Origin: a virus
Lineage: Duplodnaviria > Caudoviricetes
Reading direction: 5' to 3' (one strand)
DNA: 64,000 nt
IMG/VR virus record: IMGVR_UViG_3300044961_000667
In this document: positions 1 to 64,000 of the stretch, piece after piece
How the letters are laid out: every line of letters begins with the position of its first letter
How positions within the stretch are numbered: the stretch's first letter is position 1
Notes under the pieces: generated by a model
Database searches by the model: none
What the model saw: the letters and a program-made list of their open reading frames with translations, nothing else
Told to the model about the DNA's origin: nothing
Position numbers and translations under genes: made by a program

Positions 1-263
1 GTCTTCTTGCTCAGCAGCTTCACCTTCTCGGTGACGATGTCGAACTCCTCCATCGTGAGATCGAACTCGCGAGCGTCGGTCTCGGTCTTCACCCAGTCGG
101 GACGCACGCACTCTGCGCGCACACGGACCCGCACCATCTTGTCGGCGATCTGCCCGAAGTTCCTCTCGTGGTACACGCCCGAGAGCATCCACACCGCCCC
201 CAGGATGCAGAAGACGAACGTCGCCTTCAGAGCCACGACCACCGCGGTCCATGCCTTCGCCAT
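1..263 (-). CDS. hypothetical protein, truncated by window edge
   Basis: AAGGAG RBS then ATG at 263 (MAKAWTAVVALKATFVFC...); frame stays open to position 1. Confidence 0.6.
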   Translation of the reverse strand, partial: MAKAWTAVVVALKATFVFCILGAVWMLSGVYHERNFGQIADKMVRVRVRAECVRPDWVKTETDAREFDLTMEEFDIVTEKVKLLSKK

Positions 264-289
264 GTTGTCTCCTTTGGGGGCCGGCGCCC

Positions 290-580
290 TCAAGCGCTTT
301 GCTTCGCCAGCCATTCCTTGAAGCGCCGCCCGGCCGGACTCAGCGCCTTCACCGAGATGCCGGCTGTTCCGGCGTTCTCGACAACTTCGACCTGGATGTC
401 TCGACCGAAGTCGAACTCCGAGTCTTTGAACTGGTCGGCCGCCGTCCTCATCGCCTTCTCGACGTTGGAACGCACCAGCCGCAGCATCGTCTGCGGGCCC
501 TGGTCCTCACGCACGGCCGACGTCAACAGCTTCTGCTGCTCCACCTGCATCGTCGCCAGAATCTGCTTCACGGTCGGCAT
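290..580 (-). CDS. hypothetical protein
   Basis: 96 aa ORF, TGATG-coupled to the helicase. Confidence 0.65.
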   Translation of the reverse strand: MPTVKQILATMQVEQQKLLTSAVREDQGPQTMLRLVRSNVEKAMRTAADQFKDSEFDFGRDIQVEVVENAGTAGISVKALSPAGRRFKEWLAKQSA

Positions 581-1911
581 CAGAAGGTCACCTCGTCATC
601 ATCGGGCGCACCCTCCTGCGTATGGGTCGGTGCAGTCAACACCTGGGAGGCAGGTCGGAACCCGTCGCTGAAGTCCGAGTCCTGGTACTCAGCCGAGCGT
701 CCCTCTTCGGTGAAGTCCATCATGTCGAAGTCCCATCGCAGGTGGACGTCGAAGCCTTCTCCTTCGCGGAGCTTCATCGGCTTCACCATCATCTTCTTCT
801 CCGCCGCCATGTCGTCGGTCTGCACCATGCCGTACAGGTTGTCGGAGTTCTGGTTGATCGCGTCGGTGAAGCCGACGTTGTCCTGCTCGGCCCCTTCCTT
901 GTCGTTCTTGCTGCCCTTCTTGAACTGCGACGTGAACACGTACGGAATGCCGAATCGTTTCGGCTGCCGCTTGGCCTCGTCCAGCACCTCGGCGACTCGC
1001 GTGTAGCGGTCGTCCTTCTTGCCGCCTCGGGCTCGCTGCTTCATCAGGTAGATGCCGTCGATGAAGACGATCGTCGGCTTCACCTCGCGCACCGCTTCGT
1101 CGACCGCCTCCATCGTCATGTCGAAGTCGCCACCGACGATGTTCAGGTTCGCCTCCTTGATCAGGAGCTTCACCTTCTCCCGCATCGAGTTCTCGACGAA
1201 CTCGCCCAGCTTGCCCTTGCGGAACTGCTTGAACGGCAGCTTCAGGTGCGCGCTGTAGAAGCGCATCGCCATCTTCATCTGGCTCATCTCGGTGGAAACC
1301 ACCAACGGCCTCTCGCCCTGGAGCCACGCCTGCCGCATCATCAGCGTCAGCAGCCACGTCTTGCCGATGCCGGGACGAGCAATCACCCCGACGAGATCCT
1401 CAGGCCAGAAGCCCATCGTCATCTCGTTGATCGACGGCCAGGGAGTCAGGATGCCGTGCGCGCCCGCCTTCATCTTCTCGTAGTGCTCCAGCACCTTCTC
1501 GCCGAGCGCCAGGAGCGACTCGACCTTCGACGCGGTCAACCCCACCTTCCGCGCCGCATCGACGACAGCCAGCATCTCGGTGAAGGCTTCCTGCGGCTTC
1601 CGCTGTTCGAGGCCGACGGTGATCTTCTCCATCCCATCCTGCAGCACGTTGAACAACGCGCGGTTCATCACCTCCTGCTCAAGAAACGGCAGCACCGCGT
1701 CCGACTCGTCGAGGACAATCCCGAGGTTCACCTCGGTCAGCTCCGGGCTCGGCAGCGATCCATGCTCGCCGAGGTACTTCGTCGCCCAGGCGAAGGCCGC
1801 CTTCCCTTCCCCGAAGAGGTGATCCTCGTTGATGCCCACCTTGACGACATGCGCGTACGCCTTGCTGCCGCCCTCCAGCATCTTCCGCACGAACACCTTG
1901 TCGAGGTTCAA
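580..1911 (-). CDS. dnaB: DnaB-like (SF4) replicative DNA helicase
   Basis: Walker A ARPGIGKT, Walker B VFIDGIY, SQF motif, K-x-R (MKLREG); downstream of loader and initiator. Confidence 0.88.
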   Translation of the reverse strand: MNLDKVFVRKMLEGGSKAYAHVVKVGINEDHLFGEGKAAFAWATKYLGEHGSLPSPELTEVNLGIVLDESDAVLPFLEQEVMNRALFNVLQDGMEKITVGLEQRKPQEAFTEMLAVVDAARKVGLTASKVESLLALGEKVLEHYEKMKAGAHGILTPWPSINEMTMGFWPEDLVGVIARPGIGKTWLLTLMMRQAWLQGERPLVVSTEMSQMKMAMRFYSAHLKLPFKQFRKGKLGEFVENSMREKVKLLIKEANLNIVGGDFDMTMEAVDEAVREVKPTIVFIDGIYLMKQRARGGKKDDRYTRVAEVLDEAKRQPKRFGIPYVFTSQFKKGSKNDKEGAEQDNVGFTDAINQNSDNLYGMVQTDDMAAEKKMMVKPMKLREGEGFDVHLRWDFDMMDFTEEGRSAEYQDSDFSDGFRPASQVLTAPTHTQEGAPDDDEVTF

Positions 1912-2597
1912 GAGTCACCTCCACCCAGCAGCCGCGCCAATCGCTCAGCCTCTCGTTCTCGCAAGTCGCTCCCCGAAACCTTCACCGGCAACACGCTGGC
2001 CGTCAGCACCGCGACCATCGACTCGCGGTAGCCACCCTTCGCCGGCTCTACGAAGTCGTCCTGCGTGAGGTTCGTCGTGAGGATCAGAGCCCGCCGCTCA
2101 GCAGAACGCGTGCGCACCACGTCCTCGTACAGTCTTTCGGCGGTACCCTTCACGTCGGACCCCTCCTTGCCGATGTCGTCGATCACCAGCAGGTCCACCT
2201 CGCCAGCACGCTGCTTGACGGTCACGTAGTCGTCGTACATCGCGCCGCTGAAGACCGCGTCTCGAAAGTCGGCCGCCCTCACGAAGAAGGCGCTCTTGCC
2301 CAGCCGCATCGTCTCCTTCGCGATCACCGCGGCGATCGACGTCTTCCCGACACCGTTCTCGCCCCACAACAGCAGTCCGTAGCCCTGGTCGAGCATCATC
2401 GGCAGCGCTTCGAGGTACTTCTTCACCACATCCCGATGCGGACCAGGCTGAACCTCGTCGAAGGTCGACTGCCAGTAGCGCTTCGGAAGACGCAGACGCT
2501 GCAGGTCCGATGCCTTCAACCGGCGCCGCTCAGCCTGGGCCTTCACCACTTGCGGCGCCGCTTCGCTCTTCACGATCTCGTCTGCCATGGCTCTCAC
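1908..2597 (-). CDS. DnaC/IstB-like AAA+ ATPase (helicase loader)
   Basis: GENGVGKT Walker A, LLVIDDIGKE Walker B, LILTTN sensor; lies between initiator and helicase. Confidence 0.88.
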   Translation of the reverse strand: MRAMADEIVKSEAAPQVVKAQAERRRLKASDLQRLRLPKRYWQSTFDEVQPGPHRDVVKKYLEALPMMLDQGYGLLLWGENGVGKTSIAAVIAKETMRLGKSAFFVRAADFRDAVFSGAMYDDYVTVKQRAGEVDLLVIDDIGKEGSDVKGTAERLYEDVVRTRSAERRALILTTNLTQDDFVEPAKGGYRESMVAVLTASVLPVKVSGSDLREREAERLARLLGGGDS

Positions 2598-3721
2598 TTT
2601 CGCTTCGCCCAGCCGATCACCGGCGAGCGTTCAGCGGACTTCTCGTCGAACTCACCCCTCATGCGCCCCGTCTTCTGCTCGGCGCTCTTGTCGCCGAAGC
2701 TGAAGCCCTGGGTCTCGGTGAAGATCGTGTTGCCGAAGCCCATGAGGATCCCGAGCGTCGGGGAACCGGAGACACCCATCCTCGACGAGAGGCTCTCCCA
2801 GTTCTCCACCGCGTACGAGATCCCCTTCTTCACGAGATCGAGCGGGTACTGCTTCAACAGCGTCTTCAGCTGCCCCCGCTCCTTGCCGGTCCACTCGCCG
2901 ATCACCAGCTGCGGGAACTTCGCCTTCAACGCCTGGCGGTAGTGATCCTCGACTTCGATCTCGTCTCGACGCCACGGCTCGACCTCGGCCGGCTTCCCGG
3001 TCTTCTTCCCGCCGCGGGCCTTCTTCGGCTCCGGCTCCGTCCTCGCCCGCTCCAGCAGATCGTGCGCCCCTCTCACGACACGGCGCTCAACCTTGGCCGC
3101 GTGAGCGGCAGCTGTCTGTGCAATCGATTGCGCTTCCGCGGCGCGGAGCCGGGCGTCCCTGTCGTCGGCCGTTGTTGATGCCGAGGGGCCACCGTCACCC
3201 AGGACCTCGGAAGCCAACGGGCCCTGCGAAGCAGGCCCCATTTTCTCTGAGTCTCTTCCCTGATTCTCCTTCAACTGACTCTCTTCCCTTGTCACCCCAT
3301 CCATGAGGTCAGGGTGACCGCGTACGTGCGGTGGGGGTGACCTCACATGTGAGGTGGGGGTGCCATCATCCGTGATGTCAGGGTCCTCCTCGGAAGCTGG
3401 ATCAGCGAACATCCACGGGTGGTCTCGGAACCTGTAGAGACTCGGGAGCCCAGCAGCCTGCCGAAGCTCGACCTGGATCAGTCCGTGGTCCCTCAACTCG
3501 GCGACGTACCTCTGAGCCTGCGCCTCGCTGATCGCCAGCTCACGAGCCAGCGTCTTCATCTTCGGGAACGCCACGCCCTTCCGCCCAGCGAACTGGCACA
3601 GCCTCGCATAGGCCAGCTTCGCTCCAGCCTGGATCTCAGGCCGGCAAAGCAGCCAGTTCGGCACGAACGCGCCGATGAACTGGTTCCACGGGTTGATCAG
3701 TCGTTCCCCATCATTCGCCAT
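2594..3721 (-). CDS. phage replication initiator with N-terminal helix-turn-helix
   Basis: FVPNWLL...AKLAYARL...AFPKMKTLARELAISEAQAQRYVAELRDHGLI is typical of phage replisome-organiser HTH domains; contains iterons; likely start ATG 3721 (ORF track starts at 3766). Confidence 0.8.
   Translation of the reverse strand: MANDGERLINPWNQFIGAFVPNWLLCRPEIQAGAKLAYARLCQFAGRKGVAFPKMKTLARELAISEAQAQRYVAELRDHGLIQVELRQAAGLPSLYRFRDHPWMFADPASEEDPDITDDGTPTSHVRSPPPHVRGHPDLMDGVTREESQLKENQGRDSEKMGPASQGPLASEVLGDGGPSASTTADDRDARLRAAEAQSIAQTAAAHAAKVERRVVRGAHDLLERARTEPEPKKARGGKKTGKPAEVEPWRRDEIEVEDHYRQALKAKFPQLVIGEWTGKERGQLKTLLKQYPLDLVKKGISYAVENWESLSSRMGVSGSPTLGILMGFGNTIFTETQGFSFGDKSAEQKTGRMRGEFDEKSAERSPVIGWAKRK
3241..3383. 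repeat. putative replication origin: four tandem 23-bp dyad iterons (3292-3383) plus a pyrimidine-rich tract
   Basis: Units TCACCCCATCCATGAGGTCAGGG, TGACCGCGTACGTGCGGTGGGGG, TGACCTCACATGTGAGGTGGGGG, TGCCATCATCCGTGATGTCAGGG; adjacent TC-rich stretch at 3241-3291; inside the initiator gene. Confidence 0.75.
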
Positions 3722-3870
3722 GGCCACCTCAGCGCCAGAGTCCCCCTCCGGCAAAGACGGCACCAACCGCTGGCAGCCATCGCTGCCTCAGCCAGCAGGA
3801 AGTGTCGGGAATGAGTCGGCAAGTACCTCACGCCTCAGAGATCGTCAAGAGGATCATGCGGTAAGGCGGA

Positions 3871-4359
3871 TCACTGCTGCGAAACTGCCTCGAAGCCCAG
3901 CTTCACCGCGGTGCCCGACTTGGTGTGCACGAAGCCTTCGCCGTCGCGCCACTGCAGCCCGACGTCTTCACCCAACGTCTTCTGCACCATCGCTCGGGCC
4001 AGCACCGTCACTCGGTGCTTCACCTGCTCGGACTTGTTCGGGTCCTGGTCGCGATGCAGGCTCAGCAGCACGTCCATCTTGTACGGGTGGCTGGATCCCG
4101 CCTTCTTCTCGAACTTCACCGCCACCGCCCATCGACATCTCTCGGGATCGGACGCGTCGAACCTCGGGTCCTTCATGCCCAGCTTCCGCGCCCGCCTCAG
4201 CGTGAACGGCAAGTGCCTCATCACCAACGTGATCCCCGACGGAGCCACGTTGGCCACCGCGGACGGCGGCGGCGCCAGTTCCAGGATGGCCGGGTGCTGT
4301 GCGCCCGCCTTCGCGAACTTCTCGATCAACACCGCCATCAGACTCGCCGACTGGCCCAT
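3871..4359 (-). CDS. hypothetical protein
   Basis: 162 aa ORF with typical codon bias; true start may be ATG at 4338. Confidence 0.6.
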   Translation of the reverse strand: MGQSASLMAVLIEKFAKAGAQHPAILELAPPPSAVANVAPSGITLVMRHLPFTLRRARKLGMKDPRFDASDPERCRWAVAVKFEKKAGSSHPYKMDVLLSLHRDQDPNKSEQVKHRVTVLARAMVQKTLGEDVGLQWRDGEGFVHTKSGTAVKLGFEAVSQQ

Positions 4360-5080
4360 TCGCCTTCTCCCTCTGTTTCGCGCGCCAACGGCGCTTCTCG
4401 ATGTTCGCCTTGTCTCGGAAGACCGGGTCCTCTCGGCGACGTCGCTTCTTGTACTCGTTCTCGCGCTTCCGGTTGTCGCGCGCCCACTTCGCGTCCCGTT
4501 CGCGCTTCTTCTTCACCAGCGCGACCACCCGCGGATCATCGGGCTTCTCTCGCCTCAGCTTCGCCAGCTCCTGACTGCGGCGACGGCCCTGGCACTTCAT
4601 GCACTCGCCACGCGACGCGTGACGCTGGTTCGGAGCCGTGCCGTTGGTGCCGCACACCACGCAGCGATCGTGGTACCGCGACCACCGCACCGTCGGCTGC
4701 CCGTACCTGGACAGGAACACCAGGTCCCGGCCCTCCTGCAGGAAGTCGACAATCTCCTCGAACTGCTCGTCCGAGATGACGTACCGCGTGCCGCCCTTCC
4801 CATCAGCGCGCACCTTCCGCGACTTCGCACGGCGCCACTTCTGGCCCAGCGCCAGCCGCGCTCGCTTCACCTGCTTCCAGTTGTACCCGGTCTCCTTGAT
4901 GATCCGGGCCATCGTCCACGTGCCCTGCCACACGTCGATCCCCAGCGTTCTGCTGCGCGACTTGATGGCCTTCCAGCTTCTCCCAGGCAGCAGCTGCAGC
5001 AGGCGATCTCTCGTCGCACCGCCGGCGTAGTTGAAGAGCAGGTTGTCTTCGGCCTTCGTCCATGACGGCGACTTCGGCAT
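3968..5080 (-). CDS. putative DNA-binding protein (Myb/SANT-like start, CxxC zinc motifs); 3' run-on probably artefactual
   Basis: WTKAEDNLL...LPGRSWKAIKSR, CVVC/CMKC, basic tail; overlaps the next gene by about 390 nt. Confidence 0.55.
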   Translation of the reverse strand: MPKSPSWTKAEDNLLFNYAGGATRDRLLQLLPGRSWKAIKSRSRTLGIDVWQGTWTMARIIKETGYNWKQVKRARLALGQKWRRAKSRKVRADGKGGTRYVISDEQFEEIVDFLQEGRDLVFLSRYGQPTVRWSRYHDRCVVCGTNGTAPNQRHASRGECMKCQGRRRSQELAKLRREKPDDPRVVALVKKKRERDAKWARDNRKRENEYKKRRRREDPVFRDKANIEKRRWRAKQREKANGPVGESDGGVDREVREGGRTAPGHPGTGAAAVRGGQRGSVGDHVGDEALAVHAEAGAEAGHEGPEVRRVRSREMSMGGGGEVREEGGIQPPVQDGRAAEPASRPGPEQVRAGEAPSDGAGPSDGAEDVG

Positions 5081-5083
5081 CGG

Positions 5084-5377
5084 CTACCCCCGAATCACTC
5101 GAATCCTTCCGCAGGAGCACAGCATCCGCACCGAGCCGTCTTCCTGTACCTCGGCGTGCTCAAGAGGCTCACCGCAGCGATCGCATCGGTCCGGCAGGGG
5201 CACCCGCTTCCTCTTCACTTCGAGCGGCCAGAAGAACACGACCTGCACGAAGGCCAGGAAGTGATCTCCAGCGTGACGGGCCACGCTGGAGATCCGCCCC
5301 AGAAAGAACAGCCAGTACACGAAGCCACGGGTGACGTAGAGCACCACGAAGACTCCGAGCGCGATCTTCCAGGCCAT
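5084..5377 (-). CDS. small membrane protein with zinc-finger-like cysteines
   Basis: Two hydrophobic segments followed by CDRC and CSC. Confidence 0.55.
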   Translation of the reverse strand: MAWKIALGVFVVLYVTRGFVYWLFFLGRISSVARHAGDHFLAFVQVVFFWPLEVKRKRVPLPDRCDRCGEPLEHAEVQEDGSVRMLCSCGRIRVIRG

Positions 5378-5421
5378 TCTGAAAGCTACAGCCGGTTTCT
5401 CAGTCGTTGTCTACAGCCGGC

Positions 5422-6210
5422 TCAGAAAGCCTTGTTGCCGTGCTTGAAGCCGCGCGCCCGGTTCTTCTCCAGCTTGGCCGCCACGATGCTCCACATGCGG
5501 TTGGCCGGGTCGAGCTTGTCGCACAGCGCCTCGCAGTCGACGATCAGCCGACCGAACTCTCGCTGCATCTCCTGCGCGTTCGGCGTCTCCGGCTTCCGGT
5601 ACGCCTCCATCAGCCGGAACGACGGCATCACCACCAGCCGCATCACCTGGGCGTAGAAGTGCTCCATCGAGAAGAGCCGCAGGTCGCGCTCCACCTTGTG
5701 CACCCCGACTCGCGTCAGCCCCGTGATGTTGTAGTACGCCAGCTGCGGATTCATCTCCAGCTTCCGCATCAGGTGCAGCACCCGAATCACCACGTCGGCG
5801 AACTCGATCTGCATCCGCTTCACCCACTCCGCCGTCGGCACCGGCTCACCATTCTCGCCGACCTGGCCGACCTCGAACTCCTCGCACGCTTCCGACGCCT
5901 CGCTGGCGCACAGGGCGAACTTCATCCCCAGCTCCAGCTTGTTGCTGAGATCGATGGTCCACCCGTTCATCTCGTTCACTTCCGTCACTTCGTTCGCGAT
6001 CTCGACGAGATTCACGCCAACGGTCGATTCGTTCTGCACTGGCACCTCCAGAGGATGTTGGACTTCCCACGGGAAACAACGAGCCAGCTGCGGGAAGGTC
6101 AGCCGGCTCAACATCTCGTTCTGTTGAGCCCTGCTGCTCCGCGAGTACAGGAGCTTCAGCTGCTCATCCGAGACTGCGCTCAGGTCCTGGGAAGCGTCTT
6201 CTTGGCCCAT
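5422..6210 (-). CDS. MazG-like NTP pyrophosphohydrolase
   Basis: SEASEACEEFE...EFADVVIRVLHL acidic motif; degenerate second half. Confidence 0.7.
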   Translation of the reverse strand: MGQEDASQDLSAVSDEQLKLLYSRSSRAQQNEMLSRLTFPQLARCFPWEVQHPLEVPVQNESTVGVNLVEIANEVTEVNEMNGWTIDLSNKLELGMKFALCASEASEACEEFEVGQVGENGEPVPTAEWVKRMQIEFADVVIRVLHLMRKLEMNPQLAYYNITGLTRVGVHKVERDLRLFSMEHFYAQVMRLVVMPSFRLMEAYRKPETPNAQEMQREFGRLIVDCEALCDKLDPANRMWSIVAAKLEKNRARGFKHGNKAF

Positions 6211-9080
6211 GGCCCGTTGACGACTACGGAATCCTCCGCGCTGTCAACGTCCTCGGGAGCCTCCGCATCAGCCATCTGCTCGTGCAGCTGGCCGAGGACT
6301 TCCGGGTCGAACGCCTCCGCGAGGAAGCGCGAGGGCTCGATGAAGCGACCGAACTTCTCCTGCACATGGGACAGGTGGACCTTGTCCTTCGCCCGCGTGA
6401 TGGCCACGTAGGCCAGCCGCCTCTCTTCCTGAATCTTGTCGGCCGCCATCGACTTGATGTGCGGCAGCATCCCTTCGCCCCAGCCCACGCCGAACACCCA
6501 CGTGAACTCCAGGCCCTTGGAGCGGTGGATCGTCATCAGCTTCACGGTGTCGCTGGAGAGCTGCGCCTCCTTGTCCTTCACCGTGCTCGCCTCGGCGATG
6601 AACTCCATGAACTCCTCGTACGTCCCGTACTGGCGAGCGATCTCAATCAGCTCCCGCACGTTCTCCGCCCGGTCGCTCACCACCTCGCCGCCCCGTTCCT
6701 CCGGCCGCTCGTAGTGCTGCTGCAGCGTCTGGTCGGGGTGCACCGTGCCGCGAACGTCCAGGATGTCCTCGATGATCTCCACCGGCGTCATCGCCTTCAA
6801 CGAGCGCAGGTGGGCGATGTCGTTCGCCAACGACCTGGCGCCACGCTCCATGTACGGCCGGCTGAAGCGACCGTTCAGCGTGCGCAGGGCATCACCGGTG
6901 CGCCCCTTCGCCGCCCGGTACTCGTTCCACCACGCCTTCCCGAGGTACCGCGGCGGCGTGTTGTACGCCCGCTCCAGCGCATCGTCGTCGTTCGGGTCGC
7001 CGATGAGCTTCAGGTACGCCACCACGTCCATGATCTCCGCCCGCCCGAAGAACGGCGCCGAGCCGTAGATGATGTACGGGATCCCCGTCTTCCGGAGCGC
7101 ATCCTCCACCGGCGCCGACTGGTAGTTGCTGCGGTACAGCACCGCGAAGTCCTTCGGCTTCATCCCGGCGTCGAGGCCAGCCTTGATCTGGTCCTTCACC
7201 CACTGCGCCTCAGCCCCGGTGTCTCGGTGAGACACGATCACCGGCTGCACGCCCTCCTCCCGCTGGGTGAACAGCTCCTTCGGGATGCGCTCGGTGTTCT
7301 TCTCGATCAGCCGATTGGCAGCCCGAACGATGACGTTCACCGAGCGGTAGTTCCTCGCGAGGAACAGCTTCTCGACGTTGGGCCGCTCCGCGAACTCCAG
7401 CATGAACTGCGGGACCGCGCCGCGCCAGGCGTAGATGCCCTGGCAGTTGTGCGTCACAATGCCGTCGGCCACGTAGGTGTGATCATTCTCAACCGTCAAC
7501 GAGTACACCGGGCCGCTGTACGACTCGTGCCTGATGACGAACGGAACGTACAAACTTCCGGTCACCCTGCTTCCATCCACCGACACCGCTTTCGACAGCG
7601 GCAACATCTCCATCCCGTCGAACAAGTTAACAGCCCGAACCACAGTGGGTCGGCGCGTCTGCAGATAGGCTTCGCCTTTCTGCCAGAGCGGATAGTTCAC
7701 ATCCTTGCGGTGGGCCGTCAACGCAGCCGCCGCTGCGTTCCGGTTGCTGCCCAGTTTCGACCAGAAGGCATCAAGCTGATCTTGGCTCAGTCGCAGATCG
7801 TTGGTGCTCGCCCTGAAGCACAAAGTCGGAACACCGAACGACCACGCTGTAACCATCTCGGCGAGAGCCGCCTGGTCTCTCGTGTCGTGAACGCTGAGAA
7901 TCCAAACCGCATCAGCCTTTTCCTGGTTGGCCCGGAGAACCACTCCAATGCGCTTGTGCTGGCTGGCCATTCGACCACTGGTGATGCCGATCCGGTAGTC
8001 GTCGCCGCGCCGCATCATGTAGACAACGTGTTTCTTCAACAGCTCGTCGCCAAACCGAACAACGCAGTGATGGTTCGGCGTGTACCGAGACTCCAACCCG
8101 TCCGGCGTACGAACAACAACCAACTCGCCGACGTGAGGCTTCACCATCACCCTCGACACCACGGAACCAGTTCTACGCAGATGGCTGTGCGCCATATCGT
8201 AGCTCACTACAACGTCTCCCTCGCGCACCTGCTCGATTGGCACCTGCTTCATCTCCGTTGGAACACCTTGCTTTCCCCGTCCCAGCGACTTGTACCGCTG
8301 CGTCACCACCGTCACCATCGTCCCCGGCGGCTGGCAGTCGTCGCCGATCATCATCAGGTTGCCGTCCTTCGTCGCCACCAGCTGAGCCAGCTCGATCTGC
8401 GCCTTGTTGTTGTCCTGGCACTCGTCGACCATCACGTAGCGGTAGCGCTCACGGACCTCCGCCCGCAGCCGCTCGTTCGACGAGAGCAGCTTCCACGCGT
8501 AGTAGAGCATGTCGTCGAAATCGAGCACCCGCTCTTCGTTCTTCCGCTTCTCGTACAGCGAGTAGAAGTCCGACATCGACGTCGCCTGGTGGTCGGACAG
8601 CAGCTGCTGCCGCATCTCCTCCGGGCCCATCAGCGAGTTCTTCGCCTTCGCGATGGCGATGATCACGTCCTCCGGCAGCCACTCCTCCGTGCGGTAGCCG
8701 AGGTCCTTGATGACGTTGATGATCATCGTCTTCTTGTTCTTCAGCACCGTGTAGCCGCCGTACCCGTTGTTCCGCAGCAGCGAGAAGCCGAAGCTGTGGA
8801 ACGTCGAGATCGTCGGCCGGCGCCCTCTCACGCCGAGGTTCTCCATCAGGTCGTCGAGGCGACCGTTCATCTCCTCCGCGGCGTTCTTGGTGAACGTCAC
8901 GGCGAGAATCTGGCTGTCGGGGATGCCGCGGGCGAGGAGAGCCACCACGCGGTGGATCAAGCACCTCGTCTTCCCCGCGCCTGGGCCGGCAATCACCAGG
9001 CACGGTCCATCGAAGTGCTCCGCCACCTTCTGTTGGGCCTCGTCGAGACCCGACAGAACCTTCTGCAGATCGTTGCTCAT
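6180..9080 (-). CDS. UvrD/PcrA/Rep family SF1 helicase containing an intein
   Basis: AGPGAGKT, VTFTKNAA, TFHSF, VDECQD, GDD/CQGIYAWRGA, NYRS, VLYRSN, TIHRSKGLEF, EERRLAYVAITRAK; RBS before ATG 9080. Confidence 0.93.
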   Translation of the reverse strand: MSNDLQKVLSGLDEAQQKVAEHFDGPCLVIAGPGAGKTRCLIHRVVALLARGIPDSQILAVTFTKNAAEEMNGRLDDLMENLGVRGRRPTISTFHSFGFSLLRNNGYGGYTVLKNKKTMIINVIKDLGYRTEEWLPEDVIIAIAKAKNSLMGPEEMRQQLLSDHQATSMSDFYSLYEKRKNEERVLDFDDMLYYAWKLLSSNERLRAEVRERYRYVMVDECQDNNKAQIELAQLVATKDGNLMMIGDDCQPPGTMVTVVTQRYKSLGRGKQGVPTEMKQVPIEQVREGDVVVSYDMAHSHLRRTGSVVSRVMVKPHVGELVVVRTPDGLESRYTPNHHCVVRFGDELLKKHVVYMMRRGDDYRIGITSGRMASQHKRIGVVLRANQEKADAVWILSVHDTRDQAALAEMVTAWSFGVPTLCFRASTNDLRLSQDQLDAFWSKLGSNRNAAAAALTAHRKDVNYPLWQKGEAYLQTRRPTVVRAVNLFDGMEMLPLSKAVSVDGSRVTGSLYVPFVIRHESYSGPVYSLTVENDHTYVADGIVTHNCQGIYAWRGAVPQFMLEFAERPNVEKLFLARNYRSVNVIVRAANRLIEKNTERIPKELFTQREEGVQPVIVSHRDTGAEAQWVKDQIKAGLDAGMKPKDFAVLYRSNYQSAPVEDALRKTGIPYIIYGSAPFFGRAEIMDVVAYLKLIGDPNDDDALERAYNTPPRYLGKAWWNEYRAAKGRTGDALRTLNGRFSRPYMERGARSLANDIAHLRSLKAMTPVEIIEDILDVRGTVHPDQTLQQHYERPEERGGEVVSDRAENVRELIEIARQYGTYEEFMEFIAEASTVKDKEAQLSSDTVKLMTIHRSKGLEFTWVFGVGWGEGMLPHIKSMAADKIQEERRLAYVAITRAKDKVHLSHVQEKFGRFIEPSRFLAEAFDPEVLGQLHEQMADAEAPEDVDSAEDSVVVNGPWAKKTLPRT
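7446..8336 (-). mobile_element. intein (297 aa) with GIY-YIG-like endonuclease in helicase motif III
   Basis: Starts CQPPGT, ends VYSLTVENDHTYVADGIVTHN, followed by Cys; internal VVYMMRRGDDYRIGIT; AT-richer codons. Confidence 0.9.
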
Positions 9081-9163
9081 TTGCTCTCCCTTGGTGCCAC
9101 CTGTTGCCCGTTGAGTGTCGGGGTCACCACCAAGCAGATGAAACCACCGTTTCTCCTGCTTTG

Positions 9164-10027
9164 TCAAGAGGAAGGCGGCTCCGGCGGCTTGTAGTTCAGC
9201 ACCACGATCTCCTCGACATCTCCGCGCTTCTCGTAGTGCGTGTTGATCGACCGCGGCGCCGTCACCGTCCGCACCTCGAACTTCGAGTACAGCGCCTTCA
9301 CCTTCGGGTGACTGCTGTTCGACAGCATCACCTTGACGCCGCGGTCCGTCAGGCGGGAGTACGTCTCCGCCAGCTTCTTGTGGTCGAGCAGCGAGAACTC
9401 ACCCGCGGTGTACGCCGTGAAGCTCGACGTCTTCGACACCGGAAGGTACGGCGGGTCCATGTAGACGAAGTCGCCTTCCTCCGCGTGCGTCAGCACCGCC
9501 TGGTAGGTCACCACGTCCAGCATCGTCCCCCGCAGAGCCTCGGAGCACGCCCGCAGGTTGTCGCGATCGCACACGGTCGGACGGTTCTTGAACTTGCCAG
9601 GCGGGACGTTGAAGCGGCCCTTGTCGTTGACCCGGTACAGGCCGTTGTAGCCCGTCTTGTTCAGGAAGATCATCCGCGCCGCACGCTGCTCTTCGGTCAA
9701 CGACCGCGGCATCTGCTCGCGCACCGAGTAGTAGTACTCGTCCCCGCCGGCAGTCCACGCCTGGTCGTGCTCGTCGAGCCGCTTCACCACGTCCTCGACC
9801 CGGTCTCGCACCATCTTGTACGACCAGATCAGCTCCTCGTTGACGTCGGAGAGCACCACCCGCTTGGCCGCCTTGAGCTTCCCGGCCGCAGCCAGCGAGT
9901 AGAACATCGCCCCTCCGCCGAGGAACGGCTCCATGTACGTGCCGAACTCGGCAGGTAGCATCCCGGCCAGGGTCTCCAACAACGCACCCTTGCCACCAAC
10001 CCACTTCAGAAACGGTCTCGCGCTCAA
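9164..10027 (-). CDS. dam: DNA adenine methyltransferase (Dam/D12 family)
   Basis: PFLKWVGGK, EPFLGGGA, DVNEELI, FLNKTGYNGLYRVN, YMDPPY. Confidence 0.92.
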   Translation of the reverse strand: MSARPFLKWVGGKGALLETLAGMLPAEFGTYMEPFLGGGAMFYSLAAAGKLKAAKRVVLSDVNEELIWSYKMVRDRVEDVVKRLDEHDQAWTAGGDEYYYSVREQMPRSLTEEQRAARMIFLNKTGYNGLYRVNDKGRFNVPPGKFKNRPTVCDRDNLRACSEALRGTMLDVVTYQAVLTHAEEGDFVYMDPPYLPVSKTSSFTAYTAGEFSLLDHKKLAETYSRLTDRGVKVMLSNSSHPKVKALYSKFEVRTVTAPRSINTHYEKRGDVEEIVVLNYKPPEPPSS

Positions 10028-10566
10028 GCTGGAATTCCTCCTTCGGCAGCTCTGTACCCCTCTCGCACCTTCGTCAAGATGTCAGGCTCCAATCGCCACA
10101 ACTTTTGGTAGCCGCGACACTTCACCGGCTCGATGGGACGCAGATCGGTCAACAGCCACCCGAACGGACCCACGAACCACTCCAGATCCATCTCCGTCGG
10201 CTTGAAGCCCTCCAGCAGCTTCACCTCCATGACGGTCTCGTCCTCGCTGACCCAGCGCTTCGTGTTGTCCAGCATGTCGGGCGAGTCCACCTCCGTCACG
10301 CAGCCCACGAGACGGCCAACGCCGATGATCGCCGAGTCGACGTGCGTCGCGTCCCTCCGCAGGATGTCTCGATGGGGCCCATTCGCGACAAACTGCTCCG
10401 CGTCAGGGTCCCACGCCTTCCCCGCGTGAATCGCGATGTGCTTCCCGTACATCCAGGATGGCGGCGTCCACGGCCTGTTCTCGATGCGCTTGAAACCCTG
10501 GGCCACCCAATGCGCCCAGGGCCGCCACAGCGTGAGGCCCATGATCGACGGATACAGAACGCTCAT
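10024..10566 (-). CDS. ASCH domain protein
   Basis: LTLWRPWA...GFKRIENRPW...IAIHAG and C-terminal PVKCRGYQKLW. Confidence 0.85.
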   Translation of the reverse strand: MSVLYPSIMGLTLWRPWAHWVAQGFKRIENRPWTPPSWMYGKHIAIHAGKAWDPDAEQFVANGPHRDILRRDATHVDSAIIGVGRLVGCVTEVDSPDMLDNTKRWVSEDETVMEVKLLEGFKPTEMDLEWFVGPFGWLLTDLRPIEPVKCRGYQKLWRLEPDILTKVREGYRAAEGGIPA

Positions 10567-11600
10567 CGCGGGAACTCCTGGATCTGAAGCTCGGCCGGCC
10601 ACTCAGCCGGAACGGCACCGTGGTGCTCCTTGAAGAGCACCGAGAAGTACGTCGGCTGGTCCTTCAACGCCTTGCCGTGCATCGGGCCCATGCGCCCGCA
10701 CAGATCGGAGTCGACGTTGCTGATCGGGTTGTCGCCCATCTGCTTCACGAAGGGCGTCACCTTCGCGGCCCTGCACTGCTCGACGATGGAGCGCGCCCAC
10801 GAGAGATCGAACGCTCTCGCCTTCGAGCCGCTCTCGCCACCGACGATGACCCAGTGCAGGCCCTGGCCCATCTTCACGTTCGGCACGAACTGGGCGGTCT
10901 TGTCCGCGCACGACGCGCAGAAGCTCTCGCTCTGCTTCGCCGTGGTGTTCGCCGCCTTCCAGTCGTACGCGCACTTCGAGCACTTCCACAGCTGCCCGAG
11001 CCACTTCGACAGGTCCAGCGGTCCCAGCAAGGGCTCGCACGACAGGAACCGCACCGCCGCGGGGACCGACAGCAGCAGCGGGATCCGGACGTCGGCAGCC
11101 TCCTGGTTCTCCACCGTCGTCCCGAGCCACACGTTGGGCGGCGGCGTTCCATCGACCCACGCCTGCAGCCAGTCGACGGTCTCCATCGGCACATCAGGAG
11201 TCCTGACGAACGCGTCGATCGCAGCCGACAGGTGGCGCTTGATGTTCTGCGGCCTCTTCGTCAACAAGAGCCAGTCCAGGTTGGGCGTGCTCCTGATCAG
11301 GTGGAACAGCTCCAGCCTCCACACGTCGGAGACTTCCTCGTCGAACACGTCGGAGAGGGACGAGCAGAAGACCCTGGGCCTCGTGCCGGCGAGCTTCGCC
11401 TTGCGATCCCACGACAACGGCTTCCGCCAGTTCGACGCGACCGTCCTTCTCCGCGGCGCTCCCTTGCCCCAGTTGCCGCCGTCGAACCGCTTGTTCCGCG
11501 TCTCGGCGTAGCAGTTCGTGCACCCGGCCGAGACCTTCGTGCACCCCTCCCATCCGTTGAACGTGGCATCGCACCAACTGATCGCAGTCGTGTCACCCAT
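10563..11600 (-). CDS. DUF5131 / phage Gp37Gp68 family (radical-SAM-like) protein
   Basis: TAISWCDATFNGWEGCTKVSAGCTNCYAE, VFCSSLSDVF, LLLTKRP, RFLSCEPLLG, WVIVGGESG, FVKQMG. Confidence 0.9.
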   Translation of the reverse strand: MGDTTAISWCDATFNGWEGCTKVSAGCTNCYAETRNKRFDGGNWGKGAPRRRTVASNWRKPLSWDRKAKLAGTRPRVFCSSLSDVFDEEVSDVWRLELFHLIRSTPNLDWLLLTKRPQNIKRHLSAAIDAFVRTPDVPMETVDWLQAWVDGTPPPNVWLGTTVENQEAADVRIPLLLSVPAAVRFLSCEPLLGPLDLSKWLGQLWKCSKCAYDWKAANTTAKQSESFCASCADKTAQFVPNVKMGQGLHWVIVGGESGSKARAFDLSWARSIVEQCRAAKVTPFVKQMGDNPISNVDSDLCGRMGPMHGKALKDQPTYFSVLFKEHHGAVPAEWPAELQIQEFPR

Positions 11601-12984
11601 GCAGTTTCTCCATCCTGGTTTTCAAGTCCTCGTACCGCGCCATCCATCGGGCTCGCGTTTGCCGCCAGTCGGGCCACTCCGAGACATCCAGGCCGGGCAC
11701 CTGCTGACCGGTGCCCTGCCACTTCTCGGGACGCTCCTCGATCGGGAACATCACCGTCGCCTCGGTGCCGAACACGTCCATGTCGGCCGTCTTCACGACG
11801 CCATTCATCGGCCATCGGAAGCGGAACTGCTGCGCCAGCGCGTTCATCAGCTTGTCTTCGAGCGGCGCGTACAGCGGCTTGAGCAACATCTTCACCGGAC
11901 TCGGGATGTCCTTCAGCCCGAGCCCCTCGGAGGCGTCGTGGAAGAGGCCGTCCCACGCGCACAGAAGACGCTCCACCTCATCCTTGCCGGCGAGCTGCTC
12001 CGCCCACAGGCTGACGTTGATCGAATGCTGCGCCACTGAGTTGTGGGCCCCGAACCCATCGGCGAAATACGTCCTCGTTGACGTCTCCATTGCGACTACC
12101 GGACCTGGCGAAAGCTCCTCCGCCGCCACAACCTCTAACGTCTCGATGCTCGGAAACTCAAAGGGCGCCGACCCGGCCTTCAGCGCCGTCTGCAACTTCT
12201 GCATGAGACGCACCGGCTTGATGGTCCCAAACAGCCGAAAGACCTCACGCCACCCGCCAAGGACTCGCAGATTCATCACACCAGTCTTCTTGGACTTCGG
12301 GTCGATGCGACAAGCAAATCCGGCCTGTCGAAGAAGACCGCTGGCCGCGTCGAGAACAACACCCGGCTTCTGAGCAAATCCAGTTGTCGTGCCACGCGAC
12401 CTGGACCCGGTCGTAACATGACCCTCCCCGTCAAAGATTCCAGCAAGGTATCCGGTCTCGTAGGTACGAACCGTCTTCCATGGAGTAGCAAATCTCAGCA
12501 TGTGAACCCGAAGCCCACCAAGCACAGCGTCGGCTATCTGCCTGGCCGTTCTCCACCTTTGGTTTCTCGACTGCCGCATGGCGATAAGCCATGGGTGCTC
12601 CACCGACGTCGTAAGACTCGCTCCATCAGACAGCCACAGCCTCACCCTCGGTCGGATGATGATCTCGTGACGGAGAACGTTCGCCAAACGAAGACGACGA
12701 CGCGGCTTTGGTCCTCTTCGTTTCGTCGGGAACTCATCGAAAGCAATCAGCCCAGCCCCTGTAGACAGGTCTCCAGCTGGAACCCACCCGAAATCAGAAG
12801 TCAGAACCAACGACTCCGGAGACACACAGTACGGGTACGGCGCCTGCCCTCCGTACCGGGGCTCGATCGACAACCCGTGAGCGATCTGCTCCGCAGTGAA
12901 CTCCCCCGGCCTCGGGTCCGCGGGGAAGAACATCCCCGAGTTGAGCAACTGGCACCACGGACCTCTCGAACCCTGAAGCGGCAT
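11593..12984 (-). CDS. HD-domain 5'-deoxynucleotidase (YfbR-like) containing an intein
   Basis: IAHGLSIEPRYGGQ...Y/SVAQHS...GLFHDASEG...DIPSPVK...KTADM. Confidence 0.85.
   Translation of the reverse strand: MPLQGSRGPWCQLLNSGMFFPADPRPGEFTAEQIAHGLSIEPRYGGQAPYPYCVSPESLVLTSDFGWVPAGDLSTGAGLIAFDEFPTKRRGPKPRRRLRLANVLRHEIIIRPRVRLWLSDGASLTTSVEHPWLIAMRQSRNQRWRTARQIADAVLGGLRVHMLRFATPWKTVRTYETGYLAGIFDGEGHVTTGSRSRGTTTGFAQKPGVVLDAASGLLRQAGFACRIDPKSKKTGVMNLRVLGGWREVFRLFGTIKPVRLMQKLQTALKAGSAPFEFPSIETLEVVAAEELSPGPVVAMETSTRTYFADGFGAHNSVAQHSINVSLWAEQLAGKDEVERLLCAWDGLFHDASEGLGLKDIPSPVKMLLKPLYAPLEDKLMNALAQQFRFRWPMNGVVKTADMDVFGTEATVMFPIEERPEKWQGTGQQVPGLDVSEWPDWRQTRARWMARYEDLKTRMEKLHG
12040..12828 (-). mobile_element. 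intein (263 aa) with LAGLIDADG endonuclease
   Basis: Starts CVSPESLVLT, contains YLAGIFDGEG, ends VVAMETSTRTYFADGFGAHN, followed by Ser. Confidence 0.9.
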
Positions 12985-13013
12985 CAGATCTCCCTCTCAG
13001 CTATGGTCGACCC

Positions 13014-13571
13014 ATGCGAGTCGCCGTCTACGACAAGAACCCCGGTGCAGGCTTCTCTCAGCGCTTCCTGGCCTTCACCTGGCTGGTTGGCTGCTTCCTT
13101 CACAAGCTGTTCGGCAAGCTCGACGACTACAAAGCCTGCTCGTCCTGGGACGAGGCCATCGGCTGGCTGCTCTCCCGCGAGGGAACCCTCACCTCGATCC
13201 AGTTCTGGGGGCACGGAAGCCCCGGCGCCCTCTGGAACAACGGCAAGGCCGCCTACGAGAGCACCTTCCTCAAGCTGAAGCCCAAGGTCACCCGTGAGTC
13301 GATCATCTGGTTCCGCGCCTGCAGCGTCTTCCAGGGCCAACGAGGCTGGGACTTCTCGCGTACTCTGGCCAACGGCCTCGGCTGCACCGTCGCCGGGCAC
13401 ACCCGCATCATCGGCCTTCTCCAAGGCGGGCTTCACACCCGCCAGCCCAACCAGTCTCCGATCTGGCCCATCACCGAGGGCGAGCTGTCGGGTCCGCTCG
13501 CCAAGAGCGGCATGGCGTTCGGCAACAAGACGATCTTCTGCCTCCGCGCCACCGTGCCTCCCGGCTGGTAA
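13014..13571 (+). CDS. hypothetical protein with His/Cys pair (DUF4347/clan CD peptidase-like)
   Basis: Counter-oriented ORF with good codon bias; IQFWGHGSPG and WFRACSVF; TATGGT 6 nt before ATG with no SD. Confidence 0.6.
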   Translation: MRVAVYDKNPGAGFSQRFLAFTWLVGCFLHKLFGKLDDYKACSSWDEAIGWLLSREGTLTSIQFWGHGSPGALWNNGKAAYESTFLKLKPKVTRESIIWFRACSVFQGQRGWDFSRTLANGLGCTVAGHTRIIGLLQGGLHTRQPNQSPIWPITEGELSGPLAKSGMAFGNKTIFCLRATVPPGW

Positions 13572-13579
13572 CTGCCTCG

Positions 13580-15374
13580 TCAGGCCCTACGCCCTTCTCC
13601 TGGGAACAGGATGTCGCTGGCCCTCATGGTGGCGTGGTGCTCTTCATCGATGAGGCCAGCGCGGCGGAGTGACGACAGGTAGTCGGCGAACGTTCCACCC
13701 GACACCTCCATCTCAACCATCTCGGCGAGTTCCTCTCGCGTCATCCAGCTCGGGTACGACGCGACCAGCACGTTCAGCATCTTCCTCGCGCCAGCCTTCA
13801 GGTTCCGGCTCCACATGCTCACCAGCTCGTGAGTCGAGGCCGGCGCCGATCGGGCCGCGGGTCCCAGGAACTGCATCCCGGACGCGGAGATCTTCAGCGA
13901 CTGAGCGTTCTCCTCCACCAACCCAGCCCGACGGAGCGCCGAGAGGTAGTCGGCGAACGTCCCGCCCGACACCGCCATGCCAACCAGGGTGGCCAGCTGC
14001 GGCCTGGTGGTCCACGCGCCCGGTCGCGCCGAGAGAGCGATCAACATCTCCTTCGCCCCCTTCTTGATCGTCACGTCGCCGATCGCCTGCGGTCCCGGCC
14101 GCGCGTACTGCGCGAGAGCCTTCTTCACCGACTCCGGCAATAGACGAGGCTCCGGTGCGCGGGGGCATCGGGTTGTGCGGCGGGTAGAGCCCCGGTCCGA
14201 TCACCTCATGGGGGTTGAAGGCCGGCATCGCCGGTTCGACGTGAGGGCGACCGATTGAACGTGCAATCGATTGCGCAGCATCCTTCGTGTCGGCAGCCGC
14301 ACCGGCCAGCTTCTCCGCCGCCTTCTCCAGACGCTTCAGCTGCTTTTCGGTCAACACCGGAACCTCCTTCACGACTTCCTTGATCTGCACCTTCGTTTCG
14401 GTCGGCCGACTCTTCAGCTCGCCTTCCAGCTGAAGAATGCGACGCTTCAGGAAGTCGGGGTCTGCCTTCTCGGCGTCCTCCACCATCGACTTCAACGACT
14501 CACGCAGCTTGGCGACGTCCACCGCGGCCAGCCTCTTCGGCTCGACGAACTCCTCGCCGAACTCCGGCGTGGCCGACGAGTCGAACGTCAGCTTCCGGTT
14601 CACCTTCACCGTCCGCGACACCTTCAGAAACGACGGGCTCCACAGGTGCGCCATCCCCGTGTCGAGCCCTGGCAGGGTGTCAACCAGACTCAGTTCTTCC
14701 GCCTTCGTCACCTTGTCGCTGACCCACGCGATGATCGCCTTCTTCTCGTGGCTGCCGATCGTGCGGTGAGCGAGCACTGTCCCTGCCTGGTTCAACACCC
14801 GCTTGTGCACCGCCTGCGGCTGCTGAGTGATCAAGGACCAGCCGACGCCGTAGTTGCGCCCGAGCTTCAACAGCCGCTCAACTCGGTTGAGCATGACGCC
14901 TTCGTCCTTCTCGGGCGTCTGAGGGGCGAACGTCTGCGCTTCCTCCCAGAAGACGTGCACCGGCGACTTCGACTTCTTCTTGGCCTGGAAGAACGCCTCG
15001 GCGAAGTCTCGAACGAACCGCTTCGTCTCCGCCGTGGTGAACTCCGACACGTCGAGCACCGCGGAGATCTGCTTCTCCACGAGCACGCTGGCCATCAGCC
15101 CGCCCTACTCTGGCGTGAGCGGCAGATCGCCATGCTCCCCGCCAAAGACTGTGATCGCGAACCCATCCTTCTTGCCGTCCGCAGAGCTTCGCAGCCCCCA
15201 CCAGACGCCCACGGGATCAAGAGCGCCAACCTGCGCCCCGACCTCCAGCATCAGCTCGGCCAACTTGGTCGCGGAGTACGTCTTGCCGCCGCCGCTTTGC
15301 CCCAGGAAGGCGAACTTCTGCGTCACAGCTGCCAGCGGCAGCCCCAACCCATCTGCAAACGCGAGCGTCTTCAT
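13580..15374 (-). pseudogene. HerA/DUF87-like ATPase with C-terminal winged-helix repeats, broken by an in-frame TAG and a frameshift
   Basis: GQSGGGKTY, LDPVGVWWGL, VFWEEAQTFAP, GRNYGVG, ITQQPQ; TAG at 15105-15107; frame change near the G5 run at 14161-14165; two SGGTFADYLS.LRRAGL repeats. Confidence 0.75.
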
Positions 15375-15380
15375 CGAACC

Positions 15381-15584
15381 TCAGGTGGCGCCGTTCTCGT
15401 AGTAGCAGCCTTGGCCCTTCGACCACGTCCTGTTGAGCCCGGCCTCGGCGAGGATCCTCTTGACACAACTCGGCGAGAGACGGAATCGCTCAGCGAGCCT
15501 CGACACTGACAGCTCCTCGTCCTTGCTTGCGACCATGACGATCCTGTCGACCAAAAGCTCCCTCTCTGCCTTGCGAAGACCCAT
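15381..15584 (-). CDS. small HTH DNA-binding protein
   Basis: LSVSRLAERFRLSPSCVKRIL; first gene after a promoter. Confidence 0.6.
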   Translation of the reverse strand: MGLRKAERELLVDRIVMVASKDEELSVSRLAERFRLSPSCVKRILAEAGLNRTWSKGQGCYYENGAT

Positions 15585-15681
15585 GCGTTGAACCCTCCGT
15601 GCGCGGCGCGCGTCACGGAGAGGACAACGGAACTAACTACTTTGTCAAGAGGAGCACACACAGTCTCCTGACAAAACAGCC

Positions 15682-17043
15682 TCAGTTGAGGATGTCGGAG
15701 AGCCGGGCGGCGGGCGGCGTGGTGCCGCGCTCCACCAGCGACATCACGATCGTCGACCACATCTCCTCGATCACCTTCTGGTGCTCGATCGTGGCGTCGC
15801 CAGACTTGCTGCGCTCGTGAGCCATCTCGTGAACGAGCGTCTCCAGCGTGTCCTTCACGGTCTTCAGCATCTGACGACCGACCAGGATGTGCTCGTTCTC
15901 GCGCAGCCCGTGCAGCGACGGGTCCTTGAACTCCGCGATGCGGAACCGGCTGAGCGGCACGTCCGGCGCCCCGAGCGAGGCGAGAGCGAACGCCTTGAGG
16001 AACACATCGCTTTCCTCGGTCGTCAGGTCGCTGACGCCGAAGGTCGCCGAGATCAGGTTCTTCGAGTCCGACTTCACCGTGTTGATGGTGCCGGTCTCCT
16101 CCTTGAGCACCTCCAACATGGCCTCAGGGACGACGATGCCGCGCTTCCCGTAGAATGCAGCCTCCTCCATCTCCTGCGGCTGACGGACCGGGATCGCGTT
16201 CTCACCGAACGTCTCCCGGAAGCGGGCGGCCATCTTCTCGCGGAGCTTGTTGCCGGTGTTCCACGTGTACCGGAGGTGCTCGACGTCGGGCTTGTTCTCG
16301 CGCATCAGGCGGTCGACCATCTCGATCAGATCCGGCCGCAAATCGACGGCCTCGTTCCAGATGGTCGCGGTCACGTTCGAGAGATCCCAGCCGTCGATGA
16401 GCCGGCGGTCGCGGTCGATCTTCGCCACGTTGGGCGGCAGGTCGTAGCCGCAGACGTAGTTGCCCACCTGCTGGACGAAGATGCCGCCCACGTAGATGTG
16501 CCCACGCTTCGACTCGTCGAAGATCACCGCGCCCTTGCTCGTGGCCACCGTGTCAGTCGCCGCCAGCAGGAACAGCAGCTTCCGCTGCAGCGACTCCCAG
16601 TCGGCCGGCTCGACGTCAGCCACCTCGATCTCGATGGCGTTGCGCTCCTTCACGACGCCCTTCTGCACGTCGATGACGAGCACCATCTCGCCGCCGAACT
16701 TCTCCGAAGGGGCGACCTCGGGCACCCACTTGTCGGCGCCAGTGCGGATCACCGTGCGATGCCCACTGTTCACCAGCGCCAGCAACGCCAGCTTGTAGCC
16801 CTCGCCGAAGCGGCCGAGCTGGTCGGTGCGACCCCGCTTGGACGTGTACCCGACGAGCAACGTCCGCGGCTCCAGCGTGGCCCCCTTGGTCACCAAGCGG
16901 ACCATCTTGTCCTTCTCGACGTAGGTGACGGAGAACTCGTGCCCGTCCTTCTTGGCATCGAGGCCGTTCTGCATCAGCTCGCGGATCGCCTCCCAAAGGG
17001 ACCAATCAACGTAGTTCTTGCCAATGGTCATTTCGATTTTCAT
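15682..17043 (-). CDS. GHKL-type ATPase (MPN635-like) with C-terminal HEXXH
   Basis: EAIRELMQNGLD, GYTSKR, GRFGEGYKLA, TLVHEMAHE; true start 17043 in an ATGA overlap. Confidence 0.75.
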   Translation of the reverse strand: MKIEMTIGKNYVDWSLWEAIRELMQNGLDAKKDGHEFSVTYVEKDKMVRLVTKGATLEPRTLLVGYTSKRGRTDQLGRFGEGYKLALLALVNSGHRTVIRTGADKWVPEVAPSEKFGGEMVLVIDVQKGVVKERNAIEIEVADVEPADWESLQRKLLFLLAATDTVATSKGAVIFDESKRGHIYVGGIFVQQVGNYVCGYDLPPNVAKIDRDRRLIDGWDLSNVTATIWNEAVDLRPDLIEMVDRLMRENKPDVEHLRYTWNTGNKLREKMAARFRETFGENAIPVRQPQEMEEAAFYGKRGIVVPEAMLEVLKEETGTINTVKSDSKNLISATFGVSDLTTEESDVFLKAFALASLGAPDVPLSRFRIAEFKDPSLHGLRENEHILVGRQMLKTVKDTLETLVHEMAHERSKSGDATIEHQKVIEEMWSTIVMSLVERGTTPPAARLSDILN

Positions 17044-17651
17044 CTTCGTCCTCTCTTGTTCAGCCCGCGCACGCGAGCCATCAGGTCCTTCACTTGAAGC
17101 CGCAACAACGGAACACCATCTTCGAGACGAGTCCGACAGAACCCAAGAACGATGCTGGCAACATCTCGCTTCACCACCAACAGATTGCCTACCGCCGACA
17201 AGAATCCACCAACCTCCTGCGCCGTGTGGAGCTGCCAAACGAAGCAGTCTCGTTGCTTCTTCTTCTTGTTGGGCCTGAACCCGATCGTCCCGACACCCAC
17301 AAGGGCGACTAGCTCCTCCTGCATACATCTTGTGGCGCTCGCCACGCTGACCCTCGGATTGACCCAGCGCTCGCCGTGCTTACCCAGTCCGACGTATCCC
17401 TCCCCGTCCACGATTCCGGCCACCCACCCGAGCTTCTCTTTCGGAAGCCCACGCAAGCGACTTTCAAGTTCGGCCCAAGCGCGCTGTCGAACTCCGTTCC
17501 GAAGTCCTCTGACGATGAGCCAGAAAGCGCTCTCGCTGCACTTGAACCGTGAAACGATCTCGCCGTGATGGACGCCAGACTCGTAGAGCCGTCGGATTTC
17601 TGACTTCTGCTCCTCCGTCAGCCTGGTCTGGAAACCTTTGCTGTTTCCCAT
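17040..17651 (-). mobile_element. free-standing LAGLIDADG homing endonuclease with N-terminal HTH
   Basis: WVAGIVDGEGYV; HTH-like LTEEQKSEIRRLYESG; AT-richer codons; TTGAC upstream. Confidence 0.85.
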
Positions 17652-17680
17652 GTCTCAGACTAGCACAAAAGTCAACAGAT

Positions 17681-17752
17681 TCAATTGCTTGCGCCCTCCC
17701 ACAGGCCCCAGTCCACGTAGTTCTTCGCCACCGACAACTCGATCTTCGCCAT
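17681..17752 (-). pseudogene. orphaned original 5' end of the GHKL ATPase gene
   Basis: RBS + MAKIELSVAKNYVDWGLWEGASN*, versus MKIEMTIGKNYVDWSLWEA at 17043. Confidence 0.85.
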
Positions 17753-17812
17753 CTTCGTCTCCTCCTCACATCGCGTTTCAATCGTTCACCGGCGGGAACC
17801 GCCAGCGGTACT

Positions 17813-18853
17813 TCAGAAGGGAATCTCCTCCTCCGACATCTGGCTCAACGTCGCCGCCGCTTCCTCCCGCGGCTTGCTCTCAACCGGCTTGACCGGCGCC
17901 GCCTGGGCAACCAGCCCCAGCCGCTTGAAGATGTCCTCGATGATCTCGACCTGCCGCGCCGTCAGCGGCTTCGACTGGGTCTTGAACTCCTGGAGCATGT
18001 CCTTCTGCTTCACCGAGAGCCGCCCGCTGCCGAGCAGCGCCACCAACTTCTCCTTCGGGCCCGCCACCTGCGCCACCGCCGCCGTCGGCTTGGCTCCGAG
18101 GTAACGCTGCTCCAGCTCGGTCACGATCTCCAACTGCTTCGGAGAGAGGCTGCCACGGTCACCCAGCTGAACTGCGAAGCTCTCCACCATGTCGGCTGCC
18201 TTCGCCGTCATCTTCCCCGTGGCCTGGAGAAGCGCATTCATCCGATTGAGGAGATCCGGACCCGACTCGTCCATGTCCCGCTCTTCCTTCGAGAGAACTC
18301 GTTCGGCGATGGGCGCCTTCTTCGTCGCCTCCGCCTCCAAGGCATCCCAGTCGGTTTCGGCAATCATCCCCGTCGCCACCTCGATCTGCTTCACGGTGAG
18401 CCGGCGACCCTGCTTCAGCTGGGCCAGGATGGAACTGGCGAACCGATGCCACGGCCGAAGAGTGACGTACCGTTCGAGCATCGTCGGGAGCGTCTTCTTC
18501 GCCTCCTCCTGCTGCCTGGCGATGAAGTCCTTCGCCATGCGCTTCCACTCTGCCTTCGAGGTCTCCTTCTTCTTCGACTCGATCTCCGCCGCCGTCATCT
18601 GACGACCGAGCTGGCGCTCGAAGTCCGCCTGCATCTGCGTCCAGTACGCCTCCGACCAGCTGGCCTGCACCAGCGTTGGTCCGCAGGTGCTGCCGACCGG
18701 GCGCGTCGCCTCCCGATCGTCCAGCGGGTGCACGTGGTACTCGTACCTGAGAGGGGAGCCGCAGATGCTGCACCGACCGCTCATGCTGCCGAGGTCAGTG
18801 ACTGATTCGATCGTCCAGCGCCCCTGCTTCGCCAGCTTGCTGATTGCGTCCAT
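17813..18853 (-). CDS. hypothetical protein with N-terminal zinc finger
   Basis: CSICG...YEYHV...VGSTC; repeated LSxKQ.E helices. Confidence 0.7.
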   Translation of the reverse strand: MDAISKLAKQGRWTIESVTDLGSMSGRCSICGSPLRYEYHVHPLDDREATRPVGSTCGPTLVQASWSEAYWTQMQADFERQLGRQMTAAEIESKKKETSKAEWKRMAKDFIARQQEEAKKTLPTMLERYVTLRPWHRFASSILAQLKQGRRLTVKQIEVATGMIAETDWDALEAEATKKAPIAERVLSKEERDMDESGPDLLNRMNALLQATGKMTAKAADMVESFAVQLGDRGSLSPKQLEIVTELEQRYLGAKPTAAVAQVAGPKEKLVALLGSGRLSVKQKDMLQEFKTQSKPLTARQVEIIEDIFKRLGLVAQAAPVKPVESKPREEAAATLSQMSEEEIPF

Positions 18854-19005
18854 CGTTCCTCTCCTTGGTCCCCCTGGGTTGGGGGAGGCGGTTGGTGTGA
18901 TTCTAGAGTGACACCGGTCTTAGGTTTCGTCAAGAGGCGTGCGACGGGCCATGTCTTTTTCGTTGGAATCTTGACAAAGCACACAATGACGGGGACTCTT
19001 GCTTC

Positions 19006-19076
19006 GTGGACCAAGGGGTCCCCCCCTCCCCTCCTTGGTTGACAGAAGGGCCCCGCGTTGGGGCCCTTCTCATTTC
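19006..19076 (+). ncRNA. candidate small RNA with C-rich loop
   Basis: TTGACA-17-GACTCT at 18971-18999; stem-loop 19010-19039 with loop TCCCCCCCTCCC; terminator hairpin 19044-19070. Confidence 0.4.
19044..19070. terminator. 11-bp hairpin, probable intrinsic terminator
   Basis: AGAAGGGCCCC-GCGTT-GGGGCCCTTCT immediately after the Pol X stop. Confidence 0.7.
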
Positions 19077-19078
19077 CA

Positions 19079-19582
19079 TCACCTGTCGGTCGGCTCCACC
19101 CACGCCATGCCGATCGCGTCCAACACCTCCCGCTCCGTCTTCGACGCGACGAGACGATCGCCCTCGAAGAGGCCGTGCTGACTCAGCTGGAGTCCGCGAG
19201 CGATCGCAGCCTGCCGGCACTTGATGTTGAACAGCTTGCTTCCGGTGCAGTGCAGCATCGCCGACCCGAGCTGATGCGGCTCGACCAGGGTGATGTCCAC
19301 CTGAACGCCGTCGTGCAGCAGCTGCATCTTCGGCTTGCCGTTCTTGGCGCTCCCGCAGCGATCACGGAGCCACTGTTCCGTGTCCATCACCTGCTTCAGA
19401 TCCGCCATGGACACCACGACAACGAGATCGACGTCGCCGCAGGTCGGCTGCAGGCGCCGAATACTCCCGGCGACGTGCACCGACACTCCCAGCTTCTGCT
19501 CCATCTCGCCGCGAATCGCCTCTGCGATCTGAGACGCGTCGTGATTGCTGACACGACGTCCACCCAGCGACTTGCCTCCCAT
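19079..19582 (-). CDS. polX: minimal family X DNA polymerase (palm and thumb only)
   Basis: AGSIRR...GDVDLVV, QVDI, TGSKLFNIKCRQAAIARGLQLSQHGL, TEREVLDAIGMAWVEP; 167 aa. Confidence 0.85.
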   Translation of the reverse strand: MGGKSLGGRRVSNHDASQIAEAIRGEMEQKLGVSVHVAGSIRRLQPTCGDVDLVVVVSMADLKQVMDTEQWLRDRCGSAKNGKPKMQLLHDGVQVDITLVEPHQLGSAMLHCTGSKLFNIKCRQAAIARGLQLSQHGLFEGDRLVASKTEREVLDAIGMAWVEPTDR

Positions 19583-19640
19583 ATCCGCTCCGTTCTCCCG
19601 GCCACTGGCCGGGCGTTGGTGAGGATGGAAAGCTACCAGC

Positions 19641-20318
19641 TTACGCTAGTTTCGTCAAGAGGAAGGCATCGAGAACGCGCGAGTGCACGTCGTCGAACTC
19701 TCCCATCGCGTTGACGACAGTCCACTTCGTATTCACCTCGATGCCGCCCAGCTGAGACTCCATCTTGAACAGCGCGAGGTAGTTCTCCCTCACGCGCTCC
19801 AGCAGGCCAGGCTGCTTCTCGTACCTGTCTCGTCGCTCCGGACGGCGACGCACCGACTCTGCCGGCGGGATGTCCATCAGAACGACGAAGTCGGGCTCGG
19901 GCAGGAGATCGTGGATCTGCCTGAGCCACTTCGCGTCAATCCCGTCGGCCGCCCCGTAGGCAAACCCCGACGGCCAATACCGATCGAGCACCACGTCGTG
20001 GTCCTCCATCAGCGCCTTGTAGATCTTGTGGACCGCCTCGAAGCGATTCACCGTCATCATGCACTGGAACATGAGCGGGTCGAGCTTCGACGGGTACTGC
20101 GGCGCTCCCTCTTCGTTGGTCGAGAACGCCTTCCACTGCTGCGTCAGGTGCTGCTTGATCGCCTGGCCGAGGGGCGTCTCGTAGTCGGGGAAGCTGAAGA
20201 GCTGCACCTTGCGGCCCCGCATCTTCAGATCCTCGACGAACTTCTTCGAGTGACTGTTCTTGCCCGACGCGTCGATGCCCTCGAACACGTACATCCGGCC
20301 TCTGCGATCTTCGCTCAT
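19641..20318 (-). CDS. tmk: thymidylate kinase
   Basis: FEGIDASGKN P-loop, FSFP, LDRYWPSGFAY, PDFVVLMDIP; start 20318 or TTG 20333. Confidence 0.9.
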   Translation of the reverse strand: MSEDRRGRMYVFEGIDASGKNSHSKKFVEDLKMRGRKVQLFSFPDYETPLGQAIKQHLTQQWKAFSTNEEGAPQYPSKLDPLMFQCMMTVNRFEAVHKIYKALMEDHDVVLDRYWPSGFAYGAADGIDAKWLRQIHDLLPEPDFVVLMDIPPAESVRRRPERRDRYEKQPGLLERVRENYLALFKMESQLGGIEVNTKWTVVNAMGEFDDVHSRVLDAFLLTKLA

Positions 20319-20354
20319 CCGGACTTCGTGCAATCGATTGCGCCCTCCGTCAAG

Positions 20355-20561
20355 CTACAGCTTCTCGGCTTCGGCGAGATCGTGGAGCGCCTTCGCGGCG
20401 TCCATGAACTCCTGCATCGACGACTGGATGAGCCCGGCTTCCGCCGTTTCGTCATCCAGGATGTCCTCGACGAACTCCACCAGCAGCCTGCACTCCGACT
20501 GCCCAGACTGACGCAGCTCCTCCAGCTTCTTCTCGAACGCCGCGGTCGACTTGATTGCCAT
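20355..20561 (-). CDS. hypothetical protein
   Basis: TGATG-coupled helical ORF. Confidence 0.55.
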   Translation of the reverse strand: MAIKSTAAFEKKLEELRQSGQSECRLLVEFVEDILDDETAEAGLIQSSMQEFMDAAKALHDLAEAEKL

Positions 20562-20782
20562 CACTGTCCTCTCTGTTCCGGCATCGGCCATTCGATGCCC
20601 ATCTTCGCCAGCTCTTCGCGCGCCTCCGGACTGCCGTTCAGAAAGTCGGTCAGCGCCTGGATGGCCGTGGTGCTCTTGTCCGCGGGCCGCCCAGGAAGTC
20701 GGCGCGTCGGCGCGGGTGGGTCGTACCGGTGCTTCTGCACCAACGCGTTACCCAGCATCATCATCGTCTTCTTCAGATCCAT
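20561..20782 (-). CDS. hypothetical protein
   Basis: MDLKKTMMML..., RBS present. Confidence 0.5.
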   Translation of the reverse strand: MDLKKTMMMLGNALVQKHRYDPPAPTRRLPGRPADKSTTAIQALTDFLNGSPEAREELAKMGIEWPMPEQRGQ

Positions 20783-21137
20783 CTTCGTCCTCTCTCGGTA
20801 CGGGCTGCTCGTCCTTGCCCAACAGGAAGCGCAGGAACCCGGTCGTCGACAGCACCTTGTTGATGTTCTCGACGGGGTACGCACGCGGGAAGTCGACCAC
20901 GCACAGGTTCTTCGCCCAGTCGGCGAGACCGGCCTTCAGCATCTTCTGCCGCTCTTCCTTCGCCCAGGCGTGCACGCGCTCGGGGCTCCCGTGCTTCCGC
21001 ATCGAGTACGACTCGGCGTCGTAGGCCACGGAGACCGTGTCGCACATGTACAGGGTCTCCAACCGCTCCCCAGTCTCGTAGTTCACCTCGACGAGGTAGT
21101 ACGAGCCGTGCTCGAAGACGTACTGGTTCTCTCGCAT
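20748..21137 (-). CDS. hypothetical protein
   Basis: 129 aa ORF with acidic tail. Confidence 0.6.
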   Translation of the reverse strand: MRENQYVFEHGSYYLVEVNYETGERLETLYMCDTVSVAYDAESYSMRKHGSPERVHAWAKEERQKMLKAGLADWAKNLCVVDFPRAYPVENINKVLSTTGFLRFLLGKDEQPVPREDEDGSEEDDDDAG

Positions 21138-21139
21138 CG

Positions 21140-22993
21140 TCAGTCCGCTGCCTCTTTCAGCTTGCTGAGCTTCTTCAGCAGCAGCTGCAGTTCGTTCTGC
21201 TGCGGCTTTGCGGCAGCCGGCGGCTTGCGTGGAACCATCTTGATCGGCTGCGGAACAACCTTCGGTGCAGGCGCCGCCATGCCGCGCTGCTTCAGGTACG
21301 CCTCCGCGAGCTTCTTGATGTTGTTCTCACCGACGTCCAACTGCTCGATCAACGCCCCCGCGGGGTCGCGCATGCCTTCGATCTGCTGACGCTTCAACCC
21401 CAGGACGTCCGCGACCACCGGATCCGAGCCACTGTCGGACACCAGGAAGTACGCTACGCACGGTTCATCCTGCCCATCACGGTGGACGCGACCGATGCAC
21501 TGCTCGTGGACGCCTGGACTCCAGTCGAGTTCGCCGAACACCACCGTCCGCGCATGGCCCTGGAGGCCATCCAGGCCAGCGCCGGCTCGAAGCGACATCA
21601 TCAACACCTGCGAGTCGCCCTTGGTGAACCTCTCGACAGCTTCGAGCTTCTGCTTCACCGACTCGGAGCCCGTGTACATCACCGGGTTGAACTCCTTCAG
21701 CCGCTCGTGCCAGATGCTGTACACCTCTCGGTGCCACCCGTAGAGCACCACCTTCTCGCCGTTGCCGACCAGCAGCCGGACGAATTCAGCCACGTACGGC
21801 GCCTTCGCGATGCCCGTGGCCTGGCGCAACATCCACGACAGCTCTTCCGCGGCCCGGAGCTTCTCACCCCGCTTCTGCCCACCCTGCTGCAGGATGATCT
21901 GCGCCAGCTCGATCGCCTTCCCGCCGACCCTTTCCAGGGCCTCCATGTCGGCATCGACGTGATGCGGAACCCTGGTGAGCGCAGGCAGCTCTCGACCAAC
22001 GTCTTTCCGCGTCCGGCGCAACATCAGCCCGGCCTCGCGCATGTACAAGCCGAACGCCTTCGGGTCCTTGATGCTGTGCTGCTCGTTCCCGCCCATCGAG
22101 GCCGCGTTGCACCACTCTCGAACAAACTCATCGTAGGTGCCAAGCGCGAGCGGCTTCAGCACCGTCAGCACGTTGTAGATCTCGGACCCGTAGTTGAAGA
22201 TCGGGGTCGCCGACAGCCCCATCTTGAAGTCGGCGCCGTTCGCGATGTGTTTCGCACCCGCGTACTTCGCCGTCCCTCCATGGCGTAGCTCCTGGATCTC
22301 GTCGAACACCACGGTTCTCACCTTGCCGGCGAGCACGTCAGCCCACCCCGCCAGCTTGTGGTAGTTCGTGACGATCACATCAGGGAACGGCACGTCGACC
22401 TCTCTGCGCCCACGCTTCTCCACCGTGAGCGGGTACGGCGTTCCCTTCTTCACGATGTGAACCCGCGTCTCCGGGATGAACTTCTGGATCTCGCGCTTCC
22501 ACTGCTCAGGCAGAGACGTCAGCGTCACGACCAGCGCGGGCAGCGCCATCTTCTCCGTGAAGAGGCAGATCGCCGAGGCGGTCTTGCCCAAGCCCAGGTC
22601 GTCAGCCAGGAGAAGCGCCCCACCCTGAAGCGTCGCCTCCGCGGCGAGCGCCTGGTACGAGCGCGGCGGCAGCGCCATCTTGAACTCTCGGGCCTGGAAC
22701 TTGCCCTCGATGATGTCGCTCAGGCGCTCGGAGTGATCGATGTACTCCTGCGAGCGCCGGTCGAGGTACGCCCTGTCGTCGGGCGACATCTCCAGCGGAT
22801 AGCGATCGATGAACCACTTCAGCTCCCGGCAGTTCTCCGTGGTGTCGCTCAGGATCACCAAGTCGTGCTGCCGCGTGTCGATCTTCTGAAAGAAGCGCTT
22901 CAACCGGATCATCACGTGGGGCTCGCACTCGATGCCCCAGATCCGGTTCGAGCGCCGCACGCGCCCGAATGTCCTCACAACATCGACTCCCAC
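21140..22993 (-). CDS. SNF2-family (SF2) helicase
   Basis: LADDLGLGKT, VFDEIQ, LSATPIFN, MSLRAGAGLDGLQ, EQCIGRVHRDGQ. Confidence 0.9.
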   Translation of the reverse strand: MGVDVVRTFGRVRRSNRIWGIECEPHVMIRLKRFFQKIDTRQHDLVILSDTTENCRELKWFIDRYPLEMSPDDRAYLDRRSQEYIDHSERLSDIIEGKFQAREFKMALPPRSYQALAAEATLQGGALLLADDLGLGKTASAICLFTEKMALPALVVTLTSLPEQWKREIQKFIPETRVHIVKKGTPYPLTVEKRGRREVDVPFPDVIVTNYHKLAGWADVLAGKVRTVVFDEIQELRHGGTAKYAGAKHIANGADFKMGLSATPIFNYGSEIYNVLTVLKPLALGTYDEFVREWCNAASMGGNEQHSIKDPKAFGLYMREAGLMLRRTRKDVGRELPALTRVPHHVDADMEALERVGGKAIELAQIILQQGGQKRGEKLRAAEELSWMLRQATGIAKAPYVAEFVRLLVGNGEKVVLYGWHREVYSIWHERLKEFNPVMYTGSESVKQKLEAVERFTKGDSQVLMMSLRAGAGLDGLQGHARTVVFGELDWSPGVHEQCIGRVHRDGQDEPCVAYFLVSDSGSDPVVADVLGLKRQQIEGMRDPAGALIEQLDVGENNIKKLAEAYLKQRGMAAPAPKVVPQPIKMVPRKPPAAAKPQQNELQLLLKKLSKLKEAAD

Positions 22994-23349
22994 AGAACGA
23001 CAGCCCGCACGGGCTTTCCGCTCATCTCGTTCGGCAAGTTGGTCAACCTCATTCTCGTCGCGACCAGCAGCACGCCAGTGACGCTCGGATGCTGCAGGTA
23101 CCGATGGATCTGCCTCGTCTCCTTCGACAGCGATCCACCAATCTTCACCTCGATCACCGTTCCCCCAACCATGAAGTCGGCGATGTCGGTGGCGCTCAGG
23201 TACACCTCGCGCTGGAAGTCGATGCCGCGGACCAGCTTCGCTGCCAGCAGCACCTGCTCGATGCCAGCCTGCAGCTCCTTCTCGTTCACGTAGGAGTACC
23301 GGTGCGAGCGAATCAGCTCGGCCAGCGCCCCGAGATCCAGGCCGCTCAT
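22975..23349 (-). CDS. PD-(D/E)xK nuclease-like protein
   Basis: EKELQ...FQREV...ADFMV...IEVK...QIHRY. Confidence 0.65.
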   Translation of the reverse strand: MSGLDLGALAELIRSHRYSYVNEKELQAGIEQVLLAAKLVRGIDFQREVYLSATDIADFMVGGTVIEVKIGGSLSKETRQIHRYLQHPSVTGVLLVATRMRLTNLPNEMSGKPVRAVVLWESML

Positions 23350-23359
23350 CGCAGTTTCA

Positions 23360-23719
23360 CTACCAGCACTTGTACTCGGAGTACACGGCCACCATACCGC
23401 CCGGCAGGAACTTGTGCGACACGATCGAGTCGCCTCCATGGAAGAACTCGCACCAGTAGAAGGCGTCCATCATCAACTCCTTCGACACGAGAAACTCCAG
23501 GCTCTTGTACTGGCGCGACGTCCTGCCGAACGTCTCGCTCACCGCCACGAAGTGACGAAACGGAGCCCCATCAACCGGCGCCTGCGCCTGCTGCTCGCGC
23601 ATCATCCGGTGAAACTCCTCCTCCGTGAGCTTCTTGGCCGGCGGTCGCGTCGGCTCCGAAACCGAGATCGCCACCTTCTGGCCGCCATCCATCTCAAGCA
23701 CTCCGAGCTGCTTCATCAC
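23360..23719 (-). CDS. hypothetical protein
   Basis: 119 aa ORF, RBS present. Confidence 0.6.
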   Translation of the reverse strand: MMKQLGVLEMDGGQKVAISVSEPTRPPAKKLTEEEFHRMMREQQAQAPVDGAPFRHFVAVSETFGRTSRQYKSLEFLVSKELMMDAFYWCEFFHGGDSIVSHKFLPGGMVAVYSEYKCW

Positions 23720-24062
23720 GTGACTCCTCCTTCGGCCAGAAGTCGCTGCAGAGCGGCGTGCACACGTGCCCCTTGTCGAGAACGTACAGCCTGGCCCTGC
23801 GGTTCTTGAAGTTCGACTCGATGCCGTACAGGCCGTACGGCGCCATCTCGTTGCTGATCGCGATAGCGCTCACCTTCGGGAGCCTCAGCTCGCGAATGCA
23901 CTCCTTGATGTTCTCTCCCGGCATCATCCCGACCACCAGCGCCTTTTCATCTGGGCCAGGGATTCTCTGCCACTCCATCGCCTCGATGGCCTTGAGCACC
24001 TCCGCGCGCTGCTTCTCAGTCGCCGTGTGCTCCGCCCCGACCTTCATCCACGTCCGCTGCAT
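23694..24062 (-). CDS. hypothetical protein
   Basis: 122 aa ORF. Confidence 0.6.
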   Translation of the reverse strand: MQRTWMKVGAEHTATEKQRAEVLKAIEAMEWQRIPGPDEKALVVGMMPGENIKECIRELRLPKVSAIAISNEMAPYGLYGIESNFKNRRARLYVLDKGHVCTPLCSDFWPKEESRDEAARSA

Positions 24063-24063
24063 C

Positions 24064-24435
24064 TCACTCTCCGTTCAGTCTGCGGTACTCGGCGTTGATC
24101 GCGTTCAACAGTCGCTTGAACCGGATCATCAGCCCCATCGCCTGGATCCTGCTGGCGTCGTCCTTCAGCAACGACGAGATCTCCAGGATCTTGCACATCG
24201 TGTCGATCTCTCCGAACGAGAGCCGATGATCGAAGTCCGGCACGTTCGCGACGCAGCCGCTGATCTGGAACAGGAAGCCGCCCTCCTGGCCGGCCGCCTT
24301 GCACTTCCAGTCGTAGTGCACCGACGACAGGTGCAGGAGCAGCGCGATCTCCGGCTGCTCGAACCGCTCCCGCACCCTCACTTCGTAGTCGAACTGGACC
24401 GGCTTGAAGCCGAGGCGCTTCTCCTCCGCGGGCAT
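24064..24435 (-). CDS. hypothetical protein
   Basis: 123 aa ORF. Confidence 0.6.
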   Translation of the reverse strand: MPAEEKRLGFKPVQFDYEVRVRERFEQPEIALLLHLSSVHYDWKCKAAGQEGGFLFQISGCVANVPDFDHRLSFGEIDTMCKILEISSLLKDDASRIQAMGLMIRFKRLLNAINAEYRRLNGE

Positions 24436-24438
24436 CCA

Positions 24439-25089
24439 TCAGTAGCCCCACCCGCTCCGGCGCTCTCGATCCCGACGGTACCGCAGGGTCTCCTCTTCCC
24501 AGCAGCCCATCCACGGCTTCAAGCCCTCGCCCTTGTTCAGGCGGTGCGTGAAGACACGCTTCAGCTTCGACATCTGTTCGAGGTTGTCCTCGCAGACGGT
24601 CGGCCAGATGTCGAAGTACGCCGAGTCGTACTTCGTGGTGGTCGGCGGCTTCCAGGTGAGGATGTCCTCACACACCACCTTCAGCTTGGCTGCCTCCGGC
24701 AGCGTCGCCTGGAGCGATGGCAGCACCACGTCGATGACGTCCTGGTACTTCTCGACGACGGTGACCGACTTCACGTCGGGCTTCTGCAACACCGGGATCA
24801 ACACCATCCCGATGCCGAGACCGCCGATGAGCGCGTCGCCCTTGAGCTGGCGGACCGCGAAGCTGTTCGACCGCCACTCGAACTGAGTGTCCGTCATCAT
24901 CAGGACACCGTTCACCGAAAGCCGGGCGTATGTCCCAGGCTCGACGAAGTCGTTGGGGTGGCCGAACGACGCACGCAGCCTCGTCCGGTCAGAGTCCTGC
25001 TTGGTGACCTCGAAGTGCTCGACCTTCGCGCTGCCCTTCTGTCCGGGCATCACGTACTTCGCCACGCTGGGCTTTTCGATTCGCATCAT
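24439..25089 (-). CDS. class I SAM-dependent transferase, spermidine-synthase-like fold
   Basis: LIGGLGIGM, VTVVEKYQDVI, YDSAYFDIWP. Confidence 0.75.
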   Translation of the reverse strand: MMRIEKPSVAKYVMPGQKGSAKVEHFEVTKQDSDRTRLRASFGHPNDFVEPGTYARLSVNGVLMMTDTQFEWRSNSFAVRQLKGDALIGGLGIGMVLIPVLQKPDVKSVTVVEKYQDVIDVVLPSLQATLPEAAKLKVVCEDILTWKPPTTTKYDSAYFDIWPTVCEDNLEQMSKLKRVFTHRLNKGEGLKPWMGCWEEETLRYRRDRERRSGWGY

Positions 25090-25161
25090 CCGCTCCTTGT
25101 TGGCCCCATGGGGTTGGGGATTCTGTGAAGCTACCTCACTGAATCTGTTTCGTCAAGAGGC

Positions 25162-25572
25162 TTAGTCTTCTTCCGGCAGCATCAGCGTCACCGCCGGCTC
25201 GCCGCGATCGTCTGGCCCCACATGCAGCTTGAACACGAACTTCTTCTGCCGCCCGACGCCGGCGATCAGCACCTCGAAGAACCGAGCGTCAGGACCGGCA
25301 TCCATGCCTCGGAGCCGCACGGGCATCGCCCGCGCCATCCACAGCATGTCGTGAACGACGCCGTCGACGCTGTTCATCGCCCGCTTGTTGGCGACCGCCT
25401 TCTCGATGATCGACCACACGGCCGAAGTACACACCACGCTCCGGCCAGGGTGATGCTGGCGGCACACGTCAGGCGCCAGAGCCACGAGATCGACGAGGTG
25501 GCCGTCTTCGATGGCCTGCGCTCGCGTGTACACGCTGATCGGCTTTCCGAACACCTCTTCGAGACTTCCCAT
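25162..25572 (-). CDS. DUF6573-like phage protein
   Basis: YTRAQAIEDGHLVDL...DMLWMA...TLMLPEED. Confidence 0.65.
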   Translation of the reverse strand: MGSLEEVFGKPISVYTRAQAIEDGHLVDLVALAPDVCRQHHPGRSVVCTSAVWSIIEKAVANKRAMNSVDGVVHDMLWMARAMPVRLRGMDAGPDARFFEVLIAGVGRQKKFVFKLHVGPDDRGEPAVTLMLPEED

Positions 25573-25891
25573 CTTCGTCCGTCCTTTCATCGAAAACGCC
25601 TGGCAGGAGAGTCCATCTCGTCCCGCCCTTGAGTACCTGCGCCGGCTCGTACAGCGCGAACAGCGTCACCTCTCCATCGAAGCTCTCCGGCAGCTCAAAC
25701 CCGGCCTTCAACGCCTCAGCCCTGGCGAACTGCCTCTTCGATGTCACCTTGGCCTGCTGCTGCTGCGACAACGCCTTCCACGCGCGACGGACTGCGGCTC
25801 TGCCGCGACGAATCTCTCGCTCGGAGACGTTCAACCACGCGTTGGAGAGCCACTCCCCTCCAACGGATCTGAATCGCACCTGCAAGGCCAT
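25469..25891 (-). CDS. hypothetical protein (3' end uncertain)
   Basis: TGATG-coupled start; runs about 100 nt into the next gene. Confidence 0.5.
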   Translation of the reverse strand: MALQVRFRSVGGEWLSNAWLNVSEREIRRGRAAVRRAWKALSQQQQAKVTSKRQFARAEALKAGFELPESFDGEVTLFALYEPAQVLKGGTRWTLLPGVFDERTDEDGKSRRGVRKADQRVHASAGHRRRPPRRSRGSGA

Positions 25892-26358
25892 CAGCTGACG
25901 CGAGCCTCCCACTTCATCTCTTCCTCGGCTTCCTTGGCGAGCACCGCCGCGCACGCCGAGCAGACGTTGGTGCCCGTCCGCCCCTCCATCAGGCACTTCA
26001 GCTTGGCGCCGTGCCCGTCAGTGCGCCCCTCGGGAGCGACCTTCGCCTCGAACGCCTTCAACTCCTCTTCAGTGGCGACAGCGACCAGGCCAGGAGAGAC
26101 GCGCCAGCCGCCGGGGAAGCCCTTCACGTCGACCGTCACCGTCTTCGTGTTGACCGACTTCACCTTGCCAACGAGGCTCTGCCCGCGGCCCTTGAACTTC
26201 ACCGCCTGCCCAGGAAGAAGGCGCTTCTCCGCCATCAGCTCCTGCGCCGCTGTCGCGCTCACCTGATTCCACCGCTGACGAAGAGCGTCGCTCACGCGCT
26301 TCAGATCTTCGTGGGTGCTGATCTTCGCCAGTGCATCAATCGCCTCTCGAACCGACAT
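25891..26358 (-). CDS. hypothetical protein, SH3/KOW-like beta domain
   Basis: GQAVKFKG...GKVKSVNTKTVTV. Confidence 0.6.
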   Translation of the reverse strand: MSVREAIDALAKISTHEDLKRVSDALRQRWNQVSATAAQELMAEKRLLPGQAVKFKGRGQSLVGKVKSVNTKTVTVDVKGFPGGWRVSPGLVAVATEEELKAFEAKVAPEGRTDGHGAKLKCLMEGRTGTNVCSACAAVLAKEAEEEMKWEARVS

Positions 26359-26376
26359 CTCCGTCTCCTTCGGGGA

Positions 26377-26784
26377 TCAACCCCACGTGATGACTCCGTC
26401 GCCAGCCTTCTCGGCCAGCTCCAACAACTGCTTCGTCTTCTGTCGCAGGTAGCCGGGAGGACGGCCGCCGAAGATGACTCGCGGGCCGGGCTCGCCAGCA
26501 ACCAGGCGCTGGGAACCATCCGGCTCAATCACGAAGAGTCGATTCTCTCCGCTGTCAGTCGCTGCCAGCCCTTCGTCGTGATTCTGAGGGATGTCCCACA
26601 AGCGCCGGCGACACCGAGCAGCAAGCTCTCGGGCGCTGATGCTGCCGAGCAGTCCATCAGGTCCATCCAGCGGGATGTCGAGCCAGCGAAGGATGTCGCA
26701 GGCATTCACGTTGCTGACGTTGATCTGCCCCTCCCCGGTTTCAACGTCCGATGGGATGCTGGGGCTCTCGAAGGTGACCGACAT
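26377..26784 (-). CDS. hypothetical protein
   Basis: First gene after promoter 26859; strong RBS. Confidence 0.65.
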   Translation of the reverse strand: MSVTFESPSIPSDVETGEGQINVSNVNACDILRWLDIPLDGPDGLLGSISARELAARCRRRLWDIPQNHDEGLAATDSGENRLFVIEPDGSQRLVAGEPGPRVIFGGRPPGYLRQKTKQLLELAEKAGDGVITWG

Positions 26785-26873
26785 TCACTTCCTCCTGGTT
26801 CCCGCCTGGGTTGGCGGAGGTGGATTGTCAGAACATCATGCCAGACGATGCGTGTTTCGTCAAGAGGCCGCGC

Positions 26874-27086
26874 TCACTCCCACTGAATGTCGCCCGGCTC
26901 AACCTTCACCGACCCGCCCTGCTGGCAGTGCCTGCAGAGGAAGTCGACGATGAACGGCGCTTCGTCGGCCTGCGTGGCCGACGTTGGATCTGCCTCGTGC
27001 TTCCCGTCGACTGCGACCTGGCAGTGCTCGTAGCAGGGAGGGGACTTCTTGCAGACCTTGCACTTCGCCTCGCTCTTCTTGCCCAT
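26874..27086 (-). CDS. small Cys-rich protein
   Basis: CKVC, C..HC, CRHC. Confidence 0.55.
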   Translation of the reverse strand: MGKKSEAKCKVCKKSPPCYEHCQVAVDGKHEADPTSATQADEAPFIVDFLCRHCQQGGSVKVEPGDIQWE

Positions 27087-27096
27087 GGTCGTTTCT

Positions 27097-27163
27097 CCGG
27101 GTGTAGCGGTATTCAGGCTCGGACGTTCGCTCGTGGGCGGCTCTGTGCGGCAACGTCGCGCAA
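27097..27163. repeat. dispersed ~70-bp intergenic element, copy 1
   Basis: 20-bp exact match CCGGGTGTAGCGGTATTCAG plus TTCGCTCGT and CGTCGCGCA shared with 30532-30598. Confidence 0.7.
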
Positions 27164-27185
27164 CCGTGCAATCGATTGCGCGACT

Positions 27186-27201
27186 CGTTCCACGTGGAAC
27201 A
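27186..27201. promoter_or_regulatory. parS-type ParB binding site
   Basis: CGTTCCACGTGGAACA (reverse complement TGTTCCACGTGGAACG); intergenic; fits the bacterial parS consensus TGTTNCACGTGNAACA at 15/16. Confidence 0.7.
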
Positions 27202-27204
27202 GCC

Positions 27205-27591
27205 TCAGTTGAAGTAGTCGCCGCCGGTCGCGAGCTTCATCTTCTCGGCGGCCTTGGACAGGACCCCGCTCAGCTCCGAGAAGACAGTCTCGTACTCGTC
27301 GCCGTAGATGACAGCGACGGCCGAGCCGTCGTTCGGCCCGATAGACGGCGCCGTACAGTACTCGCTGCCGCTCAGCTGCCCTTCGGCGTCCGCGTACTGG
27401 TCCGGCGTGACGAGGAAGCTGCCACACGCCCCGCGGTGCCAGAGATCCGAGCCCACCGTGCCGCTCGACATGCCGTAGGCGTTGAGGAACGCCTGCACGT
27501 CGGGATCCTGGAGCACCTCTTTCGGGAACCAGTGGATCACGCTGCTGCTGTTGGTGATGAAGCCCACGTTCACAACAAGTCGCATCTGCAT
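27205..27591 (-). CDS. hypothetical protein with GFITNSSS motif
   Basis: GF(V/I)xNSSS N-terminal motif, which I associate with phage proteins found beside radical SAM genes. Confidence 0.6.
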   Translation of the reverse strand: MQMRLVVNVGFITNSSSVIHWFPKEVLQDPDVQAFLNAYGMSSGTVGSDLWHRGACGSFLVTPDQYADAEGQLSGSEYCTAPSIGPNDGSAVAVIYGDEYETVFSELSGVLSKAAEKMKLATGGDYFN

Positions 27592-27593
27592 CG

Positions 27594-28958
27594 TCAGTCC
27601 TCTCTCTCCGTCCTCATCACGAGAGCGAATCTCTCGCTGAACGGCTTGTTCTCTTCCTCGGTCAGCTTGCGGCCGAGCTTCTTCTCCAGATCCGTCATCT
27701 CCTTGATGACCTGGCGCATCTCCACGTCACGCTTGGCATCGGCCGTCAACGGCGGCTGGCCTCCGTTGTGCTCCGCGAAAGCGCAGGCGAAGTAGTGGTG
27801 CTTGCTCGGCGTCGCACACCGGTTGCGTTCGGCGCAGTCGTAGCACCGGCCTCCGTGTGCCTCTCCAGTGCGGAACCCGAAGCCCTTGTTCCAGACAGCC
27901 TGCAGCGACTCTCCTTCGAGCACCGACTTCGGGAGGAAGCGGCGCTCCTCCGGCGTGTCGTCAGGCTGCGGCTTGGCCGGCGGGTCGAACGAGCTGTGAC
28001 TCATCCGCCCACGCGGGTCGACGTACGCCGAGAACAGGCCCTCCGAGCGCGAAGCGAAGGTGGTGCTCACACCAATCTCCGGGCGGCTGATGAAGTACGG
28101 CAACAGCCCTTCGGAGAACGCGATCCGCATCTTCGCGTCGATCGCCCTCTTGAGCGCGTCCGGCAGCAACTTGCCGTACACCTCCTTCGACATGATGCGG
28201 CTCAGCGTGCCTCGCCCGACGTCGGGGTAGTACGCAAGCAACACCACGTTCAGCAGGCCGACCTTCTTCTGGAGGTCGACCAGGAGGTCGATGTTCTTCG
28301 CGACATCGCAGTCGGCGATCACGTGGACGTTGACCTGCACCCGAAGCGCCTTCCGCAGACGCGCGTAGTGCTCCTCGAACCAGGCGATGCCGCGGTGCGC
28401 ATGGAACGTCATCGCGATGCCGCCGCACACCTCGTTCGTGGCGTCGATCACGTCCTGGCGGAACAGGTGCCCCGCCGTCGTGTAGTTCGGGACCGTCCCC
28501 AACTCGCGAGCGCGGAAGAGCATCTCCGGGAGATCCGGGTGAGCCGTCGGCTCTCCACCGCCGATGGCGATCTGGTAGGGCGCGTGGGCGAACGACTTCA
28601 GCACGGTCTCGATGATCGACTTGGGCGCGTGCTTCTGGCGAGCCGTCGAGTCCTGGTAGCAGTACGTGCAGCCGAAGTCGCACCAGTCGGTGATGCTGAT
28701 GTCCAGGGTCTCAGGCGAGGGCGAAAACGCTTCCTCTCTCCACCCGAACTTGGCCTCCCACGCCTTCCGCAGACCCTCGTCGTACTCGCGACCGCCGAGC
28801 TTCCGGAACAGCTCGCTCCTCATCGTGTCGCCGTACGAGCGCCTGGTCTTCGGCTGGGCGAAACTCCGCACCAGCGTCCCCGTCGAGGGATCGAACGTCG
28901 ACTGGTAGAACACGACGCCCCGGAACTCGTTCTTCATCGACCGCAGCTTCGACATCAC
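27594..28958 (-). CDS. radical SAM enzyme with C-terminal Cys cluster (SPASM/twitch-like)
   Basis: CDFGCTYCY, IAIGGGEPTAHP, YVDPRGRM, CYDC...C...C. Confidence 0.88.
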   Translation of the reverse strand: MMSKLRSMKNEFRGVVFYQSTFDPSTGTLVRSFAQPKTRRSYGDTMRSELFRKLGGREYDEGLRKAWEAKFGWREEAFSPSPETLDISITDWCDFGCTYCYQDSTARQKHAPKSIIETVLKSFAHAPYQIAIGGGEPTAHPDLPEMLFRARELGTVPNYTTAGHLFRQDVIDATNEVCGGIAMTFHAHRGIAWFEEHYARLRKALRVQVNVHVIADCDVAKNIDLLVDLQKKVGLLNVVLLAYYPDVGRGTLSRIMSKEVYGKLLPDALKRAIDAKMRIAFSEGLLPYFISRPEIGVSTTFASRSEGLFSAYVDPRGRMSHSSFDPPAKPQPDDTPEERRFLPKSVLEGESLQAVWNKGFGFRTGEAHGGRCYDCAERNRCATPSKHHYFACAFAEHNGGQPPLTADAKRDVEMRQVIKEMTDLEKKLGRKLTEEENKPFSERFALVMRTERED

Positions 28959-29158
28959 TTCCTCCGTTCCACTTCCTCGACAGCCGACGTGAGAAACGCG
29001 AAGCAGGCGTGCTCCGGCCGCACGTAGAACATCGCGTACAGCTTCCTCACGTTCACCAGCACGTCAGACGATCCGCCGTGCTTCTCCACCAACGCCTTGA
29101 CCCTCACGACCAACGCGTCGACTTCCTCCTGACGTACGATCTGAGGGACGAAGTCCAT
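28955..29158 (-). CDS. hypothetical protein
   Basis: 67 aa coupled ORF. Confidence 0.5.
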   Translation of the reverse strand: MDFVPQIVRQEEVDALVVRVKALVEKHGGSSDVLVNVRKLYAMFYVRPEHACFAFLTSAVEEVERRK

Positions 29159-29598
29159 CAGCCGACCTCGAACGAGACCGTCTCCTCGCCGTCAGGCGGC
29201 TCCATCATCGAGCCCCCGGTCTGCCAGGAGTCGATGGTGAAGGTGCCAGCTCTACCGTCCGTCGTAGAGCACCTCACTGAGAGCTTGAACGACGAGCCGC
29301 GGAACGACGTGGAGTACTGGCAGTCCTTCACCTCCAGGACCTGCAGCGGCGTCGGCAACTGCTCGACGTCAGGATCTGCCTCGTTCCAGTCCTTCACCGC
29401 CCTCACCACCTCCTGCAACGCGACATCGGGCTGACGAAGCCTCTCCTGCTCCTGGACGCGGTCCTTCTCCATCTCGTCCATGAAGTCGCCCATCAGCTCC
29501 CCACCGGATCGGCCTTGGCCCTCCTTCTCGGCCTCAGCAGCCCAGAACTCGGCGGTCGTCATCACCTTGCATCCCGTCACTGGATCGATCTTCGGCAT
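29158..29598 (-). CDS. hypothetical protein
   Basis: 146 aa ORF. Confidence 0.6.
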   Translation of the reverse strand: MPKIDPVTGCKVMTTAEFWAAEAEKEGQGRSGGELMGDFMDEMEKDRVQEQERLRQPDVALQEVVRAVKDWNEADPDVEQLPTPLQVLEVKDCQYSTSFRGSSFKLSVRCSTTDGRAGTFTIDSWQTGGSMMEPPDGEETVSFEVG

Positions 29599-29607
29599 CG
29601 TCTCTCC

Positions 29608-30213
29608 TCAGTCGTCGTCTTCTTCGCGCTCGCGGTCGCCGTACCAGTGGTTCTCGCGGATGTACTTCACCGCCGCCTCCGCCGAGGTGAAGGTCTTCAC
29701 CTCGTTCTCGCGCTTCGTCAGCACCAGCTCGGACAAGTCGGGCTTCGCCCGCAGCTCGAACGAGCCGAACCGCGAGAGCGAGTTCTCGAAGATGGCGAAC
29801 CACACATACCCGTCTTCGTGCGGCGTCATCAGCGGCGCGAAGTGCTTCACGCCGGCGAGGTTCATCTGCTCGCTCTTGTCCGTGCGCTCGACCTTGAGCT
29901 TGACCGACGCCTCCATCGTGTCGGACCAGTAGCCTGAGTGCCACATGTCGAACTCCTCGCGGAGCCGCTTCTCGAAGTGGCGGTACAGCAGCATCGACCC
30001 GCCGCCACCCTCCGCCAACTCCTTCAGCATCGTCTTCCAGTCGGGCCCGCTGCCATCGGCCAGGCGCAGCTGATCGCGCCGCTCCTCCAGCTTCCGGATC
30101 TCGTCGTAGAGCACCACAGCCTTGTCCTGTAGCGGCTTCATCTGCTCGAAGAGCGCGTTGCGTTCCTCGGACAGCTTCTTCATCTGCTGTTCGACCTGCT
30201 CGGCCTCGTTCAA
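29608..30213 (-). CDS. hypothetical protein, coiled-coil N-terminus
   Basis: 201 aa ORF. Confidence 0.6.
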   Translation of the reverse strand: MNEAEQVEQQMKKLSEERNALFEQMKPLQDKAVVLYDEIRKLEERRDQLRLADGSGPDWKTMLKELAEGGGGSMLLYRHFEKRLREEFDMWHSGYWSDTMEASVKLKVERTDKSEQMNLAGVKHFAPLMTPHEDGYVWFAIFENSLSRFGSFELRAKPDLSELVLTKRENEVKTFTSAEAAVKYIRENHWYGDREREEDDD

Positions 30214-30227
30214 ATTCGTCTCCTGGC

Positions 30228-30256
30228 AAAGGCCAGGGGGAGAGATCCCCCCGGCC
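30228..30256 (-). terminator. GC-rich hairpin with short U tract
   Basis: GGCCGGGGGG-ATCTCT-CCCCCTGGCC-TTT on the minus strand. Confidence 0.45.
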
Positions 30257-30267
30257 TCGCCGAGTCG

Positions 30268-30387
30268 TCAGCGGGTGGTGACAGCGAAGAGCTGCCCCAG
30301 CACCAGCTCTCTCACGAGGTGGGCTGCGGGGCGTCCCGCGTTCTGCTCACGGAAGCCCTCCGGGTCTGCTTCAAAGATGGCTGACAT
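30268..30387 (-). CDS. small hypothetical protein (39 aa, not in ORF track)
   Basis: AAGGAG RBS; MSAIFEADPEGFREQNAGRPAAHLVRELVLGQLFAVTTR. Confidence 0.4.
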   Translation of the reverse strand: MSAIFEADPEGFREQNAGRPAAHLVRELVLGQLFAVTTR

Positions 30388-30531
30388 CAATCGCTCCTTG
30401 GTTGGGGAACATGCGCTTCCTCCTTCGTCTCCTCCATGGATTTGGGGGGAGGGGAGATTCTTAATCTACCAGACTGGCAGAGTTTGTCAAGAGGAAAGAG
30501 CGTCGACACGCCTCTGGTGGCAGAGCGTTTG

Positions 30532-30598
30532 CCGGGTGTAGCGGTATTCAGCTCGTGTCTTTCGCTCGTAGGCGCTCAAATGCGAACGCCGTCGCGCA
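30532..30598. repeat. dispersed ~70-bp intergenic element, copy 2
   Basis: See copy 1 at 27097. Confidence 0.7.
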
Positions 30599-30605
30599 GC
30601 TCGCG

Positions 30606-31130
30606 TCACCGATACGTCTTCCCCGACAGCACGTCGCTGACCACCGACTGACTGACCCCGAACCTGTCGGCTAGCTCCCGCTGCAGAACGTCTCCGGCTC
30701 CATACAGCCGCCGGATGTTTGCGACGTCGTCAAACGACAACTTCGACTCGTAGTGCTCATGCCCACGAGAGGCCGACATCAGTCTCACGGCGGTCAGCGC
30801 GTCGCCTCTTGCTTGTCGCCCCTTCGACACCATGTCACGAACATTGTCAGCTTGGGTTCCGTCGAAGAGGTGCCTGACGCAAAGCGGACGATCACAGGAG
30901 TGAAGAATCTGAACGCCACGCCCGATCGGACCGTGCTCTAGCTCCCAGGCGAACCGGTGAGCGTAGACGTGATCCTTTCCGTCCCAGAACATCCCGTACT
31001 TCAGAGAACTGCCACCAACCGATTTTGCGATCCAAAGCCAACACGACGACCCAAGCACCGGATGAACCGGTCCATTCTTGTCGACCTTCGACCAGAACCT
31101 TTCTCGTGGGTCTTTCGGTTTCGGAGCCAC
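30606..31130 (-). mobile_element. HNH homing endonuclease with C-terminal HTH
   Basis: RFWSKV, CWLW, YAHRFAW, ILHSCDRPLCV..HL..GTQADN, LADRFGVSQS; AT-richer codons. Confidence 0.88.
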
Positions 31131-32279
31131 TCACACCCTCATCGGCATCACTATATAACACATGTCGCCCGACTTCATCCTCGCCGGGGCGTGTTCGTCG
31201 TCGACGGCCAAGGAGATCTCGTCGCCTTCGGCTGACTTCGGCAGGTGCTTGCAGGCATCGAGCAGGTACATGACGTTGAAGCCAGCGGTCACCTCCGTCG
31301 ATCCATCGATCTTCTTCCGGATGGAGGCATCGACCTCCTGGCTCACCTCTCCGATGTCGGGGTCGTTGGTGTCGAGACGCAGCGCGCCGTTGATGCACAC
31401 CTTCACCCCGTGCGTCTTCGTCATCGACGCCGCCAACTTCAGCGCCTTCTCGAAGCGCTTCCTGTCGACCTGGACGACGAACTCGTCCCGATCGTCCTTC
31501 GGCACCACCTGCTGGTACTCCGGGAACTGCCCGTCGATGCACCGGAACGTCAGCCGCGCAGGCCCCACCCGGAACTTGCCGAGCATCGGACCAGGTTCCG
31601 GCTTCCGCTTGCCGTCCCCGCGTCCATCGTCGAAGCCGGCGCTGATCGTGCGCTTGGGGAACTTCTTCTCCATCTCGCTCAGCACGATCGCCGCCTTCGT
31701 CGGCATGACGATGTGCGTCTCCTTCGGAACGCTGCCCACGTACAGCTCCGGCGTCGGAATCACCGCGAGCCGGTGCCCGTCGGTCGTCACCAGCCGCGTC
31801 GCATCGGCACCGCGGTCGTACAGCACGCCGTTCAGCACGAACCTGGTCTCGTCGGTCGACGCAGCGAACATGACGGCCCGCATCGCTCGAACGAAGCCAG
31901 CCGTCGTGTCCTTCACCTCGATCATCCGCATCGGCACCGGCATGTCGGCGACGTTGCCTGGGGTCTGGAACTTGGCTGGACCGACCGAGACCTTCCCCTT
32001 CTCCGGGCCCTCGATGACGATCTCCTCGTCCTCCAGCGCACGCACGACGTTGAGCAGCGTCTTCGCCGGCATCAGCACCGCCCCCTCCACCTCGATCTTG
32101 GGTGAGGGCACGAACACGATCAGCTCCAGATCGAGATCGGTCGCACGCAGGGTGACGCCACCCTCTTCGGTGCTCAGCATCACGCTGGACAGAATCGGAA
32201 GCGTCGTCTTCGCCTCCACCACCTTGCAGATCAACTCCACGGCCGGCAGCAGCTCAGCCTTGAACACAGTCGCCTTCAT
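31131..32279 (-). CDS. dnaN: DNA polymerase III beta sliding clamp
   Basis: TTLPILSSV, ATDLDL, ASTDETRFVLNGV, TTDGHRLA, IDGQFPEY, GFNVMYLLD, IVMPMRV. Confidence 0.92.
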   Translation of the reverse strand: MKATVFKAELLPAVELICKVVEAKTTLPILSSVMLSTEEGGVTLRATDLDLELIVFVPSPKIEVEGAVLMPAKTLLNVVRALEDEEIVIEGPEKGKVSVGPAKFQTPGNVADMPVPMRMIEVKDTTAGFVRAMRAVMFAASTDETRFVLNGVLYDRGADATRLVTTDGHRLAVIPTPELYVGSVPKETHIVMPTKAAIVLSEMEKKFPKRTISAGFDDGRGDGKRKPEPGPMLGKFRVGPARLTFRCIDGQFPEYQQVVPKDDRDEFVVQVDRKRFEKALKLAASMTKTHGVKVCINGALRLDTNDPDIGEVSQEVDASIRKKIDGSTEVTAGFNVMYLLDACKHLPKSAEGDEISLAVDDEHAPARMKSGDMCYIVMPMRV

Positions 32280-32289
32280 CGAACCTCCA

Positions 32290-32580
32290 TCACGCGGTTG
32301 CGGCCTTCGCTTTCGGTCGGCCAAGGAACTTCCCATTCCGGTACAGCACTCCATCCACTGAGTCGTGGACATCGATCCCGAGGATGCCCAACACGTGCTT
32401 TAGCACGCAGGCTCGGTGCCCACGCACGATCAACGTGGGGCCGTCGATCACATAGGAGGCGCTGTTCGCCTCCTGCTGGTCGGCCGGCTCGGGGATTCTG
32501 GCGGCGTGCGCCCGCTCGCCACACACGCCACATGTTTCATCACGTTGGCAGCGGTAGACGAGGGCACGCAGCGGCTTCAT
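32290..32580 (-). CDS. hypothetical protein
   Basis: ATGA-coupled; Cys/His motifs. Confidence 0.5.
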   Translation of the reverse strand: MKPLRALVYRCQRDETCGVCGERAHAARIPEPADQQEANSASYVIDGPTLIVRGHRACVLKHVLGILGIDVHDSVDGVLYRNGKFLGRPKAKAATA

Positions 32581-33044
32581 CGCTTCTTCAGTCTGTCGAG
32601 GTCCTTCTTCGCCTTCCACTTCAGCTGGTCGGCGGTCAGCAGATCCTTCGGCTTCTCCTCGAAGGGACGCTGCTTCGACCTGCCGTCGAGCGACGCCTCG
32701 CTGACGAGGCGCTCATCGAACCCGAACGGGAACCGGAAGGACTCGAACACCCACAGGTGGTACTGGTTCGAGCCGTCGACCAGCCGCGACTCCGCAGGGT
32801 ACAACTCGATCCCCTCCGCCTCAGGGGACACCAGCTCGTTCTTGATGCGCTGCAGGTCTCGCCAGTCGTGCACCGCCTCCTTGTCGAGGCGCTTCACCGA
32901 CAGGTGCCACAGGGGCCCGAAGCCACCTGCACCGACGAACCGCTTGATGACCTGGTAGCGACTGTTGGTGAACACCTCGCCTTCGAGGCCGGCGGGCAGT
33001 TCAGCTGAGACCTTCTGGAAGCTCGTCCATTCGAGTGTCGACAT
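32577..33044 (-). CDS. conserved phage protein (DUF7694-like)
   Basis: HLSVKR...HDWRDLQRIKNELV..E.EGIELYPAESRLVDGSNQYHLW. Confidence 0.7.
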   Translation of the reverse strand: MSTLEWTSFQKVSAELPAGLEGEVFTNSRYQVIKRFVGAGGFGPLWHLSVKRLDKEAVHDWRDLQRIKNELVSPEAEGIELYPAESRLVDGSNQYHLWVFESFRFPFGFDERLVSEASLDGRSKQRPFEEKPKDLLTADQLKWKAKKDLDRLKKR

Positions 33045-33055
33045 CGACGTCTCCC

Positions 33056-33676
33056 TTACATGCACAGGCGGGCGAAGAGCGTCGTGATGGCGGTCGTTCC
33101 GACCATCACCTTGTTGGTGGCGGGGGCGCGGTAGCCCAGCCCCAACCCCTCGATGATGAGGTTCAGCTTCGCCGACACCTTCGTCCGAATGTCGTCCACC
33201 CAGACCTCCTGGCGGGAGACGATCTCCTTCATCTCGTCGGCGTCGCGTTCAACTTCGAGTGCGATCTGCTGGTACTCCTTCAGCTGGCTTTCGATGGCCT
33301 GCTTGAACTCGTTCACCAGCTCCCTCGCTTCCGCCGAGGTGAGGACGATCGGGTACTTGTGGGTGCGGAGCTTCACCTGCCGGCTGTCGGCGGGCGCCTT
33401 CTGCCCCGGCTTGAGGAAGAGGTCTCCCAGGGTGCCGAACACCGACTTCCCCTGGTTCATCTCCCGGAAGCGCTTCGCCTTCTCCTGCGCCTCCCCGGTC
33501 AGCTCCTTCTGCAGCTGCTTCTCCATGTAGAGGTAGCGCGGGAGGCAGCCAGCCCCTCGCTGGATAGCCGCCTCCACCTTGTTCTCCGCCGACACCTTGC
33601 GGTCGTACGGGTTCGGCTTGGTGCCCTTGATGCGGACCGTCTGCTTGGGAGCTTCGTTCGTGTTGGTGTTGCCCAT
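33056..33676 (-). CDS. hypothetical protein
   Basis: First gene after promoter 33744; GGAGG RBS. Confidence 0.65.
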   Translation of the reverse strand: MGNTNTNEAPKQTVRIKGTKPNPYDRKVSAENKVEAAIQRGAGCLPRYLYMEKQLQKELTGEAQEKAKRFREMNQGKSVFGTLGDLFLKPGQKAPADSRQVKLRTHKYPIVLTSAEARELVNEFKQAIESQLKEYQQIALEVERDADEMKEIVSRQEVWVDDIRTKVSAKLNLIIEGLGLGYRAPATNKVMVGTTAITTLFARLCM

Positions 33677-33781
33677 GGTTTCCTCCGGGGTGGTGAGGTG
33701 GGTGGTGATGCTGAGAACAATCATGCCACCTGTCCGCTGGTTCGTCAAGAGGAAACCAATGGTCCTGTCGTTTTCGCGCAC

Positions 33782-34651
33782 TCAGCCAGTCTGGTCGGCG
33801 CCAACTGACTGCGCCTCGCGATCCGAGCGAACGCGAACGAAGCGCGCTGACCTGGCGGACCCGCTCTTGAAGCGCTGGAACGCCATCACCTCGACCACGG
33901 TCTTGCCGTAGTTCTCCGGCTTCAACAGCGCCTCCGGAACACTGCAGATCAGGCACCGTCTGAAGTCGCGCTTCGTCTCATCCCAGAGCCCGAGAACGCC
34001 CGTCTTCTGTTTCAGCTTGGGAGTCAGCTCCTCGCCGATCAGCACGTAGTCGTACGTCGACTCGACCTTGCACTTGAACCACGCATCGATCTTCCCGCTC
34101 AGCCTGGTCGGCTCGGCCGAGGACGCCACCCGCTTGATGATCAGCCCTTCGCCACCGCTGGCCATCACCTCGTCGAAGTACGCCTTGAAGCCCGACCTGC
34201 GGAACGGCGTCAGCTCGACCCGCTGCTTGGCATCTGCCGACAGCTTCGAGTGCCACTCTTCGAGGATCTCACGGCGCTTGTCCCACGGCGACCGAGCCAC
34301 CGGCTCGCCCGCGGCCCGAAGGATGTCGTAGACATACAACTTGCGGTACCCACGCGCGACCACCGCTTCCGTGGCGGCCTGAGAGGCAGCCTCCAGCTCG
34401 CCGATCACCACCGTGCCCGGCGCCCAGAGCAGCAGCTTCTCGATGCCACCGGACCGCTCCCCGTCGATGATCCTCCCCTCCAAGGTGTCTCGACTCCGGA
34501 GAACGTTGCCCCACTCTCCGACCTCCAGCGAGGCGAACATGCCATCCCACTTCGGCTCGGCGATGTGCGCGCCGTCCTCAAACTGGGCCAGGTTGGCCGG
34601 CGAAACGCTCTCGCCGGCGCCCACGTAGAACTTGCTCCGCCGCACCGGCAT
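33782..34651 (-). CDS. lig: ATP-dependent DNA ligase (minimal)
   Basis: EPKWDG, VIGEL, YVYDIL, EGLIIKR, WFKCK, OB-fold ARFVRVRSDR. Confidence 0.88.
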   Translation of the reverse strand: MPVRRSKFYVGAGESVSPANLAQFEDGAHIAEPKWDGMFASLEVGEWGNVLRSRDTLEGRIIDGERSGGIEKLLLWAPGTVVIGELEAASQAATEAVVARGYRKLYVYDILRAAGEPVARSPWDKRREILEEWHSKLSADAKQRVELTPFRRSGFKAYFDEVMASGGEGLIIKRVASSAEPTRLSGKIDAWFKCKVESTYDYVLIGEELTPKLKQKTGVLGLWDETKRDFRRCLICSVPEALLKPENYGKTVVEVMAFQRFKSGSARSARFVRVRSDREAQSVGADQTG

Positions 34652-35148
34652 CAGGAGCCCTCCTCTTCGTTGGTCGGCTTCTTCTTTCGGAGCACTGCCG
34701 CCAGTTTGCAGACGGCCTCCACCTCGTCGTCGGCAATGTCCTCCAGCTTGTCCTGGGCGAGGTTCTTCGCCAGTCGGCTGATCGACTCAACCTCCGTCCT
34801 GTCGAACGACCGCAGGTGACAGGCCGGATCGTGGAAGCGAACCTCCTCGCCGGTCAGCGTCGACACACCACACAAGCCGCTGCAGCAGTCCAACCGCTCC
34901 ACCTTCTGTACGTGCATCAGGTCGAACATCTTCGCCTTCAGGCGCTCACCGGCCTCCTGCATGCGCTCACGGTCCTTGGCGCGCTTCTCTGCGTTCTTCG
35001 CTCGCGACAACAGGCGGTAGACCTGCTCCCACACCTTGTCGGGGCTGCCACTGAGGAGGACATCCACCTCCTCAGAGCGGATCGGATCATTGGCGATGCG
35101 CTGCTCTCTGAACGACATGTCCGACTGCGAACGCTTCTGGGTCAACAT
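34651..35148 (-). CDS. hypothetical protein
   Basis: AGGAG RBS before MLTQKR. Confidence 0.55.
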   Translation of the reverse strand: MLTQKRSQSDMSFREQRIANDPIRSEEVDVLLSGSPDKVWEQVYRLLSRAKNAEKRAKDRERMQEAGERLKAKMFDLMHVQKVERLDCCSGLCGVSTLTGEEVRFHDPACHLRSFDRTEVESISRLAKNLAQDKLEDIADDEVEAVCKLAAVLRKKKPTNEEEGS

Positions 35149-35159
35149 GGTGTGCTCCT

Positions 35160-35438
35160 TCAGGCTTCGGGTGAGAGCAGGTCGAGGTACCTCGACAGCT
35201 CGGGCTTCACTTCCAGCAGGGCCGACAGGCCGAATCGCCTGATCTGCCCCTCCACGTCGGTCCGGCACTCCAGGAAGACGTCCGTCTTCCCGTCCCGGCC
35301 GACCAACCCCTCGATCTCCGCCACGGGACTGGCTCGCCACGTCATCGCCTCCGGCGGAGGAATGGCGGTCTGAACCTCTCTGGCGGCCACCAATGAGGCT
35401 GCCAAACCCTCTCTGACTGTCAGCTTGCGTGCGTCCAT
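35160..35438 (-). CDS. hypothetical protein
   Basis: First gene after promoter 35519. Confidence 0.55.
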   Translation of the reverse strand: MDARKLTVREGLAASLVAAREVQTAIPPPEAMTWRASPVAEIEGLVGRDGKTDVFLECRTDVEGQIRRFGLSALLEVKPELSRYLDLLSPEA

Positions 35439-35725
35439 CCCTGCTCCTTCTGTCGCCCACTGGGCAACTGGTTGGGGTGTGAGTGATGGAAAGAAGCCTA
35501 CCTCACGACGCTGCGTTCGTCAAGAGGATGAACGCATTTCTCGACTTCAAGTCCCTGTATCTCCAGATCGTTTCCGAATTTTCTGGGGAATTCCCACATG
35601 CAGCCCTCCGAGGGGAGGTGCTGGGGAGATGCGGGCGGGCTCGACACCACCCACCGCGGCAGGCCACCACCCATGGGACGGGCTGATCAACGGCTTCTCA
35701 CCACCCACGGCAGGGCCCTGGCGGG

Positions 35726-35998
35726 CTACGCCTGGGGCATCTCCTTGTCCACGCAGTAGAAGAGCACCATGGCGGTGTTGGCCTTCTCGATGGGCGTGGA
35801 GGACGCTGGGAGGAGCCTCTCGCTGTGGTTGCAGGCCGGGCAGGAGGCGACGTCAGGCATGCCCTTCTTGGTGGCGATCTCCACCACAGCCGGGAAGTGG
35901 CACTTCCTGCACCAGTAGAGCCTGGCGAAGAATCTGATCAAGGTGGGGAAGCCTCGCCCGGCGGCTTTCTGGGCGACCGGGTGGGCGTCTTCATACAC
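35726..35998 (-). CDS. zinc-ribbon protein
   Basis: CRKC...CPAC. Confidence 0.5.
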   Translation of the reverse strand: MYEDAHPVAQKAAGRGFPTLIRFFARLYWCRKCHFPAVVEIATKKGMPDVASCPACNHSERLLPASSTPIEKANTAMVLFYCVDKEMPQA

Positions 35999-36016
35999 CG
36001 CGCTGCGAGCCTGGAG

Positions 36017-36355
36017 TCAGGGGATCAGCGAAACGGGGACGGGCTCTCCGGCTCCGGCGAGCTTGGCCGTCACCACGTAGTCGTACCGATCGTTGACGGT
36101 GAGGCCCGACAGTCCGCCGAGCATCATCACGACCGAGATGATGGAGGCGTTGCGCAGCGGGTGCTTGAAGACGGGCAGCACGCCTGGGCCGGGCGTCTCC
36201 AGCCACACGTAGTCGCCGGGCCGGTTGAACCGAGACTCGGTCATCAGCTTGCCGTCCACGAAGACCAGGTGCCGCGGGTGGGTGCGCCCTTCCTTGGCCG
36301 GATCCATCGCCGACGCCACCAGCTCCGTCCACTTCTTCTCCCAGGCTTCGTTCAT
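36017..36355 (-). CDS. hypothetical protein
   Basis: MNEAWEKKW... good codon bias. Confidence 0.55.
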   Translation of the reverse strand: MNEAWEKKWTELVASAMDPAKEGRTHPRHLVFVDGKLMTESRFNRPGDYVWLETPGPGVLPVFKHPLRNASIISVVMMLGGLSGLTVNDRYDYVVTAKLAGAGEPVPVSLIP

Positions 36356-36393
36356 GGCCCAGGTGAAGCGCGGATGGCCATCTCTGGCAAGGG

Positions 36394-36687
36394 TTACGCG
36401 CCGAGGCGGACGGGAATCAGCTGCCGGGCGTCTTCGAGCAAGGTCCAGCTGACGCGAGGGCGCTCCGGATCCTCCCACCGCACCACGCAGCGCCCATCGA
36501 GGCCGACGCCGTCCGAAACGATCTCCCCGCGGAGCCCGGCTTCGTCCGGCTTGGGCCGCGAGTACTGAACTCGGACGCCCTTCGCGAGCGGGGTGGCGTC
36601 AGGGCCTGACACGTTCATCACGACGCGCTTCTCCTCTTCGGCAGGCTCACGGGTGAGCCGTTCTTGTCCCAGCTGTGACTCGATCAC
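36394..36687 (-). CDS. hypothetical protein
   Basis: 97 aa ORF; start uncertain. Confidence 0.45.
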   Translation of the reverse strand: MIESQLGQERLTREPAEEEKRVVMNVSGPDATPLAKGVRVQYSRPKPDEAGLRGEIVSDGVGLDGRCVVRWEDPERPRVSWTLLEDARQLIPVRLGA

Positions 36688-36985
36688 CGACGGTCTCCAT
36701 CAGCTTGATCAGCTCTGCACGGTGGACTGCCCTGGCCTTCTCCAGAGCGGCCTGCGCAGCATCGCACCACTCCGGCTCCAACAGAGCAACGTCACGGTGC
36801 CGCACGAGGTTGCGGTACATCCGGAACAGGGTGCGCTCGGTGCGCTCCAGGTCGATGCGGTTCTCGCTGCCGACCTTCAGCTTGGTCGACATGTCGCTGA
36901 TGACCGACAGGATGAGCGTCAGCTCGAATGCGTCGGCCAACCTGGCAACGAGCGCTTCCTTCGCTGCCTCATCGACAGCCGGCAT
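36647..36985 (-). CDS. hypothetical protein
   Basis: Helical ORF of about 112 aa. Confidence 0.55.
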   Translation of the reverse strand: MPAVDEAAKEALVARLADAFELTLILSVISDMSTKLKVGSENRIDLERTERTLFRMYRNLVRHRDVALLEPEWCDAAQAALEKARAVHRAELIKLMETVGDRVTAGTRTAHP

Positions 36986-37212
36986 CACTTGTCCAGGGAG
37001 CCGTACTTGCGGTGGAGCAGCTGGTACAGCGCCCGGCCCTCGTCGTACGGGAGCGAGAGGCCAACGACTTCCTTCGACTTGATGCGACCGAAGCGGCCCA
37101 CGGTGAGATTCACGCGGTCGGGGAGCACCTTCACGACGAGACGCTCCTCCTGCTTGGTGAGCGGGTGCTTCACCAGCACGTCCAGCTCCGTCTCGTTGTT
37201 CTTGACGATCAC
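36985..37212 (-). CDS. hypothetical protein
   Basis: AAGGAG + GTG at 37212. Confidence 0.55.
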   Translation of the reverse strand: MIVKNNETELDVLVKHPLTKQEERLVVKVLPDRVNLTVGRFGRIKSKEVVGLSLPYDEGRALYQLLHRKYGSLDK

Positions 37213-37226
37213 CCGCGCTCCTTCAC

Positions 37227-37453
37227 TCAGTTGAACTCTGACTTCGACGGACGAGGATCTCGCCCGAGCTTCGTTGGCTTCAGCCGCACCGCCGAGCCGT
37301 CGATCTGCAGCAACGACATCCACTCCTTGCGGCAGTGCACGCACCGCATCGGCACCTCGCAAGTCCAACCAGGGGCCAGGAAAACGTACTCGAAGTCCAT
37401 CTCACCGGCATCCCGTCGACAGAACGGGCAGATGATCCCGTGATGGACTTCAA
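37227..37453 (-). CDS. zinc-ribbon protein, probably with a 1-nt frameshift near its start
   Basis: CPFC...CVHC; TTG at 37453 overlaps the upstream TGA; one extra G at 37437-37439 gives MKSITGIICPFC. Confidence 0.45.
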
Positions 37454-37707
37454 CGCGGGACTTCCCCTTCTTCCCCGTCGTCCTCTGTTGCTCGCTCGGC
37501 TTCGTCACCGCCGACTTCTTGGGGCCACGACTCTTCCCAGCGGCGCTGCGCTTCGCTGCGGTCAGCCGGCGGAACCCACCCTTCTGGAGCAACACTCTTG
37601 AAGTCCTCCATCGCGTCCGACTGCTCGTCTTCGCCCACCAGCGCCGGATGCGTCAGCAGCAGATACGCGATCCGATCTGCGGCCTTCAACCGGTCGTCCT
37701 TCGTCAA
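37450..37707 (-). CDS. hypothetical protein
   Basis: 85 aa ORF with acidic tail. Confidence 0.5.
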   Translation of the reverse strand: MTKDDRLKAADRIAYLLLTHPALVGEDEQSDAMEDFKSVAPEGWVPPADRSEAQRRWEESWPQEVGGDEAERATEDDGEEGEVPR

Positions 37708-37749
37708 GCCTCATCCTCACAAATTCCGAATCGTTTCGCCTGTCAAGGT

Positions 37750-38409
37750 CTACCCAGCCAGCTCCTCTTGGGGAACCGCGCTCACATCCACCACCGCTCC
37801 TTGGGCCTCACGCGCCGCTGCGCTGGCCAAAGCGTCCGCCCGCTCGTTGCCTGGCGTCCCAGCGTGCCCTCGAACCCACTCAAAGGCCACCTTCCTGACT
37901 CGCATCTCCTCGATGATCGCCTTGATCAGCTCGACGTTGGCCGCTGGCGCCCCGCCGGCGGTCTTCCAGTCGTTCTTCATCCAGCTCTTCCACCACACGG
38001 TGAGCGCCTTGATGGCGTACTCGCTGTCGGTGAAGACGCGAACCTTCACCGAGGTCGGGCTCGCCTTCAACCCTTCCAGGATGGCCGTCAGCTCCATCTT
38101 GTTGTTCGTCGTCTGGGGGTTGTTCCCCGACATCTCGCGGATCTCCCCGCTCTGGGGCACCAGCACGACGCCCCATCCTCCAGGGCCGCCAGGGTTCACG
38201 AGGCACGATCCGTCGGTCCACACGTGAAGATCGTCGCCAGTCGGCCGCTGGATTTCACCAGCAGGCTTGGCCTCGACCTTCTCCGCGGTGGGAGCCGAGC
38301 CGTCGGCCGACACGAGTTTCATGCCCAGGCCGGCGGCGAGCGCCTCCGCCAGCTTGAGCCGATCCTTCTCGGGCAGGCCGAGGACCTTGAGCAGCAGATC
38401 CCCTTTCAC
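37750..38409 (-). CDS. rnhA: ribonuclease HI with N-terminal extension
   Basis: WTDGSC..NPGGPGGWG, TTNNKMEL, FTDSEY, ANVEL, EWVRGHAG..GNERADALA. Confidence 0.93.
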   Translation of the reverse strand: MKGDLLLKVLGLPEKDRLKLAEALAAGLGMKLVSADGSAPTAEKVEAKPAGEIQRPTGDDLHVWTDGSCLVNPGGPGGWGVVLVPQSGEIREMSGNNPQTTNNKMELTAILEGLKASPTSVKVRVFTDSEYAIKALTVWWKSWMKNDWKTAGGAPAANVELIKAIIEEMRVRKVAFEWVRGHAGTPGNERADALASAAAREAQGAVVDVSAVPQEELAG

Positions 38410-38411
38410 GG

Positions 38412-38678
38412 CTACAGCTGCACCTTGATGTGAGGCCCCGTCTGATCGAGCACCTCGTTGCCCTTGCGGTTCTGGATGTCGACCACGGTGTCGGCGAGGA
38501 CGAACGACGTCTTCCTGCCGCACCCGGTGCACTCCAGGTAGAGCCGCTGAACCCCGCGACGAGGGCCAGGGCCGATGGCGACCCTGAAGGAGTAGTCGCG
38601 ACCGCACCCTCCAGCCTTCTCAGGGCAGCGCAGGCTGGGGACCGACACGACGTTCGGCTGCTTCAACGCTTCAGGCAT
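38412..38678 (-). CDS. zinc-ribbon protein
   Basis: CPEKAGGC...CTGC. Confidence 0.55.
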   Translation of the reverse strand: MPEALKQPNVVSVPSLRCPEKAGGCGRDYSFRVAIGPGPRRGVQRLYLECTGCGRKTSFVLADTVVDIQNRKGNEVLDQTGPHIKVQL

Positions 38679-38728
38679 GCTGTTCTCCTTGCCTCGGGCT
38701 GAACATCTTTCCCGATCGCTGGCAACCG

Positions 38729-39280
38729 CTACCGCTTGGACTTCTTGCCGGTGGACGCTTCGAGCAGCGCCTTCACGGGCTCGGGCTTCTCGATGATGAG
38801 GCTCCAGCTCTCCTTCTTGAGCTTGCGGATCTCCTCGTTCGTCACCTTGCCCTTCTGCACGAGGAACTCCAGCTTCGCCGGGTTCTGCACGAGCGTCTTC
38901 ACCTCGTCGAAGACCTCCTCGATCTTGATGTTCTTCGACCGGAGCAGATCCTTCAGCCCTTCGTCGTCGGGCTGGCTGGCCACGCTCTTCTGCAGCTTGA
39001 GCGGGATGCCGTACTCGGGCGTGTACGTCTTGTGCCCCTTCTCCTTGTCCTTCTCCTCGACCACGCCCTCCTTCTCGATGATCGCCTTCAGGCGCGGCTT
39101 GACGTCTTCGAGGCGCTTCTTCGCCACCTTCTCGATCGCGTCGAGCATGGCCGCGGCGTAGTGCGCCTCCTGCAGCGTCAGGTCGTCGACGGCCTTCGAC
39201 ATCAGGTCGTGCGTGGTGAGGTGCACGCCCTCGTCGATGATGGCTTTCGACAGACTCGATTCCGACTTGGATCCCGACAT
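38729..39280 (-). CDS. hypothetical coiled-coil protein
   Basis: Lys/Glu-rich, strong codon bias, AAGGAG RBS. Confidence 0.65.
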   Translation of the reverse strand: MSGSKSESSLSKAIIDEGVHLTTHDLMSKAVDDLTLQEAHYAAAMLDAIEKVAKKRLEDVKPRLKAIIEKEGVVEEKDKEKGHKTYTPEYGIPLKLQKSVASQPDDEGLKDLLRSKNIKIEEVFDEVKTLVQNPAKLEFLVQKGKVTNEEIRKLKKESWSLIIEKPEPVKALLEASTGKKSKR

Positions 39281-39321
39281 GTGCTTCTCCTTGTTGATGC
39301 TGCGGTGAACTGCGAACTCGA

Positions 39322-39624
39322 TCACCAGCCGTAACGCTGGTGCGTGAACGTCTCCTCGGCCAACGCCTGCTTCTGCTCGAAGGAGAGCTGACGCCAGAGC
39401 TTCTCTTCGTCACGCGTCATCCCGCCGTTGGACTCGAACTGGTCGATCGACACCTCGACAACGTCGGCGCGGGGCATGATCGGCTCCTCCCCCATCTCCT
39501 GCATGTTCCGCAGGATGTCGCCGGCGATCGTCTGCCAGCAGCGGTTGAGCTTCTGCTTGAAGAGCGCCGACTGCGCCTGAGAGAGAACGATCGGCTGGGA
39601 CTTGGGCTTGATGCTTGCGACCAT
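39322..39624 (-). CDS. hypothetical protein
   Basis: First gene after promoter 39681. Confidence 0.65.
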   Translation of the reverse strand: MVASIKPKSQPIVLSQAQSALFKQKLNRCWQTIAGDILRNMQEMGEEPIMPRADVVEVSIDQFESNGGMTRDEEKLWRQLSFEQKQALAEETFTHQRYGW

Positions 39625-39697
39625 GCGCTTCCTCCTGGGTGAGAGGTGATGGTCGAGAATCTACCTGAGACCCCTAGTTTGTCAAGAGGAAAGAGCG

Positions 39698-40159
39698 TCA
39701 GACGCTTCCGTCATGAGGGACGTACGCGCACCGCACTTCGTTGATCGGCTGGTAGCCGAACGCGACTCTGCATCCACCGAGGCTACGAATCCCGAGGTGC
39801 CTGAAGTCCAGGGAGACGACCACCATGTTCGGCTTCATCATCTGGTTCTCGTAGAAGCGCTGGATCTCCTCCGAGGCAGCCCGGACGAGGTTCTTCAGCA
39901 CCTCGTCGGCGCCCTCGGGTGGATCGTAGACAGTGTGCGAGAACTGGCTGTCCTTCATCGACTTCCAGTCCCAGTCGCTTCCGTCGATCGCCTCGACGAG
40001 TTCCGCCCCGCCGGTGAACAGGATCTTCCCGTTCCCCAACCCCATCGCGAAGATGGCGCTCTGCTCGCGTCTCGCACCCTCGGTCGTCAACTGCACGACC
40101 TGACCAGGCGCCAGCACGATCTCCTGCGCTGGCGTCTTCGGCTTCTCCGCATCGCTCAC
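39698..40159 (-). CDS. hypothetical protein
   Basis: GTG start overlapping the upstream stop. Confidence 0.55.
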   Translation of the reverse strand: MSDAEKPKTPAQEIVLAPGQVVQLTTEGARREQSAIFAMGLGNGKILFTGGAELVEAIDGSDWDWKSMKDSQFSHTVYDPPEGADEVLKNLVRAASEEIQRFYENQMMKPNMVVVSLDFRHLGIRSLGGCRVAFGYQPINEVRCAYVPHDGSV

Positions 40160-40365
40160 GACTTCTTCTCTCCCTCCGGAGGACGCTCGTTGCGAATCTC
40201 TGCGTCCTTCATCCCGACGAAGTCGGAGACCTGGCTCATGGCCCGCTGGCGGCTGTGCGACTTCATCCACTCGTCGCGATGCGCCTTGCACGATGGACCA
40301 AGCAACGGGTCGATCTCCGTCGCCACAACCTTGCACGCCGACACGATGCACTTCTGCTGAATCAT
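40156..40365 (-). CDS. small Cys-containing protein
   Basis: MIQQKCIVSAC...SCKAH. Confidence 0.4.
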   Translation of the reverse strand: MIQQKCIVSACKVVATEIDPLLGPSCKAHRDEWMKSHSRQRAMSQVSDFVGMKDAEIRNERPPEGEKKS

Positions 40366-40433
40366 GCTCGCGATGAAGCCCGCGTTCGGGCCGCTGTCAA
40401 CCAGCTCGCCTGTGCAATCGATTGCGCGTGCGC

Positions 40434-40838
40434 TCAGCCCGCGACGCGAGCGATCCGCACGATGATCGACTCGGGCCACGCGCCGTACGACTTCGGCGTC
40501 TTGGCCACCGGCTGCTCCAGGCCCTTCTGCACCATGAAGTCCGCCGCCTGCTGAACCGCGTCCGACGCCGCGGAGACGACTTCGAGGGCGTCATCCTGCC
40601 CGAGGTGCAGCGCCGACTTGGCGGCGAGATCCAGCTCCTTCAGCACCTTCATGGCCGACGCCTGGTCCCGCACCGGCAGCGCCGACTTCACCTTCCGCGC
40701 GTCCACGGTGAGGCCGCCGTCCAGGAGAGCTTCGACGGCCTGGAGCGCCATCTTCTGCGCGTTCGCGTACGGGCCGGTCGCTTCCTTCAGCTCCGACTTC
40801 ACGGACTCCAGCAGCGAGTTGATGCGCTTCAGGTTCAT
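40434..40838 (-). CDS. hypothetical protein
   Basis: 134 aa, strong codon bias. Confidence 0.65.
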   Translation of the reverse strand: MNLKRINSLLESVKSELKEATGPYANAQKMALQAVEALLDGGLTVDARKVKSALPVRDQASAMKVLKELDLAAKSALHLGQDDALEVVSAASDAVQQAADFMVQKGLEQPVAKTPKSYGAWPESIIVRIARVAG

Positions 40839-40847
40839 GGATCGACT

Positions 40848-41063
40848 CTACGCGGCGCGAGGCCGCAGAACAACCTTCGTTCCGTCAGCGATCTTCTTGC
40901 AGAGCTTGCAGTTGATGTTGCTGACGCGCGCCGCAGCACCGACTGTCACCACGCGGTGCCCGCACAGAGTCTCATCCGAGCCGCGCTCCGCGGCATGGAC
41001 ACGGATCCCCGCGGCGTAGACCGCCACCAGATCCTTGGCTTTCTGCTCCGTTGTCTTCCCCAT
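40848..41063 (-). CDS. small zinc-finger-like protein
   Basis: H...TLCG...CKLC; follows promoter 41145. Confidence 0.5.
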   Translation of the reverse strand: MGKTTEQKAKDLVAVYAAGIRVHAAERGSDETLCGHRVVTVGAAARVSNINCKLCKKIADGTKVVLRPRAA

Positions 41064-41170
41064 GGCCTTGCTGCCCCTAGCTTCGATTCCCGCCTCTGAC
41101 AAGACGTCCATACCCATAGAGCTTGACGCCCTATGGGTCAATTTGTCAAGAGGACCACCGGAAAACCGGC

Positions 41171-41653
41171 TCAGAACAGCTTGGCCAAGGACTCCAGCTC
41201 CTGGTGGAGCTTGGTGGCCGCCGCCTCCACCTTCGACTTGTGCAGGTGGTGCAGGTCCATCAGCGCCGCCTCGAACTTGTGGCGTGCCTCCGTCGCACGG
41301 CCCAGGCCCTCGGTCATCTTGGCCCGGTTCTCCTGCGTCGGCGGCAGCGCCCGCGCCGCGAGCATCGCCGTGTTGTGCAGCTCGCCCAGCTTGCCGAGCA
41401 GGTGCTTCGACTGGTGGAGGTTCACCTCCAGGGCCTGACTGATCACCTTCGCCTGGCGCTTCATGCCTTCGACGGCATCGCGGACATGGGCGGTGTCGCC
41501 GTTGGCGACGGCCGCCTCTTCCTCAGTGCGCATCTCCACGCGACGCATCGCTCGCTTCTGCTCGACCTTCCTCTTCCGCTCGGTCTCGCTGAAGCTCTCG
41601 GAGAGCGTCTTCCCGGCCTTGCCCAGCTTCTTCAGGTTCTCGTTCAGGTTCAT
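41171..41653 (-). CDS. coiled-coil hypothetical protein
   Basis: 160 aa ORF. Confidence 0.65.
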   Translation of the reverse strand: MNLNENLKKLGKAGKTLSESFSETERKRKVEQKRAMRRVEMRTEEEAAVANGDTAHVRDAVEGMKRQAKVISQALEVNLHQSKHLLGKLGELHNTAMLAARALPPTQENRAKMTEGLGRATEARHKFEAALMDLHHLHKSKVEAAATKLHQELESLAKLF

Positions 41654-41924
41654 CTCGCAGGCTCCTCTTGAGGCCGCCGGCTGTCCGGAAGCCGATGGTC
41701 TTCGTCATCTCCAGCTGCATCAACTCCCGCGTTTGCGGGTTCCGAATCTGCCTCGACTTCCGGCTCCTCACCGAGAACACCCCGAAGTCGGGCCAGGCTG
41801 CTCGACCATCCTTCCGAACTGCCGCCGCCAGTTCCTCGAAGAGGATGTCGGCGAACTCCTCGGCGTCCTTCTTCGTCAGCCGAGCGCGGGTCGCGAGGCG
41901 CTCGACGATCTCCTTCTTGGTCAT
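41523..41924 (-). CDS. hup: HU/IHF family DNA-binding protein (C-terminal run-on)
   Basis: MTKKEIV..LA....LTKKDAE, FGVFSVRSRKSRQIRNPQT, IGFRTAGGLK. Confidence 0.88.
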   Translation of the reverse strand: MTKKEIVERLATRARLTKKDAEEFADILFEELAAAVRKDGRAAWPDFGVFSVRSRKSRQIRNPQTRELMQLEMTKTIGFRTAGGLKRSLRDEPEREPEEAGQGREDALRELQRDRAEEEGRAEASDASRGDAH

Positions 41925-42502
41925 CCTTCCCGACCCGGAGCGAGATCGGCGCCCAGCTGGTGCGCGATGTTCAACACCAGCGCCTTGCCGCTCTGCGAGT
42001 GAGGCAGCCACCCCTCGTTGTACTGGCCATCGTCCCCCAGCCCCTCCTCGACCGGCACCGAGGGCTGCAACGACGTGTTGGCCGGCTGCCCCTGCCACGC
42101 GAACAGGCTGGCTGCTGGCGTGTACGCGTGGACGACGAAGCCTGACGACCCCTCGCCCGCGGTGGTCACCGCGACCATGTTGCCGTCGCCGGTCGTCACG
42201 GCCGGGACGCCACCCGACTCGCCCAACTTGAGAGCGGGGTACCGCGCCAGCACGTCAGCGATGATGTCGGCAGCCATCTTCGTGGCCACGGCTTCCGACT
42301 CGGTCGGCCCCAGCGGCTCACGCAGAGCGCCAAACTCCGGCTTGCGGTGGCCCAGGGCGGCAGAGCCGTTGTTGGTCTCGACCAGGGATCGCTTCACCGT
42401 CTCCAACAGCTCGTTCGTCCCGCGCAGGAAGCTCTTCGGCGGCCGACCCTTGAGCATCATCGCTGCGTCTTCGAGGGTCTCGTTCAGCTTGCGGATGTCC
42501 AT
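41921..42502 (-). CDS. hypothetical protein
   Basis: RBS before MDIRKLNETLED. Confidence 0.6.
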   Translation of the reverse strand: MDIRKLNETLEDAAMMLKGRPPKSFLRGTNELLETVKRSLVETNNGSAALGHRKPEFGALREPLGPTESEAVATKMAADIIADVLARYPALKLGESGGVPAVTTGDGNMVAVTTAGEGSSGFVVHAYTPAASLFAWQGQPANTSLQPSVPVEEGLGDDGQYNEGWLPHSQSGKALVLNIAHQLGADLAPGREG

Positions 42503-42590
42503 CGTGTTCCCTTCCTGGTCGGCGGTGCCTCGCGGAACTGTACCATACGCTCTGAGGCCAGAAGCCTTCCAGGATGTCAAGCCGTCGACG

Positions 42591-42619
42591 TTGCCAACAC
42601 CGACACCTACCCGTACGCT
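42591..42619 (+). promoter_or_regulatory. sigma70-type promoter for the plus-strand gene
   Basis: TTGCCA-17 bp-TACGCT upstream of the AAGGAG RBS. Confidence 0.5.
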
Positions 42620-42660
42620 GCCACACACTTTCAGCAGTACCACTCAAGGAGAACAGTCCG

Positions 42661-43332
42661 ATGGCCCGTCGCTTTCAGAAGAAGGTCCAGTCCGCGTACC
42701 TGATCGCCACCGACGGCGAGATCGCGGGCCCTGATGTTTCCATCGTCGTCGGCAGCAAGTGGGCCGGCTACGTCCCCGACCTCCTCACCGAGATCGAGCC
42801 CGACGACACGATCGCCGAGGAGTCCGAGAACGCCGCGGTCAATGGCCTGGGCGTCGAGGTCTTCACCCCCGCCGCGAAGCCGGCCATCACCGGCGAGTCG
42901 CTGGGCACCGGCAACGGCGTGCTGACGACCTTCACGGACACGGCCGCGTCCCTCCCCGTCAAGCGTGGCTCGGTGAAGGTGTACGTCAACGCCGTGCTCC
43001 GCGCGACCGACGACGGCAAGGGCGTCGTGTCGGGTTCCGGCGTCACGGGCACCATCAACTACGCCACCGGCGCCCTGTCGGTGACGTTCTCGGTCGCCCC
43101 GACCAACACGCACCCGCTCGTGTGGGACTACGAGGGCGTGTCGAAGCTCACCCTCTCGGGCACCCCGGTCACCACCGCGGCGGCGAAGCTCAAGGTGTAC
43201 AAGAACGACGTCGCCATGGTCGAGGGCACCGGCGCCGGTCAGTACCGCGTGAGCGGTCCCAAGGAGATCACCCTCGGCACCGGCGCCAACGGCACCGACA
43301 AGTACCTGGTGGCGTACCTCACCGCGGCGTAA
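42661..43332 (+). CDS. virion structural / beta-sandwich decoration-type protein
   Basis: AAGGAG RBS; Gly/Thr/Val-rich; GESLGTGNG, ATDDGKG...GTINYATGALSVTFSVAP; very strong codon bias. Confidence 0.65.
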   Translation: MARRFQKKVQSAYLIATDGEIAGPDVSIVVGSKWAGYVPDLLTEIEPDDTIAEESENAAVNGLGVEVFTPAAKPAITGESLGTGNGVLTTFTDTAASLPVKRGSVKVYVNAVLRATDDGKGVVSGSGVTGTINYATGALSVTFSVAPTNTHPLVWDYEGVSKLTLSGTPVTTAAAKLKVYKNDVAMVEGTGAGQYRVSGPKEITLGTGANGTDKYLVAYLTAA

Positions 43333-43344
43333 CAGCCCGGCTGG

Positions 43345-43866
43345 TCACGCAGACGGCCCGGTCGGCGCAAGCTGGCCGGGCCTTTTCTTTGGTGCAGGGC
43401 GCTTCGACCCGGCGAACTCAACGGCGTCCGCTCGTTTGATCGACTTCACCTCGGAACGTTGAACCTGGGTGGCCAGTCGACAGCCGACTCTGAGGAACTC
43501 GTTGTACCAACGCCCGAGGAACGGCCTCAGCTTCCGGTGGTGCTTCTTCACCAGCTCGTACACCCGCTTCGGTCGCGACTTCTTCTTGGTGAGCCCCAAG
43601 CCGCACCGCTCCACGAACGCAGCGAAGGTCTTGGTCTCAAGGAGGACAGCCTCGTCGGCGAGCAGCGAGCCCAGCACCTGCTCAATCCGCGGCGGCTCCC
43701 CGGCAGGCGTGTAGTAGTCGAACGTCGCCTTCTTCGCGTCGCAGAACAAGCGGACCTTGTAGCCCGCCCACGCGCCAAACTCCGGAGAAGGCTTCGCGCG
43801 GCGGAGGACTTTCGCCCTCACATGCCTGCGCTTCACCAGCTGTTGCAGCTCAACCACGGCATTCAT
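43345..43866 (-). CDS. hypothetical basic protein
   Basis: After promoter 43897; convergent with the structural gene. Confidence 0.55.
   Translation of the reverse strand: MNAVVELQQLVKRRHVRAKVLRRAKPSPEFGAWAGYKVRLFCDAKKATFDYYTPAGEPPRIEQVLGSLLADEAVLLETKTFAAFVERCGLGLTKKKSRPKRVYELVKKHHRKLRPFLGRWYNEFLRVGCRLATQVQRSEVKSIKRADAVEFAGSKRPAPKKRPGQLAPTGPSA
43355..43390 (+). terminator. intrinsic terminator
   Basis: GGCCCGGTCGGC-GCAA-GCTGGCCGGGCC-TTTTCTTT. Confidence 0.85.
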
Positions 43867-43905
43867 GGCCTCGTTGGAAGCCGGATGCCGTCTTGCGTCA
43901 AGAGG

Positions 43906-44181
43906 CTACTTGATGCCGCTCGTCTCCCAGTCGACCTCGTTCGGCGACTGCAGCTGGTAGGCGCCGCCGCCTGACGGAGCGAACCAGAACGTCCACTCGC
44001 TCGTGTCGCCGCCGTTCTTGAACTTCGTCAGCGCTTCGACACGCCGGCCGCCGTTCAGATTGGAGCCACCGTACACGATGTCGATCTTCACCTTGCTGGT
44101 GTCGGGCTCCAAGTACGGGTTGTTCTTCGGCGGCATGCCTTCGCACACCGCGACATCGCCGATCTTCACCTTCTGGTTCAT
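43906..44181 (-). CDS. hypothetical protein
   Basis: GAGGAG RBS before MNQKVK. Confidence 0.55.
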   Translation of the reverse strand: MNQKVKIGDVAVCEGMPPKNNPYLEPDTSKVKIDIVYGGSNLNGGRRVEALTKFKNGGDTSEWTFWFAPSGGGAYQLQSPNEVDWETSGIK

Positions 44182-44423
44182 CACGCTCTCCTCAGCTGGT
44201 CTTTCCAGTGTGGCGGATCGTCCTCCGAAAGCATCTCCGCTTCCTCGATGGGCTCTCGGTCGGCGACGAAGATCATGTGCCCCTCGGCGCACCGGTACCT
44301 GTCGGTTTCCGAGTCCCACCGGCCCTCGACGTCGCAGATGCCGATGGACCCGATGAACTCCAACGGGGTCCCGTCGCTCGGGCACACGCCGCCAGCCTTC
44401 TTCGTCTGCTTCTTCTGCCCCAT
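44181..44423 (-). CDS. small zinc-finger-like protein
   Basis: CPSD...C..GH. Confidence 0.5.
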   Translation of the reverse strand: MGQKKQTKKAGGVCPSDGTPLEFIGSIGICDVEGRWDSETDRYRCAEGHMIFVADREPIEEAEMLSEDDPPHWKDQLRRA

Positions 44424-44630
44424 TCACCACCTCGTGCGAAGGCGCGGCGCCGTGAGGAGCCTGGCCTGGTTGCCCTGCGAATCGATCAGCCTGAGCCCGC
44501 CCTGACGCACATCCTCCCAGCGCATCGCGAACTCGGTCTTGGCTTCGGCCTCGGAGCCCTCGAAGACGACACGCCAGAGATCGTCAGCTCGTCCGCCGTG
44601 GCGTTCAACGCGCCACTTCTCTTCGCTCAC
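44424..44630 (-). CDS. hypothetical protein
   Basis: 68 aa coupled ORF. Confidence 0.5.
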   Translation of the reverse strand: MSEEKWRVERHGGRADDLWRVVFEGSEAEAKTEFAMRWEDVRQGGLRLIDSQGNQARLLTAPRLRTRW

Positions 44631-44998
44631 AGCGTTCTCGTGGCGTCATCGGCGATGTACTCGTCACCGCCGTTGTGACGAGCGATCTCGAAGCCGTGAT
44701 TCGAGATCGTGTTGTACATGTCGGCGCCGTCGGACATCAGATCCTTGGCGGTGTAGTGCGGGTGGTCCGGATCGTCGGCCGAGTAGTCGCCGTTGAAGTC
44801 GTCGGCGCACCCCTGGAAGAACTGCTCCAGCGTGCAGCCGAAGTGCTTCTCGGCTTCGACACGGAAGCGTTCCTGCGCTTCCTCCAGCGTCTTGGCGCCG
44901 GCGATCACGACCAGTGCGCGCCCGGTTGTCTTCATCAGCACGAACTTCGGCTTCACACCCACGAGGACGCCGGGGATCTTGAACTTGGTCCAGCCCAT
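44627..44998 (-). CDS. hypothetical protein
   Basis: AAGGAG RBS. Confidence 0.6.
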   Translation of the reverse strand: MGWTKFKIPGVLVGVKPKFVLMKTTGRALVVIAGAKTLEEAQERFRVEAEKHFGCTLEQFFQGCADDFNGDYSADDPDHPHYTAKDLMSDGADMYNTISNHGFEIARHNGGDEYIADDATRTL

Positions 44999-45079
44999 CT
45001 CTCTCTCCTTTGGTAACTCTTCATTCGCTGGCGACGATGGCTGCTCGCCAGATGCTTCAACTGGCCAGGAATGGGAGAG

Positions 45080-45295
45080 CTACCTCCCGAGGAACTCCGG
45101 CGTGTAGAGCATGCGCGTCTTGGCCGGGAACACGGCGTAGTAGTCGCCGTCGGCGTACTTCGTCATCTTCGTGCCGTTGGACGTCTTCTCGTTCCAGATC
45201 TTGTCGGCCTCAGCCCTCGATAGCGGCCCCGACACGTCGATCCACCCGTCAAACATGTCCCACTGCCGCACGATGAACAGTGGCTGACTCACCAC
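45080..45295 (-). CDS. hypothetical protein
   Basis: GAGGAG + GTG start. Confidence 0.5.
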   Translation of the reverse strand: MVSQPLFIVRQWDMFDGWIDVSGPLSRAEADKIWNEKTSNGTKMTKYADGDYYAVFPAKTRMLYTPEFLGR

Positions 45296-45726
45296 AGACA
45301 CTCCTCGATCTTGGAGTACGGGATCGTCTCGCTCGTGATGTAGATCTCGCAGTGCTTCGGGATGGTCGTCCAGCGGACGCCATCCTCCGTGATGACCATC
45401 TGATCGCACTCAGTGCGCTCCCCGTCGTTGTCGCCGGGGTCCCAGTCGGTCTGGGCAGCCTCGCCCTGATCGACTTTCTCGGTCTCCTCGTCCGGCGGCA
45501 CCCCGTACTGGAAGTACCTGGCGTGGTGATCGCCGAAGTACATCTCCCAGAGCGGGTTGCCCCAGTCTCGCCCCTCGGCCTTCTTCTCTTCCTCGTTCGC
45601 CTTCAGGAAGAGCTTCCGCCGGCGGAGGATCGTCTTGGCCAGCTCGGGGCCGACGTCGACCCAGACGTAGTCGATGTCCGCGTTGTAGTTCTCGTTGTTG
45701 CTGTACCCACGCATCAGGAACTTCAT
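45289..45726 (-). CDS. hypothetical protein
   Basis: GGAGG RBS directly after a palindrome copy. Confidence 0.6.
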   Translation of the reverse strand: MKFLMRGYSNNENYNADIDYVWVDVGPELAKTILRRRKLFLKANEEEKKAEGRDWGNPLWEMYFGDHHARYFQYGVPPDEETEKVDQGEAAQTDWDPGDNDGERTECDQMVITEDGVRWTTIPKHCEIYITSETIPYSKIEECLW

Positions 45727-45766
45727 GGCGCCTCCAGGTTGGGGTGCAATCGATTGCGCATGCGGC

Positions 45767-46105
45767 CTACAGCCCCTTCTTCGAGCGGATGCGCACCGCG
45801 ATCTGGGTAAACGGCTTCTTCGGAGTGATGTCGCAGACGCCGATCTTTGGGTCCTCGAAGTCGATCCTCGTGTCGACGATCTCGCCCTTGGCCGACGTCA
45901 GGCCATCGCCATCACCGGCGCCAAAGCCGCGGTTGACGATGATGTGCGCCCAGTACGTGCCGTCGTCGCAGCGAGCCACCTCGATCGCCCCGCCGGGAAA
46001 CTCGATGATGTGCTGCGACGACTCGATCTTCTTCGTCTTGTCTCCCAGCAGCTTCACCTTCCTGGGCGCCTTGTCGATGGTCCAGTTCTTCGCCGTGTCA
46101 GCCAT
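45767..46105 (-). CDS. hypothetical protein
   Basis: AGGAG RBS; HIIEFPGGAIEVARC. Confidence 0.6.
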   Translation of the reverse strand: MADTAKNWTIDKAPRKVKLLGDKTKKIESSQHIIEFPGGAIEVARCDDGTYWAHIIVNRGFGAGDGDGLTSAKGEIVDTRIDFEDPKIGVCDITPKKPFTQIAVRIRSKKGL

Positions 46106-46598
46106 GTTCGCTCTCCTGTTTGGTCGCCCAATTTTCTTTCGACAGCACTCTCTGGACCTGGGTGTGACTGACGCCAAACTCTCGTCCAAGACTGGCCATC
46201 GAACGACCGCCCAGCCCGTAAAGCAGCCTGACCCGATCAACATCGGCCGCCGCCAATTTGGCCCGTCCATTGGCTTCACCCGGAGACGGTCTTCCGGCCT
46301 TGGTTCGCCCTTTCCTGTTTCGATCTGCGGCGTTGTCGGCCTTCGACCCAAGGAAGAGGTGTCTCGGATTCACACATGGCCTGTTGTCGCAACGATGAAG
46401 CACGCAAAGGCCGGGCGGAATCTCCCCATTCGACAAACGCCACGCGACACGATGCGCATACTCCCACCCGCTTCCGGCTGGGCCCTTGCCGATCTTCCCG
46501 TAGCCGGTGGACTTCTGAATCGAACCAGTCCACAGCCAGCATTCATCAATGCCGCGACGGACGAACTTGGCCTCGAACCTCTGAGACAGATTCGTCAT
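46098..46598 (-). mobile_element. HNH homing endonuclease with C-terminal HTH
   Basis: CWLWTG, YAHRVAW, VLHRCDNRPCVNPRHLFLGSKADN, LGREFGVSHT. Confidence 0.9.
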
Positions 46599-47149
46599 CC
46601 TGGCTCTCCATCCTCAGTTAAGATGTCGATGTACTCCCAGATGTCGGCCGACTCGGGCACCGGATCGATGCCGACGTCCTTGTACGGCCCCGAGGCTCGC
46701 AGGATGTTCACCAGCGGGCTGTCGGGATCGCACTCGACCTTCTTGCCACTCGCCATGGCAGGGAACAGGTAGGCCAACTGCATCGCCAGCGACGAGGAGC
46801 CTGGGCCGCGAGGATGCACCTCTTCAGAGAACGTCTCGGTGTTGTCGTAGAACCACTGACTCCACCGAGCGATCAGCTCCATCCTCTCTGAGGCCGACCT
46901 GTCCTCGATCTGCTCGTAGCCTGGGAGCACCGGCTTCTTCTCAGCCGGCTCTTTCTCGGCAGTCGTCATCCTGCCCGGCCCCTTCTTGAAGAATCGCTCG
47001 CGGCACGCAGCCGAGCAGACGCCGACAACGACCACCTGCCTGGTCTCGTCATCGACCGCCTCCCCGTAGAACCACCCCTCGGGGACGAAAGTCATCCGCC
47101 TGCGGCGTCCTTCGGTGCCACAAACCTCGCACTTGAAGTCTTCGCTCAC
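46595..47149 (-). CDS. hypothetical protein with zinc finger
   Basis: CEVC...CSAAC. Confidence 0.6.
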   Translation of the reverse strand: MSEDFKCEVCGTEGRRRRMTFVPEGWFYGEAVDDETRQVVVVGVCSAACRERFFKKGPGRMTTAEKEPAEKKPVLPGYEQIEDRSASERMELIARWSQWFYDNTETFSEEVHPRGPGSSSLAMQLAYLFPAMASGKKVECDPDSPLVNILRASGPYKDVGIDPVPESADIWEYIDILTEDGEPG

Positions 47150-47382
47150 GCTGCCTCCTGGGCCTCCGACGGCTTGATGGTGTGGACGACAGCGCCGCTG
47201 ATGCGACCGCTGCTGCCGGAGAACGTCATCATCCAGATGCTGACGCCCTCGCCGTCATCGAACTCGTCCGCGAGATCCAGCGCCTCGCTGTACCGGAGGG
47301 GCTTCTCCTGCGTCAGCATCGTCCCGGCGGGGGCACCTGACTGGTGAATGCGTCGAATCTCGAACCACGTGATGTTCGCCAT
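47146..47382 (-). CDS. hypothetical protein
   Basis: First gene after promoter 47450. Confidence 0.55.
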   Translation of the reverse strand: MANITWFEIRRIHQSGAPAGTMLTQEKPLRYSEALDLADEFDDGEGVSIWMMTFSGSSGRISGAVVHTIKPSEAQEAA

Positions 47383-47450
47383 CGTCGTCTCCTTGGTGGC
47401 CAACCTGGGTTTGGTTGGTGAGTCTAGAGTGACAGGAGACTCGCCGTTCG

Positions 47451-48041
47451 TCAAGAGGAATAGCGGCTGCCGTTCATTTTCAGGTGCTCCTCGACCAGGA
47501 GGATCGCCTCTCGCACGATCAGCGGAGCGACTCCGTCCGGGGGCATCTCGCCGTACGGCTTCATCATCACCGCGGACAGCATCTGATCCGCGCCTCGGCG
47601 TGCCTGGCCGGCTTCCGACTGGTGGAAGGAGTAGGACAGGTCGCCGTTCGCCTTGAGGCAGCCGTTGTTGGCCTCGGTCTCGGCCAAGAGCTGCTTCAGG
47701 GTGTCCAACACCTTCAGCAGCGAGACAGACACCTCGATGTAGAAGATCTGCGCCGCCACCACCGCGCGCTTGAGATCGACCTCCGTCTCACACAGCTCGC
47801 GGTTGATGTCGCCCTCACAGTACGTCAGGAGCGCGAAACGTCCGTCGCTCAGCTTGCCGTAGCTCACCTGGCAATAGGGCTCCTGGTTCGTCTCGATCGA
47901 GCCCAGTCGGGCCGCCTTCTCCCAGCCGAACCAGAAGTCGTGCGACCCGAGGCCGTCGCAGACGAAGCCCCTCTCCAGCTTGTTGCCGACGAGCGTCCGA
48001 CGCCCGGTGTCCTCGAACTTCACGTTCACGTTCAGCTTCAT
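47451..48041 (-). CDS. hypothetical protein
   Basis: MKLNVNVKF... good codon bias. Confidence 0.6.
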   Translation of the reverse strand: MKLNVNVKFEDTGRRTLVGNKLERGFVCDGLGSHDFWFGWEKAARLGSIETNQEPYCQVSYGKLSDGRFALLTYCEGDINRELCETEVDLKRAVVAAQIFYIEVSVSLLKVLDTLKQLLAETEANNGCLKANGDLSYSFHQSEAGQARRGADQMLSAVMMKPYGEMPPDGVAPLIVREAILLVEEHLKMNGSRYSS

Positions 48042-48051
48042 GCGCAGGCCC

Positions 48052-48243
48052 TCACAGCGGTGACTTTGCCTTCCTCTCGATCTTGGTCTCGACGCCAATC
48101 GTCGACGCACAGCTGCAGTGCCTCAGCTCCAGCTTGTAGTGCTCGGCGTCTTCCTCGGTCAGGATCTCCCCGCAGAGCGGCAGCTTCAGCCACTCCTCTT
48201 CGGAGAACGTCCTGCCGCAGCTGCACGTCTTGAACGTCTTCAT
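48052..48243 (-). CDS. small zinc-finger protein
   Basis: CSCG...CSC. Confidence 0.55.
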   Translation of the reverse strand: MKTFKTCSCGRTFSEEEWLKLPLCGEILTEEDAEHYKLELRHCSCASTIGVETKIERKAKSPL

Positions 48244-48266
48244 CGAAGAGCCCCCTTCCATCGAAG

Positions 48267-48384
48267 GATCACCTGCCGATTTGAACGGCAGTCCCCACCC
48301 AGTTGGGGCGATTTCGAGGGCGCCTGACCACTGGGAAAGGGCGCTCCCCTACTCTCACGGATGTCCACTCCGTCTTCGGTGATC
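48267..48384 (-). ncRNA. tRNA-like structured RNA (not a canonical tRNA)
   Basis: 7-bp acceptor-like stem GATCACC/GGTGATC stacked on a 5-bp T arm TGCCG-TTCAAAT-CGGCA; D-like arm; two further hairpins whose loops (CCCAGT, ACTGGG) are complementary. Confidence 0.55.
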
Positions 48385-48398
48385 ATTTTCAGCCAGCC

Positions 48399-48872
48399 TC
48401 AGAAGTCGGCCTCGCGGGCCTCGTCGATCTTCGAGTCGATGTAGTCGTCGTACGCGGCCTCGGCTGCTTCCTGGGCCGCTTCGATCGCACGCTCCTGCAT
48501 CTCCTCCAGCAGCTTCTTGGGCGTGTTCTTCTCCAAGTCCTCACGCCGGCGCACGCGCACGTACTTGCCGCGGCGGTTCGACGGGATCAACCCCGCGTTC
48601 TCCGGCGGCACTGGGAAGCTGGCCTCCGGAGACTCGTACCTCGGGGTTGGCGAGGGCACGAACTCCAGCTGCCAGATCCCCGTGATGTCGACATCATCGG
48701 GCTCAGGCGGGTAGCAGTCCTCAGGCGGACCAGACGTTCGACCCGGCGAGCCAAACGCCACGTCGGCTTCGACCTCCAGCTCGACCTCCACCATCTCGCC
48801 GTTCACCGTCTCCTCGATGGTGGTCGAGAACTCGACGCTGTGGCTCCCCTTGCGCTGGAACTTCTTCACCAT
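48399..48872 (-). CDS. acidic hypothetical protein
   Basis: GSPGRTSGPPEDCYPPEP motif. Confidence 0.6.
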   Translation of the reverse strand: MVKKFQRKGSHSVEFSTTIEETVNGEMVEVELEVEADVAFGSPGRTSGPPEDCYPPEPDDVDITGIWQLEFVPSPTPRYESPEASFPVPPENAGLIPSNRRGKYVRVRRREDLEKNTPKKLLEEMQERAIEAAQEAAEAAYDDYIDSKIDEAREADF

Positions 48873-48900
48873 GGCTCTCTCGCTCTCTGATTGAGGAACT

Positions 48901-49578
48901 TCATTCTGCGCGGGACGATGCCTCGCCCGCGGCAGTCTCGACTTTCGTTGGAGGTGGGAGAGCCTGGACGCCGAACAGCGTCGCCATGCCGGCGTACTCC
49001 TCGTACCCCACGAAGAAGAAGAAGCCGTTGTCCAACTCCAGCCAGCCGACGGCTTCCATGTCGTGCTTGGACGCTGGATCGAGGGCAGCCGAGAAGCCGC
49101 AGCCTCGCTTCAGTTCGATCTTGTCGAGCGCCAGCTCGCGAATCCGATCGGGCACTTCCGCCTGATGCTCACGCCGGCAGATGACGTAGACGACAGCGTC
49201 CTCCTGTCGCCCAGGCTTGGTCTTCTTCGCGCGTGGCGGCTTCTTGCCCACCGCCTTGAACTTCTGGATCTCCAGCCGCCGAGCCTGACGTGCCATGTGC
49301 TCGTGCGCCCAGTTCGCCTTGATCTGCGAGCGCTTCAGCTTCAGCTCGAAGGTGACGAGCTTCTCGTGATCGTTGTGCAACGCCCCGAGGCACTCTGGGA
49401 TCGTCCCGAACTCGTACTCCGCGGCGCCCATGTAGTGGAGGTTGCACACCGACTGGATGGCCTCCCACCCGGCCTTCGACATGGCGATCATCCCGCCGCC
49501 GAAGACCCGACTCATCTGCGCGTGCCACTCGCTCTCCGGCTTTCGATCCAGCCGCTGCGCAAGGTACGTCTCCTTCAC
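48901..49578 (-). CDS. conserved phage protein
   Basis: HYMGAAEYEFG...GWLELDNGFFFF. Confidence 0.65.
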   Translation of the reverse strand: MKETYLAQRLDRKPESEWHAQMSRVFGGGMIAMSKAGWEAIQSVCNLHYMGAAEYEFGTIPECLGALHNDHEKLVTFELKLKRSQIKANWAHEHMARQARRLEIQKFKAVGKKPPRAKKTKPGRQEDAVVYVICRREHQAEVPDRIRELALDKIELKRGCGFSAALDPASKHDMEAVGWLELDNGFFFFVGYEEYAGMATLFGVQALPPPTKVETAAGEASSRAE

Positions 49579-50303
49579 GCTGCCTCCCTCTTCGCTCGCA
49601 TCTCGTTGTCGATCGGCACGAGCCCCAGCGCCTTCGCCTTCTTCAGCGCCTGGTAGATGCGATGAGCCCGTCCGTCGTAGTCGTCGTACGGCAACGTGGC
49701 CAACCAGTGCGCCTGCGGCCACGTCAGCTTCTTGCCGAGCTTCACTGGGCTGAACTGCGCCTTCACGAACTGGGCGTCGTCGGCCGACAGGTGCTTCAGC
49801 ACGTCGAACTTCGCCTCGTCATCACCAGCCTCGGGCGGAGGTCGCTTCTGCGAATGGCCGAACTTGTTGCCACCCTCGTCGTACGGCCACATGCAGAACT
49901 TGCAGGCGTTGAAGAACCCACCGCTCTCGTGCTCGCAGTCCAGGTGGCCACAGGTGGTGCAGACCATCCCGTCATCGTCCGGCTGGAAGTCATCGCAGAT
50001 CTCAGCATCCGCTTCCGAGCCGACGAAGATGTACGGCTTCTTGTCCTCGAACACCCATCGCGTGGGGTCGACGACGGTCTCTCCGTCGTCCAGCAACACC
50101 CACCCGTGGTTGCAGAAACTCATTCCTGCGCGGTCGCCGAAGTACGACGACGGCTGGATGATGCCCGTCCAATGGCCGTACACAGCGCGGCCCTTCGCCA
50201 CGCCGTGCTTCACCATCAGCGAGGCGATCTCGAAACACCGCCCCTTCCACTGCTGCGCCGGAATCCCGATTGCTGCTTCCACTTCAGTGACGTCGATCCG
50301 CAT
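49575..50303 (-). CDS. hypothetical protein with Cys/His cluster
   Basis: CTTCGH..CEH...CKFC. Confidence 0.65.
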   Translation of the reverse strand: MRIDVTEVEAAIGIPAQQWKGRCFEIASLMVKHGVAKGRAVYGHWTGIIQPSSYFGDRAGMSFCNHGWVLLDDGETVVDPTRWVFEDKKPYIFVGSEADAEICDDFQPDDDGMVCTTCGHLDCEHESGGFFNACKFCMWPYDEGGNKFGHSQKRPPPEAGDDEAKFDVLKHLSADDAQFVKAQFSPVKLGKKLTWPQAHWLATLPYDDYDGRAHRIYQALKKAKALGLVPIDNEMRAKREAA

Positions 50304-50374
50304 CTCCCGTTCCTCCTGGTCTAGAGGTTGATGCTGAGAACATCTTGTCTCACGGACACTGTTTCGTCAAGAGG

Positions 50375-52549
50375 TTAGTCCTCTTCGGTGTCTTTTCGCT
50401 CGACCAGCCTCTTCTCAGGCAAGCCCAGCTCCTTCCTCTTCTGGTGGAAGCACGACTTGCAGGTCGACAGCAGTACTCCCGGCGAGAGCGTCGACCACGG
50501 GTTGTGCAGCACCCAGTCAGACGGCTCGATGCGGTCCAGGATGCTGTTGCCCGAGTACGGCTCATCGACGAACCAGTTCTGCCAGCCGAAGTGCAGGTCC
50601 TCCACCTTGCACCCGAGCACCGCGGCGATGCCCTGCGGGCACGTCACCTTGAATCCCGTGTGCACGGTGGCGATCACATCGGGGTGGTTCACGCAGAAGA
50701 CGGAGCCGGTCGAGTACCAGTGCTTCGACGGATCCTTCCACTCGTACCCGCGGCGTGGATTCTCGAACTTCTTCTCATTCCCGCCGTTCAGCTCCACCTC
50801 GCTGTAGAAGCCGCTGCCCCACTTGCTCTTCAGCGCCTTGTACACGCGCTTGTGGACACCCTGGGTGACGCAGTTGCCCGTCTTCGTCGTGTAGTACCCG
50901 ACCTCGAACGACGTCCGTCGATCCTCCCACGTGCTGAACCTGGGGATCAGCAGCTCTCCTTTCGCGGCGGCAGCCTGCAGGGCCGGCATGTTCTCCTTCG
51001 CCGCCTTGCGCAGCCACTCCAGCGCCTCCTCCTTCTTCTCGGCGAACTCCTTCTGCGCCAGCCCCTGGACGTACTTCATCTTGTTGACGCGGCCAGCCCA
51101 GGCGCGGTCCCGCTCCAGCTTCTCTTTCGTTCCGAACGTCACCGGCGACAGCGTCTCGAAGTTGCCGAGCGTGAGCGAGCCCCGCCGGTGATCCCCCGTC
51201 GCCGGCAAGTTCTGGTTCTCCCAGCTCGCCTGCAGCAGCTTCACCGCCGACTGGCCGACAGGGTTGAGGAACCGCTCCGGCACCTGCTCCCCGTACCGTT
51301 TCTCCATCCAGGAGTTGAAGCCCGTGCCGCCCTTGAACGACCACTGCTCCTTCGTCTCCTCCAGAGACACCGCCTTCAGGTCGAGCGGCGGCACGATCAG
51401 CGGCGTGTACTTGTTCGCCAGCTCGATCGACGCACCTGAATCGATCAGCGCCATCGGCCGAACCACCATCTCGCCGGTGTAGCTGAGCTGCTTCAGCTTC
51501 GGGTTCTTCCTCCAGTACTTGTCGCGAATCAGGTCGAACATCAGCACCAACCACACGAACTGCTCCGGATGCAGCTGGCCGATCTCCTTCAGCGGAACGG
51601 CGTTCGCGTTGTACGGCACCATCTGCTCTCGCTGCTCCGCGTAGAGCCTTCCATCCTGGGTCACCTTTAGTCCGAGCAGCTGGTACGGGAACCAGTGCTT
51701 CCCCGCTCTGCTCTCCAGATTGCGATCGGGCCGCCGCGACATCCGGTTGTACGCAGGGTGCGGTCCCTCTTCGCGATCGGTCAGCACCATCAGCGTCTCG
51801 CCGTTGCGAATGGCGAACACGAAGAAGCTGGCCAGCTCCTGCTCCGGGTCTCGAATCAGGCACAGCGAGATGCCGGCGACGCCCTGGTTCATCATCGTCT
51901 GCAGCAGGCTGTTGACGTTCCAGAACTCGAAGACCTGGCGGTTGTACTTCAGGCTCGACGGGTCTGGGTCGCCGTGGGTGAACTGGTGCGCCTCCAGCTT
52001 TTTGATGGAAAGCAGCGCGTCCCTTCGCACGTAGGCGAGCTGGTACTTGTCTTCGAGCAGCTCGTTCAGTGCCTTGTTCTTCTTGCCGCCGGGCACCCCG
52101 TAGTGCTCAGCCGCTTCGCGCAGCTGATCGACGAAGCCGTCCATCAGATCGACGTAGTCGGGCGATTCGACGAGGTCGCGCAGCGCCGCCATCGCATCGA
52201 TCTGCGACTTGCACCGATCCGCCGACAGCAGGAGATCGAAGGCCGTGAACGGCGTCGTCTTGAGGTGGTGCTCCGTCAACCCACGAAGCATCATCAACGT
52301 CGTCAGCCCAGTCGGGTCGAGATCGCGTGACTCGTTCAAGGCGTCAAGATGCTTGGCCAGCGTGTACTGATCGAACGGCTCCAGCTGGCTTCCGCCCTCC
52401 TGCACCGTCAGACGGATCGTGAACCCACGCTTGTTCGGGTTCGCGCCCGTGACGTCAGCCCAGCGCTTCAGGGCTTCGTTCACGAGCTGATTCACCGTGC
52501 CGAAGGCAGGCTTTGGCGCCTCAACTCGCTCGACTTTCTCAGCACCCAT
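50375..52549 (-). CDS. large hypothetical protein (724 aa)
   Basis: Long ORF with strong codon bias; no motif recognised. Confidence 0.75.
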   Translation of the reverse strand: MGAEKVERVEAPKPAFGTVNQLVNEALKRWADVTGANPNKRGFTIRLTVQEGGSQLEPFDQYTLAKHLDALNESRDLDPTGLTTLMMLRGLTEHHLKTTPFTAFDLLLSADRCKSQIDAMAALRDLVESPDYVDLMDGFVDQLREAAEHYGVPGGKKNKALNELLEDKYQLAYVRRDALLSIKKLEAHQFTHGDPDPSSLKYNRQVFEFWNVNSLLQTMMNQGVAGISLCLIRDPEQELASFFVFAIRNGETLMVLTDREEGPHPAYNRMSRRPDRNLESRAGKHWFPYQLLGLKVTQDGRLYAEQREQMVPYNANAVPLKEIGQLHPEQFVWLVLMFDLIRDKYWRKNPKLKQLSYTGEMVVRPMALIDSGASIELANKYTPLIVPPLDLKAVSLEETKEQWSFKGGTGFNSWMEKRYGEQVPERFLNPVGQSAVKLLQASWENQNLPATGDHRRGSLTLGNFETLSPVTFGTKEKLERDRAWAGRVNKMKYVQGLAQKEFAEKKEEALEWLRKAAKENMPALQAAAAKGELLIPRFSTWEDRRTSFEVGYYTTKTGNCVTQGVHKRVYKALKSKWGSGFYSEVELNGGNEKKFENPRRGYEWKDPSKHWYSTGSVFCVNHPDVIATVHTGFKVTCPQGIAAVLGCKVEDLHFGWQNWFVDEPYSGNSILDRIEPSDWVLHNPWSTLSPGVLLSTCKSCFHQKRKELGLPEKRLVERKDTEED

Positions 52550-52931
52550 AGCGCTCGCAGTACCGTCTCTCGCGGTTATTGGCGGCCTCCGCCTCGACGA
52601 AGTCGTTGAACTTCTCCAGCAGCTCCGGGCTCTGAGCCTCCAGCGCCTGGACGTCGACGACGGCGACCACTTTCTCGCCGCCGCACACGGTGCACGTGAC
52701 GTCGTACTTCCCCGTCATGTACGCCTCGCGCTCGTCATCGTCCCAGTCCGCCCACTCCGACGCCGTGATGCCGTTGCCGTCGATCGCACGGTTGGTGTGG
52801 CGACCATGGCCACCACACTCGTCGCAGACCTCGTGCTTGCCTGGCAGGAGGACGGACACCTCTTCGCCGTCGTCGTCCTCGTAGGCGAACTCGATCTCTC
52901 CCGACGGCGACAGCTTCTTCCCGATGCCCAT
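52539..52931 (-). CDS. protein with DnaJ-like CxxCxG zinc motifs
   Basis: CDECGGHG, CTVCGG. Confidence 0.6.
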   Translation of the reverse strand: MGIGKKLSPSGEIEFAYEDDDGEEVSVLLPGKHEVCDECGGHGRHTNRAIDGNGITASEWADWDDDEREAYMTGKYDVTCTVCGGEKVVAVVDVQALEAQSPELLEKFNDFVEAEAANNRERRYCERYGC

Positions 52932-52934
52932 CGC

Positions 52935-53267
52935 TCAGCCCTCGTAGACCGCGCTGTACCAGCTGGTGCACTGCTCGGCGTAGACGCCCATCTTCTTCAG
53001 GTCGCCCAGCATCTGCCGGTGGAAGTCGTACTGCTCATACGCGTAGTTGAACGCGCCGGCGTGATCTCCGCCGTCGTGCACGACGATCAGCAGGGAGTCG
53101 CAGCCGTACTGCTCACCGCGCTCCTTCCACTGCTCCGGCGTGTAGAAGACCTTGCAGCCGCCCGAGTACAGCCGATCCTTCGACTTCAGAAAGGCGATGA
53201 TCCTCTCGGCCGCAGCCCGCCCCTTCGGAGACAGGCCCTCCGGGATCTCGAACCCCTTGGCCTCCAT
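52935..53267 (-). CDS. hypothetical protein
   Basis: TGATG-coupled. Confidence 0.6.
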   Translation of the reverse strand: MEAKGFEIPEGLSPKGRAAAERIIAFLKSKDRLYSGGCKVFYTPEQWKERGEQYGCDSLLIVVHDGGDHAGAFNYAYEQYDFHRQMLGDLKKMGVYAEQCTSWYSAVYEG

Positions 53268-53908
53268 CACTGCACCTCGAAGTACTTCATGGCGACGGCC
53301 AGGAGGTTGCTGTAGTCGCCGCCCGTCATCTCCTTCTGCACCGCGTCGATCTTCGACTGCTCCCAACCGGCCTTCTTCGCCGCCTTCAGGCACTTGCCGA
53401 TGATGAGGAAGGCGTTGCCATCGAAGCCGAGCAGCTCCACCACCGGCTTGTCGTCGTGCTCGCCGTCATTGCCGCTGGATTCCAGCCGCTCTTCGATCTC
53501 GTCCTCCTCCGTCCGAACGGACTCGACCGACGCCTCCACTTCCTTCACGTAGATCCGCTGGTGCGCAGTGCCGTCCCACTCCACCTTGATGCAGGGGAAG
53601 GCGCCGAACTCGGCCACGATCGTCTTCCCCACCTCCACCACCTTCTGCTCATCGTCCGACGGGTGGCCGAACGCGAGGTGAAGCCCCTTCGGCTTCCCAC
53701 GGAAGCGGCGCTCCGTGAACACCTCCGCGTCCTGCTTGTGGAAGAAGACGATGCCGGTCGGCTTCAGCCCCTTCTCTCTGATGTCGCTGGCGATGCCCGC
53801 CCAGCCGCACCCGCCACAGCACATGTAGCGCTGTCGGGCGATGAAGCCCTTCTTGCGCAGGTTGTCGAACGCCTTCGAGAGAGCCGCCTTCAAGTCGCCG
53901 TTCTGCAT
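53267..53908 (-). CDS. two-domain protein (DUF6891-like plus a small helical domain)
   Basis: FDNLRKKGFIARQRYMCCGGCG...VFFHKQD; C-terminal GFDGNAFLIIG...GGDYSNLL. Confidence 0.6.
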   Translation of the reverse strand: MQNGDLKAALSKAFDNLRKKGFIARQRYMCCGGCGWAGIASDIREKGLKPTGIVFFHKQDAEVFTERRFRGKPKGLHLAFGHPSDDEQKVVEVGKTIVAEFGAFPCIKVEWDGTAHQRIYVKEVEASVESVRTEEDEIEERLESSGNDGEHDDKPVVELLGFDGNAFLIIGKCLKAAKKAGWEQSKIDAVQKEMTGGDYSNLLAVAMKYFEVQ

Positions 53909-54021
53909 CGTCCATCTCCTGTCCAGCTGGGTTGCTGGTGGTTGGGGTGATTCTCAGAAACTACCAGCAGTCCGCCTGTTTCGTCAAGAGGTATGGCGAC
54001 ACGCCTGTCGTTTACGCCTCA

Positions 54022-54207
54022 TCAACCGCGGGCGCGGCGATGCCGCACGAGACGCAACATCGGCTTCTCTTGGGTGGGAGTGTCTGCCGGCTTTTGCAAC
54101 TCCCGCCCGACCTCTTCGTCAAGCAGCTGGTGCAGCCGTTCTGCTGGCTCCTTCGACGTCAGTACGTCGAGGATGAACTTCACGTCGAAACGGGTCTTCT
54201 TGGGCAT
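54022..54207 (-). CDS. hypothetical protein
   Basis: AGGAG RBS. Confidence 0.45.
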   Translation of the reverse strand: MPKKTRFDVKFILDVLTSKEPAERLHQLLDEEVGRELQKPADTPTQEKPMLRLVRHRRARG

Positions 54208-54476
54208 TGACTTTCTCCTGCCCCTTCATTCGCACCCCAGGGCGGAAGTTCGACAGGCCCCATCGCGTGTCCCGTCGTGCTGCTGATGCTGAGCCACCTG
54301 GCCTTGCACCTGGGGCATCGGATCTCCGATCTGGAGGGCACCGGGGCGCCATCCGGGTACTGCAGCAGGACGCTCAGAAACCTAGCCCTCGGCTCGATGT
54401 CCACCGCAGCGATGAACATCACCGCCTCACACCTGAGGCAGGTGATCGGATCGCCCTTGCTCAAACCCTCAGCCAC
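54180..54476 (-). CDS. zinc-ribbon protein
   Basis: CLRC...CPRC; GGAGG RBS after a palindrome copy. Confidence 0.55.
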   Translation of the reverse strand: MAEGLSKGDPITCLRCEAVMFIAAVDIEPRARFLSVLLQYPDGAPVPSRSEIRCPRCKARWLSISSTTGHAMGPVELPPWGANEGAGESQCPRRPVST

Positions 54477-54513
54477 ACGGCCTCCACGTGCAATCGATTG
54501 CGCATTACAAGGG

Positions 54514-54861
54514 CTACGCGTCTGGGAGCAGCCCGAAGTTGTCGATCTCCACCCTCAGCTCGGGGGGCATGGGCTTGGCCAAGCGGTACCGGCGCTCGAC
54601 GTTCACGACGTGGTGGCCGGCAATGCCTTCCATGACGAAGAGCGAGTAGTCGTCCGGGCTGTCGCACTCCATCATCTCCAGCTCGTCCTTCGTCGGGCGG
54701 TCGTCCTCGGGAAGCTCGTCGTAGGGCACGTCCGTTCCAACGACTGCGAACATCGTGTCCCACTGGCCTTCCCTGTACAGCTGCCACGACTCTTCGTTGC
54801 TGATCGGCGTCAGGGGCCCGTACTTCCCGATGAACTCCGCCAACTCCCTCTTGTCAGCCAT
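54514..54861 (-). CDS. acidic hypothetical protein
   Basis: GAGGAG RBS. Confidence 0.6.
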   Translation of the reverse strand: MADKRELAEFIGKYGPLTPISNEESWQLYREGQWDTMFAVVGTDVPYDELPEDDRPTKDELEMMECDSPDDYSLFVMEGIAGHHVVNVERRYRLAKPMPPELRVEIDNFGLLPDA

Positions 54862-54891
54862 GTCTGTCTCCTCTTCGGGTTTGAACTGCAT

Positions 54892-54951
54892 CCCTTCCCA
54901 CCCAACGAAGCCTCTCGCTGCAAACGAGCGACTTCGTCCTGGGTGGGAGGG
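54892..54951. other. 60-nt intergenic stem-loop
   Basis: CCCACCCA/TGGGTGGG, ACGAAG/CTTCGT and TCGCT/AGCGA nested pairings. Confidence 0.55.
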
Positions 54952-55413
54952 CTACTCCAACAGCTTCGCCGCGGTGGCCTCCATCTGCCGCCGGTAGGCC
55001 GCGAGGTCCTTCGCCGGCTCCACCTCGTACACGTCCCAGCCCTTCTTGGCCGCGCTCTCCACCTCAGCGATGAACTGGCTGATGGTGCGGCCGTGCTTGT
55101 CGTCGGCGGGCTTGTTCGTGAACCGGCAGTCCTCGACTTCGTGCCAGCAGTGATCGTCCTCGTTCGACGGGTACTCTCCGTCCCCGAAGAGGAACACCGA
55201 CGGCACCCTCACCTGCTCCGCATTGAAGAACTCGCCACTGTCGCAGGCCGCCTCCAACCGGCTCCACTCGTCTTCGCTGATGCGCCCGGCGAAGACGACT
55301 GTTCCAAACTGCTTGTAGTTGCTGGCGTCGCGGTACAGGTAGCTGAACTCGGTGTTCGGCCGCTTCAGTTCGTCCTGCTTCTTCAACTCCGACTTCCGGG
55401 CAAGAGCCTTCAA
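54952..55413 (-). CDS. conserved hypothetical protein
   Basis: YLYRDASNYK...FNAEQV...DDHCWHE. Confidence 0.65.
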   Translation of the reverse strand: MKALARKSELKKQDELKRPNTEFSYLYRDASNYKQFGTVVFAGRISEDEWSRLEAACDSGEFFNAEQVRVPSVFLFGDGEYPSNEDDHCWHEVEDCRFTNKPADDKHGRTISQFIAEVESAAKKGWDVYEVEPAKDLAAYRRQMEATAAKLLE

Positions 55414-55482
55414 TCACGCCTCCATGGGTTTGGGGTCGATGCTGAGAGGATCATGTCTCACTGACGCAGTTTCGTCAAGAGG

Positions 55483-55689
55483 TTAGTTCGGAAGTAGGGC
55501 CACTGCACGGAAGGCGTGAAGCTGCCACCACCGCAGCTGCTCGGCGAAGCGCTTCATCGTGCTGAAGACGGGATCGCTGGGTGCTGGAGCGCCGAGACCA
55601 AGGCACATCTCCATCGGCCGGCCACAGGCAGTGCACCTGGGCAAGTCGTACCGCAGCGGTTGCTTACAGACTGCGCACCATTCAGACAC
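55483..55689 (-). CDS. small zinc-finger protein
   Basis: CAVC...CTAC. Confidence 0.4.
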   Translation of the reverse strand: MSEWCAVCKQPLRYDLPRCTACGRPMEMCLGLGAPAPSDPVFSTMKRFAEQLRWWQLHAFRAVALLPN

Positions 55690-55758
55690 CGGTTCCTCCG
55701 ACCCCCTCCAGGAGTCGAGGCATCGACGCTGATTGTACAGTGGATCTGACCCGTTACG

Positions 55759-55968
55759 TCAAGAGGTGACAGGTTCCAGCGTCAGTCGCACCACGATGAC
55801 CGGACTGATCGACCAAATCGTCTTCGTGACTCTGTACAGGCCCGGCTCAATCCGGTTCGCATGCGGAACTTCGTTGAAGTCCCACCTCAGGTAACTGCCG
55901 ACCTCCGGCACCGGCATGTCGAGCGACAACTCTCGCTCTGCCTCTGGCGTCTCGAACACAAAGTGCAT
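55759..55968 (-). CDS. hypothetical protein
   Basis: 69 aa coupled ORF. Confidence 0.5.
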   Translation of the reverse strand: MHFVFETPEAERELSLDMPVPEVGSYLRWDFNEVPHANRIEPGLYRVTKTIWSISPVIVVRLTLEPVTS

Positions 55969-55977
55969 CGACGTTCC

Positions 55978-56214
55978 TCAGCACTCGAACAGGATGTGGA
56001 TGCGCTCGGCCGGGTGCTGATCGCACGGGCACGGGTTCGGCTGGCCAGTGCGGAAGCCCTCCTTCGACACCGTCCACCCCGACTTGATGCCGGTCGCCCG
56101 CACGACGTTCGCGTACTCGGCGGCCTCCTCAGGCTTCATGTCGGTGCACACGCTCATGTAGCAGATGCCGTCGCTGTACACCTCGAACACTGCTTCCTTG
56201 TCCTTCGCTGCCAT
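55978..56214 (-). CDS. small Cys-rich phage protein
   Basis: TGIKSGW...FRTGQPNPCPCDQHP..RIHILFEC. Confidence 0.6.
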   Translation of the reverse strand: MAAKDKEAVFEVYSDGICYMSVCTDMKPEEAAEYANVVRATGIKSGWTVSKEGFRTGQPNPCPCDQHPAERIHILFEC

Positions 56215-56216
56215 GT

Positions 56217-57356
56217 TCACCCCACGACTCGAATCGGGTTGGACTCCTCGACTTCCATGGGACCGCGCCAGAACGGGTTGATCCACATGAGCTTCCTCAG
56301 GCTGTGCTTCGGCCCGTGCGTCTGGTTGCGCCAGTGCCCCTGCACCAACGTCCGCACGTGGAGCGGACGGCTTTCGCCAGTCCCCTCAGACATGCGCTTC
56401 ACGCCACGGCCCAAGTAGATCCGCCGGCGAGGGTCGACGCCCTTCAGCTCCTCGCGGAGCCGGTCTTTCTTCTGACCAGGAGGCAGCTTGTCGAGCCGCG
56501 CCTTCATCTGACGCCACTGCTTGTTGCTGGCCTCCTCGAAGACGTCGGCTTCCGGGTGGTGCGTCGCGTAGAGCACCACGTTCATCGCCAGCATGAACAG
56601 CTGCTGCCACTTCGGCGCCAACCCATCCTGAGCGCGGTAGATGTACCGCAGCTCCTCGGGCATCTGCTGATCGAGGAACTCCTGCCGGTCGTCGAGGCAC
56701 TCCGTCACCTTCTTCCCCGGCGTCAGCAGCAGGTCGAAGGTGAACGTGAGCCAGTTCGGCAACCCGTCACTGAGGTACCCATCGGGCTCGCCAATGGCGC
56801 ACAACCGCCACGAGCGCCCGTTCCGCTCCGAGCCGTCCATGTTGAGCGACCTGGGCGACTCCGTGATGTACATCCCGACGAGCCCGCACTTCTTGCTCCC
56901 GTCGTAGAAGAAGTCGGCGCCTGCCTGCGGCGGCACCGCGATGTAGATGTTCGAGTACGGCAGCCGCAGGTCGTCCGAGGACACCCCACGCAGCTCCGTG
57001 TACTTGAAGCAGTCGGCCAGCCCTTCCGACAACTCGTAGACGCGACGCCCCGTCTTCCGGTGGCACAACCGCTGCCAGTTCTCCCCCATCGTCGAGTTGG
57101 CACCCGACTGCCCCACCAGCCTGACGATCTGCTGGTAGAACGCGTTCAGCTTCTTCGAGTGCATGATCATCCCTTCCAGGAAGAGGTGATCGACGCCTTC
57201 GGCAGCCGCGTCGAACATCGCGTCGAGCGTGGCCTGGAACTGGCGCGGGTTGGCGACCTCCAACACCGGCATGTCAGACGCGGCGATGCGCCGACCAACA
57301 GCACGGAACGGTGCGATCGTCTCTTCCATGCACTCGGAGTGCGTCTTCAAGCTCAT
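56217..57356 (-). CDS. conserved phage protein
   Basis: C-terminal VQGHWRNQTHGP...RKLMWINPFWRG. Confidence 0.7.
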   Translation of the reverse strand: MSLKTHSECMEETIAPFRAVGRRIAASDMPVLEVANPRQFQATLDAMFDAAAEGVDHLFLEGMIMHSKKLNAFYQQIVRLVGQSGANSTMGENWQRLCHRKTGRRVYELSEGLADCFKYTELRGVSSDDLRLPYSNIYIAVPPQAGADFFYDGSKKCGLVGMYITESPRSLNMDGSERNGRSWRLCAIGEPDGYLSDGLPNWLTFTFDLLLTPGKKVTECLDDRQEFLDQQMPEELRYIYRAQDGLAPKWQQLFMLAMNVVLYATHHPEADVFEEASNKQWRQMKARLDKLPPGQKKDRLREELKGVDPRRRIYLGRGVKRMSEGTGESRPLHVRTLVQGHWRNQTHGPKHSLRKLMWINPFWRGPMEVEESNPIRVVG

Positions 57357-57912
57357 TCGGGTCTCCTCATCAGGTACAGCATCCGCGCCAGCAGCCTGGC
57401 CGCGCTGTTCGCGTCATCGACACCGCGGTGGTGCGTGCCCTCCATGAGCAGCCCCAGCCGCGGCAGAGCCTGCTCAAGGCCGCACTCCTTCTCGCCGGTG
57501 AAGAGCGCGAACAGGTTCTTCAGGTTGAGGTGCGTCGGCCCGAACGGGTACTTGATGCCCTCGTCCCGGCACTGACGCTCCATCTGCCGGCGGTCGTAGT
57601 CGCCCCAGCTCGCCCACGTCATCCCGAAGTTGATCAGCGGGGCAACGTCCCCGAGCGCCTCCTTCAGCATCGGCCGGTCAGCCACCATCTCCGGCGTGAT
57701 GGTCGTCAACCTGGTGCAGAATTCGCTCACCTCAGTCGTGGTCGGCTTCACCAAGATGCCCGCGGCTCCGACAACCCGCAGGGTCTTCGTGTCCAGCACC
57801 GCGACGCCGATCTCGATGATCTCCCCTTCTTTCGCTCGGGGTACGTCTCGTCGTTCTCCCAGCAAGTCGCCTCAAGATCGACCACGCCGATCCGGCTCGT
57901 GTCTCTAGCCAT
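57353..57912 (-). CDS. DEDDh 3'-5' exonuclease (ERI-1/KapD-like), 1-nt frameshift near the 5' end
   Basis: VVDLEATCW in one frame; EIIEIG, WASWGDYD, HLNLK, HHRGVDDA in another; frames join with one extra G at 57823-57826. Confidence 0.8.
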
Positions 57913-58573
57913 TGTCGTTCTCCTTGTTCTGCAGCTCTCGCTTCAGCAGAAACCCGATGGCCATGTTCAACGGCATCGTCTCGTCCTTCTGACGCTGGAA
58001 CCAGGCGAGCACGACCTCAAGCCTCTCCGGCGGCAGGTACTCCTTCATCTTCAGGATGATGCGCGTCAACAGAGCCCGGTCGACCGTCCACGCCTGCCTC
58101 GACTTGTCGACGGCAGACGCCTCGCACGCCTTCACGTCGAAGCTGAACGCCCCCACGCAGGCCATCGGCCGCTTCTTGTAGATGCGGCACCGCCCGTTCT
58201 CCCCGAGGAAGATGCACTTCATCATCGGGTGCCCGGTCTGGTCGGAGACATCCGGCTTGCCGGCCTCAGCGATGGCCCAGTCTGCGTGCGCCAACGCCTT
58301 GTTGAGAACGTCGCCCAGCGACTTGTCTCTGGAGCACAGCTCGACCAGCGCCGTCGCCTCCATGGGCGTCAGCCAGGGTTGATCGTGGGTGCAACACCAC
58401 GTGCAGCCAGCGCGACAAGCGGGCCTGACGCCCAGCCTCTTCTTCGCCAGCTCGTGGGCGTACTCGAAGTTGTTCCGCGTCTCCAAGTACACCTGCAGGT
58501 TCGACGACGGCTCCTTCGTCGTGAAGTCGATGATGTCGCCGTTCTTCGGCAGCCTGTCGAGCGGGCTACTCAT
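57905..58573 (-). CDS. YkgJ-family cysteine-cluster protein
   Basis: CRAGCTWCC...CIFL...GRCRIYKKRPMAC. Confidence 0.8.
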   Translation of the reverse strand: MSSPLDRLPKNGDIIDFTTKEPSSNLQVYLETRNNFEYAHELAKKRLGVRPACRAGCTWCCTHDQPWLTPMEATALVELCSRDKSLGDVLNKALAHADWAIAEAGKPDVSDQTGHPMMKCIFLGENGRCRIYKKRPMACVGAFSFDVKACEASAVDKSRQAWTVDRALLTRIILKMKEYLPPERLEVVLAWFQRQKDETMPLNMAIGFLLKRELQNKENDNG

Positions 58574-58748
58574 GGCGGTCCTTCACCGTCTGCATCGCCG
58601 CCAGCACGGTCGCCTCATTCACCTTCGCGTCCCTGCCGCGCTGCCGCCTGTGGATCTCCAGCATCAACTCCTTGGCGTCGAAGCCGGCCAAGCGAGTTGC
58701 GATCTTGAACATGTCCTCGGCGTTTCGGCTGCCCCATCCTGCCGTCAT
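58566..58748 (-). CDS. hypothetical protein
   Basis: AGGAGG RBS; follows promoter 58823. Confidence 0.5.
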   Translation of the reverse strand: MTAGWGSRNAEDMFKIATRLAGFDAKELMLEIHRRQRGRDAKVNEATVLAAMQTVKDRHE

Positions 58749-58798
58749 CGACTCCTCCTGTTTCCCGGCTGGGTGGCCGGTCATTGAGTCTGGAGGAA

Positions 58799-59125
58799 TC
58801 ATGGCACAAGGCCATCTGGTTCGTCAAGAGGATTTCGCCGGCGCGCCGGGTTGTACTCGTCTCCCTCGGTGACCATGTGGAACGGATCGAACGTCTCGAC
58901 GGTGACCCAGAAGCACTTGCCCTTCGACGGCTTCACCTGCTTGCCGTCCGGCCCCACCACCTTCACGCGCTCCGGCAGCTTCACCCACTGAGAGTCTGCC
59001 TTGCCGACGCTGATGCCTTCCTGGATCTCCAAGACGTCGCGGCCAGACAGCTTCACCTTGACGCACGCCCATGGACGACCCAAGGCGGTGACTCCGTAGA
59101 CTTCACTCTTTCGCAGGAAGTGCAT
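58799..59125 (-). CDS. hypothetical protein
   Basis: 108 aa ORF; start uncertain. Confidence 0.5.
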   Translation of the reverse strand: MHFLRKSEVYGVTALGRPWACVKVKLSGRDVLEIQEGISVGKADSQWVKLPERVKVVGPDGKQVKPSKGKCFWVTVETFDPFHMVTEGDEYNPARRRNPLDEPDGLVP

Positions 59126-59205
59126 TCAGGAAAAACCAACTCACTCGGACGCGCGGCGATGCCGCACTCCGACAGTCAGCTCTCTCTCGTTGTGGTGGGA
59201 GACTT

Positions 59206-59424
59206 CTACTTCGCCTGGCCGAGCTGCATCTCCAGCTCGGCGACCCTGGCCTTCAACCGCTCGTTCTCGACGACCAGGTCGACTACCTCGGAGCCGTCGC
59301 CCGGCAACACGAAGTTCGCCTGCAGCCCGTCGGAGAACAGCTCCTGCTCGATGGTGCCCTGGTACGCCTTCAACTCCTCGGCGGTCGCGTACCGCGCCTT
59401 CAGCATCTTCTCGCCTGGCATCAA
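59206..59424 (-). CDS. hypothetical protein
   Basis: Coiled-coil tail. Confidence 0.5.
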   Translation of the reverse strand: MMPGEKMLKARYATAEELKAYQGTIEQELFSDGLQANFVLPGDGSEVVDLVVENERLKARVAELEMQLGQAK

Positions 59425-59696
59425 GGCTCCTTCGGACGAATGGCCTTCAGGTACACCCGCACAGCCTCCGGCGGATTCCCGCCCTCCGTCAATCCGCGTC
59501 GTCGAATCTCCACCACCAGCTCAGCCTTCGAGTGCACGACGGTGCACGTCTGCAGGTTCCGAAGGCGATGTCCCACGGCCGTCATCAGCTCTTCTTCGAG
59601 TGCTTCCCCGTCGACCAGCACGCGCTCCAAGACGTGGTTGAGCCACCACATCTCGACGAGCTGCTCATCGGTGACCGGTACGCGGAGCGGGGCCAT
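59421..59696 (-). CDS. hypothetical protein
   Basis: 91 aa coupled ORF. Confidence 0.5.
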   Translation of the reverse strand: MAPLRVPVTDEQLVEMWWLNHVLERVLVDGEALEEELMTAVGHRLRNLQTCTVVHSKAELVVEIRRRGLTEGGNPPEAVRVYLKAIRPKEP

Positions 59697-60357
59697 TCGG
59701 AGATCTCCGCGGCCATCCTACCTCCGGCTTCTGGAACAGAAACCTCATGGACCGCTCGCTGACGACCTGATCAACCAGATTGAAACTGACCGACCCAGCC
59801 TGAACGATCTCCTCGCGCGTGTGCCAGCGGAACATCGACACGTCGTAGTCCCCACGCATCGCCTGCAGGTGGAGCACTCGCCTCCCGAGGAAGCCCGACG
59901 CTTCGACGTACCGCACGCCGCCGTGCCGGTACGTCTTGAGGCTCCACTTCGGCCGACGGAACGCGTTCAGGACGAACCTTCCTCCTGGCTTGAGGAGGCG
60001 CTCGACAGCAGCGAACGTCTGAGCGAGGTCGAGGTAACCGATCGCCTGCCGGCAGGCGACCAGGTTGAACTTGGGCGTGTACCGCAGAGCGCCGAACGCG
60101 CTGATCGCCTCCTCGGCCCGCCCTCGAACGCAGATGACATGCTCGTCATCGCACCGAGGGTTGAGATCGAGCAGCCACGCCACCTCTTGGCCACGCCTGA
60201 TCGCTTCTTTGGCCACTGCTCCGGTGCCACCGCAGAGGTCCAGGAGGTAGTCGCCGCCGACGTCGAAGTGCGCGAAGTCGAGCAACTCGCCCGGCTTCTC
60301 CAGCCACTTCGCGTACAGCACCTCGTACGTCTCGGTCGTGCACGCCAGCCGCATCAT
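59665..60357 (-). CDS. class I SAM-dependent methyltransferase
   Basis: LLDLCGGTG, LLDLN, GRAEE, FNLVAC, LLKPGGRFV. Confidence 0.85.
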   Translation of the reverse strand: MMRLACTTETYEVLYAKWLEKPGELLDFAHFDVGGDYLLDLCGGTGAVAKEAIRRGQEVAWLLDLNPRCDDEHVICVRGRAEEAISAFGALRYTPKFNLVACRQAIGYLDLAQTFAAVERLLKPGGRFVLNAFRRPKWSLKTYRHGGVRYVEASGFLGRRVLHLQAMRGDYDVSMFRWHTREEIVQAGSVSFNLVDQVVSERSMRFLFQKPEVGWPRRSPNGPAPRTGHR

Positions 60358-60965
60358 TCACGCACCGCCTTCTTCAAGAACTCGGTCGGATCGAGCAACC
60401 CCTGCGGGCGAGGCATCGTGAGACGCCACCACACCGGCTCGACCACGTCCGGCGCGTACAGCTCCAAGTGCAGCATGTCCATCGGCAGCCCCTTGTCGTG
60501 CACCAGCACCCTGGCCACCTGCCCGACTCGGTCTCCACGTCGAACGCGATCGCCGACACGAGCCGTCTTGCCGATCTCGACCTCTCCGTAGCAGACGACG
60601 CCGGAAGCGCCCTTCACCAGCACAGCGGCAGTGTCGTGCCACCACGGCGACTCGGCATCGATCCCGGTGAAGTCGACAACGGCTACCACCACGCCGTCCT
60701 CCACGGCCAACACCGGCTCGCCGAGGCGGCAGTACAGATCGACACCAGTGTGCACGTCGTACTTCCGCTGCGCACCGAAGGCCCCCTGGTGCGTCCCCTC
60801 GGGGACTTCGGGCTTCGACTCAGCCAGTGGCCACCGCCACTCGACGGCAGCGCTCGGCGTCCGCGTGGGGAGGTGTCGGGATTGGATACCCGAGGCGTTC
60901 ACCGACTGGCTCCCGGTCTCTGCCGCCGGGGCACCTTCCGCGCCTGACTTGACGCTTCCCATCAC
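60354..60965 (-). CDS. M23 family metallopeptidase
   Basis: HTGVDL, PVLAVEDGVV, GDRVRRGDRVGQV, MLHLELY. Confidence 0.85.
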   Translation of the reverse strand: MMGSVKSGAEGAPAAETGSQSVNASGIQSRHLPTRTPSAAVEWRWPLAESKPEVPEGTHQGAFGAQRKYDVHTGVDLYCRLGEPVLAVEDGVVVAVVDFTGIDAESPWWHDTAAVLVKGASGVVCYGEVEIGKTARVGDRVRRGDRVGQVARVLVHDKGLPMDMLHLELYAPDVVEPVWWRLTMPRPQGLLDPTEFLKKAVRE

Positions 60966-61000
60966 GGACTCTCCTTGTGAAACACGCCTCTCAACGAGCG

Positions 61001-62254
61001 TCAAAAGGCATCGACGTCGTTGGAGTTCAGCACCGCCACGAAGCCGTGGCCCTCGATGTTGAAGGCGTGCCGCGGCAACGGGCGCTGGTTGTCCCGGAAC
61101 GTCGACGGCGGAGCGTACGGCTCCGTCGGGCACTGGTTCTCACCCAGCGGCTCTCCCGGAGCAGGGGCCTTCGTCTGGTACAGCATCTCGTGCAGGTGCA
61201 GGACGGCGTCGCCCTTGTGCTTGAACATCTCCAGCATGCGCACCATCAGCGGAGCGTTGAGCGACGGCTTGTTGCCACGGAACGTGTACGTCACCCCGGC
61301 TTCGTGATCGACGCGAGAGACGAACACGCACTCGTTCGCCGTCCACAGCCGCCCCTTCTCCCTCGGCGACACCAGAAAGCCACTCTCTCCCACGCGCACG
61401 GCGATGCCGCCGAAGACACGACTCGTCGTCCCCATTGGGTGGGAGAAGCGATCCCGGTACTTCTCGATGATGCGCTCCATGCGCTTCACCGCCGCCTCCA
61501 TTTCAAACCAGGGTGGGTCCTTCGGGTTCGGCTCCGCCTCAGTGCGGTAGAACCTGTCATTGATGGTAGCTTCGAGGTCCGAGTACATCCGGTCGAACCC
61601 CGCCACGTCTCCGATGCAGATCTCCGCGTCAGCCCGGTAGATGTCGCTGTGACCGTCCGGATAGATCAGCCGTTTCTGCCGGAGGTCGGAGAAGTCGTTC
61701 GCCACCACCACGTTGCAGTGCGCCTTGAAAAGCGTCTGGTACGCAGCGGCCAGTGTCTCCTGCGTCGTTGAGCCGGAGGTCATCTTGCAGCCGATGAGCG
61801 TGAGCTTTGGGTTCAGCTTTTTCATCCGGTCGATGACGCGCGGTACGAGGATGAACGGGATGAGCTGCTCCGCTCCTTCGGTGAAGCCCTCGGTGGGCAT
61901 CTTCCCCTTGAAGGGTGCCTTCGGAATCCAGTTCACGACGGCAGCGGCCATCACGGCGGCGTCCACCTTCGGTGCCAGCTCGTAGCACTGCTCCGCGTAG
62001 GACTCGTAGCCGGTGTGAATCTTCCGATGGAACAGAGCCGAGACCGGTGCGCGGTGCGCGCGGTACTCCGCCCCCATCCGTTCGTTCACGGTCGCCTTGT
62101 CGAGGGTGTCCGGAAGCAAGAGTGTCACTTCGTGGTTCCGAGCGTGCAACCACGCGGCGAACTTCACCGCCCAGATGCCTCTGATGCGGTTGCCGACGAG
62201 CTTGTTGTCGTCGAGCTTCCCGTACACCGTTCCTGCCGTCACCAGCACTTTCAT
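61001..62254 (-). CDS. CoaB (phosphopantothenoylcysteine synthetase)-like domain fused to a class II aldolase-like domain
   Basis: VLVTAG...LD...VGN..RG, EVTLL, AAAVVNW, IGCK, VVVAND; then GGIAVR, FLVSP, KPSLN, AVLHLH, GHGFVA. Confidence 0.7.
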   Translation of the reverse strand: MKVLVTAGTVYGKLDDNKLVGNRIRGIWAVKFAAWLHARNHEVTLLLPDTLDKATVNERMGAEYRAHRAPVSALFHRKIHTGYESYAEQCYELAPKVDAAVMAAAVVNWIPKAPFKGKMPTEGFTEGAEQLIPFILVPRVIDRMKKLNPKLTLIGCKMTSGSTTQETLAAAYQTLFKAHCNVVVANDFSDLRQKRLIYPDGHSDIYRADAEICIGDVAGFDRMYSDLEATINDRFYRTEAEPNPKDPPWFEMEAAVKRMERIIEKYRDRFSHPMGTTSRVFGGIAVRVGESGFLVSPREKGRLWTANECVFVSRVDHEAGVTYTFRGNKPSLNAPLMVRMLEMFKHKGDAVLHLHEMLYQTKAPAPGEPLGENQCPTEPYAPPSTFRDNQRPLPRHAFNIEGHGFVAVLNSNDVDAF

Positions 62255-62257
62255 GAC

Positions 62258-62521
62258 CTACTCCTCGAACTCGTCGTGAAGCTGCTTCAGCGTGGCCCCC
62301 AGCGTGTCGCCGGGGATGTACGGCAGGTCGTGCTCGCCCTCGATGAACTCGGTCGTGCCGTCCTCGAAGACGATCGAGTGAAGCTGCAACACGAGCGTGT
62401 CGTCGCCGAAGTCCGACGAGATCGAGCACTCGATGCGCTTCACCTTCTTCCCGTACAGCTTCTCCAGATCGATGTTGCTGTACCGATCTCCGGGCTGAAC
62501 CTGGATGTCGACGAGCTTCAC
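62258..62521 (-). CDS. hypothetical protein
   Basis: GTG start overlapping the upstream stop. Confidence 0.55.
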   Translation of the reverse strand: MKLVDIQVQPGDRYSNIDLEKLYGKKVKRIECSISSDFGDDTLVLQLHSIVFEDGTTEFIEGEHDLPYIPGDTLGATLKQLHDEFEE

Positions 62522-62814
62522 GACGCGGCCTCCTGCCGGCAGACCTCTTCGACGTGCTCGCGGAACTCCGCCTCGGGCGGGCAGAACTTCTGCTTGGCGA
62601 CGGGGCCGTACCAGTACCCGATTTCCAGGATGTCGACCTCCACCGGGCTCGACTTCAGCTCCTTCGGGAAGTGCTTCTCGCCCCACTGCTTGTACTCGTC
62701 GACGTCGAAGCGACGGATGTCGAGGAAGCACGTCGGCACGACGCCGAAGGGAACCCCCTTGGCGTCGACGTCCATGTCACCGTGGCTGTGGATGATGAAG
62801 GCTGGCTTGCTCAT
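62518..62814 (-). CDS. hypothetical protein
   Basis: 98 aa ORF. Confidence 0.55.
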   Translation of the reverse strand: MSKPAFIIHSHGDMDVDAKGVPFGVVPTCFLDIRRFDVDEYKQWGEKHFPKELKSSPVEVDILEIGYWYGPVAKQKFCPPEAEFREHVEEVCRQEAAS

Positions 62815-62823
62815 GTTCGTCTC

Positions 62824-63123
62824 CTAGATCTTGTCTCTCTTGCGTTGCGATGCGACCGCCAACCCCTGGCGGTAGTACTGACCGTCGAGAGGATCGAGCC
62901 ACCGCACGTTGTCTCCGGCGGGCTGATCCTCGAACACGTGAGGGATCCACTTGGCCGCGTGCAGGTACTCCGCCTCTGCGGCGAGCAGGCGTCCGGCTGC
63001 GTTGATGACGCTCCGGCCGACGGTTTCGCACCACGGCTGGTGCTCACCGATGACGTAGCTGTTGCACGACGAGCACAGCGACTTGTGATCGAGCTTGAAG
63101 TTCTTCGGGCGGTCCATCAGCAC
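62824..63123 (-). CDS. hypothetical protein
   Basis: CSSC...HQPWC. Confidence 0.55.
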   Translation of the reverse strand: MLMDRPKNFKLDHKSLCSSCNSYVIGEHQPWCETVGRSVINAAGRLLAAEAEYLHAAKWIPHVFEDQPAGDNVRWLDPLDGQYYRQGLAVASQRKRDKI

Positions 63124-63308
63124 TCTCTCAGCCAGTCCCTCGTCTGCTCGAAGGCTTGGCGCTTCTCCGGGTTGATGTTCGGGTACTTCTTCAGGTTCGC
63201 GTCGATGCGATCCGCGAACTCCTGCGCCGTCGACTTCGACAGCGCTGCGAGCGCAGCCGCCGCGCAGAACTCGTCCGACAGGACGTCCAGCCCCTTCTTG
63301 TCGCTCAT
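63117..63308 (-). CDS. hypothetical protein
   Basis: TGATG-coupled. Confidence 0.5.
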   Translation of the reverse strand: MSDKKGLDVLSDEFCAAAALAALSKSTAQEFADRIDANLKKYPNINPEKRQAFEQTRDWLREC

Positions 63309-63673
63309 CAGTTTCTCCGAGAGAGGATCTCCGCCGCCTTCATCACCCCGCGAGCAGTCGGCGTGACGATCGTCTTCAACCCCTGGTTCATCAGCATCGC
63401 CGACACCACGTTGCACACCCAGTCGACCTCGGCGGCAAACGTGATCGACCGCCAGATGTCGGCGTCGGTTGCACCCTGGACCATGAAGCGCATGCGGTGC
63501 TCTGCCTGGCGAGCCTCGTCAAGCAGGACGCCGAGGTTCTCAGGCGACTTCCGCCGGCACGCCTCGAAGCCCGCCAGCGCCCCCGCCCGACGAGCCTCGT
63601 CGTTGGCGTAGTCGACGTTCACCGCGCGAATTCCGTCCTCGATCAGGTGCTGCAGGAACTCTTCGTAGGTCAC
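63308..63673 (-). CDS. hypothetical protein
   Basis: 121 aa ORF. Confidence 0.6.
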   Translation of the reverse strand: MTYEEFLQHLIEDGIRAVNVDYANDEARRAGALAGFEACRRKSPENLGVLLDEARQAEHRMRFMVQGATDADIWRSITFAAEVDWVCNVVSAMLMNQGLKTIVTPTARGVMKAAEILSRRN

Positions 63674-64000
63674 GCGTTCTCCAGCGTCTTGTGGGGCCAG
63701 TACCTCGGGATGGACTGCGTCTGAGCGCGAAGCGTCATCGACTGCCGCTCCACCGTCCCCGCGGGCACCCCGTGGATGCCGCGCGCCGCAGCCACAGCCG
63801 GGGCGACGTCGAGAGTGACGATCTGCAGCGTGTGCCCGAAGGCGACGGCCAGGGCTGCGTATGGCGCCAGCTCGGCCACCGACGTGTTCGTGTTGTCGAC
63901 CACCAGCACGTCGACATCACCCGGCGATGCAATCGATTGCGTGTACCGCCGCAGGCAGTCCGCGTGCGCGTCGCTGAGTCGCGTGGCGTCGAACTTGTAC
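63670..64000 (-). CDS. AAA_33-type P-loop kinase, C-terminal part (5' end outside window)
   Basis: FDATRLSDAHADC...VLVVDNTNT..ELAPY...RGIHGVP. Confidence 0.75.
   Translation of the reverse strand, partial: YKFDATRLSDAHADCLRRYTQSIASPGDVDVLVVDNTNTSVAELAPYAALAVAFGHTLQIVTLDVAPAVAAARGIHGVPAGTVERQSMTLRAQTQSIPRYWPHKTLENA

Follow-up and report, generated by a model that had tools for sequence, protein, structure and literature searches.

A repeated palindrome in a large uncultured phage as a candidate site for a dimeric DNA-binding protein

Copies in the window

Why does an uncultured phage of ~200 kb carry the same 16-bp quasi-palindrome at intervals along its genome? We examined the element in a 64,000-nt stretch of this DNA (the window), where the repeat reported in an earlier sequence-only reading is real. 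The core TGCAATCGATTGCG occurs exactly, on the plus strand, at 3119, 14262, 20329, 27167, 40413, 45745, 54489 and 63928. Seven of the eight copies are an identical 16-mer (GTGCAATCGATTGCGC) and the eighth, at 63927, is the variant ATGCAATCGATTGCGT, just as had been listed. We use the coding-strand form, GCGCAATCGATTGCAC, as the working motif. Only 0.51 matches with ≤2 mismatches were expected, and the count of 16 was reached in 0 of 100 shuffles. No further neighbors of the 16-mer within ≤3 mismatches were found in the window, so the copies are all-or-none (exact or absent). The claimed spacing of 5–13 kb holds and is evener than chance (P ~0.001), both by the smallest interval (P(min gap ≥ 5332) = 0.001) and by the coefficient of variation (P(CV ≤ 0.33) = 0.004).

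All real genes of the window lie on the minus strand and 8/8 copies are co-oriented, so copy orientation is confounded with the direction of transcription. The copies do face the same way, as claimed, but the argument built on a chance of 1/128 loses force because the genome and all relatives examined are essentially unidirectional.

Five of the eight copies are intergenic and begin 6–24 nt past the preceding stop codon, in agreement with their earlier description as lying just after a stop. This excess outside coding sequence has P ~4e-4, assuming 10% non-coding DNA. The gap from motif end to the next start is 10–18 nt in three of these five, and 46 and ~75 nt in the other two. Copy 3 (20328..20343; minus strand, like all copies) is 11 nt past a TAG stop, with 10 nt between its end and the ATG that opens a thymidylate kinase frame. 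A TTGACG had been placed 17 bp from this copy. On the coding strand, the gap between the end of that hexamer and the motif is actually 4 nt, and no usable -10 element follows the hexamer. Copy 4 (27166..27181) is found 23 nt past the stop of a 128-aa gene and ~75 nt upstream of a gene for a 70-aa CxxC protein, and its flanks (GTC...GGTTGCGCGAC) are able to form a longer hairpin. Copy 5 (40412..40427) follows a 134-aa gene, 6 nt past its TGA, and is 46 nt ahead of a 69-aa gene. The two copies said to directly precede a ribosome-binding site (RBS) each have GGAGG next to them: copy 6 (45744..45759), 7 nt past a TAG stop and 18 nt from the ATG of a 145-aa gene, and copy 7 (54488..54503), 10 nt past a TAG stop and 11 nt from the GTG of a 98-aa zinc-ribbon ORF.

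The three intragenic copies always read (A/T)-Q-S-I-A, matching the QSIA noted before. Copy 1 (GCGCAATCGATTGCAC; 3118..3133) is inside an HTH_36 replication-initiator gene (2594-3721) and reads AQSIA. Copy 2, an exact 16-mer (14261..14276) within a HerA-like ORF (13713-15095), also reads AQSIA and is immediately followed by a degenerate half-repeat (GTTCAATCGGTCGC). Copy 8, the variant ACGCAATCGATTGCAT (63927..63942), is inside an AAA_33 kinase-like gene and reads TQSIA.

Late-region copies, strain variants and related phages

Several observations are new relative to the sequence-only reading: perfect palindromes in the late region, exactness amid swapped flanks, a replacement copy on a homing cassette, and sister palindromes in relatives. 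The two extra late-region copies precede a Cas4-like gene (L177) and terS (L174). Both are perfect palindromes that abut the RBS and end 11–13 nt ahead of the terS and Cas4-like starts; the terS-side copy is 19 nt past a ParB-like operon. An Endonuclease VII homing cassette is inserted exactly at the palindrome center of the Cas4 copy, with CG at both ends, and brings an intact replacement for the copy that it split. The motif and its downstream gene are gained or lost as a pair among variants: copy 6 and its 145-aa gene are jointly missing in one of them (45168-45768 is skipped in run X12), and the contigs of X6 break off at this motif. The replacement copy and the joint gain and loss fit a functional 5' control element.

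In L171-L173 and L237, the flanks are replaced or ~75% identical, yet the 16-mer stays exact. At copy 7 in L171-L173, a 251-aa gene replaces the upstream DNA, and a diverged homologue stands in for the downstream gene. In L237, copy 4 is exact amid flanks that diverged on both sides, and copy 3 is unchanged. Copy 1 is kept in variants L152-L155 and L164 although a SNP lies nearby. This exactness suggests that the 16-mer is under purifying selection. We detected no flank similarity among 12 copies and nothing conserved beyond the 16 bp, and the sites of relatives likewise lack conservation outside the element, so the element did not spread within a longer repeat.

The earlier proposal was to fall if related genomes did not conserve the motif and no protein bound it. 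Conservation is present, as sister palindromes with lineage-specific spellings. IMG/VR relatives that share the gene core (DnaC, DnaB, primase, helicase, RecA, Cas4-like, glycosyltransferase, ParB-like and terS; syntenic with the source phage in G001-G003) carry 9–45 copies of TGCAAACGTTTGCA, GGWAATCGATTWCC or TGMTAACGTTAKCA. Repeated 12-bp perfect palindromes were found in 12 of 79 IMG/VR loci; shuffles gave none, and 3 of the 178 control loci had any. Those of the 12 loci are all variants about a central CG. The sister motifs of related phages include GCAAACGTTTGC, and L301/L302 have the spelling GCAATCGTTTGC. Half-sites are mixed within sites in G002 (GGAAATC and GGTAATC), and the G004 half-sites TGCTAAC and TGATAAC pair in every one of the four possible ways (5, 5, 5 and 3 copies). 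The bases adjoining the CG vary in step (TCGA versus ACGT). In G001 and in metagenome-assembled genomes (MAGs) of the candidate phyla radiation (CPR), the core is within longer palindromes whose flanks vary between copies and remain complementary. Conservation and co-variation across the clade support the genome-wide binding-site system proposed earlier, and the 16-mer would be the local spelling of a putative family of protein docking sites common to these phages.

A duplex-DNA site and its possible readers

The motif is an even palindrome that has CG at its center and is built from the half-site YGCAAWC. We propose, with a probability of about 0.5, that it is a 16–18 bp duplex-DNA site for a symmetric dimer, most likely for genome-wide control of transcription into the downstream gene. 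An RNA hairpin would select against half-site mismatches and independently read dimer half-sites would not, which favors the dimer. We infer the protein-dimer reader, its action on transcription and the direction of that action. A symmetric, dimeric, sequence-specific protein would read YGCAAWC half-sites flanking the invariant central CpG, and a clade of large, one-directional uncultured phages would keep this site family. Copies occupy short stop-to-RBS gaps or, lacking a gap, sit inside genes in a harmless frame, with one copy per ~5-13 kb in the source phage as the outcome. The site may serve as an operator or roadblock for a regulator specific to this phage lineage, possibly in two affinity classes, with perfect palindromes at late genes and the one-base asymmetric form elsewhere. 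LacI-family members can act as roadblocks. Several points speak against an operator. Transcription-factor sites do not usually lack degenerate copies altogether, as these do, and the placement 0–18 nt before starts would equally fit a promoter or a processing site. RBS adjacency may just mean that this is the sole non-coding DNA available, and an ORF-start statistic did not separate the sites from random positions.

LacI-family sites are even palindromes of 16–22 nt with a consensus central CG as their hallmark (PMC4052901). The motif follows this LacI/GalR grammar (GCGCAATC/GATTGCGC), with the central CG present in all sister motifs. It also resembles the operators of PurR, Cra, GalR and CcpA (cre), which likewise span 16–18 bp as even palindromes centered on CG, with half-sites close to TGNAANC; sister motifs such as GCAAACGTTTGC conform too. 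However, LacI/GalR operators usually lie 30–140 nt before starts, whereas the sites here end 0–30 nt before them (10–18 nt in most intergenic copies) and number in the tens per phage genome. A LacI-type helix-turn-helix (PF00356) was absent from the source-phage genes with a Pfam result (precomputed annotations plus ~37 scanned proteins), and five records of related viruses yielded none above the curated cut-off. The likeness to LacI/PurR operators suggested earlier thus stands for the grammar, and the search for a LacI-type protein that it called for came back empty in these two sets. No sigma70-type -35/-10 elements were found at a fixed distance from the site, so the classical operator-over-promoter arrangement is not seen.

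The leading competitor, which we regard as possible though considerably less probable, is a phage-specific promoter. A phage-encoded RNA polymerase or specificity factor would recognize the whole 16–18 bp and start at its 3' edge. Much as T7 has class III and class II promoters, the perfect copies would then drive late genes strongly, and the one-base variant would form a weaker class. Copies that are exact or absent would suit this, as would the three window copies separated from a start by 10–18 nt holding the RBS alone, and the 11–13 nt at terS and the Cas4-like gene. In G003, several ATGs follow 0–2 nt after the 18-mer without a Shine-Dalgarno. The motif moves with the downstream gene, the homing-endonuclease cassette carrying its own copy, and the ~20 kb from recA to terL contain no early-type CCTCTTGAC promoter, though two other sigma70-like promoters occur there. 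However, a perfect 18-bp palindrome would fire both ways, whereas polymerase promoters are asymmetric, and the compensating changes that maintain palindromy across lineages would be needless for one. Three of the eight window copies are also deep within genes. T7-like promoters have an asymmetric consensus of 17–23 bp and go together with a gene for a phage RNA polymerase; in the parts examined, neither such a polymerase nor a sigma factor was found.

We consider it improbable that P0147, the ParB-like protein, and the amino-sugar/glycosyltransferase module next to the terminase load at or recognize these sites. In one version, parS/KorB-like clamps would load every ~10 kb and the protein would coat or organize the genome; in the other, DNA would be modified sequence-specifically at the sites. 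ParB, Noc and KorB bind 13–16 bp palindromes in several exact copies. KorB OB sites (IncP plasmids), parS and Noc NBS are dispersed, at promoters or intragenic, and are read by a ParB-fold protein. A multi-copy palindrome and a ParB-family protein occur on the same replicon here too: P0147 matches Noc/ParB/KorB in sequence and predicted fold (~200 aligned columns), with the GGEHRWRAA box kept. The regular spacing and the copy 19 nt past the ParB-like operon, before terS, point the same way. A ~480-aa GT-B-like family is present in 12/12 motif loci versus 18/65 others, a comparison uncorrected for shared ancestry. The site sequence is unrelated to those of the known systems, and a ParA partner was not seen. 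In such systems the DNA-binding domain of ParB specifies the site, and the two should change together. Judged indirectly, from sequence identity, the ParB-like helical domain does not seem to track motif type; in the source phage it has 38% identity to that of same-motif G001 and 44–51% to those of loci with another motif or none. The closest ParB-like homologues (45–51% identity) are mostly in loci without a repeated palindrome.

It seems even more doubtful that a LacI-family regulator of the host (e.g., PurR- or Cra-like) is the reader, the sites being titrating decoys or a link to host metabolism. The operator grammar (PMC4052901), the lack of a LacI-type gene found in the phages, and lineage-specific spellings that could track different hosts would all agree with such a reader. 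In addition, the sister core GCAAACGTTTGC equals the E. coli PurR box core. Against this, the 18-mer is multi-copy in no ordinary bacterial genome (185,579 species genomes), no LacI-family regulator is among the genes flanking two bacterial intergenic matches, and decoys need neither fixed orientation nor exact identity.

An RNA hairpin beside the RBS, acting as a translational operator, stabilizer or endonuclease processing site, appears very unlikely. The location directly 5' of the Shine-Dalgarno, the 7-bp stem with a UCGA loop to which perfect copies fold, and the complementary flanks of the longer palindromes in G001 and CPR MAGs would suit it. However, in the majority form a C-A mismatch shortens the stem to 4 bp, and half-site variants mispair at roughly half of the sites in G002 and G004. 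Of the seven sites folded, six had z-scores close to zero or higher; the one exception that beats shuffles (z = -2.5) is site 4 (27166), which has the longer flanking hairpin. The loop letters are themselves palindromic and shift in step, and some copies are deep within genes. An intrinsic terminator, in which a U-tract follows a GC-rich hairpin, was not indicated either: no copy is followed by a T-run, the hairpin is weak, and a scan for terminators detected none there. A purely endonuclease or recombination target, a conserved word for cassette insertion and module exchange with no regulatory role, is hardly credible: the Endonuclease VII cassette at the exact palindrome center with CG on both sides, strain-variable segments ending at or beside copies 6 and 7, and assemblies breaking at the motif recommend it, but cutting all copies would destroy the phage's own genome, the flanks hold no site-specific recombination partner, the rest of the window shows no avoidance of ATCGAT or TCGA, and clade conservation, co-varying arms and 9–45 copies per genome demand a positive function.

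Comparison with known repeat systems

Cluster A mycobacteriophage stoperators (L5 gp71) are >20 near-identical sites spread genome-wide, mostly in short intergenic gaps and with orientation correlated with transcription; each is an asymmetric sequence of 13 bp, and the protein that binds it is a monomer carrying two DNA-binding domains (PMC9283540). The analogy drawn earlier is apt for the layout, as the dispersed copies here are also in short intergenic gaps (5/8) and all asymmetric copies are co-oriented with genes, although in a unidirectional genome this orientation test has little power. It fails for the asymmetric 13-mer and monomer: the element is a 16–18 bp palindrome with freely assorting half-sites, and late-region copies are perfect palindromes. 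Stoperators also involve a phage immunity repressor that blocks elongation from the sites it binds; neither a repressor candidate nor a lysogeny module was found in the source phage.

In Cluster K mycobacteriophages, SAS is a non-palindromic 13-mer containing AGGAG, 3–7 bp before a start (PMC3203893), and ESAS comprises two imperfect 17-bp inverted repeats with a 4–13 bp spacer (PMC3203893, PMC12699233). Like the present element, they are lineage-specific, have a single orientation directly upstream of many starts, and are kept even when the downstream gene family differs (PMC3203893, PMC12699233). In contrast to these, which accompany non-structural genes only, the element here also precedes late genes. 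Unlike SAS, it is a palindrome located 5' of a Shine-Dalgarno that is distinct from it; unlike ESAS, it is spacerless with arms abutting at the CG.

PeSL cassettes of T4-type phages are ~80–100 bp units of a promoter and a stem-loop at the borders of variable modules, where they are apparent exchange sites. The element here differs in having 16 bp and no associated promoter motif, but it shares with them the position of short repeats at the borders of variable gene modules, as seen for copies 6 and 7.

Copies of the palindrome and their placement relative to genes

We located the 14-mer TGCAATCGATTGCG eight times on the + strand of the window (3119, 14262, 20329, 27167, 40413, 45745, 54489, and 63928), as the sequence-only reading had claimed. 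At up to two mismatches, 0.51 matches were expected, and all 100 dinucleotide-preserving shuffles fell short of the observed count. The full 16-mer is identical in seven of the eight copies, the eighth deviating at its outermost positions only, and no other window sequence lies within three mismatches of it; copies are thus exact or absent. GC3 analysis and an ORF map placed all real genes of the window on the minus strand, so the motif is to be read as GCGCAATCGATTGCAC, a palindrome of the halves GCGCAATC and GATTGCGC with one break, an A in place of G. The gaps of 5.3-13.2 kb agree with the proposed spacing of 5-13 kb and are significantly more even than random placement (P = 0.001 for a minimum gap >= 5332; P = 0.004 for CV <= 0.33). 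No further copy was detected in the 8.3 kb past the window end or the 7.1 kb ahead of its start. When 12 copies from the window and outside were aligned, conservation stopped at 16 bp and the flanks had no pairwise similarity, which indicates an autonomous element rather than a fragment of a longer mobile repeat.

Five of the eight copies are intergenic and lie 6-24 nt past the upstream stop codon on the coding strand, as had been noticed (P about 4e-4 for at least five, assuming that 10% of the DNA is non-coding). Based on the coding-strand reading and public gene calls, the distance from the motif end to the next start is 10 nt (20328), 18 nt (45744), 11 nt (54488), 46 nt (40412), and about 75 nt (27166). 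The ribosome binding sites claimed after the 45744 and 54488 copies are present, with GGAGG between motif and start at both. All three intragenic copies read QSIA as described, the fuller form being (A/T)QSIA; their hosts are the initiator gene, a HerA-like ORF, and an AAA_33 kinase-like gene. A fourth intragenic copy, from a variant strain, uses the same frame, and the motif again takes this frame within an open frame spanning a homing cassette. Among the three frames this one yields the most innocuous peptide; stop codons occur in none of them.

Three simple assignments were rejected. The copies do not overlap sigma70 promoters: a TTGACG occurs at the 20328 copy only and, rather than lying 17 bp away as had been stated, ends 4 nt before the motif and lacks a -10 element. 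U-tracts, as expected of a terminator, are absent at the copies. ATCGAT and TCGA occur at normal frequency in the window and are not depleted as restriction sites. Separately, AAGCTT, AGGCCT, and CCCGGG are missing from the whole window (0 observed, 13-16 expected), as if particular restriction sites were being avoided.

The window belongs to an uncultured phage of roughly 200 kb, and the genes in this stretch specify DnaB, a DnaC-like loader, an initiator, a UvrD helicase with an intein, a beta clamp, a ligase, a minimal PolX, a radical SAM protein, and thymidylate kinase, among others. Near-identical DNA occurs in sequencing runs from hot springs, microbial mats, bioreactors, wastewater, and soil. 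INPHARED holds no close relative (megablast gave no match; protein matches such as DnaB and the clamp reach at most 31% identity, and terS is unmatched), so there is no literature on the lineage. The coding strand of the window carries about 20 sigma70-type promoters, cCTCTTGACgAAac-N~12-tgGTAgaT, a repeat unrelated to the palindrome and not associated with it. They combine an extended -35, cCTCTTGAC(g/a)AA, with an extended -10 such as tgGTAgaT or CATGAT; minus-strand examples are at 58828, 55479, 53988, 50371, 47455, 39686, 35524, 33749, 30491, 26864, 25157, 19659, 18934, 9168, and 3849.

Late-region copies and variant strains

By walking outward through exact-protein look-ups we reached the late region, where recA, GroES, a Cas4-like nuclease, SSB, an amino-sugar/glycosyltransferase operon, a ParB-like gene, terS, and terL lie on the same strand. 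Perfect palindromes abut the ribosome binding sites before the Cas4-like gene (CGCGCAATCGATTGCGCG-AGGAGatgtgaATG, locus L177) and before terS (GCGCAATCGATTGCGC-gagagagctgtcgATG, locus L174).

Variant strains revealed how the site behaves when its surroundings change. At copy 7 (54488), three strains (L171-L173) have an extra 251-aa gene upstream and a downstream zinc-ribbon gene too diverged for blastn alignment; the 16-mer is exact nonetheless, with a GTG start 13 nt away. Copy 4 (27166) is exact in strain L237 despite the loss of an upstream parS-like palindrome and about 25% substitutions downstream. At copy 6 (45744), the motif and a 145-aa gene are jointly missing in one strain, and the motif is a breakpoint in assemblies. 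A cassette of roughly 520 bp (L164:13030-13546), some 9 kb ahead of the window start, codes for a homing enzyme of the Endonuclease VII type (Pfam E = 1e-20) and sits exactly at the centre of the Cas4 palindrome. Its junctions are CGCGCAATCG on one side and CGATTGCGCG on the other, with CG on both sides, and it brings its own intact GCGCAATCGATTGCGC, 43 nt from the left junction; the cassette is absent from L177 and L178. Exact copies amid diverged flanks, joint loss, and replacement by the cassette indicate strong selection on the site. The motif moves with its downstream gene and is worth replacing once broken.

Several smaller features vary as well. The parS-like CGTTCCACGTGGAACA (27186-27201), near the canonical chromosomal parS consensus, occurs once, 4 nt upstream of copy 4. 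Because it is single and lost in L237, it is probably dispensable. A repeat of about 70 nt (TGCGCGACG...ACGAGCGAA...CTGAATACCGCTACACCCGG) follows copy 4 at 27097-27162 and recurs 3.4 kb away, at about 30532-30598, there unaccompanied by the palindrome; this repeat is possibly a leader or small RNA. A 242-bp stretch with an 81-aa ORF (44179-44420) is missing in all four other compared runs and is thus a strain-specific small gene. For the UvrD-like helicase (6180-9167), both the window and L152 (966 aa by gene call) have the intein, whereas L153 (669 aa) lacks it.

Related palindromes in a clade of uncultured phages

Relatives found through a 145-aa and a 724-aa protein (L028, L157-L161) have neither the motif nor any recurrent palindrome, which first suggested a strictly lineage-specific element. 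This view was overturned by searching IMG/VR with an alignment of ParB-like proteins, which returned 79 loci. A 12-bp perfect palindrome occurs at least twice in 12 of these 79, whereas shuffled sequences gave no such case and 178 control loci gave three, and the repeated palindromes of the 12 are all variants of one pattern around a central CG. Among related IMG/VR phage records, GCAATCGATTGC (as ACTGCAATCGATTGCAGT) has 9 copies in 38 kb of G001, GGWAATCGATTWCC 35 copies in 42 kb of G002, TTTGCAAACGTTTGCA 45 copies in 102 kb of G003, and TGMTAACGTTAKCA 18 copies in 40 kb of G004; GCAATCGTTTGC has 4-5 copies in each of two further loci (L301/L302). G001-G003 and this phage have a common order of DnaC-like, DnaB, primase, helicase, RecA, Cas4-like, glycosyltransferase, ParB-like, and terS genes. 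The CCTCTTGAC promoter type is also found in G003, where CCTCTTGAC-N17-TATAAT drives an XRE-type HTH gene. The shared order and promoter type mark these phages as true relatives.

In the relatives, many copies are followed directly by a Shine-Dalgarno sequence and ATG, and in a few the ATG is 0-2 nt away. This observation is qualitative, and a statistic on proximity to ORF starts is non-discriminating, as random positions score 35-53%. The site has no conserved -35 or -10 at a constant spacing. Scans of IMG/VR and metagenome contigs with the motif gave only unrelated single matches (for the metagenomes, among the matches listed).

In G003, tRNA-like 3' ends directly precede three palindrome copies (29655-29680, 66998-67023, and 68966-69037; L319, L321). 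Each of the three precedes a protein-coding gene, and ARAGORN calls one of the three tRNA-like ends, with an odd anticodon loop. Other phages encoding the ParB-like protein (L243, L294) have a different dyad, GGACCATACGGTCC or GGACCATATGGTCC, three to four times per 20 kb; within this broad group it may represent another family of sites.

Candidate readers and functions of the site

Four lines of evidence favour duplex DNA recognised by a symmetric dimer over an RNA or DNA hairpin. First, the arms change in step with each other between lineages, as do the bases beside the CG (TCGA versus ACGT); a hairpin loop would need no matched change there. Second, half-sites mix: two variants occur in all combinations in G002 and G004 (5, 5, 5, and 3 copies in G004), and L301/L302 contain a mixed site. 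As stems, mixed half-sites would be mismatched in about half of the G002 and G004 copies. Third, a C-A mismatch leaves the commonest form in this phage a stem of only 4 bp. Fourth, six of the seven sites folded have predicted structures no more stable than those of shuffles, the exception being site 4 with a longer flanking hairpin (z = -2.5).

LacI/GalR-family operators are characteristically even palindromes, 16-18 bp long and centred on CG, whose half-sites resemble TGNAANC (PMC4052901). The LacI/PurR-operator likeness noticed in the sequence is sound on these features. It is a likeness of site pattern and does not establish membership of that family. The search for a phage LacI-type protein that had been proposed came back empty: no LacI-type HTH was detected among the genes of this phage with a Pfam result (precomputed, plus roughly 37 proteins scanned), and five related viral records, including one at about 80% completeness, gave none above cut-off. 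An 89-aa XRE-type HTH protein of G003 with a weak LacI-like match was set aside; it has a homologue only in G004 and none in the examined parts of this phage.

The site would most likely be a genome-wide operator or roadblock serving a dimeric regulator specific to the lineage. Sites would fall into two classes: perfect palindromes ahead of late genes, and a form made asymmetric by a single base, the weaker arm of which points toward the downstream gene in every case. The polarity is uniform in the window (8/8), and G002 has a bias of 13 to 3. The claimed co-orientation is thus real, although it is not separable from gene direction: this phage and all examined relatives are essentially one-directional, so a link to transcription is inseparable from the direction of replication or packaging. 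If the reader is a global regulator, it would set the timing programme of the whole phage group, a large uncultured clade of hot springs, microbial mats, bioreactors, wastewater, and soil.

The leading alternative is a self-contained phage promoter from which transcription would start at the motif 3' edge. The exactness of the copies, their short distance to start codons, and the behaviour of the cassette and of genes lost with their motif fit this proposal well, but it leaves the active upkeep of palindromy unexplained. If correct, this proposal would introduce a new kind of phage promoter, one that is palindromic.

To our knowledge, only a few systems have dispersed near-identical sites governing whole phage genomes, namely the L5 stoperators, the P1 C1 operators, and the Cluster K SAS/ESAS. 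Dispersed operator-like repeats such as stoperators are thus a known kind of phage element (PMC9283540); SAS/ESAS are also dispersed phage repeats, and their function is still unknown (PMC3203893, PMC12699233). What appears new is a palindromic, LacI-like grammar without a LacI gene among the genes examined, and a site common to a clade of uncultured phages with co-varying spellings before early and late genes. The open literature searched held no relevant description of the motif strings. Since spellings differ between lineages while the grammar is kept, GCAATCGATTGC, GCAAACGTTTGC, and GGAAATCGATTTCC provide natural specificity-swap pairs for finding the reader.

A smaller rival is ParB-type loading or DNA marking. 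P0147, the ParB-like protein of this phage, has a ParB/Noc/KorB fold (sequence match E = 8e-9; the predicted structure aligns over about 200 columns) and retains the GGEHRWRAA box, and a motif copy sits just past its operon. The amino-sugar/glycosyltransferase and ParB-like module lies next to the terminase in every motif-bearing relative. A GT-B-like family of about 480 aa, adjoining the ParB-like gene (L174:3951-5468 and 6551-8008, and homologues), is found in 12 of 12 motif-bearing loci and 18 of 65 others (Fisher P = 2e-6, uncorrected for shared ancestry). Two results speak against P0147 as the reader: repeated palindromes are missing from most loci that carry its closest homologues, and its helical domain does not track the motif spelling. 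We consider it improbable that the palindromes are address labels of this module, serving ParB-fold loading with about 10 kb of spreading or guided sugar modification at gene starts. If they were, the module would be a new DNA-marking system, a way of marking phage genomes that has no described counterpart.

Titration of a host LacI-family regulator is another smaller rival; across 185,579 species genomes the 18-mer gave 58 unrelated matches, which revealed neither a host regulon nor a neighbouring LacI gene. An RNA element is a further one, and folding does not support its structure. The same standing goes to a pure endonuclease or recombination target; the motif does mark exchange points of gene modules and homing cassettes, and so bears on how mosaic phage genomes are built.

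The multi-copy 18-mer matches among the species genomes are from candidate-phyla-radiation (CPR) MAGs. In these low-GC MAGs, CGCGCAATCGATTGCGCG lies within a perfect 36-bp palindrome, ccccgaagg-18mer-ccttcgggg (L184, L187, and L188 from a Peregrinibacteria MAG; L186, L189, L226, and L236 from a Patescibacteria MAG; and L229), which occurs on several CPR contigs, partly at contig ends.

Follow-up and report, generated by a model that had tools for sequence, protein, structure and literature searches.

In a 64,000-nucleotide stretch of caudoviricete virus DNA (IMG/VR record IMGVR_UViG_3300044961_000667; hereafter the window), a gene for a GHKL ATPase begins twice, with an endonuclease gene between its two beginnings. 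What kind of element sits in this gene, which of the two starts is native, and how did such an arrangement arise? A first-pass annotation, made from the sequence alone, had proposed a non-splicing homing element that enters a conserved coding motif and brings its own recoded gene start. Here we compare the locus with endonuclease-free alleles of the same phage region and with related endonuclease genes elsewhere.

Architecture of the locus

All elements of the cassette lie on the minus strand, as seen from the open reading frames of the window (Table 1). The layout first read from the sequence held in each of its parts: an ATPase start that stops after 23 codons, a short spacer with TTGAC followed by an HTH-LAGLIDADG ORF, and an endonuclease stop overlapping the second start of an intact ATPase gene. 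In this overlap the endonuclease TGA (17042..17040) shares bases with the ATPase ATG (17043..17041), forming ATGA at 17043..17040. The sequence GACGAAG does precede both ATGs (17752 and 17043), as had been noticed, and the foreign ATPase start is also preceded by GAGAGGA, which lies inside the 3’ end of the endonuclease gene.

Table 1. Features of the cassette in the ATPase gene, and related gene pairs at other loci
Feature	Position	Strand	Remarks
Native ribosome-binding region of the ATPase gene	17753..17770	-	GAGGAGGAGACGAAG before the ATG; identical in endonuclease-free loci L005-L010
Stub ORF, 23 codons	17752..17681	-	MAKIELSVAKNYVDWGLWEGASN, then stop; matches the N-terminal consensus of the ATPase family
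Inserted cassette, 708 nt	17691..16984	-	From blastn against L005-L010; replaces ‘TT’ of native codon 21
Spacer, 29 nt	17680..17652	-	41% GC; contains TTGAC (sequence)
HTH-LAGLIDADG endonuclease ORF, 203 aa	17651..17040	-	Motif LGWVAGIVDGEGYV
Working GHKL ATPase gene, 453 aa	17043..15682	-	Starts MKIEMTIGKNYVDWSLWEAIRELMQNG; resident sequence from 16983 downstream
Foreign 20-codon ATPase start	17043..16984	-	MKIEMTIGKNYVDWSLWEAI; within the insert
Endonuclease-ATPase pairs elsewhere	L013, L016, L017, L018, L020, L021/22		Endonuclease 39-48% and ATPase 28-38% identical

The stub is a composite, made up of native codons 1-20 and the first base of codon 21 (17752..17692), followed by three insert-derived codons and a TGA, and the native ribosome-binding region now drives this stub only. 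The insert itself consists of the spacer, the endonuclease gene and the 20 foreign codons of the ATPase start. No clear Shine-Dalgarno sequence was found in the spacer before the endonuclease start, and a scan for sigma-70 promoters found none in the cassette, spacer included. As read from the sequence, the ATPase gene is still intact after the insertion, with a reading frame that is complete without splicing.

Endonuclease-free alleles and the limits of the insert

The first-pass annotation had suggested looking for endonuclease-free alleles in related phages, and these exist. The same region of the phage, without the endonuclease, occurs at 99.2-99.9% identity on at least seven contigs from other samples; our endonuclease-free set comprises P0018 and loci L005-L010, from at least six samples. 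Compared with these alleles, both junctions of the insert fall in codon 21 (GTT) of the ATPase gene. The native part of the stub shows zero differences from any of the six endonuclease-free loci L005-L010, the ATPase protein is identical to that of P0018 beyond residue 21, and the DNA to the right of the insert is free of SNPs for at least 266 nt in all loci and for 824 nt in three of them. Because there are no SNPs in the stub or in the right flank, the insert is sharply bounded. The proposal that the working ATPase start is supplied by the insert was thereby borne out: the stub is the native start, and the second start lies inside the insert. A search of an annotated phage collection for close relatives returned only matches of about 100 nt to Pseudomonas phages.

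The endonuclease-positive form is known from a single lineage. It is carried by three separately assembled contigs (one from Logan and two from JGI), of which L011 and L012 were fetched and proved 100% identical to the window. These copies may stem from a single sample set, which is the one circumstance that would favor reading the structure as an assembly chimera of two phage strains. We consider such a chimera extremely unlikely, given the three separate assemblies and the identity of the two fetched contigs to the window. In addition, each junction is spanned in run X1, from an endonuclease-positive sample, by single contigs that extend hundreds of bases to either side, and the protein encoded in the insert is complete, folds well in the model and has many homologues at this genomic position.

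Contigs from runs X5, X9 and X16 pass directly from 16983 to 17692 with AA between them, which is the uninterrupted allele. This allele, with exactly ‘TT’ at the joint, was found in contigs of one DNA run and two RNA-library runs. Since the joined form is present in a DNA run, it represents an allele, not the product of splicing. This bears on whether the insert could be a group I or other self-splicing intron that joins the 17752 start to the gene body in RNA. Formally, such a join could be in frame (...AGC AAU / AUC CGC..., where a U precedes the 5’ site and a G the 3’ site), but precise excision of the insert would leave 2 nt missing. No Rfam intron matched even at E<=10, where a scan of 15000-19000 gave noise-level snoRNA and miRNA matches only, and the RNA fold of 16960-17790 shows no excess structure, its energy being no better than that of shuffled sequences (z = +0.42). 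The non-coding part of the insert amounts to 29 nt, a second complete start with its own ribosome-binding site would go unexplained, and an upstream exon is altogether absent from six homologous loci. An intron is thus scarcely credible here. An intein was rejected as well, because a stop codon closes the stub and the endonuclease starts separately, in another context. The idea of a non-splicing element is supported on all these counts (no ribozyme, no intein, no unusual RNA structure, and the joined form in DNA). The window does contain a true intein, at 12828..12041.

Two further observations concern the neighborhood. A HerA-like gene next to the locus is broken in the endonuclease-positive lineage, a hint that decay may be under way in this module or in the phage as a whole. 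A 67-aa HTH ORF (15584..15381) was considered as a decayed endonuclease and rejected, the same gene being present in endonuclease-free relatives.

The host gene and the endonuclease

The interrupted gene encodes a GHKL (Bergerat-fold) ATPase, with a conserved N-box (RELMQNGLDA) and a conserved glycine-rich ATP lid (GRFGEGYK). Its AF2 model (pLDDT 86.9) matches Hsp90, TRAP1 and MORC2 in Foldseek (E 4e-8), and the sequence matches phrog_6077 at 3e-63; Pfam HATPase_c_3 reaches only E 0.09. In the modelled fold, residues 2-8 form a strand and residues 16-32 the N-box helix, and the 453-aa protein carries a C-terminal HEMAH motif.

The endonuclease is modelled (AF2 pLDDT 92.2) as an N-terminal three-helix HTH (about residues 13-46) followed by a single-motif LAGLIDADG core of the I-CreI type, alpha-beta-beta-alpha-beta-beta-alpha. 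The top Foldseek hits are I-CreI (E 1.3e-7, TM 0.70), I-CvuI and I-MsoI, and LAGLIDADG enzymes make up all of the top 50 PDB matches. Its motif reads VAGIVDGEG, with D82, E84 and G85 invariant among 20 aligned homologues. The protein matches phrog_5046 at 7e-11; the Pfam LAGLIDADG_3 match (E 0.15) is below the cut-off. An exhaustive HMMER search gave 946 homologues at E<=1e-3; a word-index protein search for homologues returned only the query.

In seven of the eight contexts checked (the window and six of seven homologue loci), a full-length member of the family lies directly upstream of an ATPase homologue. The spacing varies: the ATGA overlap recurs in L013, the two genes overlap by 8 nt in L017 and L018, and a gap of 28 nt separates them in L016. 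No stub was found upstream of the six other pairs. This recurrent position, stub-less outside the window, argues for a site-faithful free-standing homing endonuclease, which is what its sequence and genomic context indicate it is. Like other free-standing enzymes, it has its own start and stop and no fusion to the frame of the host gene, it shows presence/absence polymorphism at a fixed site, and 20 foreign codons have been transferred along with it. The earlier claim that the element inserts inside a conserved coding motif is true of the window and needs qualification for the family, whose normal home is intergenic, just upstream of the ATPase gene.

The tight overlapping pair is conserved across very divergent phages, and the protein has an N-terminal HTH domain. 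Both features could be taken to mean that the endonuclease-like protein has been domesticated as a partner or regulator of the ATPase, with the HTH domain and the coupling serving that role, and is kept for this function. We regard this as improbable, however, since the endonuclease is missing from 99%-identical phages with an intact ATPase and is also missing beside the ATPase homologues at L001 and L019. Its insertion left a broken gene start, its catalytic LAGLIDADG residues are conserved, and its composition is foreign.

Where would a site-faithful endonuclease cut? We infer from one observation, the coincidence of both junctions at codon 21, that the enzyme would cleave there, cutting the endonuclease-free allele and not its own. 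Pseudo-palindromy, which would point to a homodimer target, is not significant at the insertion point (5 of 11 pairs; background 3.1 +/- 1.5).

Origin of the rebuilt ATPase start

The rebuilt start is about 78% identical to the native one in DNA and differs from it by seven substitutions, one codon deletion and five synonymous changes. Local alignment of the two start copies scores 48, against 13-16 when four related stub-less loci are put to the same test. The invariant or near-invariant residues of the ATPase family (E4, Y11, W14, L16 and E18) are all kept in the foreign start. Its composition departs from that of the host gene, as the initial reading of the codons had noted: GC3 is 1.00 in the stub and 0.94 in the ATPase body, and falls to 0.71 in the rebuilt start and 0.69 in the endonuclease, and the insert as a whole has a GC content of about 57% vs 63.4% for the window. 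Because the composition of the insert, rebuilt start included, differs from that of resident genes, we read the insert as foreign.

The N-terminus had also been described as recoded. It is indeed a diverged, working copy, but the changes are not purely synonymous, given the seven amino-acid substitutions and the one-codon deletion. The best reading of the ‘recoded’ start is that the donor phage’s own gene start, already diverged, was copied along with the endonuclease, and that no synonymous recoding for a purpose was involved. Scans of viral and metagenome contigs did not find a donor allele with the MKIEMTIGKNYVDWSLWEAI start. In viral contigs, neither the exact 42-nt rebuilt-start string nor the fully degenerate back-translation of KNYVDWSLWEAIRE had any match, and the degenerate KNYVDWSLWEAIRE pattern had none in a metagenome contig collection that also failed to return the window’s own lineage.

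A proposal for the origin of the cassette

Based on these comparisons, we consider it probable that the window carries a recently acquired free-standing LAGLIDADG cassette, and that break repair from a donor phage copied the start of the ATPase gene along with it. As the normal home of the family is intergenic, upstream of the ATPase, the in-gene position with a stub is probably a scar of one-sided repair; most likely, then, what the window preserves is the outcome of one-sided repair in which the donor’s gene start was copied too.

The following sequence of events, which we reconstruct from sequence comparison, would account for the locus. Endonucleases of this family (an HTH and an I-CreI-like core, about 200 aa) reside directly upstream of phage GHKL ATPase genes, translationally coupled to them. 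Where an allele lacks the endonuclease, they presumably cut it in the conserved DNA that codes for the beginning of the ATP-binding helix (WGLWEG-V-RELMQNG). In the window’s lineage, a break at codon 21 would have been repaired from a donor phage with an ATPase of the same subfamily. The right-hand end would have found homology in the highly conserved RELMQNG-coding stretch, and copying leftwards from there would have taken in the first 20 donor codons, then the endonuclease gene and, upstream of that, about 40 nt. With no homologous partner, the left-hand end would have been joined illegitimately, giving the order native stub, spacer, endonuclease, foreign gene start and native gene body. Translation of the ATPase would then begin at the ATG overlapped by the endonuclease stop, as in other carriers of this endonuclease, and the stub would be a remnant of 23 codons, the translation of which may deliver ribosomes to the endonuclease start. 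Because neither junction retains an intact target, the window allele should be immune to further cutting. The stub would also provide a homology arm on the left, with which the cassette could from now on home as a unit.

A point against this route is that both break ends lost at most 2 nt, a neater outcome than the extensive resection seen typically in phage double-strand-break repair.

A second cassette in the same phage, 1.9 kb beyond the window’s end (L100), has the same layout of stub, nuclease and rebuilt start, built around an HNH-AP2 nuclease that is unrelated to the LAGLIDADG enzyme. Its foreign tract of about 75 codons fits co-conversion from a donor. The stub of this cassette is kept in two lineages (MSKLCPLCGSPLFV vs ...PLCV, each before the stop) in which the cassette region is only 84-87% identical, which indicates that stubbed cassettes persist and probably spread.

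Could the arrangement of stub, endonuclease and rebuilt start then be a regular transmissible form that homes as a unit into coding sequence, and not a one-off scar? In this reading, the stronger form of the first-pass proposal, the stub and the DNA upstream of it would act as the homology arm on the left, and the diverged start would have been selected because it blocks re-cleavage and repeat-mediated deletion. We lean against this reading, while granting it real weight. The same anatomy is compatible with it, the sharp junctions without a flanking conversion tract fit precise copying, and the persistence of the HNH-AP2 stub across two diverged lineages points the same way. Against it, six other members of the LAGLIDADG family occupy the same ATPase site without a stub, the LAGLIDADG cassette is carried by one lineage only, and the amino-acid changes in the rebuilt start resemble ordinary divergence, not targeted synonymous recoding.

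Relation to known systems

The layout is already known from fungal mitochondria, and the phage cassette mirrors the mORF gene hybrids described there in Allomyces macrogynus atp6 (Paquin et al., 1994) and in Glomus atp6, atp9, cox2 and nad3 (PMC3630166). In both cases an endonuclease ORF enters a coding gene without an intron or intein and brings along a diverged foreign gene end, the displaced native end stays alongside and is identical to the allele of close relatives, and the gene remains intact. In mitochondria, however, it is the C-terminus that is replaced, often with the ORF fused in frame, whereas in the phage the N-terminus and the ribosome-binding site are replaced and the endonuclease is a separate ORF with a stop overlapping the rebuilt start. 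The phage cassette thus works like the mORF class without being a member of it as originally described.

Among phage enzymes, T4 SegF, SegG, SegB and MobE (PMC2988022) are likewise free-standing ORFs that adjoin a conserved target gene, show presence/absence polymorphism between close relatives and are co-inherited with flanking donor sequence. They differ in being GIY-YIG or HNH enzymes located between genes, with no stub and rebuilt start described, whereas the window enzyme combines an I-CreI-type LAGLIDADG core with an HTH domain and its insertion point is inside coding sequence. The ‘genes in pieces’ (Aeh1 nrdA/mobE, T4 gene 39/60 mobA and phage 25 gene 43; PMC2988022) also have an endonuclease gene in a conserved coding region, without splicing and with host function retained. 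There, both halves are translated and reassemble as subunits, whereas the upstream piece in the window is redundant and a full replacement is supplied. I-CreI, I-MsoI and I-CvuI share the single-motif core and the conserved acidic motif residue with the window enzyme, but they reside in group I introns of organelle rRNA genes, have no N-terminal HTH and are about 22% identical to it.

The repair route proposed here has been shown experimentally for the T4 td intron (Parker, Belisle and Belfort, 1999, as reported in PMC2988022), where homing proceeded with homology on one side and a microhomology join on the other. The td intron case is an engineered laboratory system, whereas the present one is natural and intron-less, with the gene kept working. 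Our literature search, in which subscription journals were thinly covered, found no description of a phage stub with a rebuilt gene start.

Implications

Known in an empty as well as a filled allele, the locus is a clean natural case of a homing endonuclease that occupies a conserved coding site with neither intron nor intein, and that spares the gene by carrying in the gene start it replaces. It links phage ‘intronless homing’, one-sided repair in the laboratory and the mitochondrial mORF hybrids known since 1994. The HTH-LAGLIDADG family has a predictable target, the N-box-coding DNA of phage GHKL ATPases, and could add to the stock of meganuclease scaffolds. The locus also shows that short ‘orphan’ ORFs beside phage nuclease genes can be displaced gene ends, a point that matters for annotation and for the phylogenies of chimeric genes.

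Taking the two cassettes together, we suggest tentatively, and with somewhat short of even confidence, that unrelated phage endonuclease families (LAGLIDADG and HNH-AP2) share a third in-gene lifestyle, that of ‘replace-what-you-break’ cassettes. If true, this lifestyle would stand besides introns/inteins and intergenic sites. Such cassettes would carry a diverged copy of the gene segment that they displace, start and ribosome-binding site included, and could thereby invade conserved coding or RNA-gene sequence without splicing, with the new allele immunised and the native stub left behind then serving as a homology arm. The window’s phage would in that case be a hotspot in which the process can be studied, an empty allele being available at every site.

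Anatomy of the cassette

Every feature of the cassette lies on the minus strand of the window (table), and the sequence bears out the first-pass annotation in each observed detail: a stub that opens the ATPase gene, a spacer with TTGAC, an HTH-LAGLIDADG ORF, an overlapping second start, and GACGAAG ahead of the ATG of both the stub and the 453-aa ORF. The endonuclease TGA and the ATPase ATG (17043) share bases as ATGA, and GAGAGGA, within the endonuclease 3' end, precedes the rebuilt start. Native and rebuilt starts are alignable over ~65 nt with a score of 48, compared with 13-16 on the same test for stubless related loci.

Codon use separates the two copies as had been described, with a GC3 of 1.00 in the stub (genome-typical; ATPase body, 0.94) and 0.71 in the AT-richer rebuilt start (endonuclease gene, 0.69). 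Relative to the native start, the foreign one carries seven substitutions (L>M, S>T, V>I, A>G, G>S, G>A, V>I) and five synonymous changes, lacks Ala2, and retains all of the conserved positions E4, Y11, W14, L16 and E18. The proposal that the element brings its own RBS and a replacement N-terminus is supported, with one refinement: the foreign start resembles what a related donor ATPase would ordinarily begin with, rather than a designed synonymous recoding. Behind the cassette the ATPase gene would be intact, read from the rebuilt start. The endonuclease ATG has no good Shine-Dalgarno sequence and the stub's stop lies 30 nt ahead of it; reinitiation at this ATG, fed by the strong native RBS of the stub, is plausible.

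Features of the cassette, of related loci and of neighbouring elements (window positions unless a locus is named)
Feature	Location	Strand	Details
Native RBS	ahead of ATG 17752	minus	GAGGAGGAGACGAAG, strong
Stub ORF	17752 to 17681	minus	23 codons, MAKIELSVAKNYVDWGLWEGASN, then stop (ORF reading)
Spacer	between stub and endonuclease gene	minus	29 nt, AT-rich, with TTGAC
Endonuclease ORF	17651..17040	minus	203 aa, motif LGWVAGIVDGEGYV
ATPase ORF	17043 to 15682	minus	453 aa, first residues MKIEMTIGKNYVDWSLWEAIRELMQNG
HTH protein gene	15381-15584	minus	67 aa, between GHKL ATPase and HerA-like genes
HerA-like ATPase gene	15374..13713	minus	597 aa in endonuclease-free relatives
Intein	12041-12828	minus	263 aa, CVSPES...GYLAGIFDGEGHV...GAHN/S, in ORF 12984..11593
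Second cassette	L100 1408-2365, about 1.3-1.9 kb past the window's high end	minus	stub/nuclease/rebuilt start
Second stub	L100, ahead of nuclease gene		14 codons, MSKLCPLCGSPLFV, then stop
HNH_3/AP2 endonuclease gene	L100 1476-1958		160 aa
135-aa gene	L100		restart MAQKCPLCGSVLWGGG, start overlaps nuclease stop
LAGLIDADG endonuclease gene	L006 4179-4675		WWVTGIIDGEGCL, single motif, no HTH
Endonuclease homologue, 48% identical	L013/L014		same ATGA overlap with ATPase homologue; ATPase start MKIPLTIKEDYCVNWDLFCGVREFMQNG
Endonuclease homologue, 39-42% identical (alignment/HMMER)	L016		28-nt gap to ATPase homologue; ATPase start MKIELTIKTSYLPAWGAYEGLRELI
Endonuclease homologue, 42% identical	L017		8-nt overlap with ATPase homologue; ATPase start MARIALTIDPTYCASWGWWEGIREVIQNA
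Endonuclease homologue, 43% identical	L018		8-nt overlap with ATPase homologue; ATPase start MTKIPLTIDKNYCSSWSVWSGLRELLQNA
Endonuclease homologue, 46% identical	L020		directly ahead of ATPase homologue
Endonuclease homologue, 39% identical	L021/L022		directly ahead of ATPase homologue

Empty alleles and evidence against splicing

Endonuclease-free alleles, which the first-pass annotation had named as the means of mapping the insertion, were found among both retrieved and public contigs, and place both junctions in codon 21. The endonuclease-free counterpart of the window ATPase (P0018, 454 aa, in its 90%-identity cluster) starts MAKIELSVAKNYVDWGLWEGVRELMQNG, is otherwise identical to the window protein, and comes from seven or more contigs of different samples. 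Six loci were retrieved (L005-L010) and are 99.2-99.9% identical to the window on both flanks; in each, a 346-aa upstream gene leads straight into the ATPase gene and the endonuclease is missing. The empty allele runs ...TGGGAGGGCG-TT-CGCGAGCTG... and the filled allele ...TGGGAGGGCG-(708 nt, 17691..16984)-CGCGAGCTG..., so that codon 21 loses its final two bases to the cassette. Every empty allele agrees with the stub at each base. On the right-hand side, the nearest mismatch comes no sooner than 266 nt beyond the insert in any locus, and at 824 nt in three of them; the edges of the insert are sharp, with no conversion tract alongside.

Contigs that skip from 16983 to 17692, with 'AA' (plus strand) at the joint, occur in a public DNA run (X5) and in two RNA-library runs (X9, X16), and those of the endonuclease-positive sample (X1) span both junctions. 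Being present as DNA and bearing the SNPs of the empty-allele lineages, the joined form represents an allele, not a spliced product. The claim of a non-splicing element also stands on other grounds: there was no intron-like Rfam match at E<=10, the predicted fold of the 831-nt cassette region is not more stable than those of shuffles (z = +0.42), the insert has just 29 non-coding nt, and its precise excision would leave a 2-nt deletion. An intein is ruled out by the stop codon that closes the stub and by the separate start of the endonuclease. For contrast, a true intein with a single LAGLIDADG motif lies elsewhere in the window, in a host gene of about 200 aa; its intein-free allele (APYPY/SVAQHS) is found in L005-L009, 99% identical on both sides.

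A single endonuclease-positive lineage is known, from one hot-spring/microbial-mat sample set, and all fetched contigs are 100% identical to the window. The empty allele ranges over bioreactor, wastewater, activated-sludge, soil and freshwater metagenomes and some RNA libraries, from about a dozen further studies.

The two proteins and the usual site of the endonuclease

Pfam gave only sub-threshold hints for the 453-aa and 203-aa proteins, and both were therefore modelled, with 13 and 19 homologues, respectively. The 453-aa model (pLDDT 86.9) matches Hsp90, TRAP1 and MORC2 in Foldseek (E about 4e-8, probability 1.0) and the motifs RELMQNGLDA and GxFGEGYK are conserved, which together identify a predicted GHKL ATPase. 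With a strand at residues 2-8 and the N-box helix at residues 16-32 of the model, the replaced segment would belong to the structure of the ATP-binding domain. The ATPase family (phrog_6077) also has a conserved C-terminal HExxH-type motif, VHEMAHE (HEMAH; residues ~400-412 of the window protein), and a weak SprT-like match (Pfam, E 0.14); the motif suggests a metalloprotease-like domain fused to the GHKL ATPase. The best PDB matches of the 203-aa model (pLDDT 92.2) are I-CreI, I-CvuI and I-MsoI (E 1e-7, TM 0.70), and the protein is accordingly modelled as a single-motif, homodimer-type LAGLIDADG enzyme behind a three-helix HTH domain. An exhaustive HMMER search returned 946 relatives at E<=1e-3, about 25 with the full 200-aa architecture; motif residues D82, E84 and G85 are invariant among the aligned homologues.

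Among the contexts of the closest full-length homologues, only L015 has a different neighbour gene. Elsewhere the endonuclease recurs just before an ATPase gene. The adjoining ATPases are just 28-38% identical to that of the window, and endonuclease-free ATPase homologues occur in syntenic and non-syntenic phages (L019, L001); we therefore regard the HTH-LAGLIDADG family as a free-standing homing endonuclease faithful to one site, typically the intergenic space just ahead of the ATPase gene, with frequent overlap of the ATPase start, as seen at least in the carrier phages L013, L017 and L018. No native-start stub lies upstream at six other loci (L013, L016, L017, L018, L020, L021/L022); the in-gene position of the window cassette (codon 21), as first described, departs from this intergenic norm.

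A proposed origin for the stub

With both junctions falling in codon 21 and no conversion on either flank, the most economical interpretation is that the enzyme would cut empty alleles at or next to GCG-TT-CGC, in DNA coding the conserved WEG-V-RELMQNG. Just right of the insertion point, CGCGAGCTGATGCAGAACGG is matched at 20/22 bases even by the distant L013 allele, and being so conserved could serve to start repair templated by a diverged donor. From there, copying would extend leftwards across the first 20 donor codons, then the endonuclease gene with its short leader. The upstream neighbour genes of other carrier phages are unlike the window's; if the donor's differed too, the left end would have had no homologous partner and would have been joined illegitimately, leaving the native start in place as the stub. 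Experiments on the T4 td intron (Parker et al. 1999, summarised in PMC2988022) have demonstrated one-sided homing with joins at microhomologies, and the in-gene stub scar probably comes from one-sided repair. The donor allele was not found. Neither junction would hold the full target, and the diverged repeat should resist recombinational deletion.

A second cassette and neighbouring elements

Look-up of a window protein retrieved a locus (L100) of the same phage in which an HNH_3/AP2 endonuclease gene has the same layout. Two cluster members (P0172, P0174) start MSKLCPLCGSPLWGGG, like the L100 stub, and the 123.7-kb contig of P0172 also bears the empty ATPase allele. Compared with the protein of the window phage, they show about ten differences, reaching as far as residue 75; this would represent a long co-conversion tract in the 135-aa gene. 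A second lineage (L102-L104) has this layout with a cassette just 84-87% identical, which argues that stubbed cassettes persist and probably spread. The HNH_3/AP2 case supports a co-conversion origin of rebuilt starts, and raises the chance of a general strategy as opposed to a single accident.

Other elements lie nearby. In only one relative (L006), a free-standing endonuclease gene follows a small PolX-like gene, its start overlapping the PolX end; it is absent from the equivalent window position (~19085). The last ~10 codons of the L006 PolX gene are altered (I>L, T>S, an extra D, synonymous changes), apparently a short co-conversion tract at the gene 3' end. The HerA-like gene, intact in 6/6 endonuclease-free relatives, is probably a pseudogene where the endonuclease is present: sites 15106 and 14165 differ there (TCG>TAG, an in-frame stop after 89 codons, and a frameshifting 1-nt insertion), and split gene calls recur in the separately assembled L011 and L012. 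The 67-aa HTH gene, preceded by an AT-richer spacer with TTGACA, was considered as a decayed endonuclease and rejected; it is resident, being conserved in all endonuclease-free relatives. The GHKL ATPase, small HTH and HerA-like ATPase genes may form one module.

Relation to known systems

The closest described systems are the mitochondrial mORF gene hybrids of Allomyces atp6 and Glomus atp6, atp9, cox2 and nad3, in which the native C-terminus is displaced by an endonuclease ORF that brings a foreign copy of this gene end, and persists next to it, matching the relatives' allele (PMC3630166). The window cassette is their N-terminal mirror image, in a phage host and with a separate, translationally coupled endonuclease ORF. 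It shares a free-standing lifestyle and co-conversion with the intronless homing of T4 Seg/Mob, but differs in enzyme family and in its position inside coding sequence. Systems of the 'genes in pieces' type (Aeh1 nrdA/mobE and others) depend on their upstream piece, whereas the one here is redundant (PMC2988022). We found no phage report of a stub with a rebuilt start in the searchable literature, which excludes most subscription-journal papers.

In summary, the original observation is confirmed and its interpretation supported, refined by a donor-derived start and a normally intergenic home. The value of the case lies in a clean empty/filled allele pair, a newly defined site-faithful HTH-LAGLIDADG family, and the return of the layout, around an unrelated nuclease, elsewhere in this phage.

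Follow-up and report, generated by a model that had tools for sequence, protein, structure and literature searches.

Non-decoding tRNA-shaped RNAs are known in organelles, in animals and in a few viruses, and the best-known cases in tailed phages are RNAC and RNAD of T4, which have remained unexplained for fifty years. In the bacterial Y RNA YrlA, which is likewise non-decoding and has a tRNA-like elbow of T-arm and D-arm, the 5' and 3' ends of the molecule pair on the anticodon side to give the Ro-binding stem, and the mimic of the acceptor is closed. YrlA-type RNAs occur in some large phages encoding Ro-type proteins (PMC7824862). The two T4 RNAs (RNAC or species 1, of 139 nt, and RNAD or species 2, of 119 nt) lie inside a tRNA gene cluster, and no function has been assigned to them (PMC3014915, PMC9697503). 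RNAC, which is devoid of an anticodon arm, has a canonical T-arm, an acceptor-like stem, a 5' extension and, in the position of the variable arm, a long hairpin; RNAD has no clear T-arm, and neither of them has an Rfam family.

Other tRNA-shaped structures are found within longer transcripts. In plant mitochondria, tRNA-like t-elements serve as mRNA processing signals, directing cuts by RNase P and RNase Z that make mRNA ends, and can themselves remain as small RNAs to which C or CCA has been added (PMC1920247). Similarly, mascRNA and menRNA, as well as the tRNA-like RNAs of the gammaherpesvirus MHV68, are non-decoding modules that are excised by RNase P and/or RNase Z from the transcripts in which they reside, thereby defining the ends of the neighbouring RNAs (PMC8457004, PMC11693755, PMC4337559).

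We analyzed an RNA element located between two genes of a large uncultured phage. The window, by which we mean the whole 64-kb stretch of DNA studied here, looks like part of a large phage genome: all its genes are on one strand, its GC content is 63%, and it codes for DnaB, a UvrD helicase with an intein, an SNF2 helicase, a pol III beta clamp, HNH nucleases and many ORFans. No close relatives of it were found among 50,697 phage records. The element covers 118 nt of the minus strand (48384-48267). It is preceded by a 157-aa ORF (48399..48872, minus strand), whose stop codon lies 13 nt before the acceptor stem in the allele of the window, and is followed by a Cys-rich ORF of 63 aa with a CSCG...C...CSC arrangement (48052..48243, minus strand; GC3 0.89). 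Its overall shape is that of a tRNA with a long variable arm (class II) in which an oversized hairpin takes the place of the anticodon arm.

Read along the minus strand, the 5' part of the element is GATCACC-GAAG-ACGG-AGTGGACAT-CCGT-GAGAGTA-GGGG-A-GCGCC-CTTTCCCAGTGGTCA-GGCGC-CCTC-GAAATCG and the 3' part is CCCCA-ACTGGG-TGGGG-AC-TGCCG-TTCAAAT-CGGCA-GGTGATC, followed by C and then by TTC. The acceptor 5' strand GATCACC (48378..48384) is preceded by an A-rich leader, GAAAAT, with U at position -1, and makes seven out of seven Watson-Crick pairs with GGTGATC (48273-48267). The latter, together with the discriminator C, occupies 48266..48273, and as CTTC comes next, no CCA is encoded. The T-arm TGCCG-TTCAAAT-CGGCA (48274..48290), with AC just before it providing C in position 48, has pair probabilities of 0.96-1.0 when folded in the mRNA context, and its loop contains U54, U55 and C56 and is closed by G53:C61. 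On the other side, the 4-nt connector GAAG leads into the D-arm ACGG-AGTGGACAT-CCGT (48357..48377 with the connector, 48373-48357 for the arm itself), whose pair probabilities in the same context are 0.79-0.99 and which holds the equivalents of A14, G15, G18 and G19 as well as a C11:G24 pair. All nucleotides of the tRNA elbow, in the D-loop, in the T-loop and at position 48, are in place.

The anticodon position is occupied by an oversized arm (48309..48356, minus strand; core hairpin 48349-48316), composed of GA/UC (2 bp), an internal loop, GGGG/CCUC (4 bp, one of which is G:U), an A bulge, GCGCC/GGCGC (5 bp) and the 15-nt loop CUUUCCCAGUGGUCA. This amounts to an interrupted 11-bp arm, of which the GCGCC/GGCGC and GGGG/CCTC pairings form a hairpin of 9 bp with the 15-nt loop, and no 7-nt anticodon loop can be drawn in it. 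The GGGG/CCUC and GA/UC extensions bring the junction linkers near those of a class II tRNA. The variable-arm hairpin CCCCA-ACUGGG-UGGGG comes next (48293..48308, minus strand). The element counts 32 intact pairs in total, with one G:U, and the cloverleaf is the minimum-energy structure of the isolated 119 nt (-49.5 kcal/mol, z = -2.1). Within the 15-nt loop, CCCAGT (48335-48330) is exactly complementary to ACTGGG (48303-48298) in the variable loop, with a computed duplex energy of -8.4 kcal/mol, and the two could possibly kiss or, in an alternative fold, pair as an ordinary helix. The chance of such a 6-nt loop-loop complement is ~0.003-0.005 for this loop pair, which is suggestive, but the pair was selected post hoc. 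For a plain processing signal, a middle arm this elaborate and its complementary loops would be superfluous. The helices of the original prediction (the 7-bp acceptor, the 5-bp T-arm, the D-arm, GCGCC/GGCGC and CCCCA/TGGGG) are all present on the minus strand and all Watson-Crick, and it was equally right about the six complementary loop nucleotides and about the missing CCA.

Concerning tRNA identity, ARAGORN with default settings found no tRNA or tmRNA gene in the 64-kb window, and with lowered thresholds, in tmRNA mode (70% threshold) or in mitochondrial mode it gave nothing usable on the element region. Rfam gave no match at gathering score and, at E values up to 10, no tRNA but only noise (ar14 and two miRNA models, at 13-15 bits); none of its curated covariance models of riboswitch or leader families matches the element. 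The earlier impression that it fits none of the common RNA families is thus borne out. A tmRNA was considered and rejected, as neither the tmRNA mode of ARAGORN nor Rfam gave a match and the element is just 118 nt long.

We found that a single exchange is enough for the element to be recognized. When a generic anticodon arm with a 5-bp stem and a 7-nt loop was put in place of its nucleotides 29-74 in silico, nothing else being altered, ARAGORN at default settings called a 91-nt class II tRNA extending exactly from G1 to the discriminator C73. The middle arm is therefore the sole bar to being a tRNA, and the element is a complete class II tRNA scaffold without an anticodon, and not a decoding tRNA. 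As in the class II tRNAs (Leu, Ser, bacterial Tyr and Sec), a 7-bp acceptor is stacked on a 5-bp T-stem with a TTCAAAT loop of the GTTCRANYC type, the D-arm contains GG, and the variable arm is a 5-bp hairpin. In contrast to them, the element is 118 nt long, has a connector of 4 nt between acceptor and D-arm where 2 nt are expected, and has no 5-bp anticodon stem with a 7-nt loop carrying U33 and purine 37. The earlier idea of a tRNA mimic is supported for the scaffold, which passes ARAGORN after the arm swap; the native element is below the detection threshold of both ARAGORN and Rfam.

Among near-identical contigs from other samples, the locus is present in three alleles. Allele (a), that of the window and of contigs L002, L008 and L009, consists of the 157-aa gene, the element and the 63-aa gene. 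In allele (b) (L001, L003, L005 and L012) two further genes, of 255 aa and of 187 aa (DUF6011) with a promoter-like site between them, stand after the 157-aa gene and before the element, which is again followed by the 63-aa gene. Allele (c) (L095/L097 and L096) has no element, and its DUF6011 gene is followed after 53 nt by a 136-aa gene of the endonuclease VII family (PF02945, E = 2.7e-22) and, 4 nt further, by the 63-aa gene. At the junction GGCTGGCTGAAAAT (48385..48398, minus strand), the window retains GGCTGGCTGA, with which the DUF6011 gene of allele (b) ends (last codons plus stop), and this marks allele (a) as derived from (b) through a deletion of 1425 nt. On either side, (b) and (c) share 99-100% identity, with the exception of the last ~48 codons of DUF6011 (~70% identity) and of codons 3-5 of the 63-aa gene; where DUF6011 diverges, the 68%-identical outgroup L015 agrees with (b). 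We infer that allele (c) arose through a free-standing nuclease cassette that came with foreign flanks and replaced the element, which would then sit at a cassette-exchange hotspot. Endonuclease VII relatives are widespread in phages, and we saw no link between them and tRNA genes. Phages lacking the element were found in at least two samples and in one RNA run (X15), indicating that it is dispensable.

In every copy that bears it, the element is directly upstream of the 63-aa ORF. Despite the 1425-nt indel that adjoins it upstream, it is identical in 8 contigs from different samples, with the exception of a C to T change at 48316 in L001 that turns a G:C pair into G:U and so keeps the pairing. 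Its SNP density (1 in 119) is no different from that of the flanks and, since the strains differ by just ~1.8% overall, the invariance of the element says nothing on constraint. Beyond these strains, blastn in near and distant modes against the 50,697 phage records returned no match to the element, nor did an exact 25-mer search in IMG/VR or an exact 23-mer search in GTDB genomes (0 matches each). Searches with the flanking proteins in four collections recovered near-identical clusters, one 67% relative whose contig begins inside the 63-aa gene and one weak, partial match at 52%, but no diverged element. HMMER against 1.8 billion representatives gave 7 matches, six of them new; the four contexts examined are tightly packed and hold no element, which was accordingly not found in these more distant relatives. 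Loop-based pattern scans gave chance matches only (70 in IMG/VR, plus 3 metagenomic and 1 viral), and a covariance model of the element (R1) detected no second copy in the window, the next best match scoring 13 bits. As none of the DNA, protein, HMMER, loop-pattern and covariance-model searches yielded a diverged homologue, covariation cannot be assessed. The element has so far been found only in what these searches suggest is one near-identical lineage of uncultured phages.

Among phage RNAs, the element resembles T4 RNAC and RNAD most. It is of similar size, and it shares with RNAC the canonical T-arm, the acceptor-like stem, the long hairpin in the variable-arm position and the absence of an anticodon arm, a likeness that concerns general architecture only. 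However, the T4 RNAs are in a tRNA gene cluster, whereas the element stands alone between protein genes with no tRNA in 64 kb; RNAC differs from it by the 5' extension and RNAD by the want of a clear T-arm. Moreover, model R1 has no match in T4 68000-76000, and no sequence or model similarity links the element to rnaC or rnaD, of which it is not a member by location or sequence. From YrlA it is set apart by its own ends, which form the acceptor stem itself rather than a stem on the anticodon side, and by the lack of any Rfam match.

In its mode of working, the element would be most like the t-elements and the mascRNA/herpesvirus tRNA-like modules. It has in common with t-elements a non-canonical cloverleaf, a conserved T-arm motif and a location inside an mRNA precursor at an ORF boundary. 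It differs from them in belonging to a phage and not to an organelle, in being larger, with a complete class II scaffold and an elaborate middle arm, and in that its processing is a prediction. As for mascRNA, menRNA and the MHV68 RNAs, they too are tRNA-shaped, but they are eukaryotic or from a eukaryotic virus, are smaller, have reduced anticodon arms and bear no sequence relation to the element.

A scan of the interval between the 157-aa and 63-aa ORFs showed no promoter- or terminator-like sites. The distance from a stop codon to the acceptor is 13 nt in allele (a) and 4 nt in allele (b), and the next start is 23 nt beyond the element. Having no such site of its own and lying 4-13 nt past a stop codon, the element, on this sequence arrangement, must be co-transcribed within a polycistronic mRNA. 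We tentatively favor the reading that it is an RNase P/Z-processed tRNA-like module, comparable to mitochondrial t-elements or to T4 RNAC/RNAD. Bacterial RNase P favors a U at -1 and a G1:C72 pair, and an acceptor/T-arm stack suffices for it, while RNase Z acts on CCA-less precursors. The element has U at -1 behind a leader that is A-rich and single-stranded, G1:C72, 12 bp of stacked acceptor and T-stem and an intact elbow, and its discriminator is followed by U, with no CCA encoded. These features fit a CCA-less pre-tRNA and, together with its position in a polycistronic unit, make RNase P/Z processing plausible. RNase P also processes other non-tRNA phage RNAs (PMC11143913).

According to this proposal, the acceptor/T-arm stack and the D/T elbow would make the element a substrate for the tRNA-processing enzymes of the host. 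RNase P would cut between U(-1) and G1 (48385|48384), and RNase Z or an equivalent would cut after the discriminator C (48266), an RNase Z-type 3' cut being proposed because no CCA is encoded. The two cuts would split the upstream message from that of the 63-aa gene, remove part of the small hairpin overlapping the ribosome-binding site of the latter, and set free a tRNA-shaped RNA of ~119 nt to which CCA could be added. If the element is indeed processed, phages can enlist the tRNA-maturation enzymes of the host, either to punctuate their messages or for making tRNA mimics. The locus offers a testable case, as it combines a tRNA scaffold minus anticodon within an mRNA with natural alleles that have it, lack it or carry a nuclease in its stead.

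Given the mobile-cassette setting, a serious rival is that the element is a relic, that is, a functionless pseudogene left by a class II tRNA gene after mobile nuclease cassettes had destroyed or rebuilt its anticodon region. The three-allele exchange hotspot, with an endonuclease VII cassette in the place of the element in L095 and L096, speaks for such an origin, as do the absence of the element in more distant relatives and the absence of an anticodon loop. However, all 32 pairs and the nucleotides of the tertiary contacts (G18 G19, U54 U55 C56 and G15/C48) are intact, the supposed filler itself consists of two perfect hairpins with complementary loops, the lone SNP keeps pairing, and no other tRNA fragments are scattered in the window, and we consider a relic rather unlikely. 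If it were one, it would show how tRNA genes are eroded by mobile nuclease cassettes. Whether the element is processed or a relic, the scope is modest, because it is so far confined to one uncultured lineage.

The middle arm, which is more elaborate than a processing signal requires, and its complementary loops hint at a further, trans-acting role, and along with the completeness of the class II scaffold they would fit a tRNA mimic that is processed and CCA-tailed and serves as a decoy or sponge for host factors reading the acceptor end, the elbow or the long variable arm, such as tRNA-targeting defense toxins or tRNA-binding enzymes. The element is also optional and variable among strains, like many anti-defense genes, and stable RNAs of unknown function are encoded near the tRNA genes of T4 (PMC3014915, PMC9697503), one of which, RNAC, has a tRNA-like acceptor and T-arm. 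Against this, there is no linked defense-related gene, and a strict decoy for anticodon nucleases, as had been proposed originally, finds no support and is excluded by the lack of an anticodon stem-loop to mimic. We regard a role of this kind as decidedly unlikely. A slimmer chance still attaches to its most specific form, in which an anticodon-less class II scaffold with a kissing hairpin would be excised by RNase P/Z, CCA-tailed, and serve as a trans-acting decoy for host factors whose recognition rests on the acceptor end and the long variable arm, not on the anticodon (e.g. nucleotidyltransferase-type or acceptor-cleaving tRNA toxins of abortive-infection systems); this would represent a previously undescribed kind of phage ncRNA. 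Were the trans-decoy reading true, it would suggest a role for the long-unexplained RNAC and RNAD of T4.

A different function could be exerted in cis on the 63-aa gene, whose leader occupies 48244..48267 (minus strand). The gene most likely starts at the ATG at 48243 (63 aa) and not at 48261 (69 aa): between these positions the strains vary at two sites, 48251 and 48249, giving three sequence variants, and if the gene were read as 69 aa, all of these differences would alter amino acids, so that this stretch is a leader. A ribosome-binding site, GAAGGGGG, lies 7 nt upstream of 48243, and the small hairpin C-CUUC-GAUG-GAAG-G (48267-48254), noticed in the original prediction as CCTTC-GATG-GAAGG, does overlap it. 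In addition, CUUCGAUG is present twice in the leader region, and its second copy, which has the likely start codon, can pair with the acceptor 5' strand plus GAAG.

These pairings would allow a switch in which the acceptor 5' strand and GAAG pair either with the acceptor 3' strand, giving the cloverleaf with the start free, or with CUUCGAUGA at the start codon, turning translation off. In a 176-nt mRNA context, the cloverleaf (-61.9 kcal/mol) and the start-codon fold (-62.0 kcal/mol) are equally stable, so a translational effect in the uncut mRNA is possible, and the acceptor has a pair probability of only ~0.3 there, against 0.8-1.0 for the four inner hairpins; the duplication of CUUCGAUG and the hairpin over the ribosome-binding site point the same way. 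Nevertheless, the fold of a 171-nt context is not better than that of shuffled sequence (z = -0.22), and at 63% GC alternative pairings arise often. There is also no evident ligand or trigger, a full tRNA scaffold is not required for a switch, and the 63-aa gene of allele (c) is expressed from a different, simple ribosome-binding site. A cis switch accordingly seems improbable to us.

The nature of the 63-aa protein has bearing on the zinc-finger gene that had been proposed at this place. It does possess five Cys, but the identification as a zinc finger is not upheld by any significant match in Pfam or PHROGs, and the AlphaFold2 model is of such low confidence (pLDDT 58) as to be unusable. In the ESM Atlas, the protein falls in just unnamed viral clusters.

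That the element is an accident of base composition, or part of a 48-aa protein-coding ORF (48386-48240), is very improbable. Many stems do arise in GC-rich intergenic DNA, and an ATG-initiated 48-codon frame runs across the whole element. However, a strict T-arm, defined by 5 Watson-Crick pairs, G53:C61 and a TTCRANY loop, is found just once in the 64-kb window when both strands are counted, and this one has a 7/7 Watson-Crick acceptor partner at a tRNA-like distance; simulated windows (n=150, first-order Markov) contain a mean of 0.04 such T-arms, and none of the 150 has a full minihelix. The 48-codon frame has a flat GC profile by codon position (0.63/0.57/0.59), whereas GC3 is 0.82-0.90 in neighbouring genes, from which we conclude that the element is non-coding; furthermore, the frame has no ribosome-binding site and overlaps the start of the next gene.

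Weakest of all, and hardly credible, is a true decoding tRNA with an intron or insertion in its anticodon arm: in intron mode, ARAGORN does parse the window's allele as a tRNA-Ala(ggc) interrupted by a 70-nt intron, but this parse draws its acceptor 5' strand, D-arm and anticodon stem, with mismatches, from the end of the 157-aa CDS and vanishes in allele (b), whose flank differs, GATCACC is used by no parse, Rfam sees no tRNA even at E = 10, and to our knowledge small spliceable introns of ~70 nt do not occur in bacterial tRNA genes, the introns of which are group I.

Returning to a processed tRNA-like module, RNA data bear on the element in one run. In RNA-seq run X19, all sampled words of the element are present, compared with 12% of those of the surrounding kilobase, and a single 168-nt contig (depth 2.9) spans 48246-48399 plus 14 nt of the flank of allele (b). 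This contig, which extends past both predicted ends of the element and may derive from DNA or from unprocessed RNA, weakly suggests that, as RNA, the element persists longer than its neighbours. Three further RNA runs (X15, X16 and X17) have contigs on the neighbouring genes and not on the element, where missing contig cover counts for nothing, and run X15 carries allele (c).

In near-identical contigs from two samples (L095 and L096), the site of the tRNA-like element is taken by a 136-aa endonuclease VII family gene; the interval concerned (L095:1156-1623; L096:1206-1673) is homologous to window 48244-48398. In these contigs, both neighbouring genes are altered next to the endonuclease gene: the last ~48 codons of the DUF6011 gene form a diverged flank of ~70% identity, and the 63-aa gene differs at codons 3-5 (MKAHK vs MKTFK elsewhere). 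The endonuclease VII gene and its diverged flanks have the appearance of a free-standing homing nuclease cassette, with replacement gene ends carried in alongside the nuclease.

The upstream side of the element also varies. A comparison of contigs identified a 1425-nt indel at the window 48398/48399 junction (L001:5474-6901 in one of the longer versions), and in many strains the 157-aa gene is separated from the element by two further genes, a 255-aa ORFan and one of 187 aa that encodes a DUF6011 protein. Of the DUF6011 gene, the window retains just the final 10 nt (GGCTGGCTGA). In a sister lineage (L015:1017-4609), five unrelated ORFs replace the element and the 63-aa gene; the genes on either side encode a DUF6011 protein of 68% identity and a homologue of the 196-aa protein of 45% identity. 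The genome region around the element is highly plastic.

A further variable site lies 1.6 kb downstream of the element locus, where an HNH endonuclease gene (PF13392; window 46098-46598, minus strand) is found in the window, L002, L012, and L095/L096, and unrelated 110-aa and 67-aa ORFs stand in its place in L001 and L005; it is another presence/absence cassette, besides the element locus. The phage also carries an intein-interrupted UvrD-type helicase of 995 aa (window 6180-9167, minus strand), of which residues 306-574 match the Pfam intein splicing domain below threshold (28.5 bits vs a cutoff of 35.8).

Upstream of the DUF6011 gene we found a sigma-70-like site, TTGACG-17-TAGATT, with a TG preceding the -10 (L001:6254-6282; L095:511-539), and a similar TTGACGAACGC box is present upstream of the endonuclease VII gene (L095 ~1158). 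These two sites may represent early promoters of the phage.

Concerning phage T4, no family is present in Rfam for either rnaC or rnaD. The rnaC product, species 1 RNA (L018:2909-3047), has at its 3' side a tRNA-like domain with acceptor ACGGAACG/CGUUUCGU, a T-arm CCGGG-UUCGAAU-CCCGG, and a long variable-type hairpin, and the Rfam tRNA-Sec model matches rnaC weakly (17.5 bits).

Finally, two copies of a CUUCGAUG repeat lie 18 nt apart at the start of the gene downstream of the element (window 48241-48265, minus strand), the repeat measuring 9 nt (CCTTCGATG) in some strains, and gene callers differ among other contigs in placing this start, giving a product of 69 aa or 63 aa.
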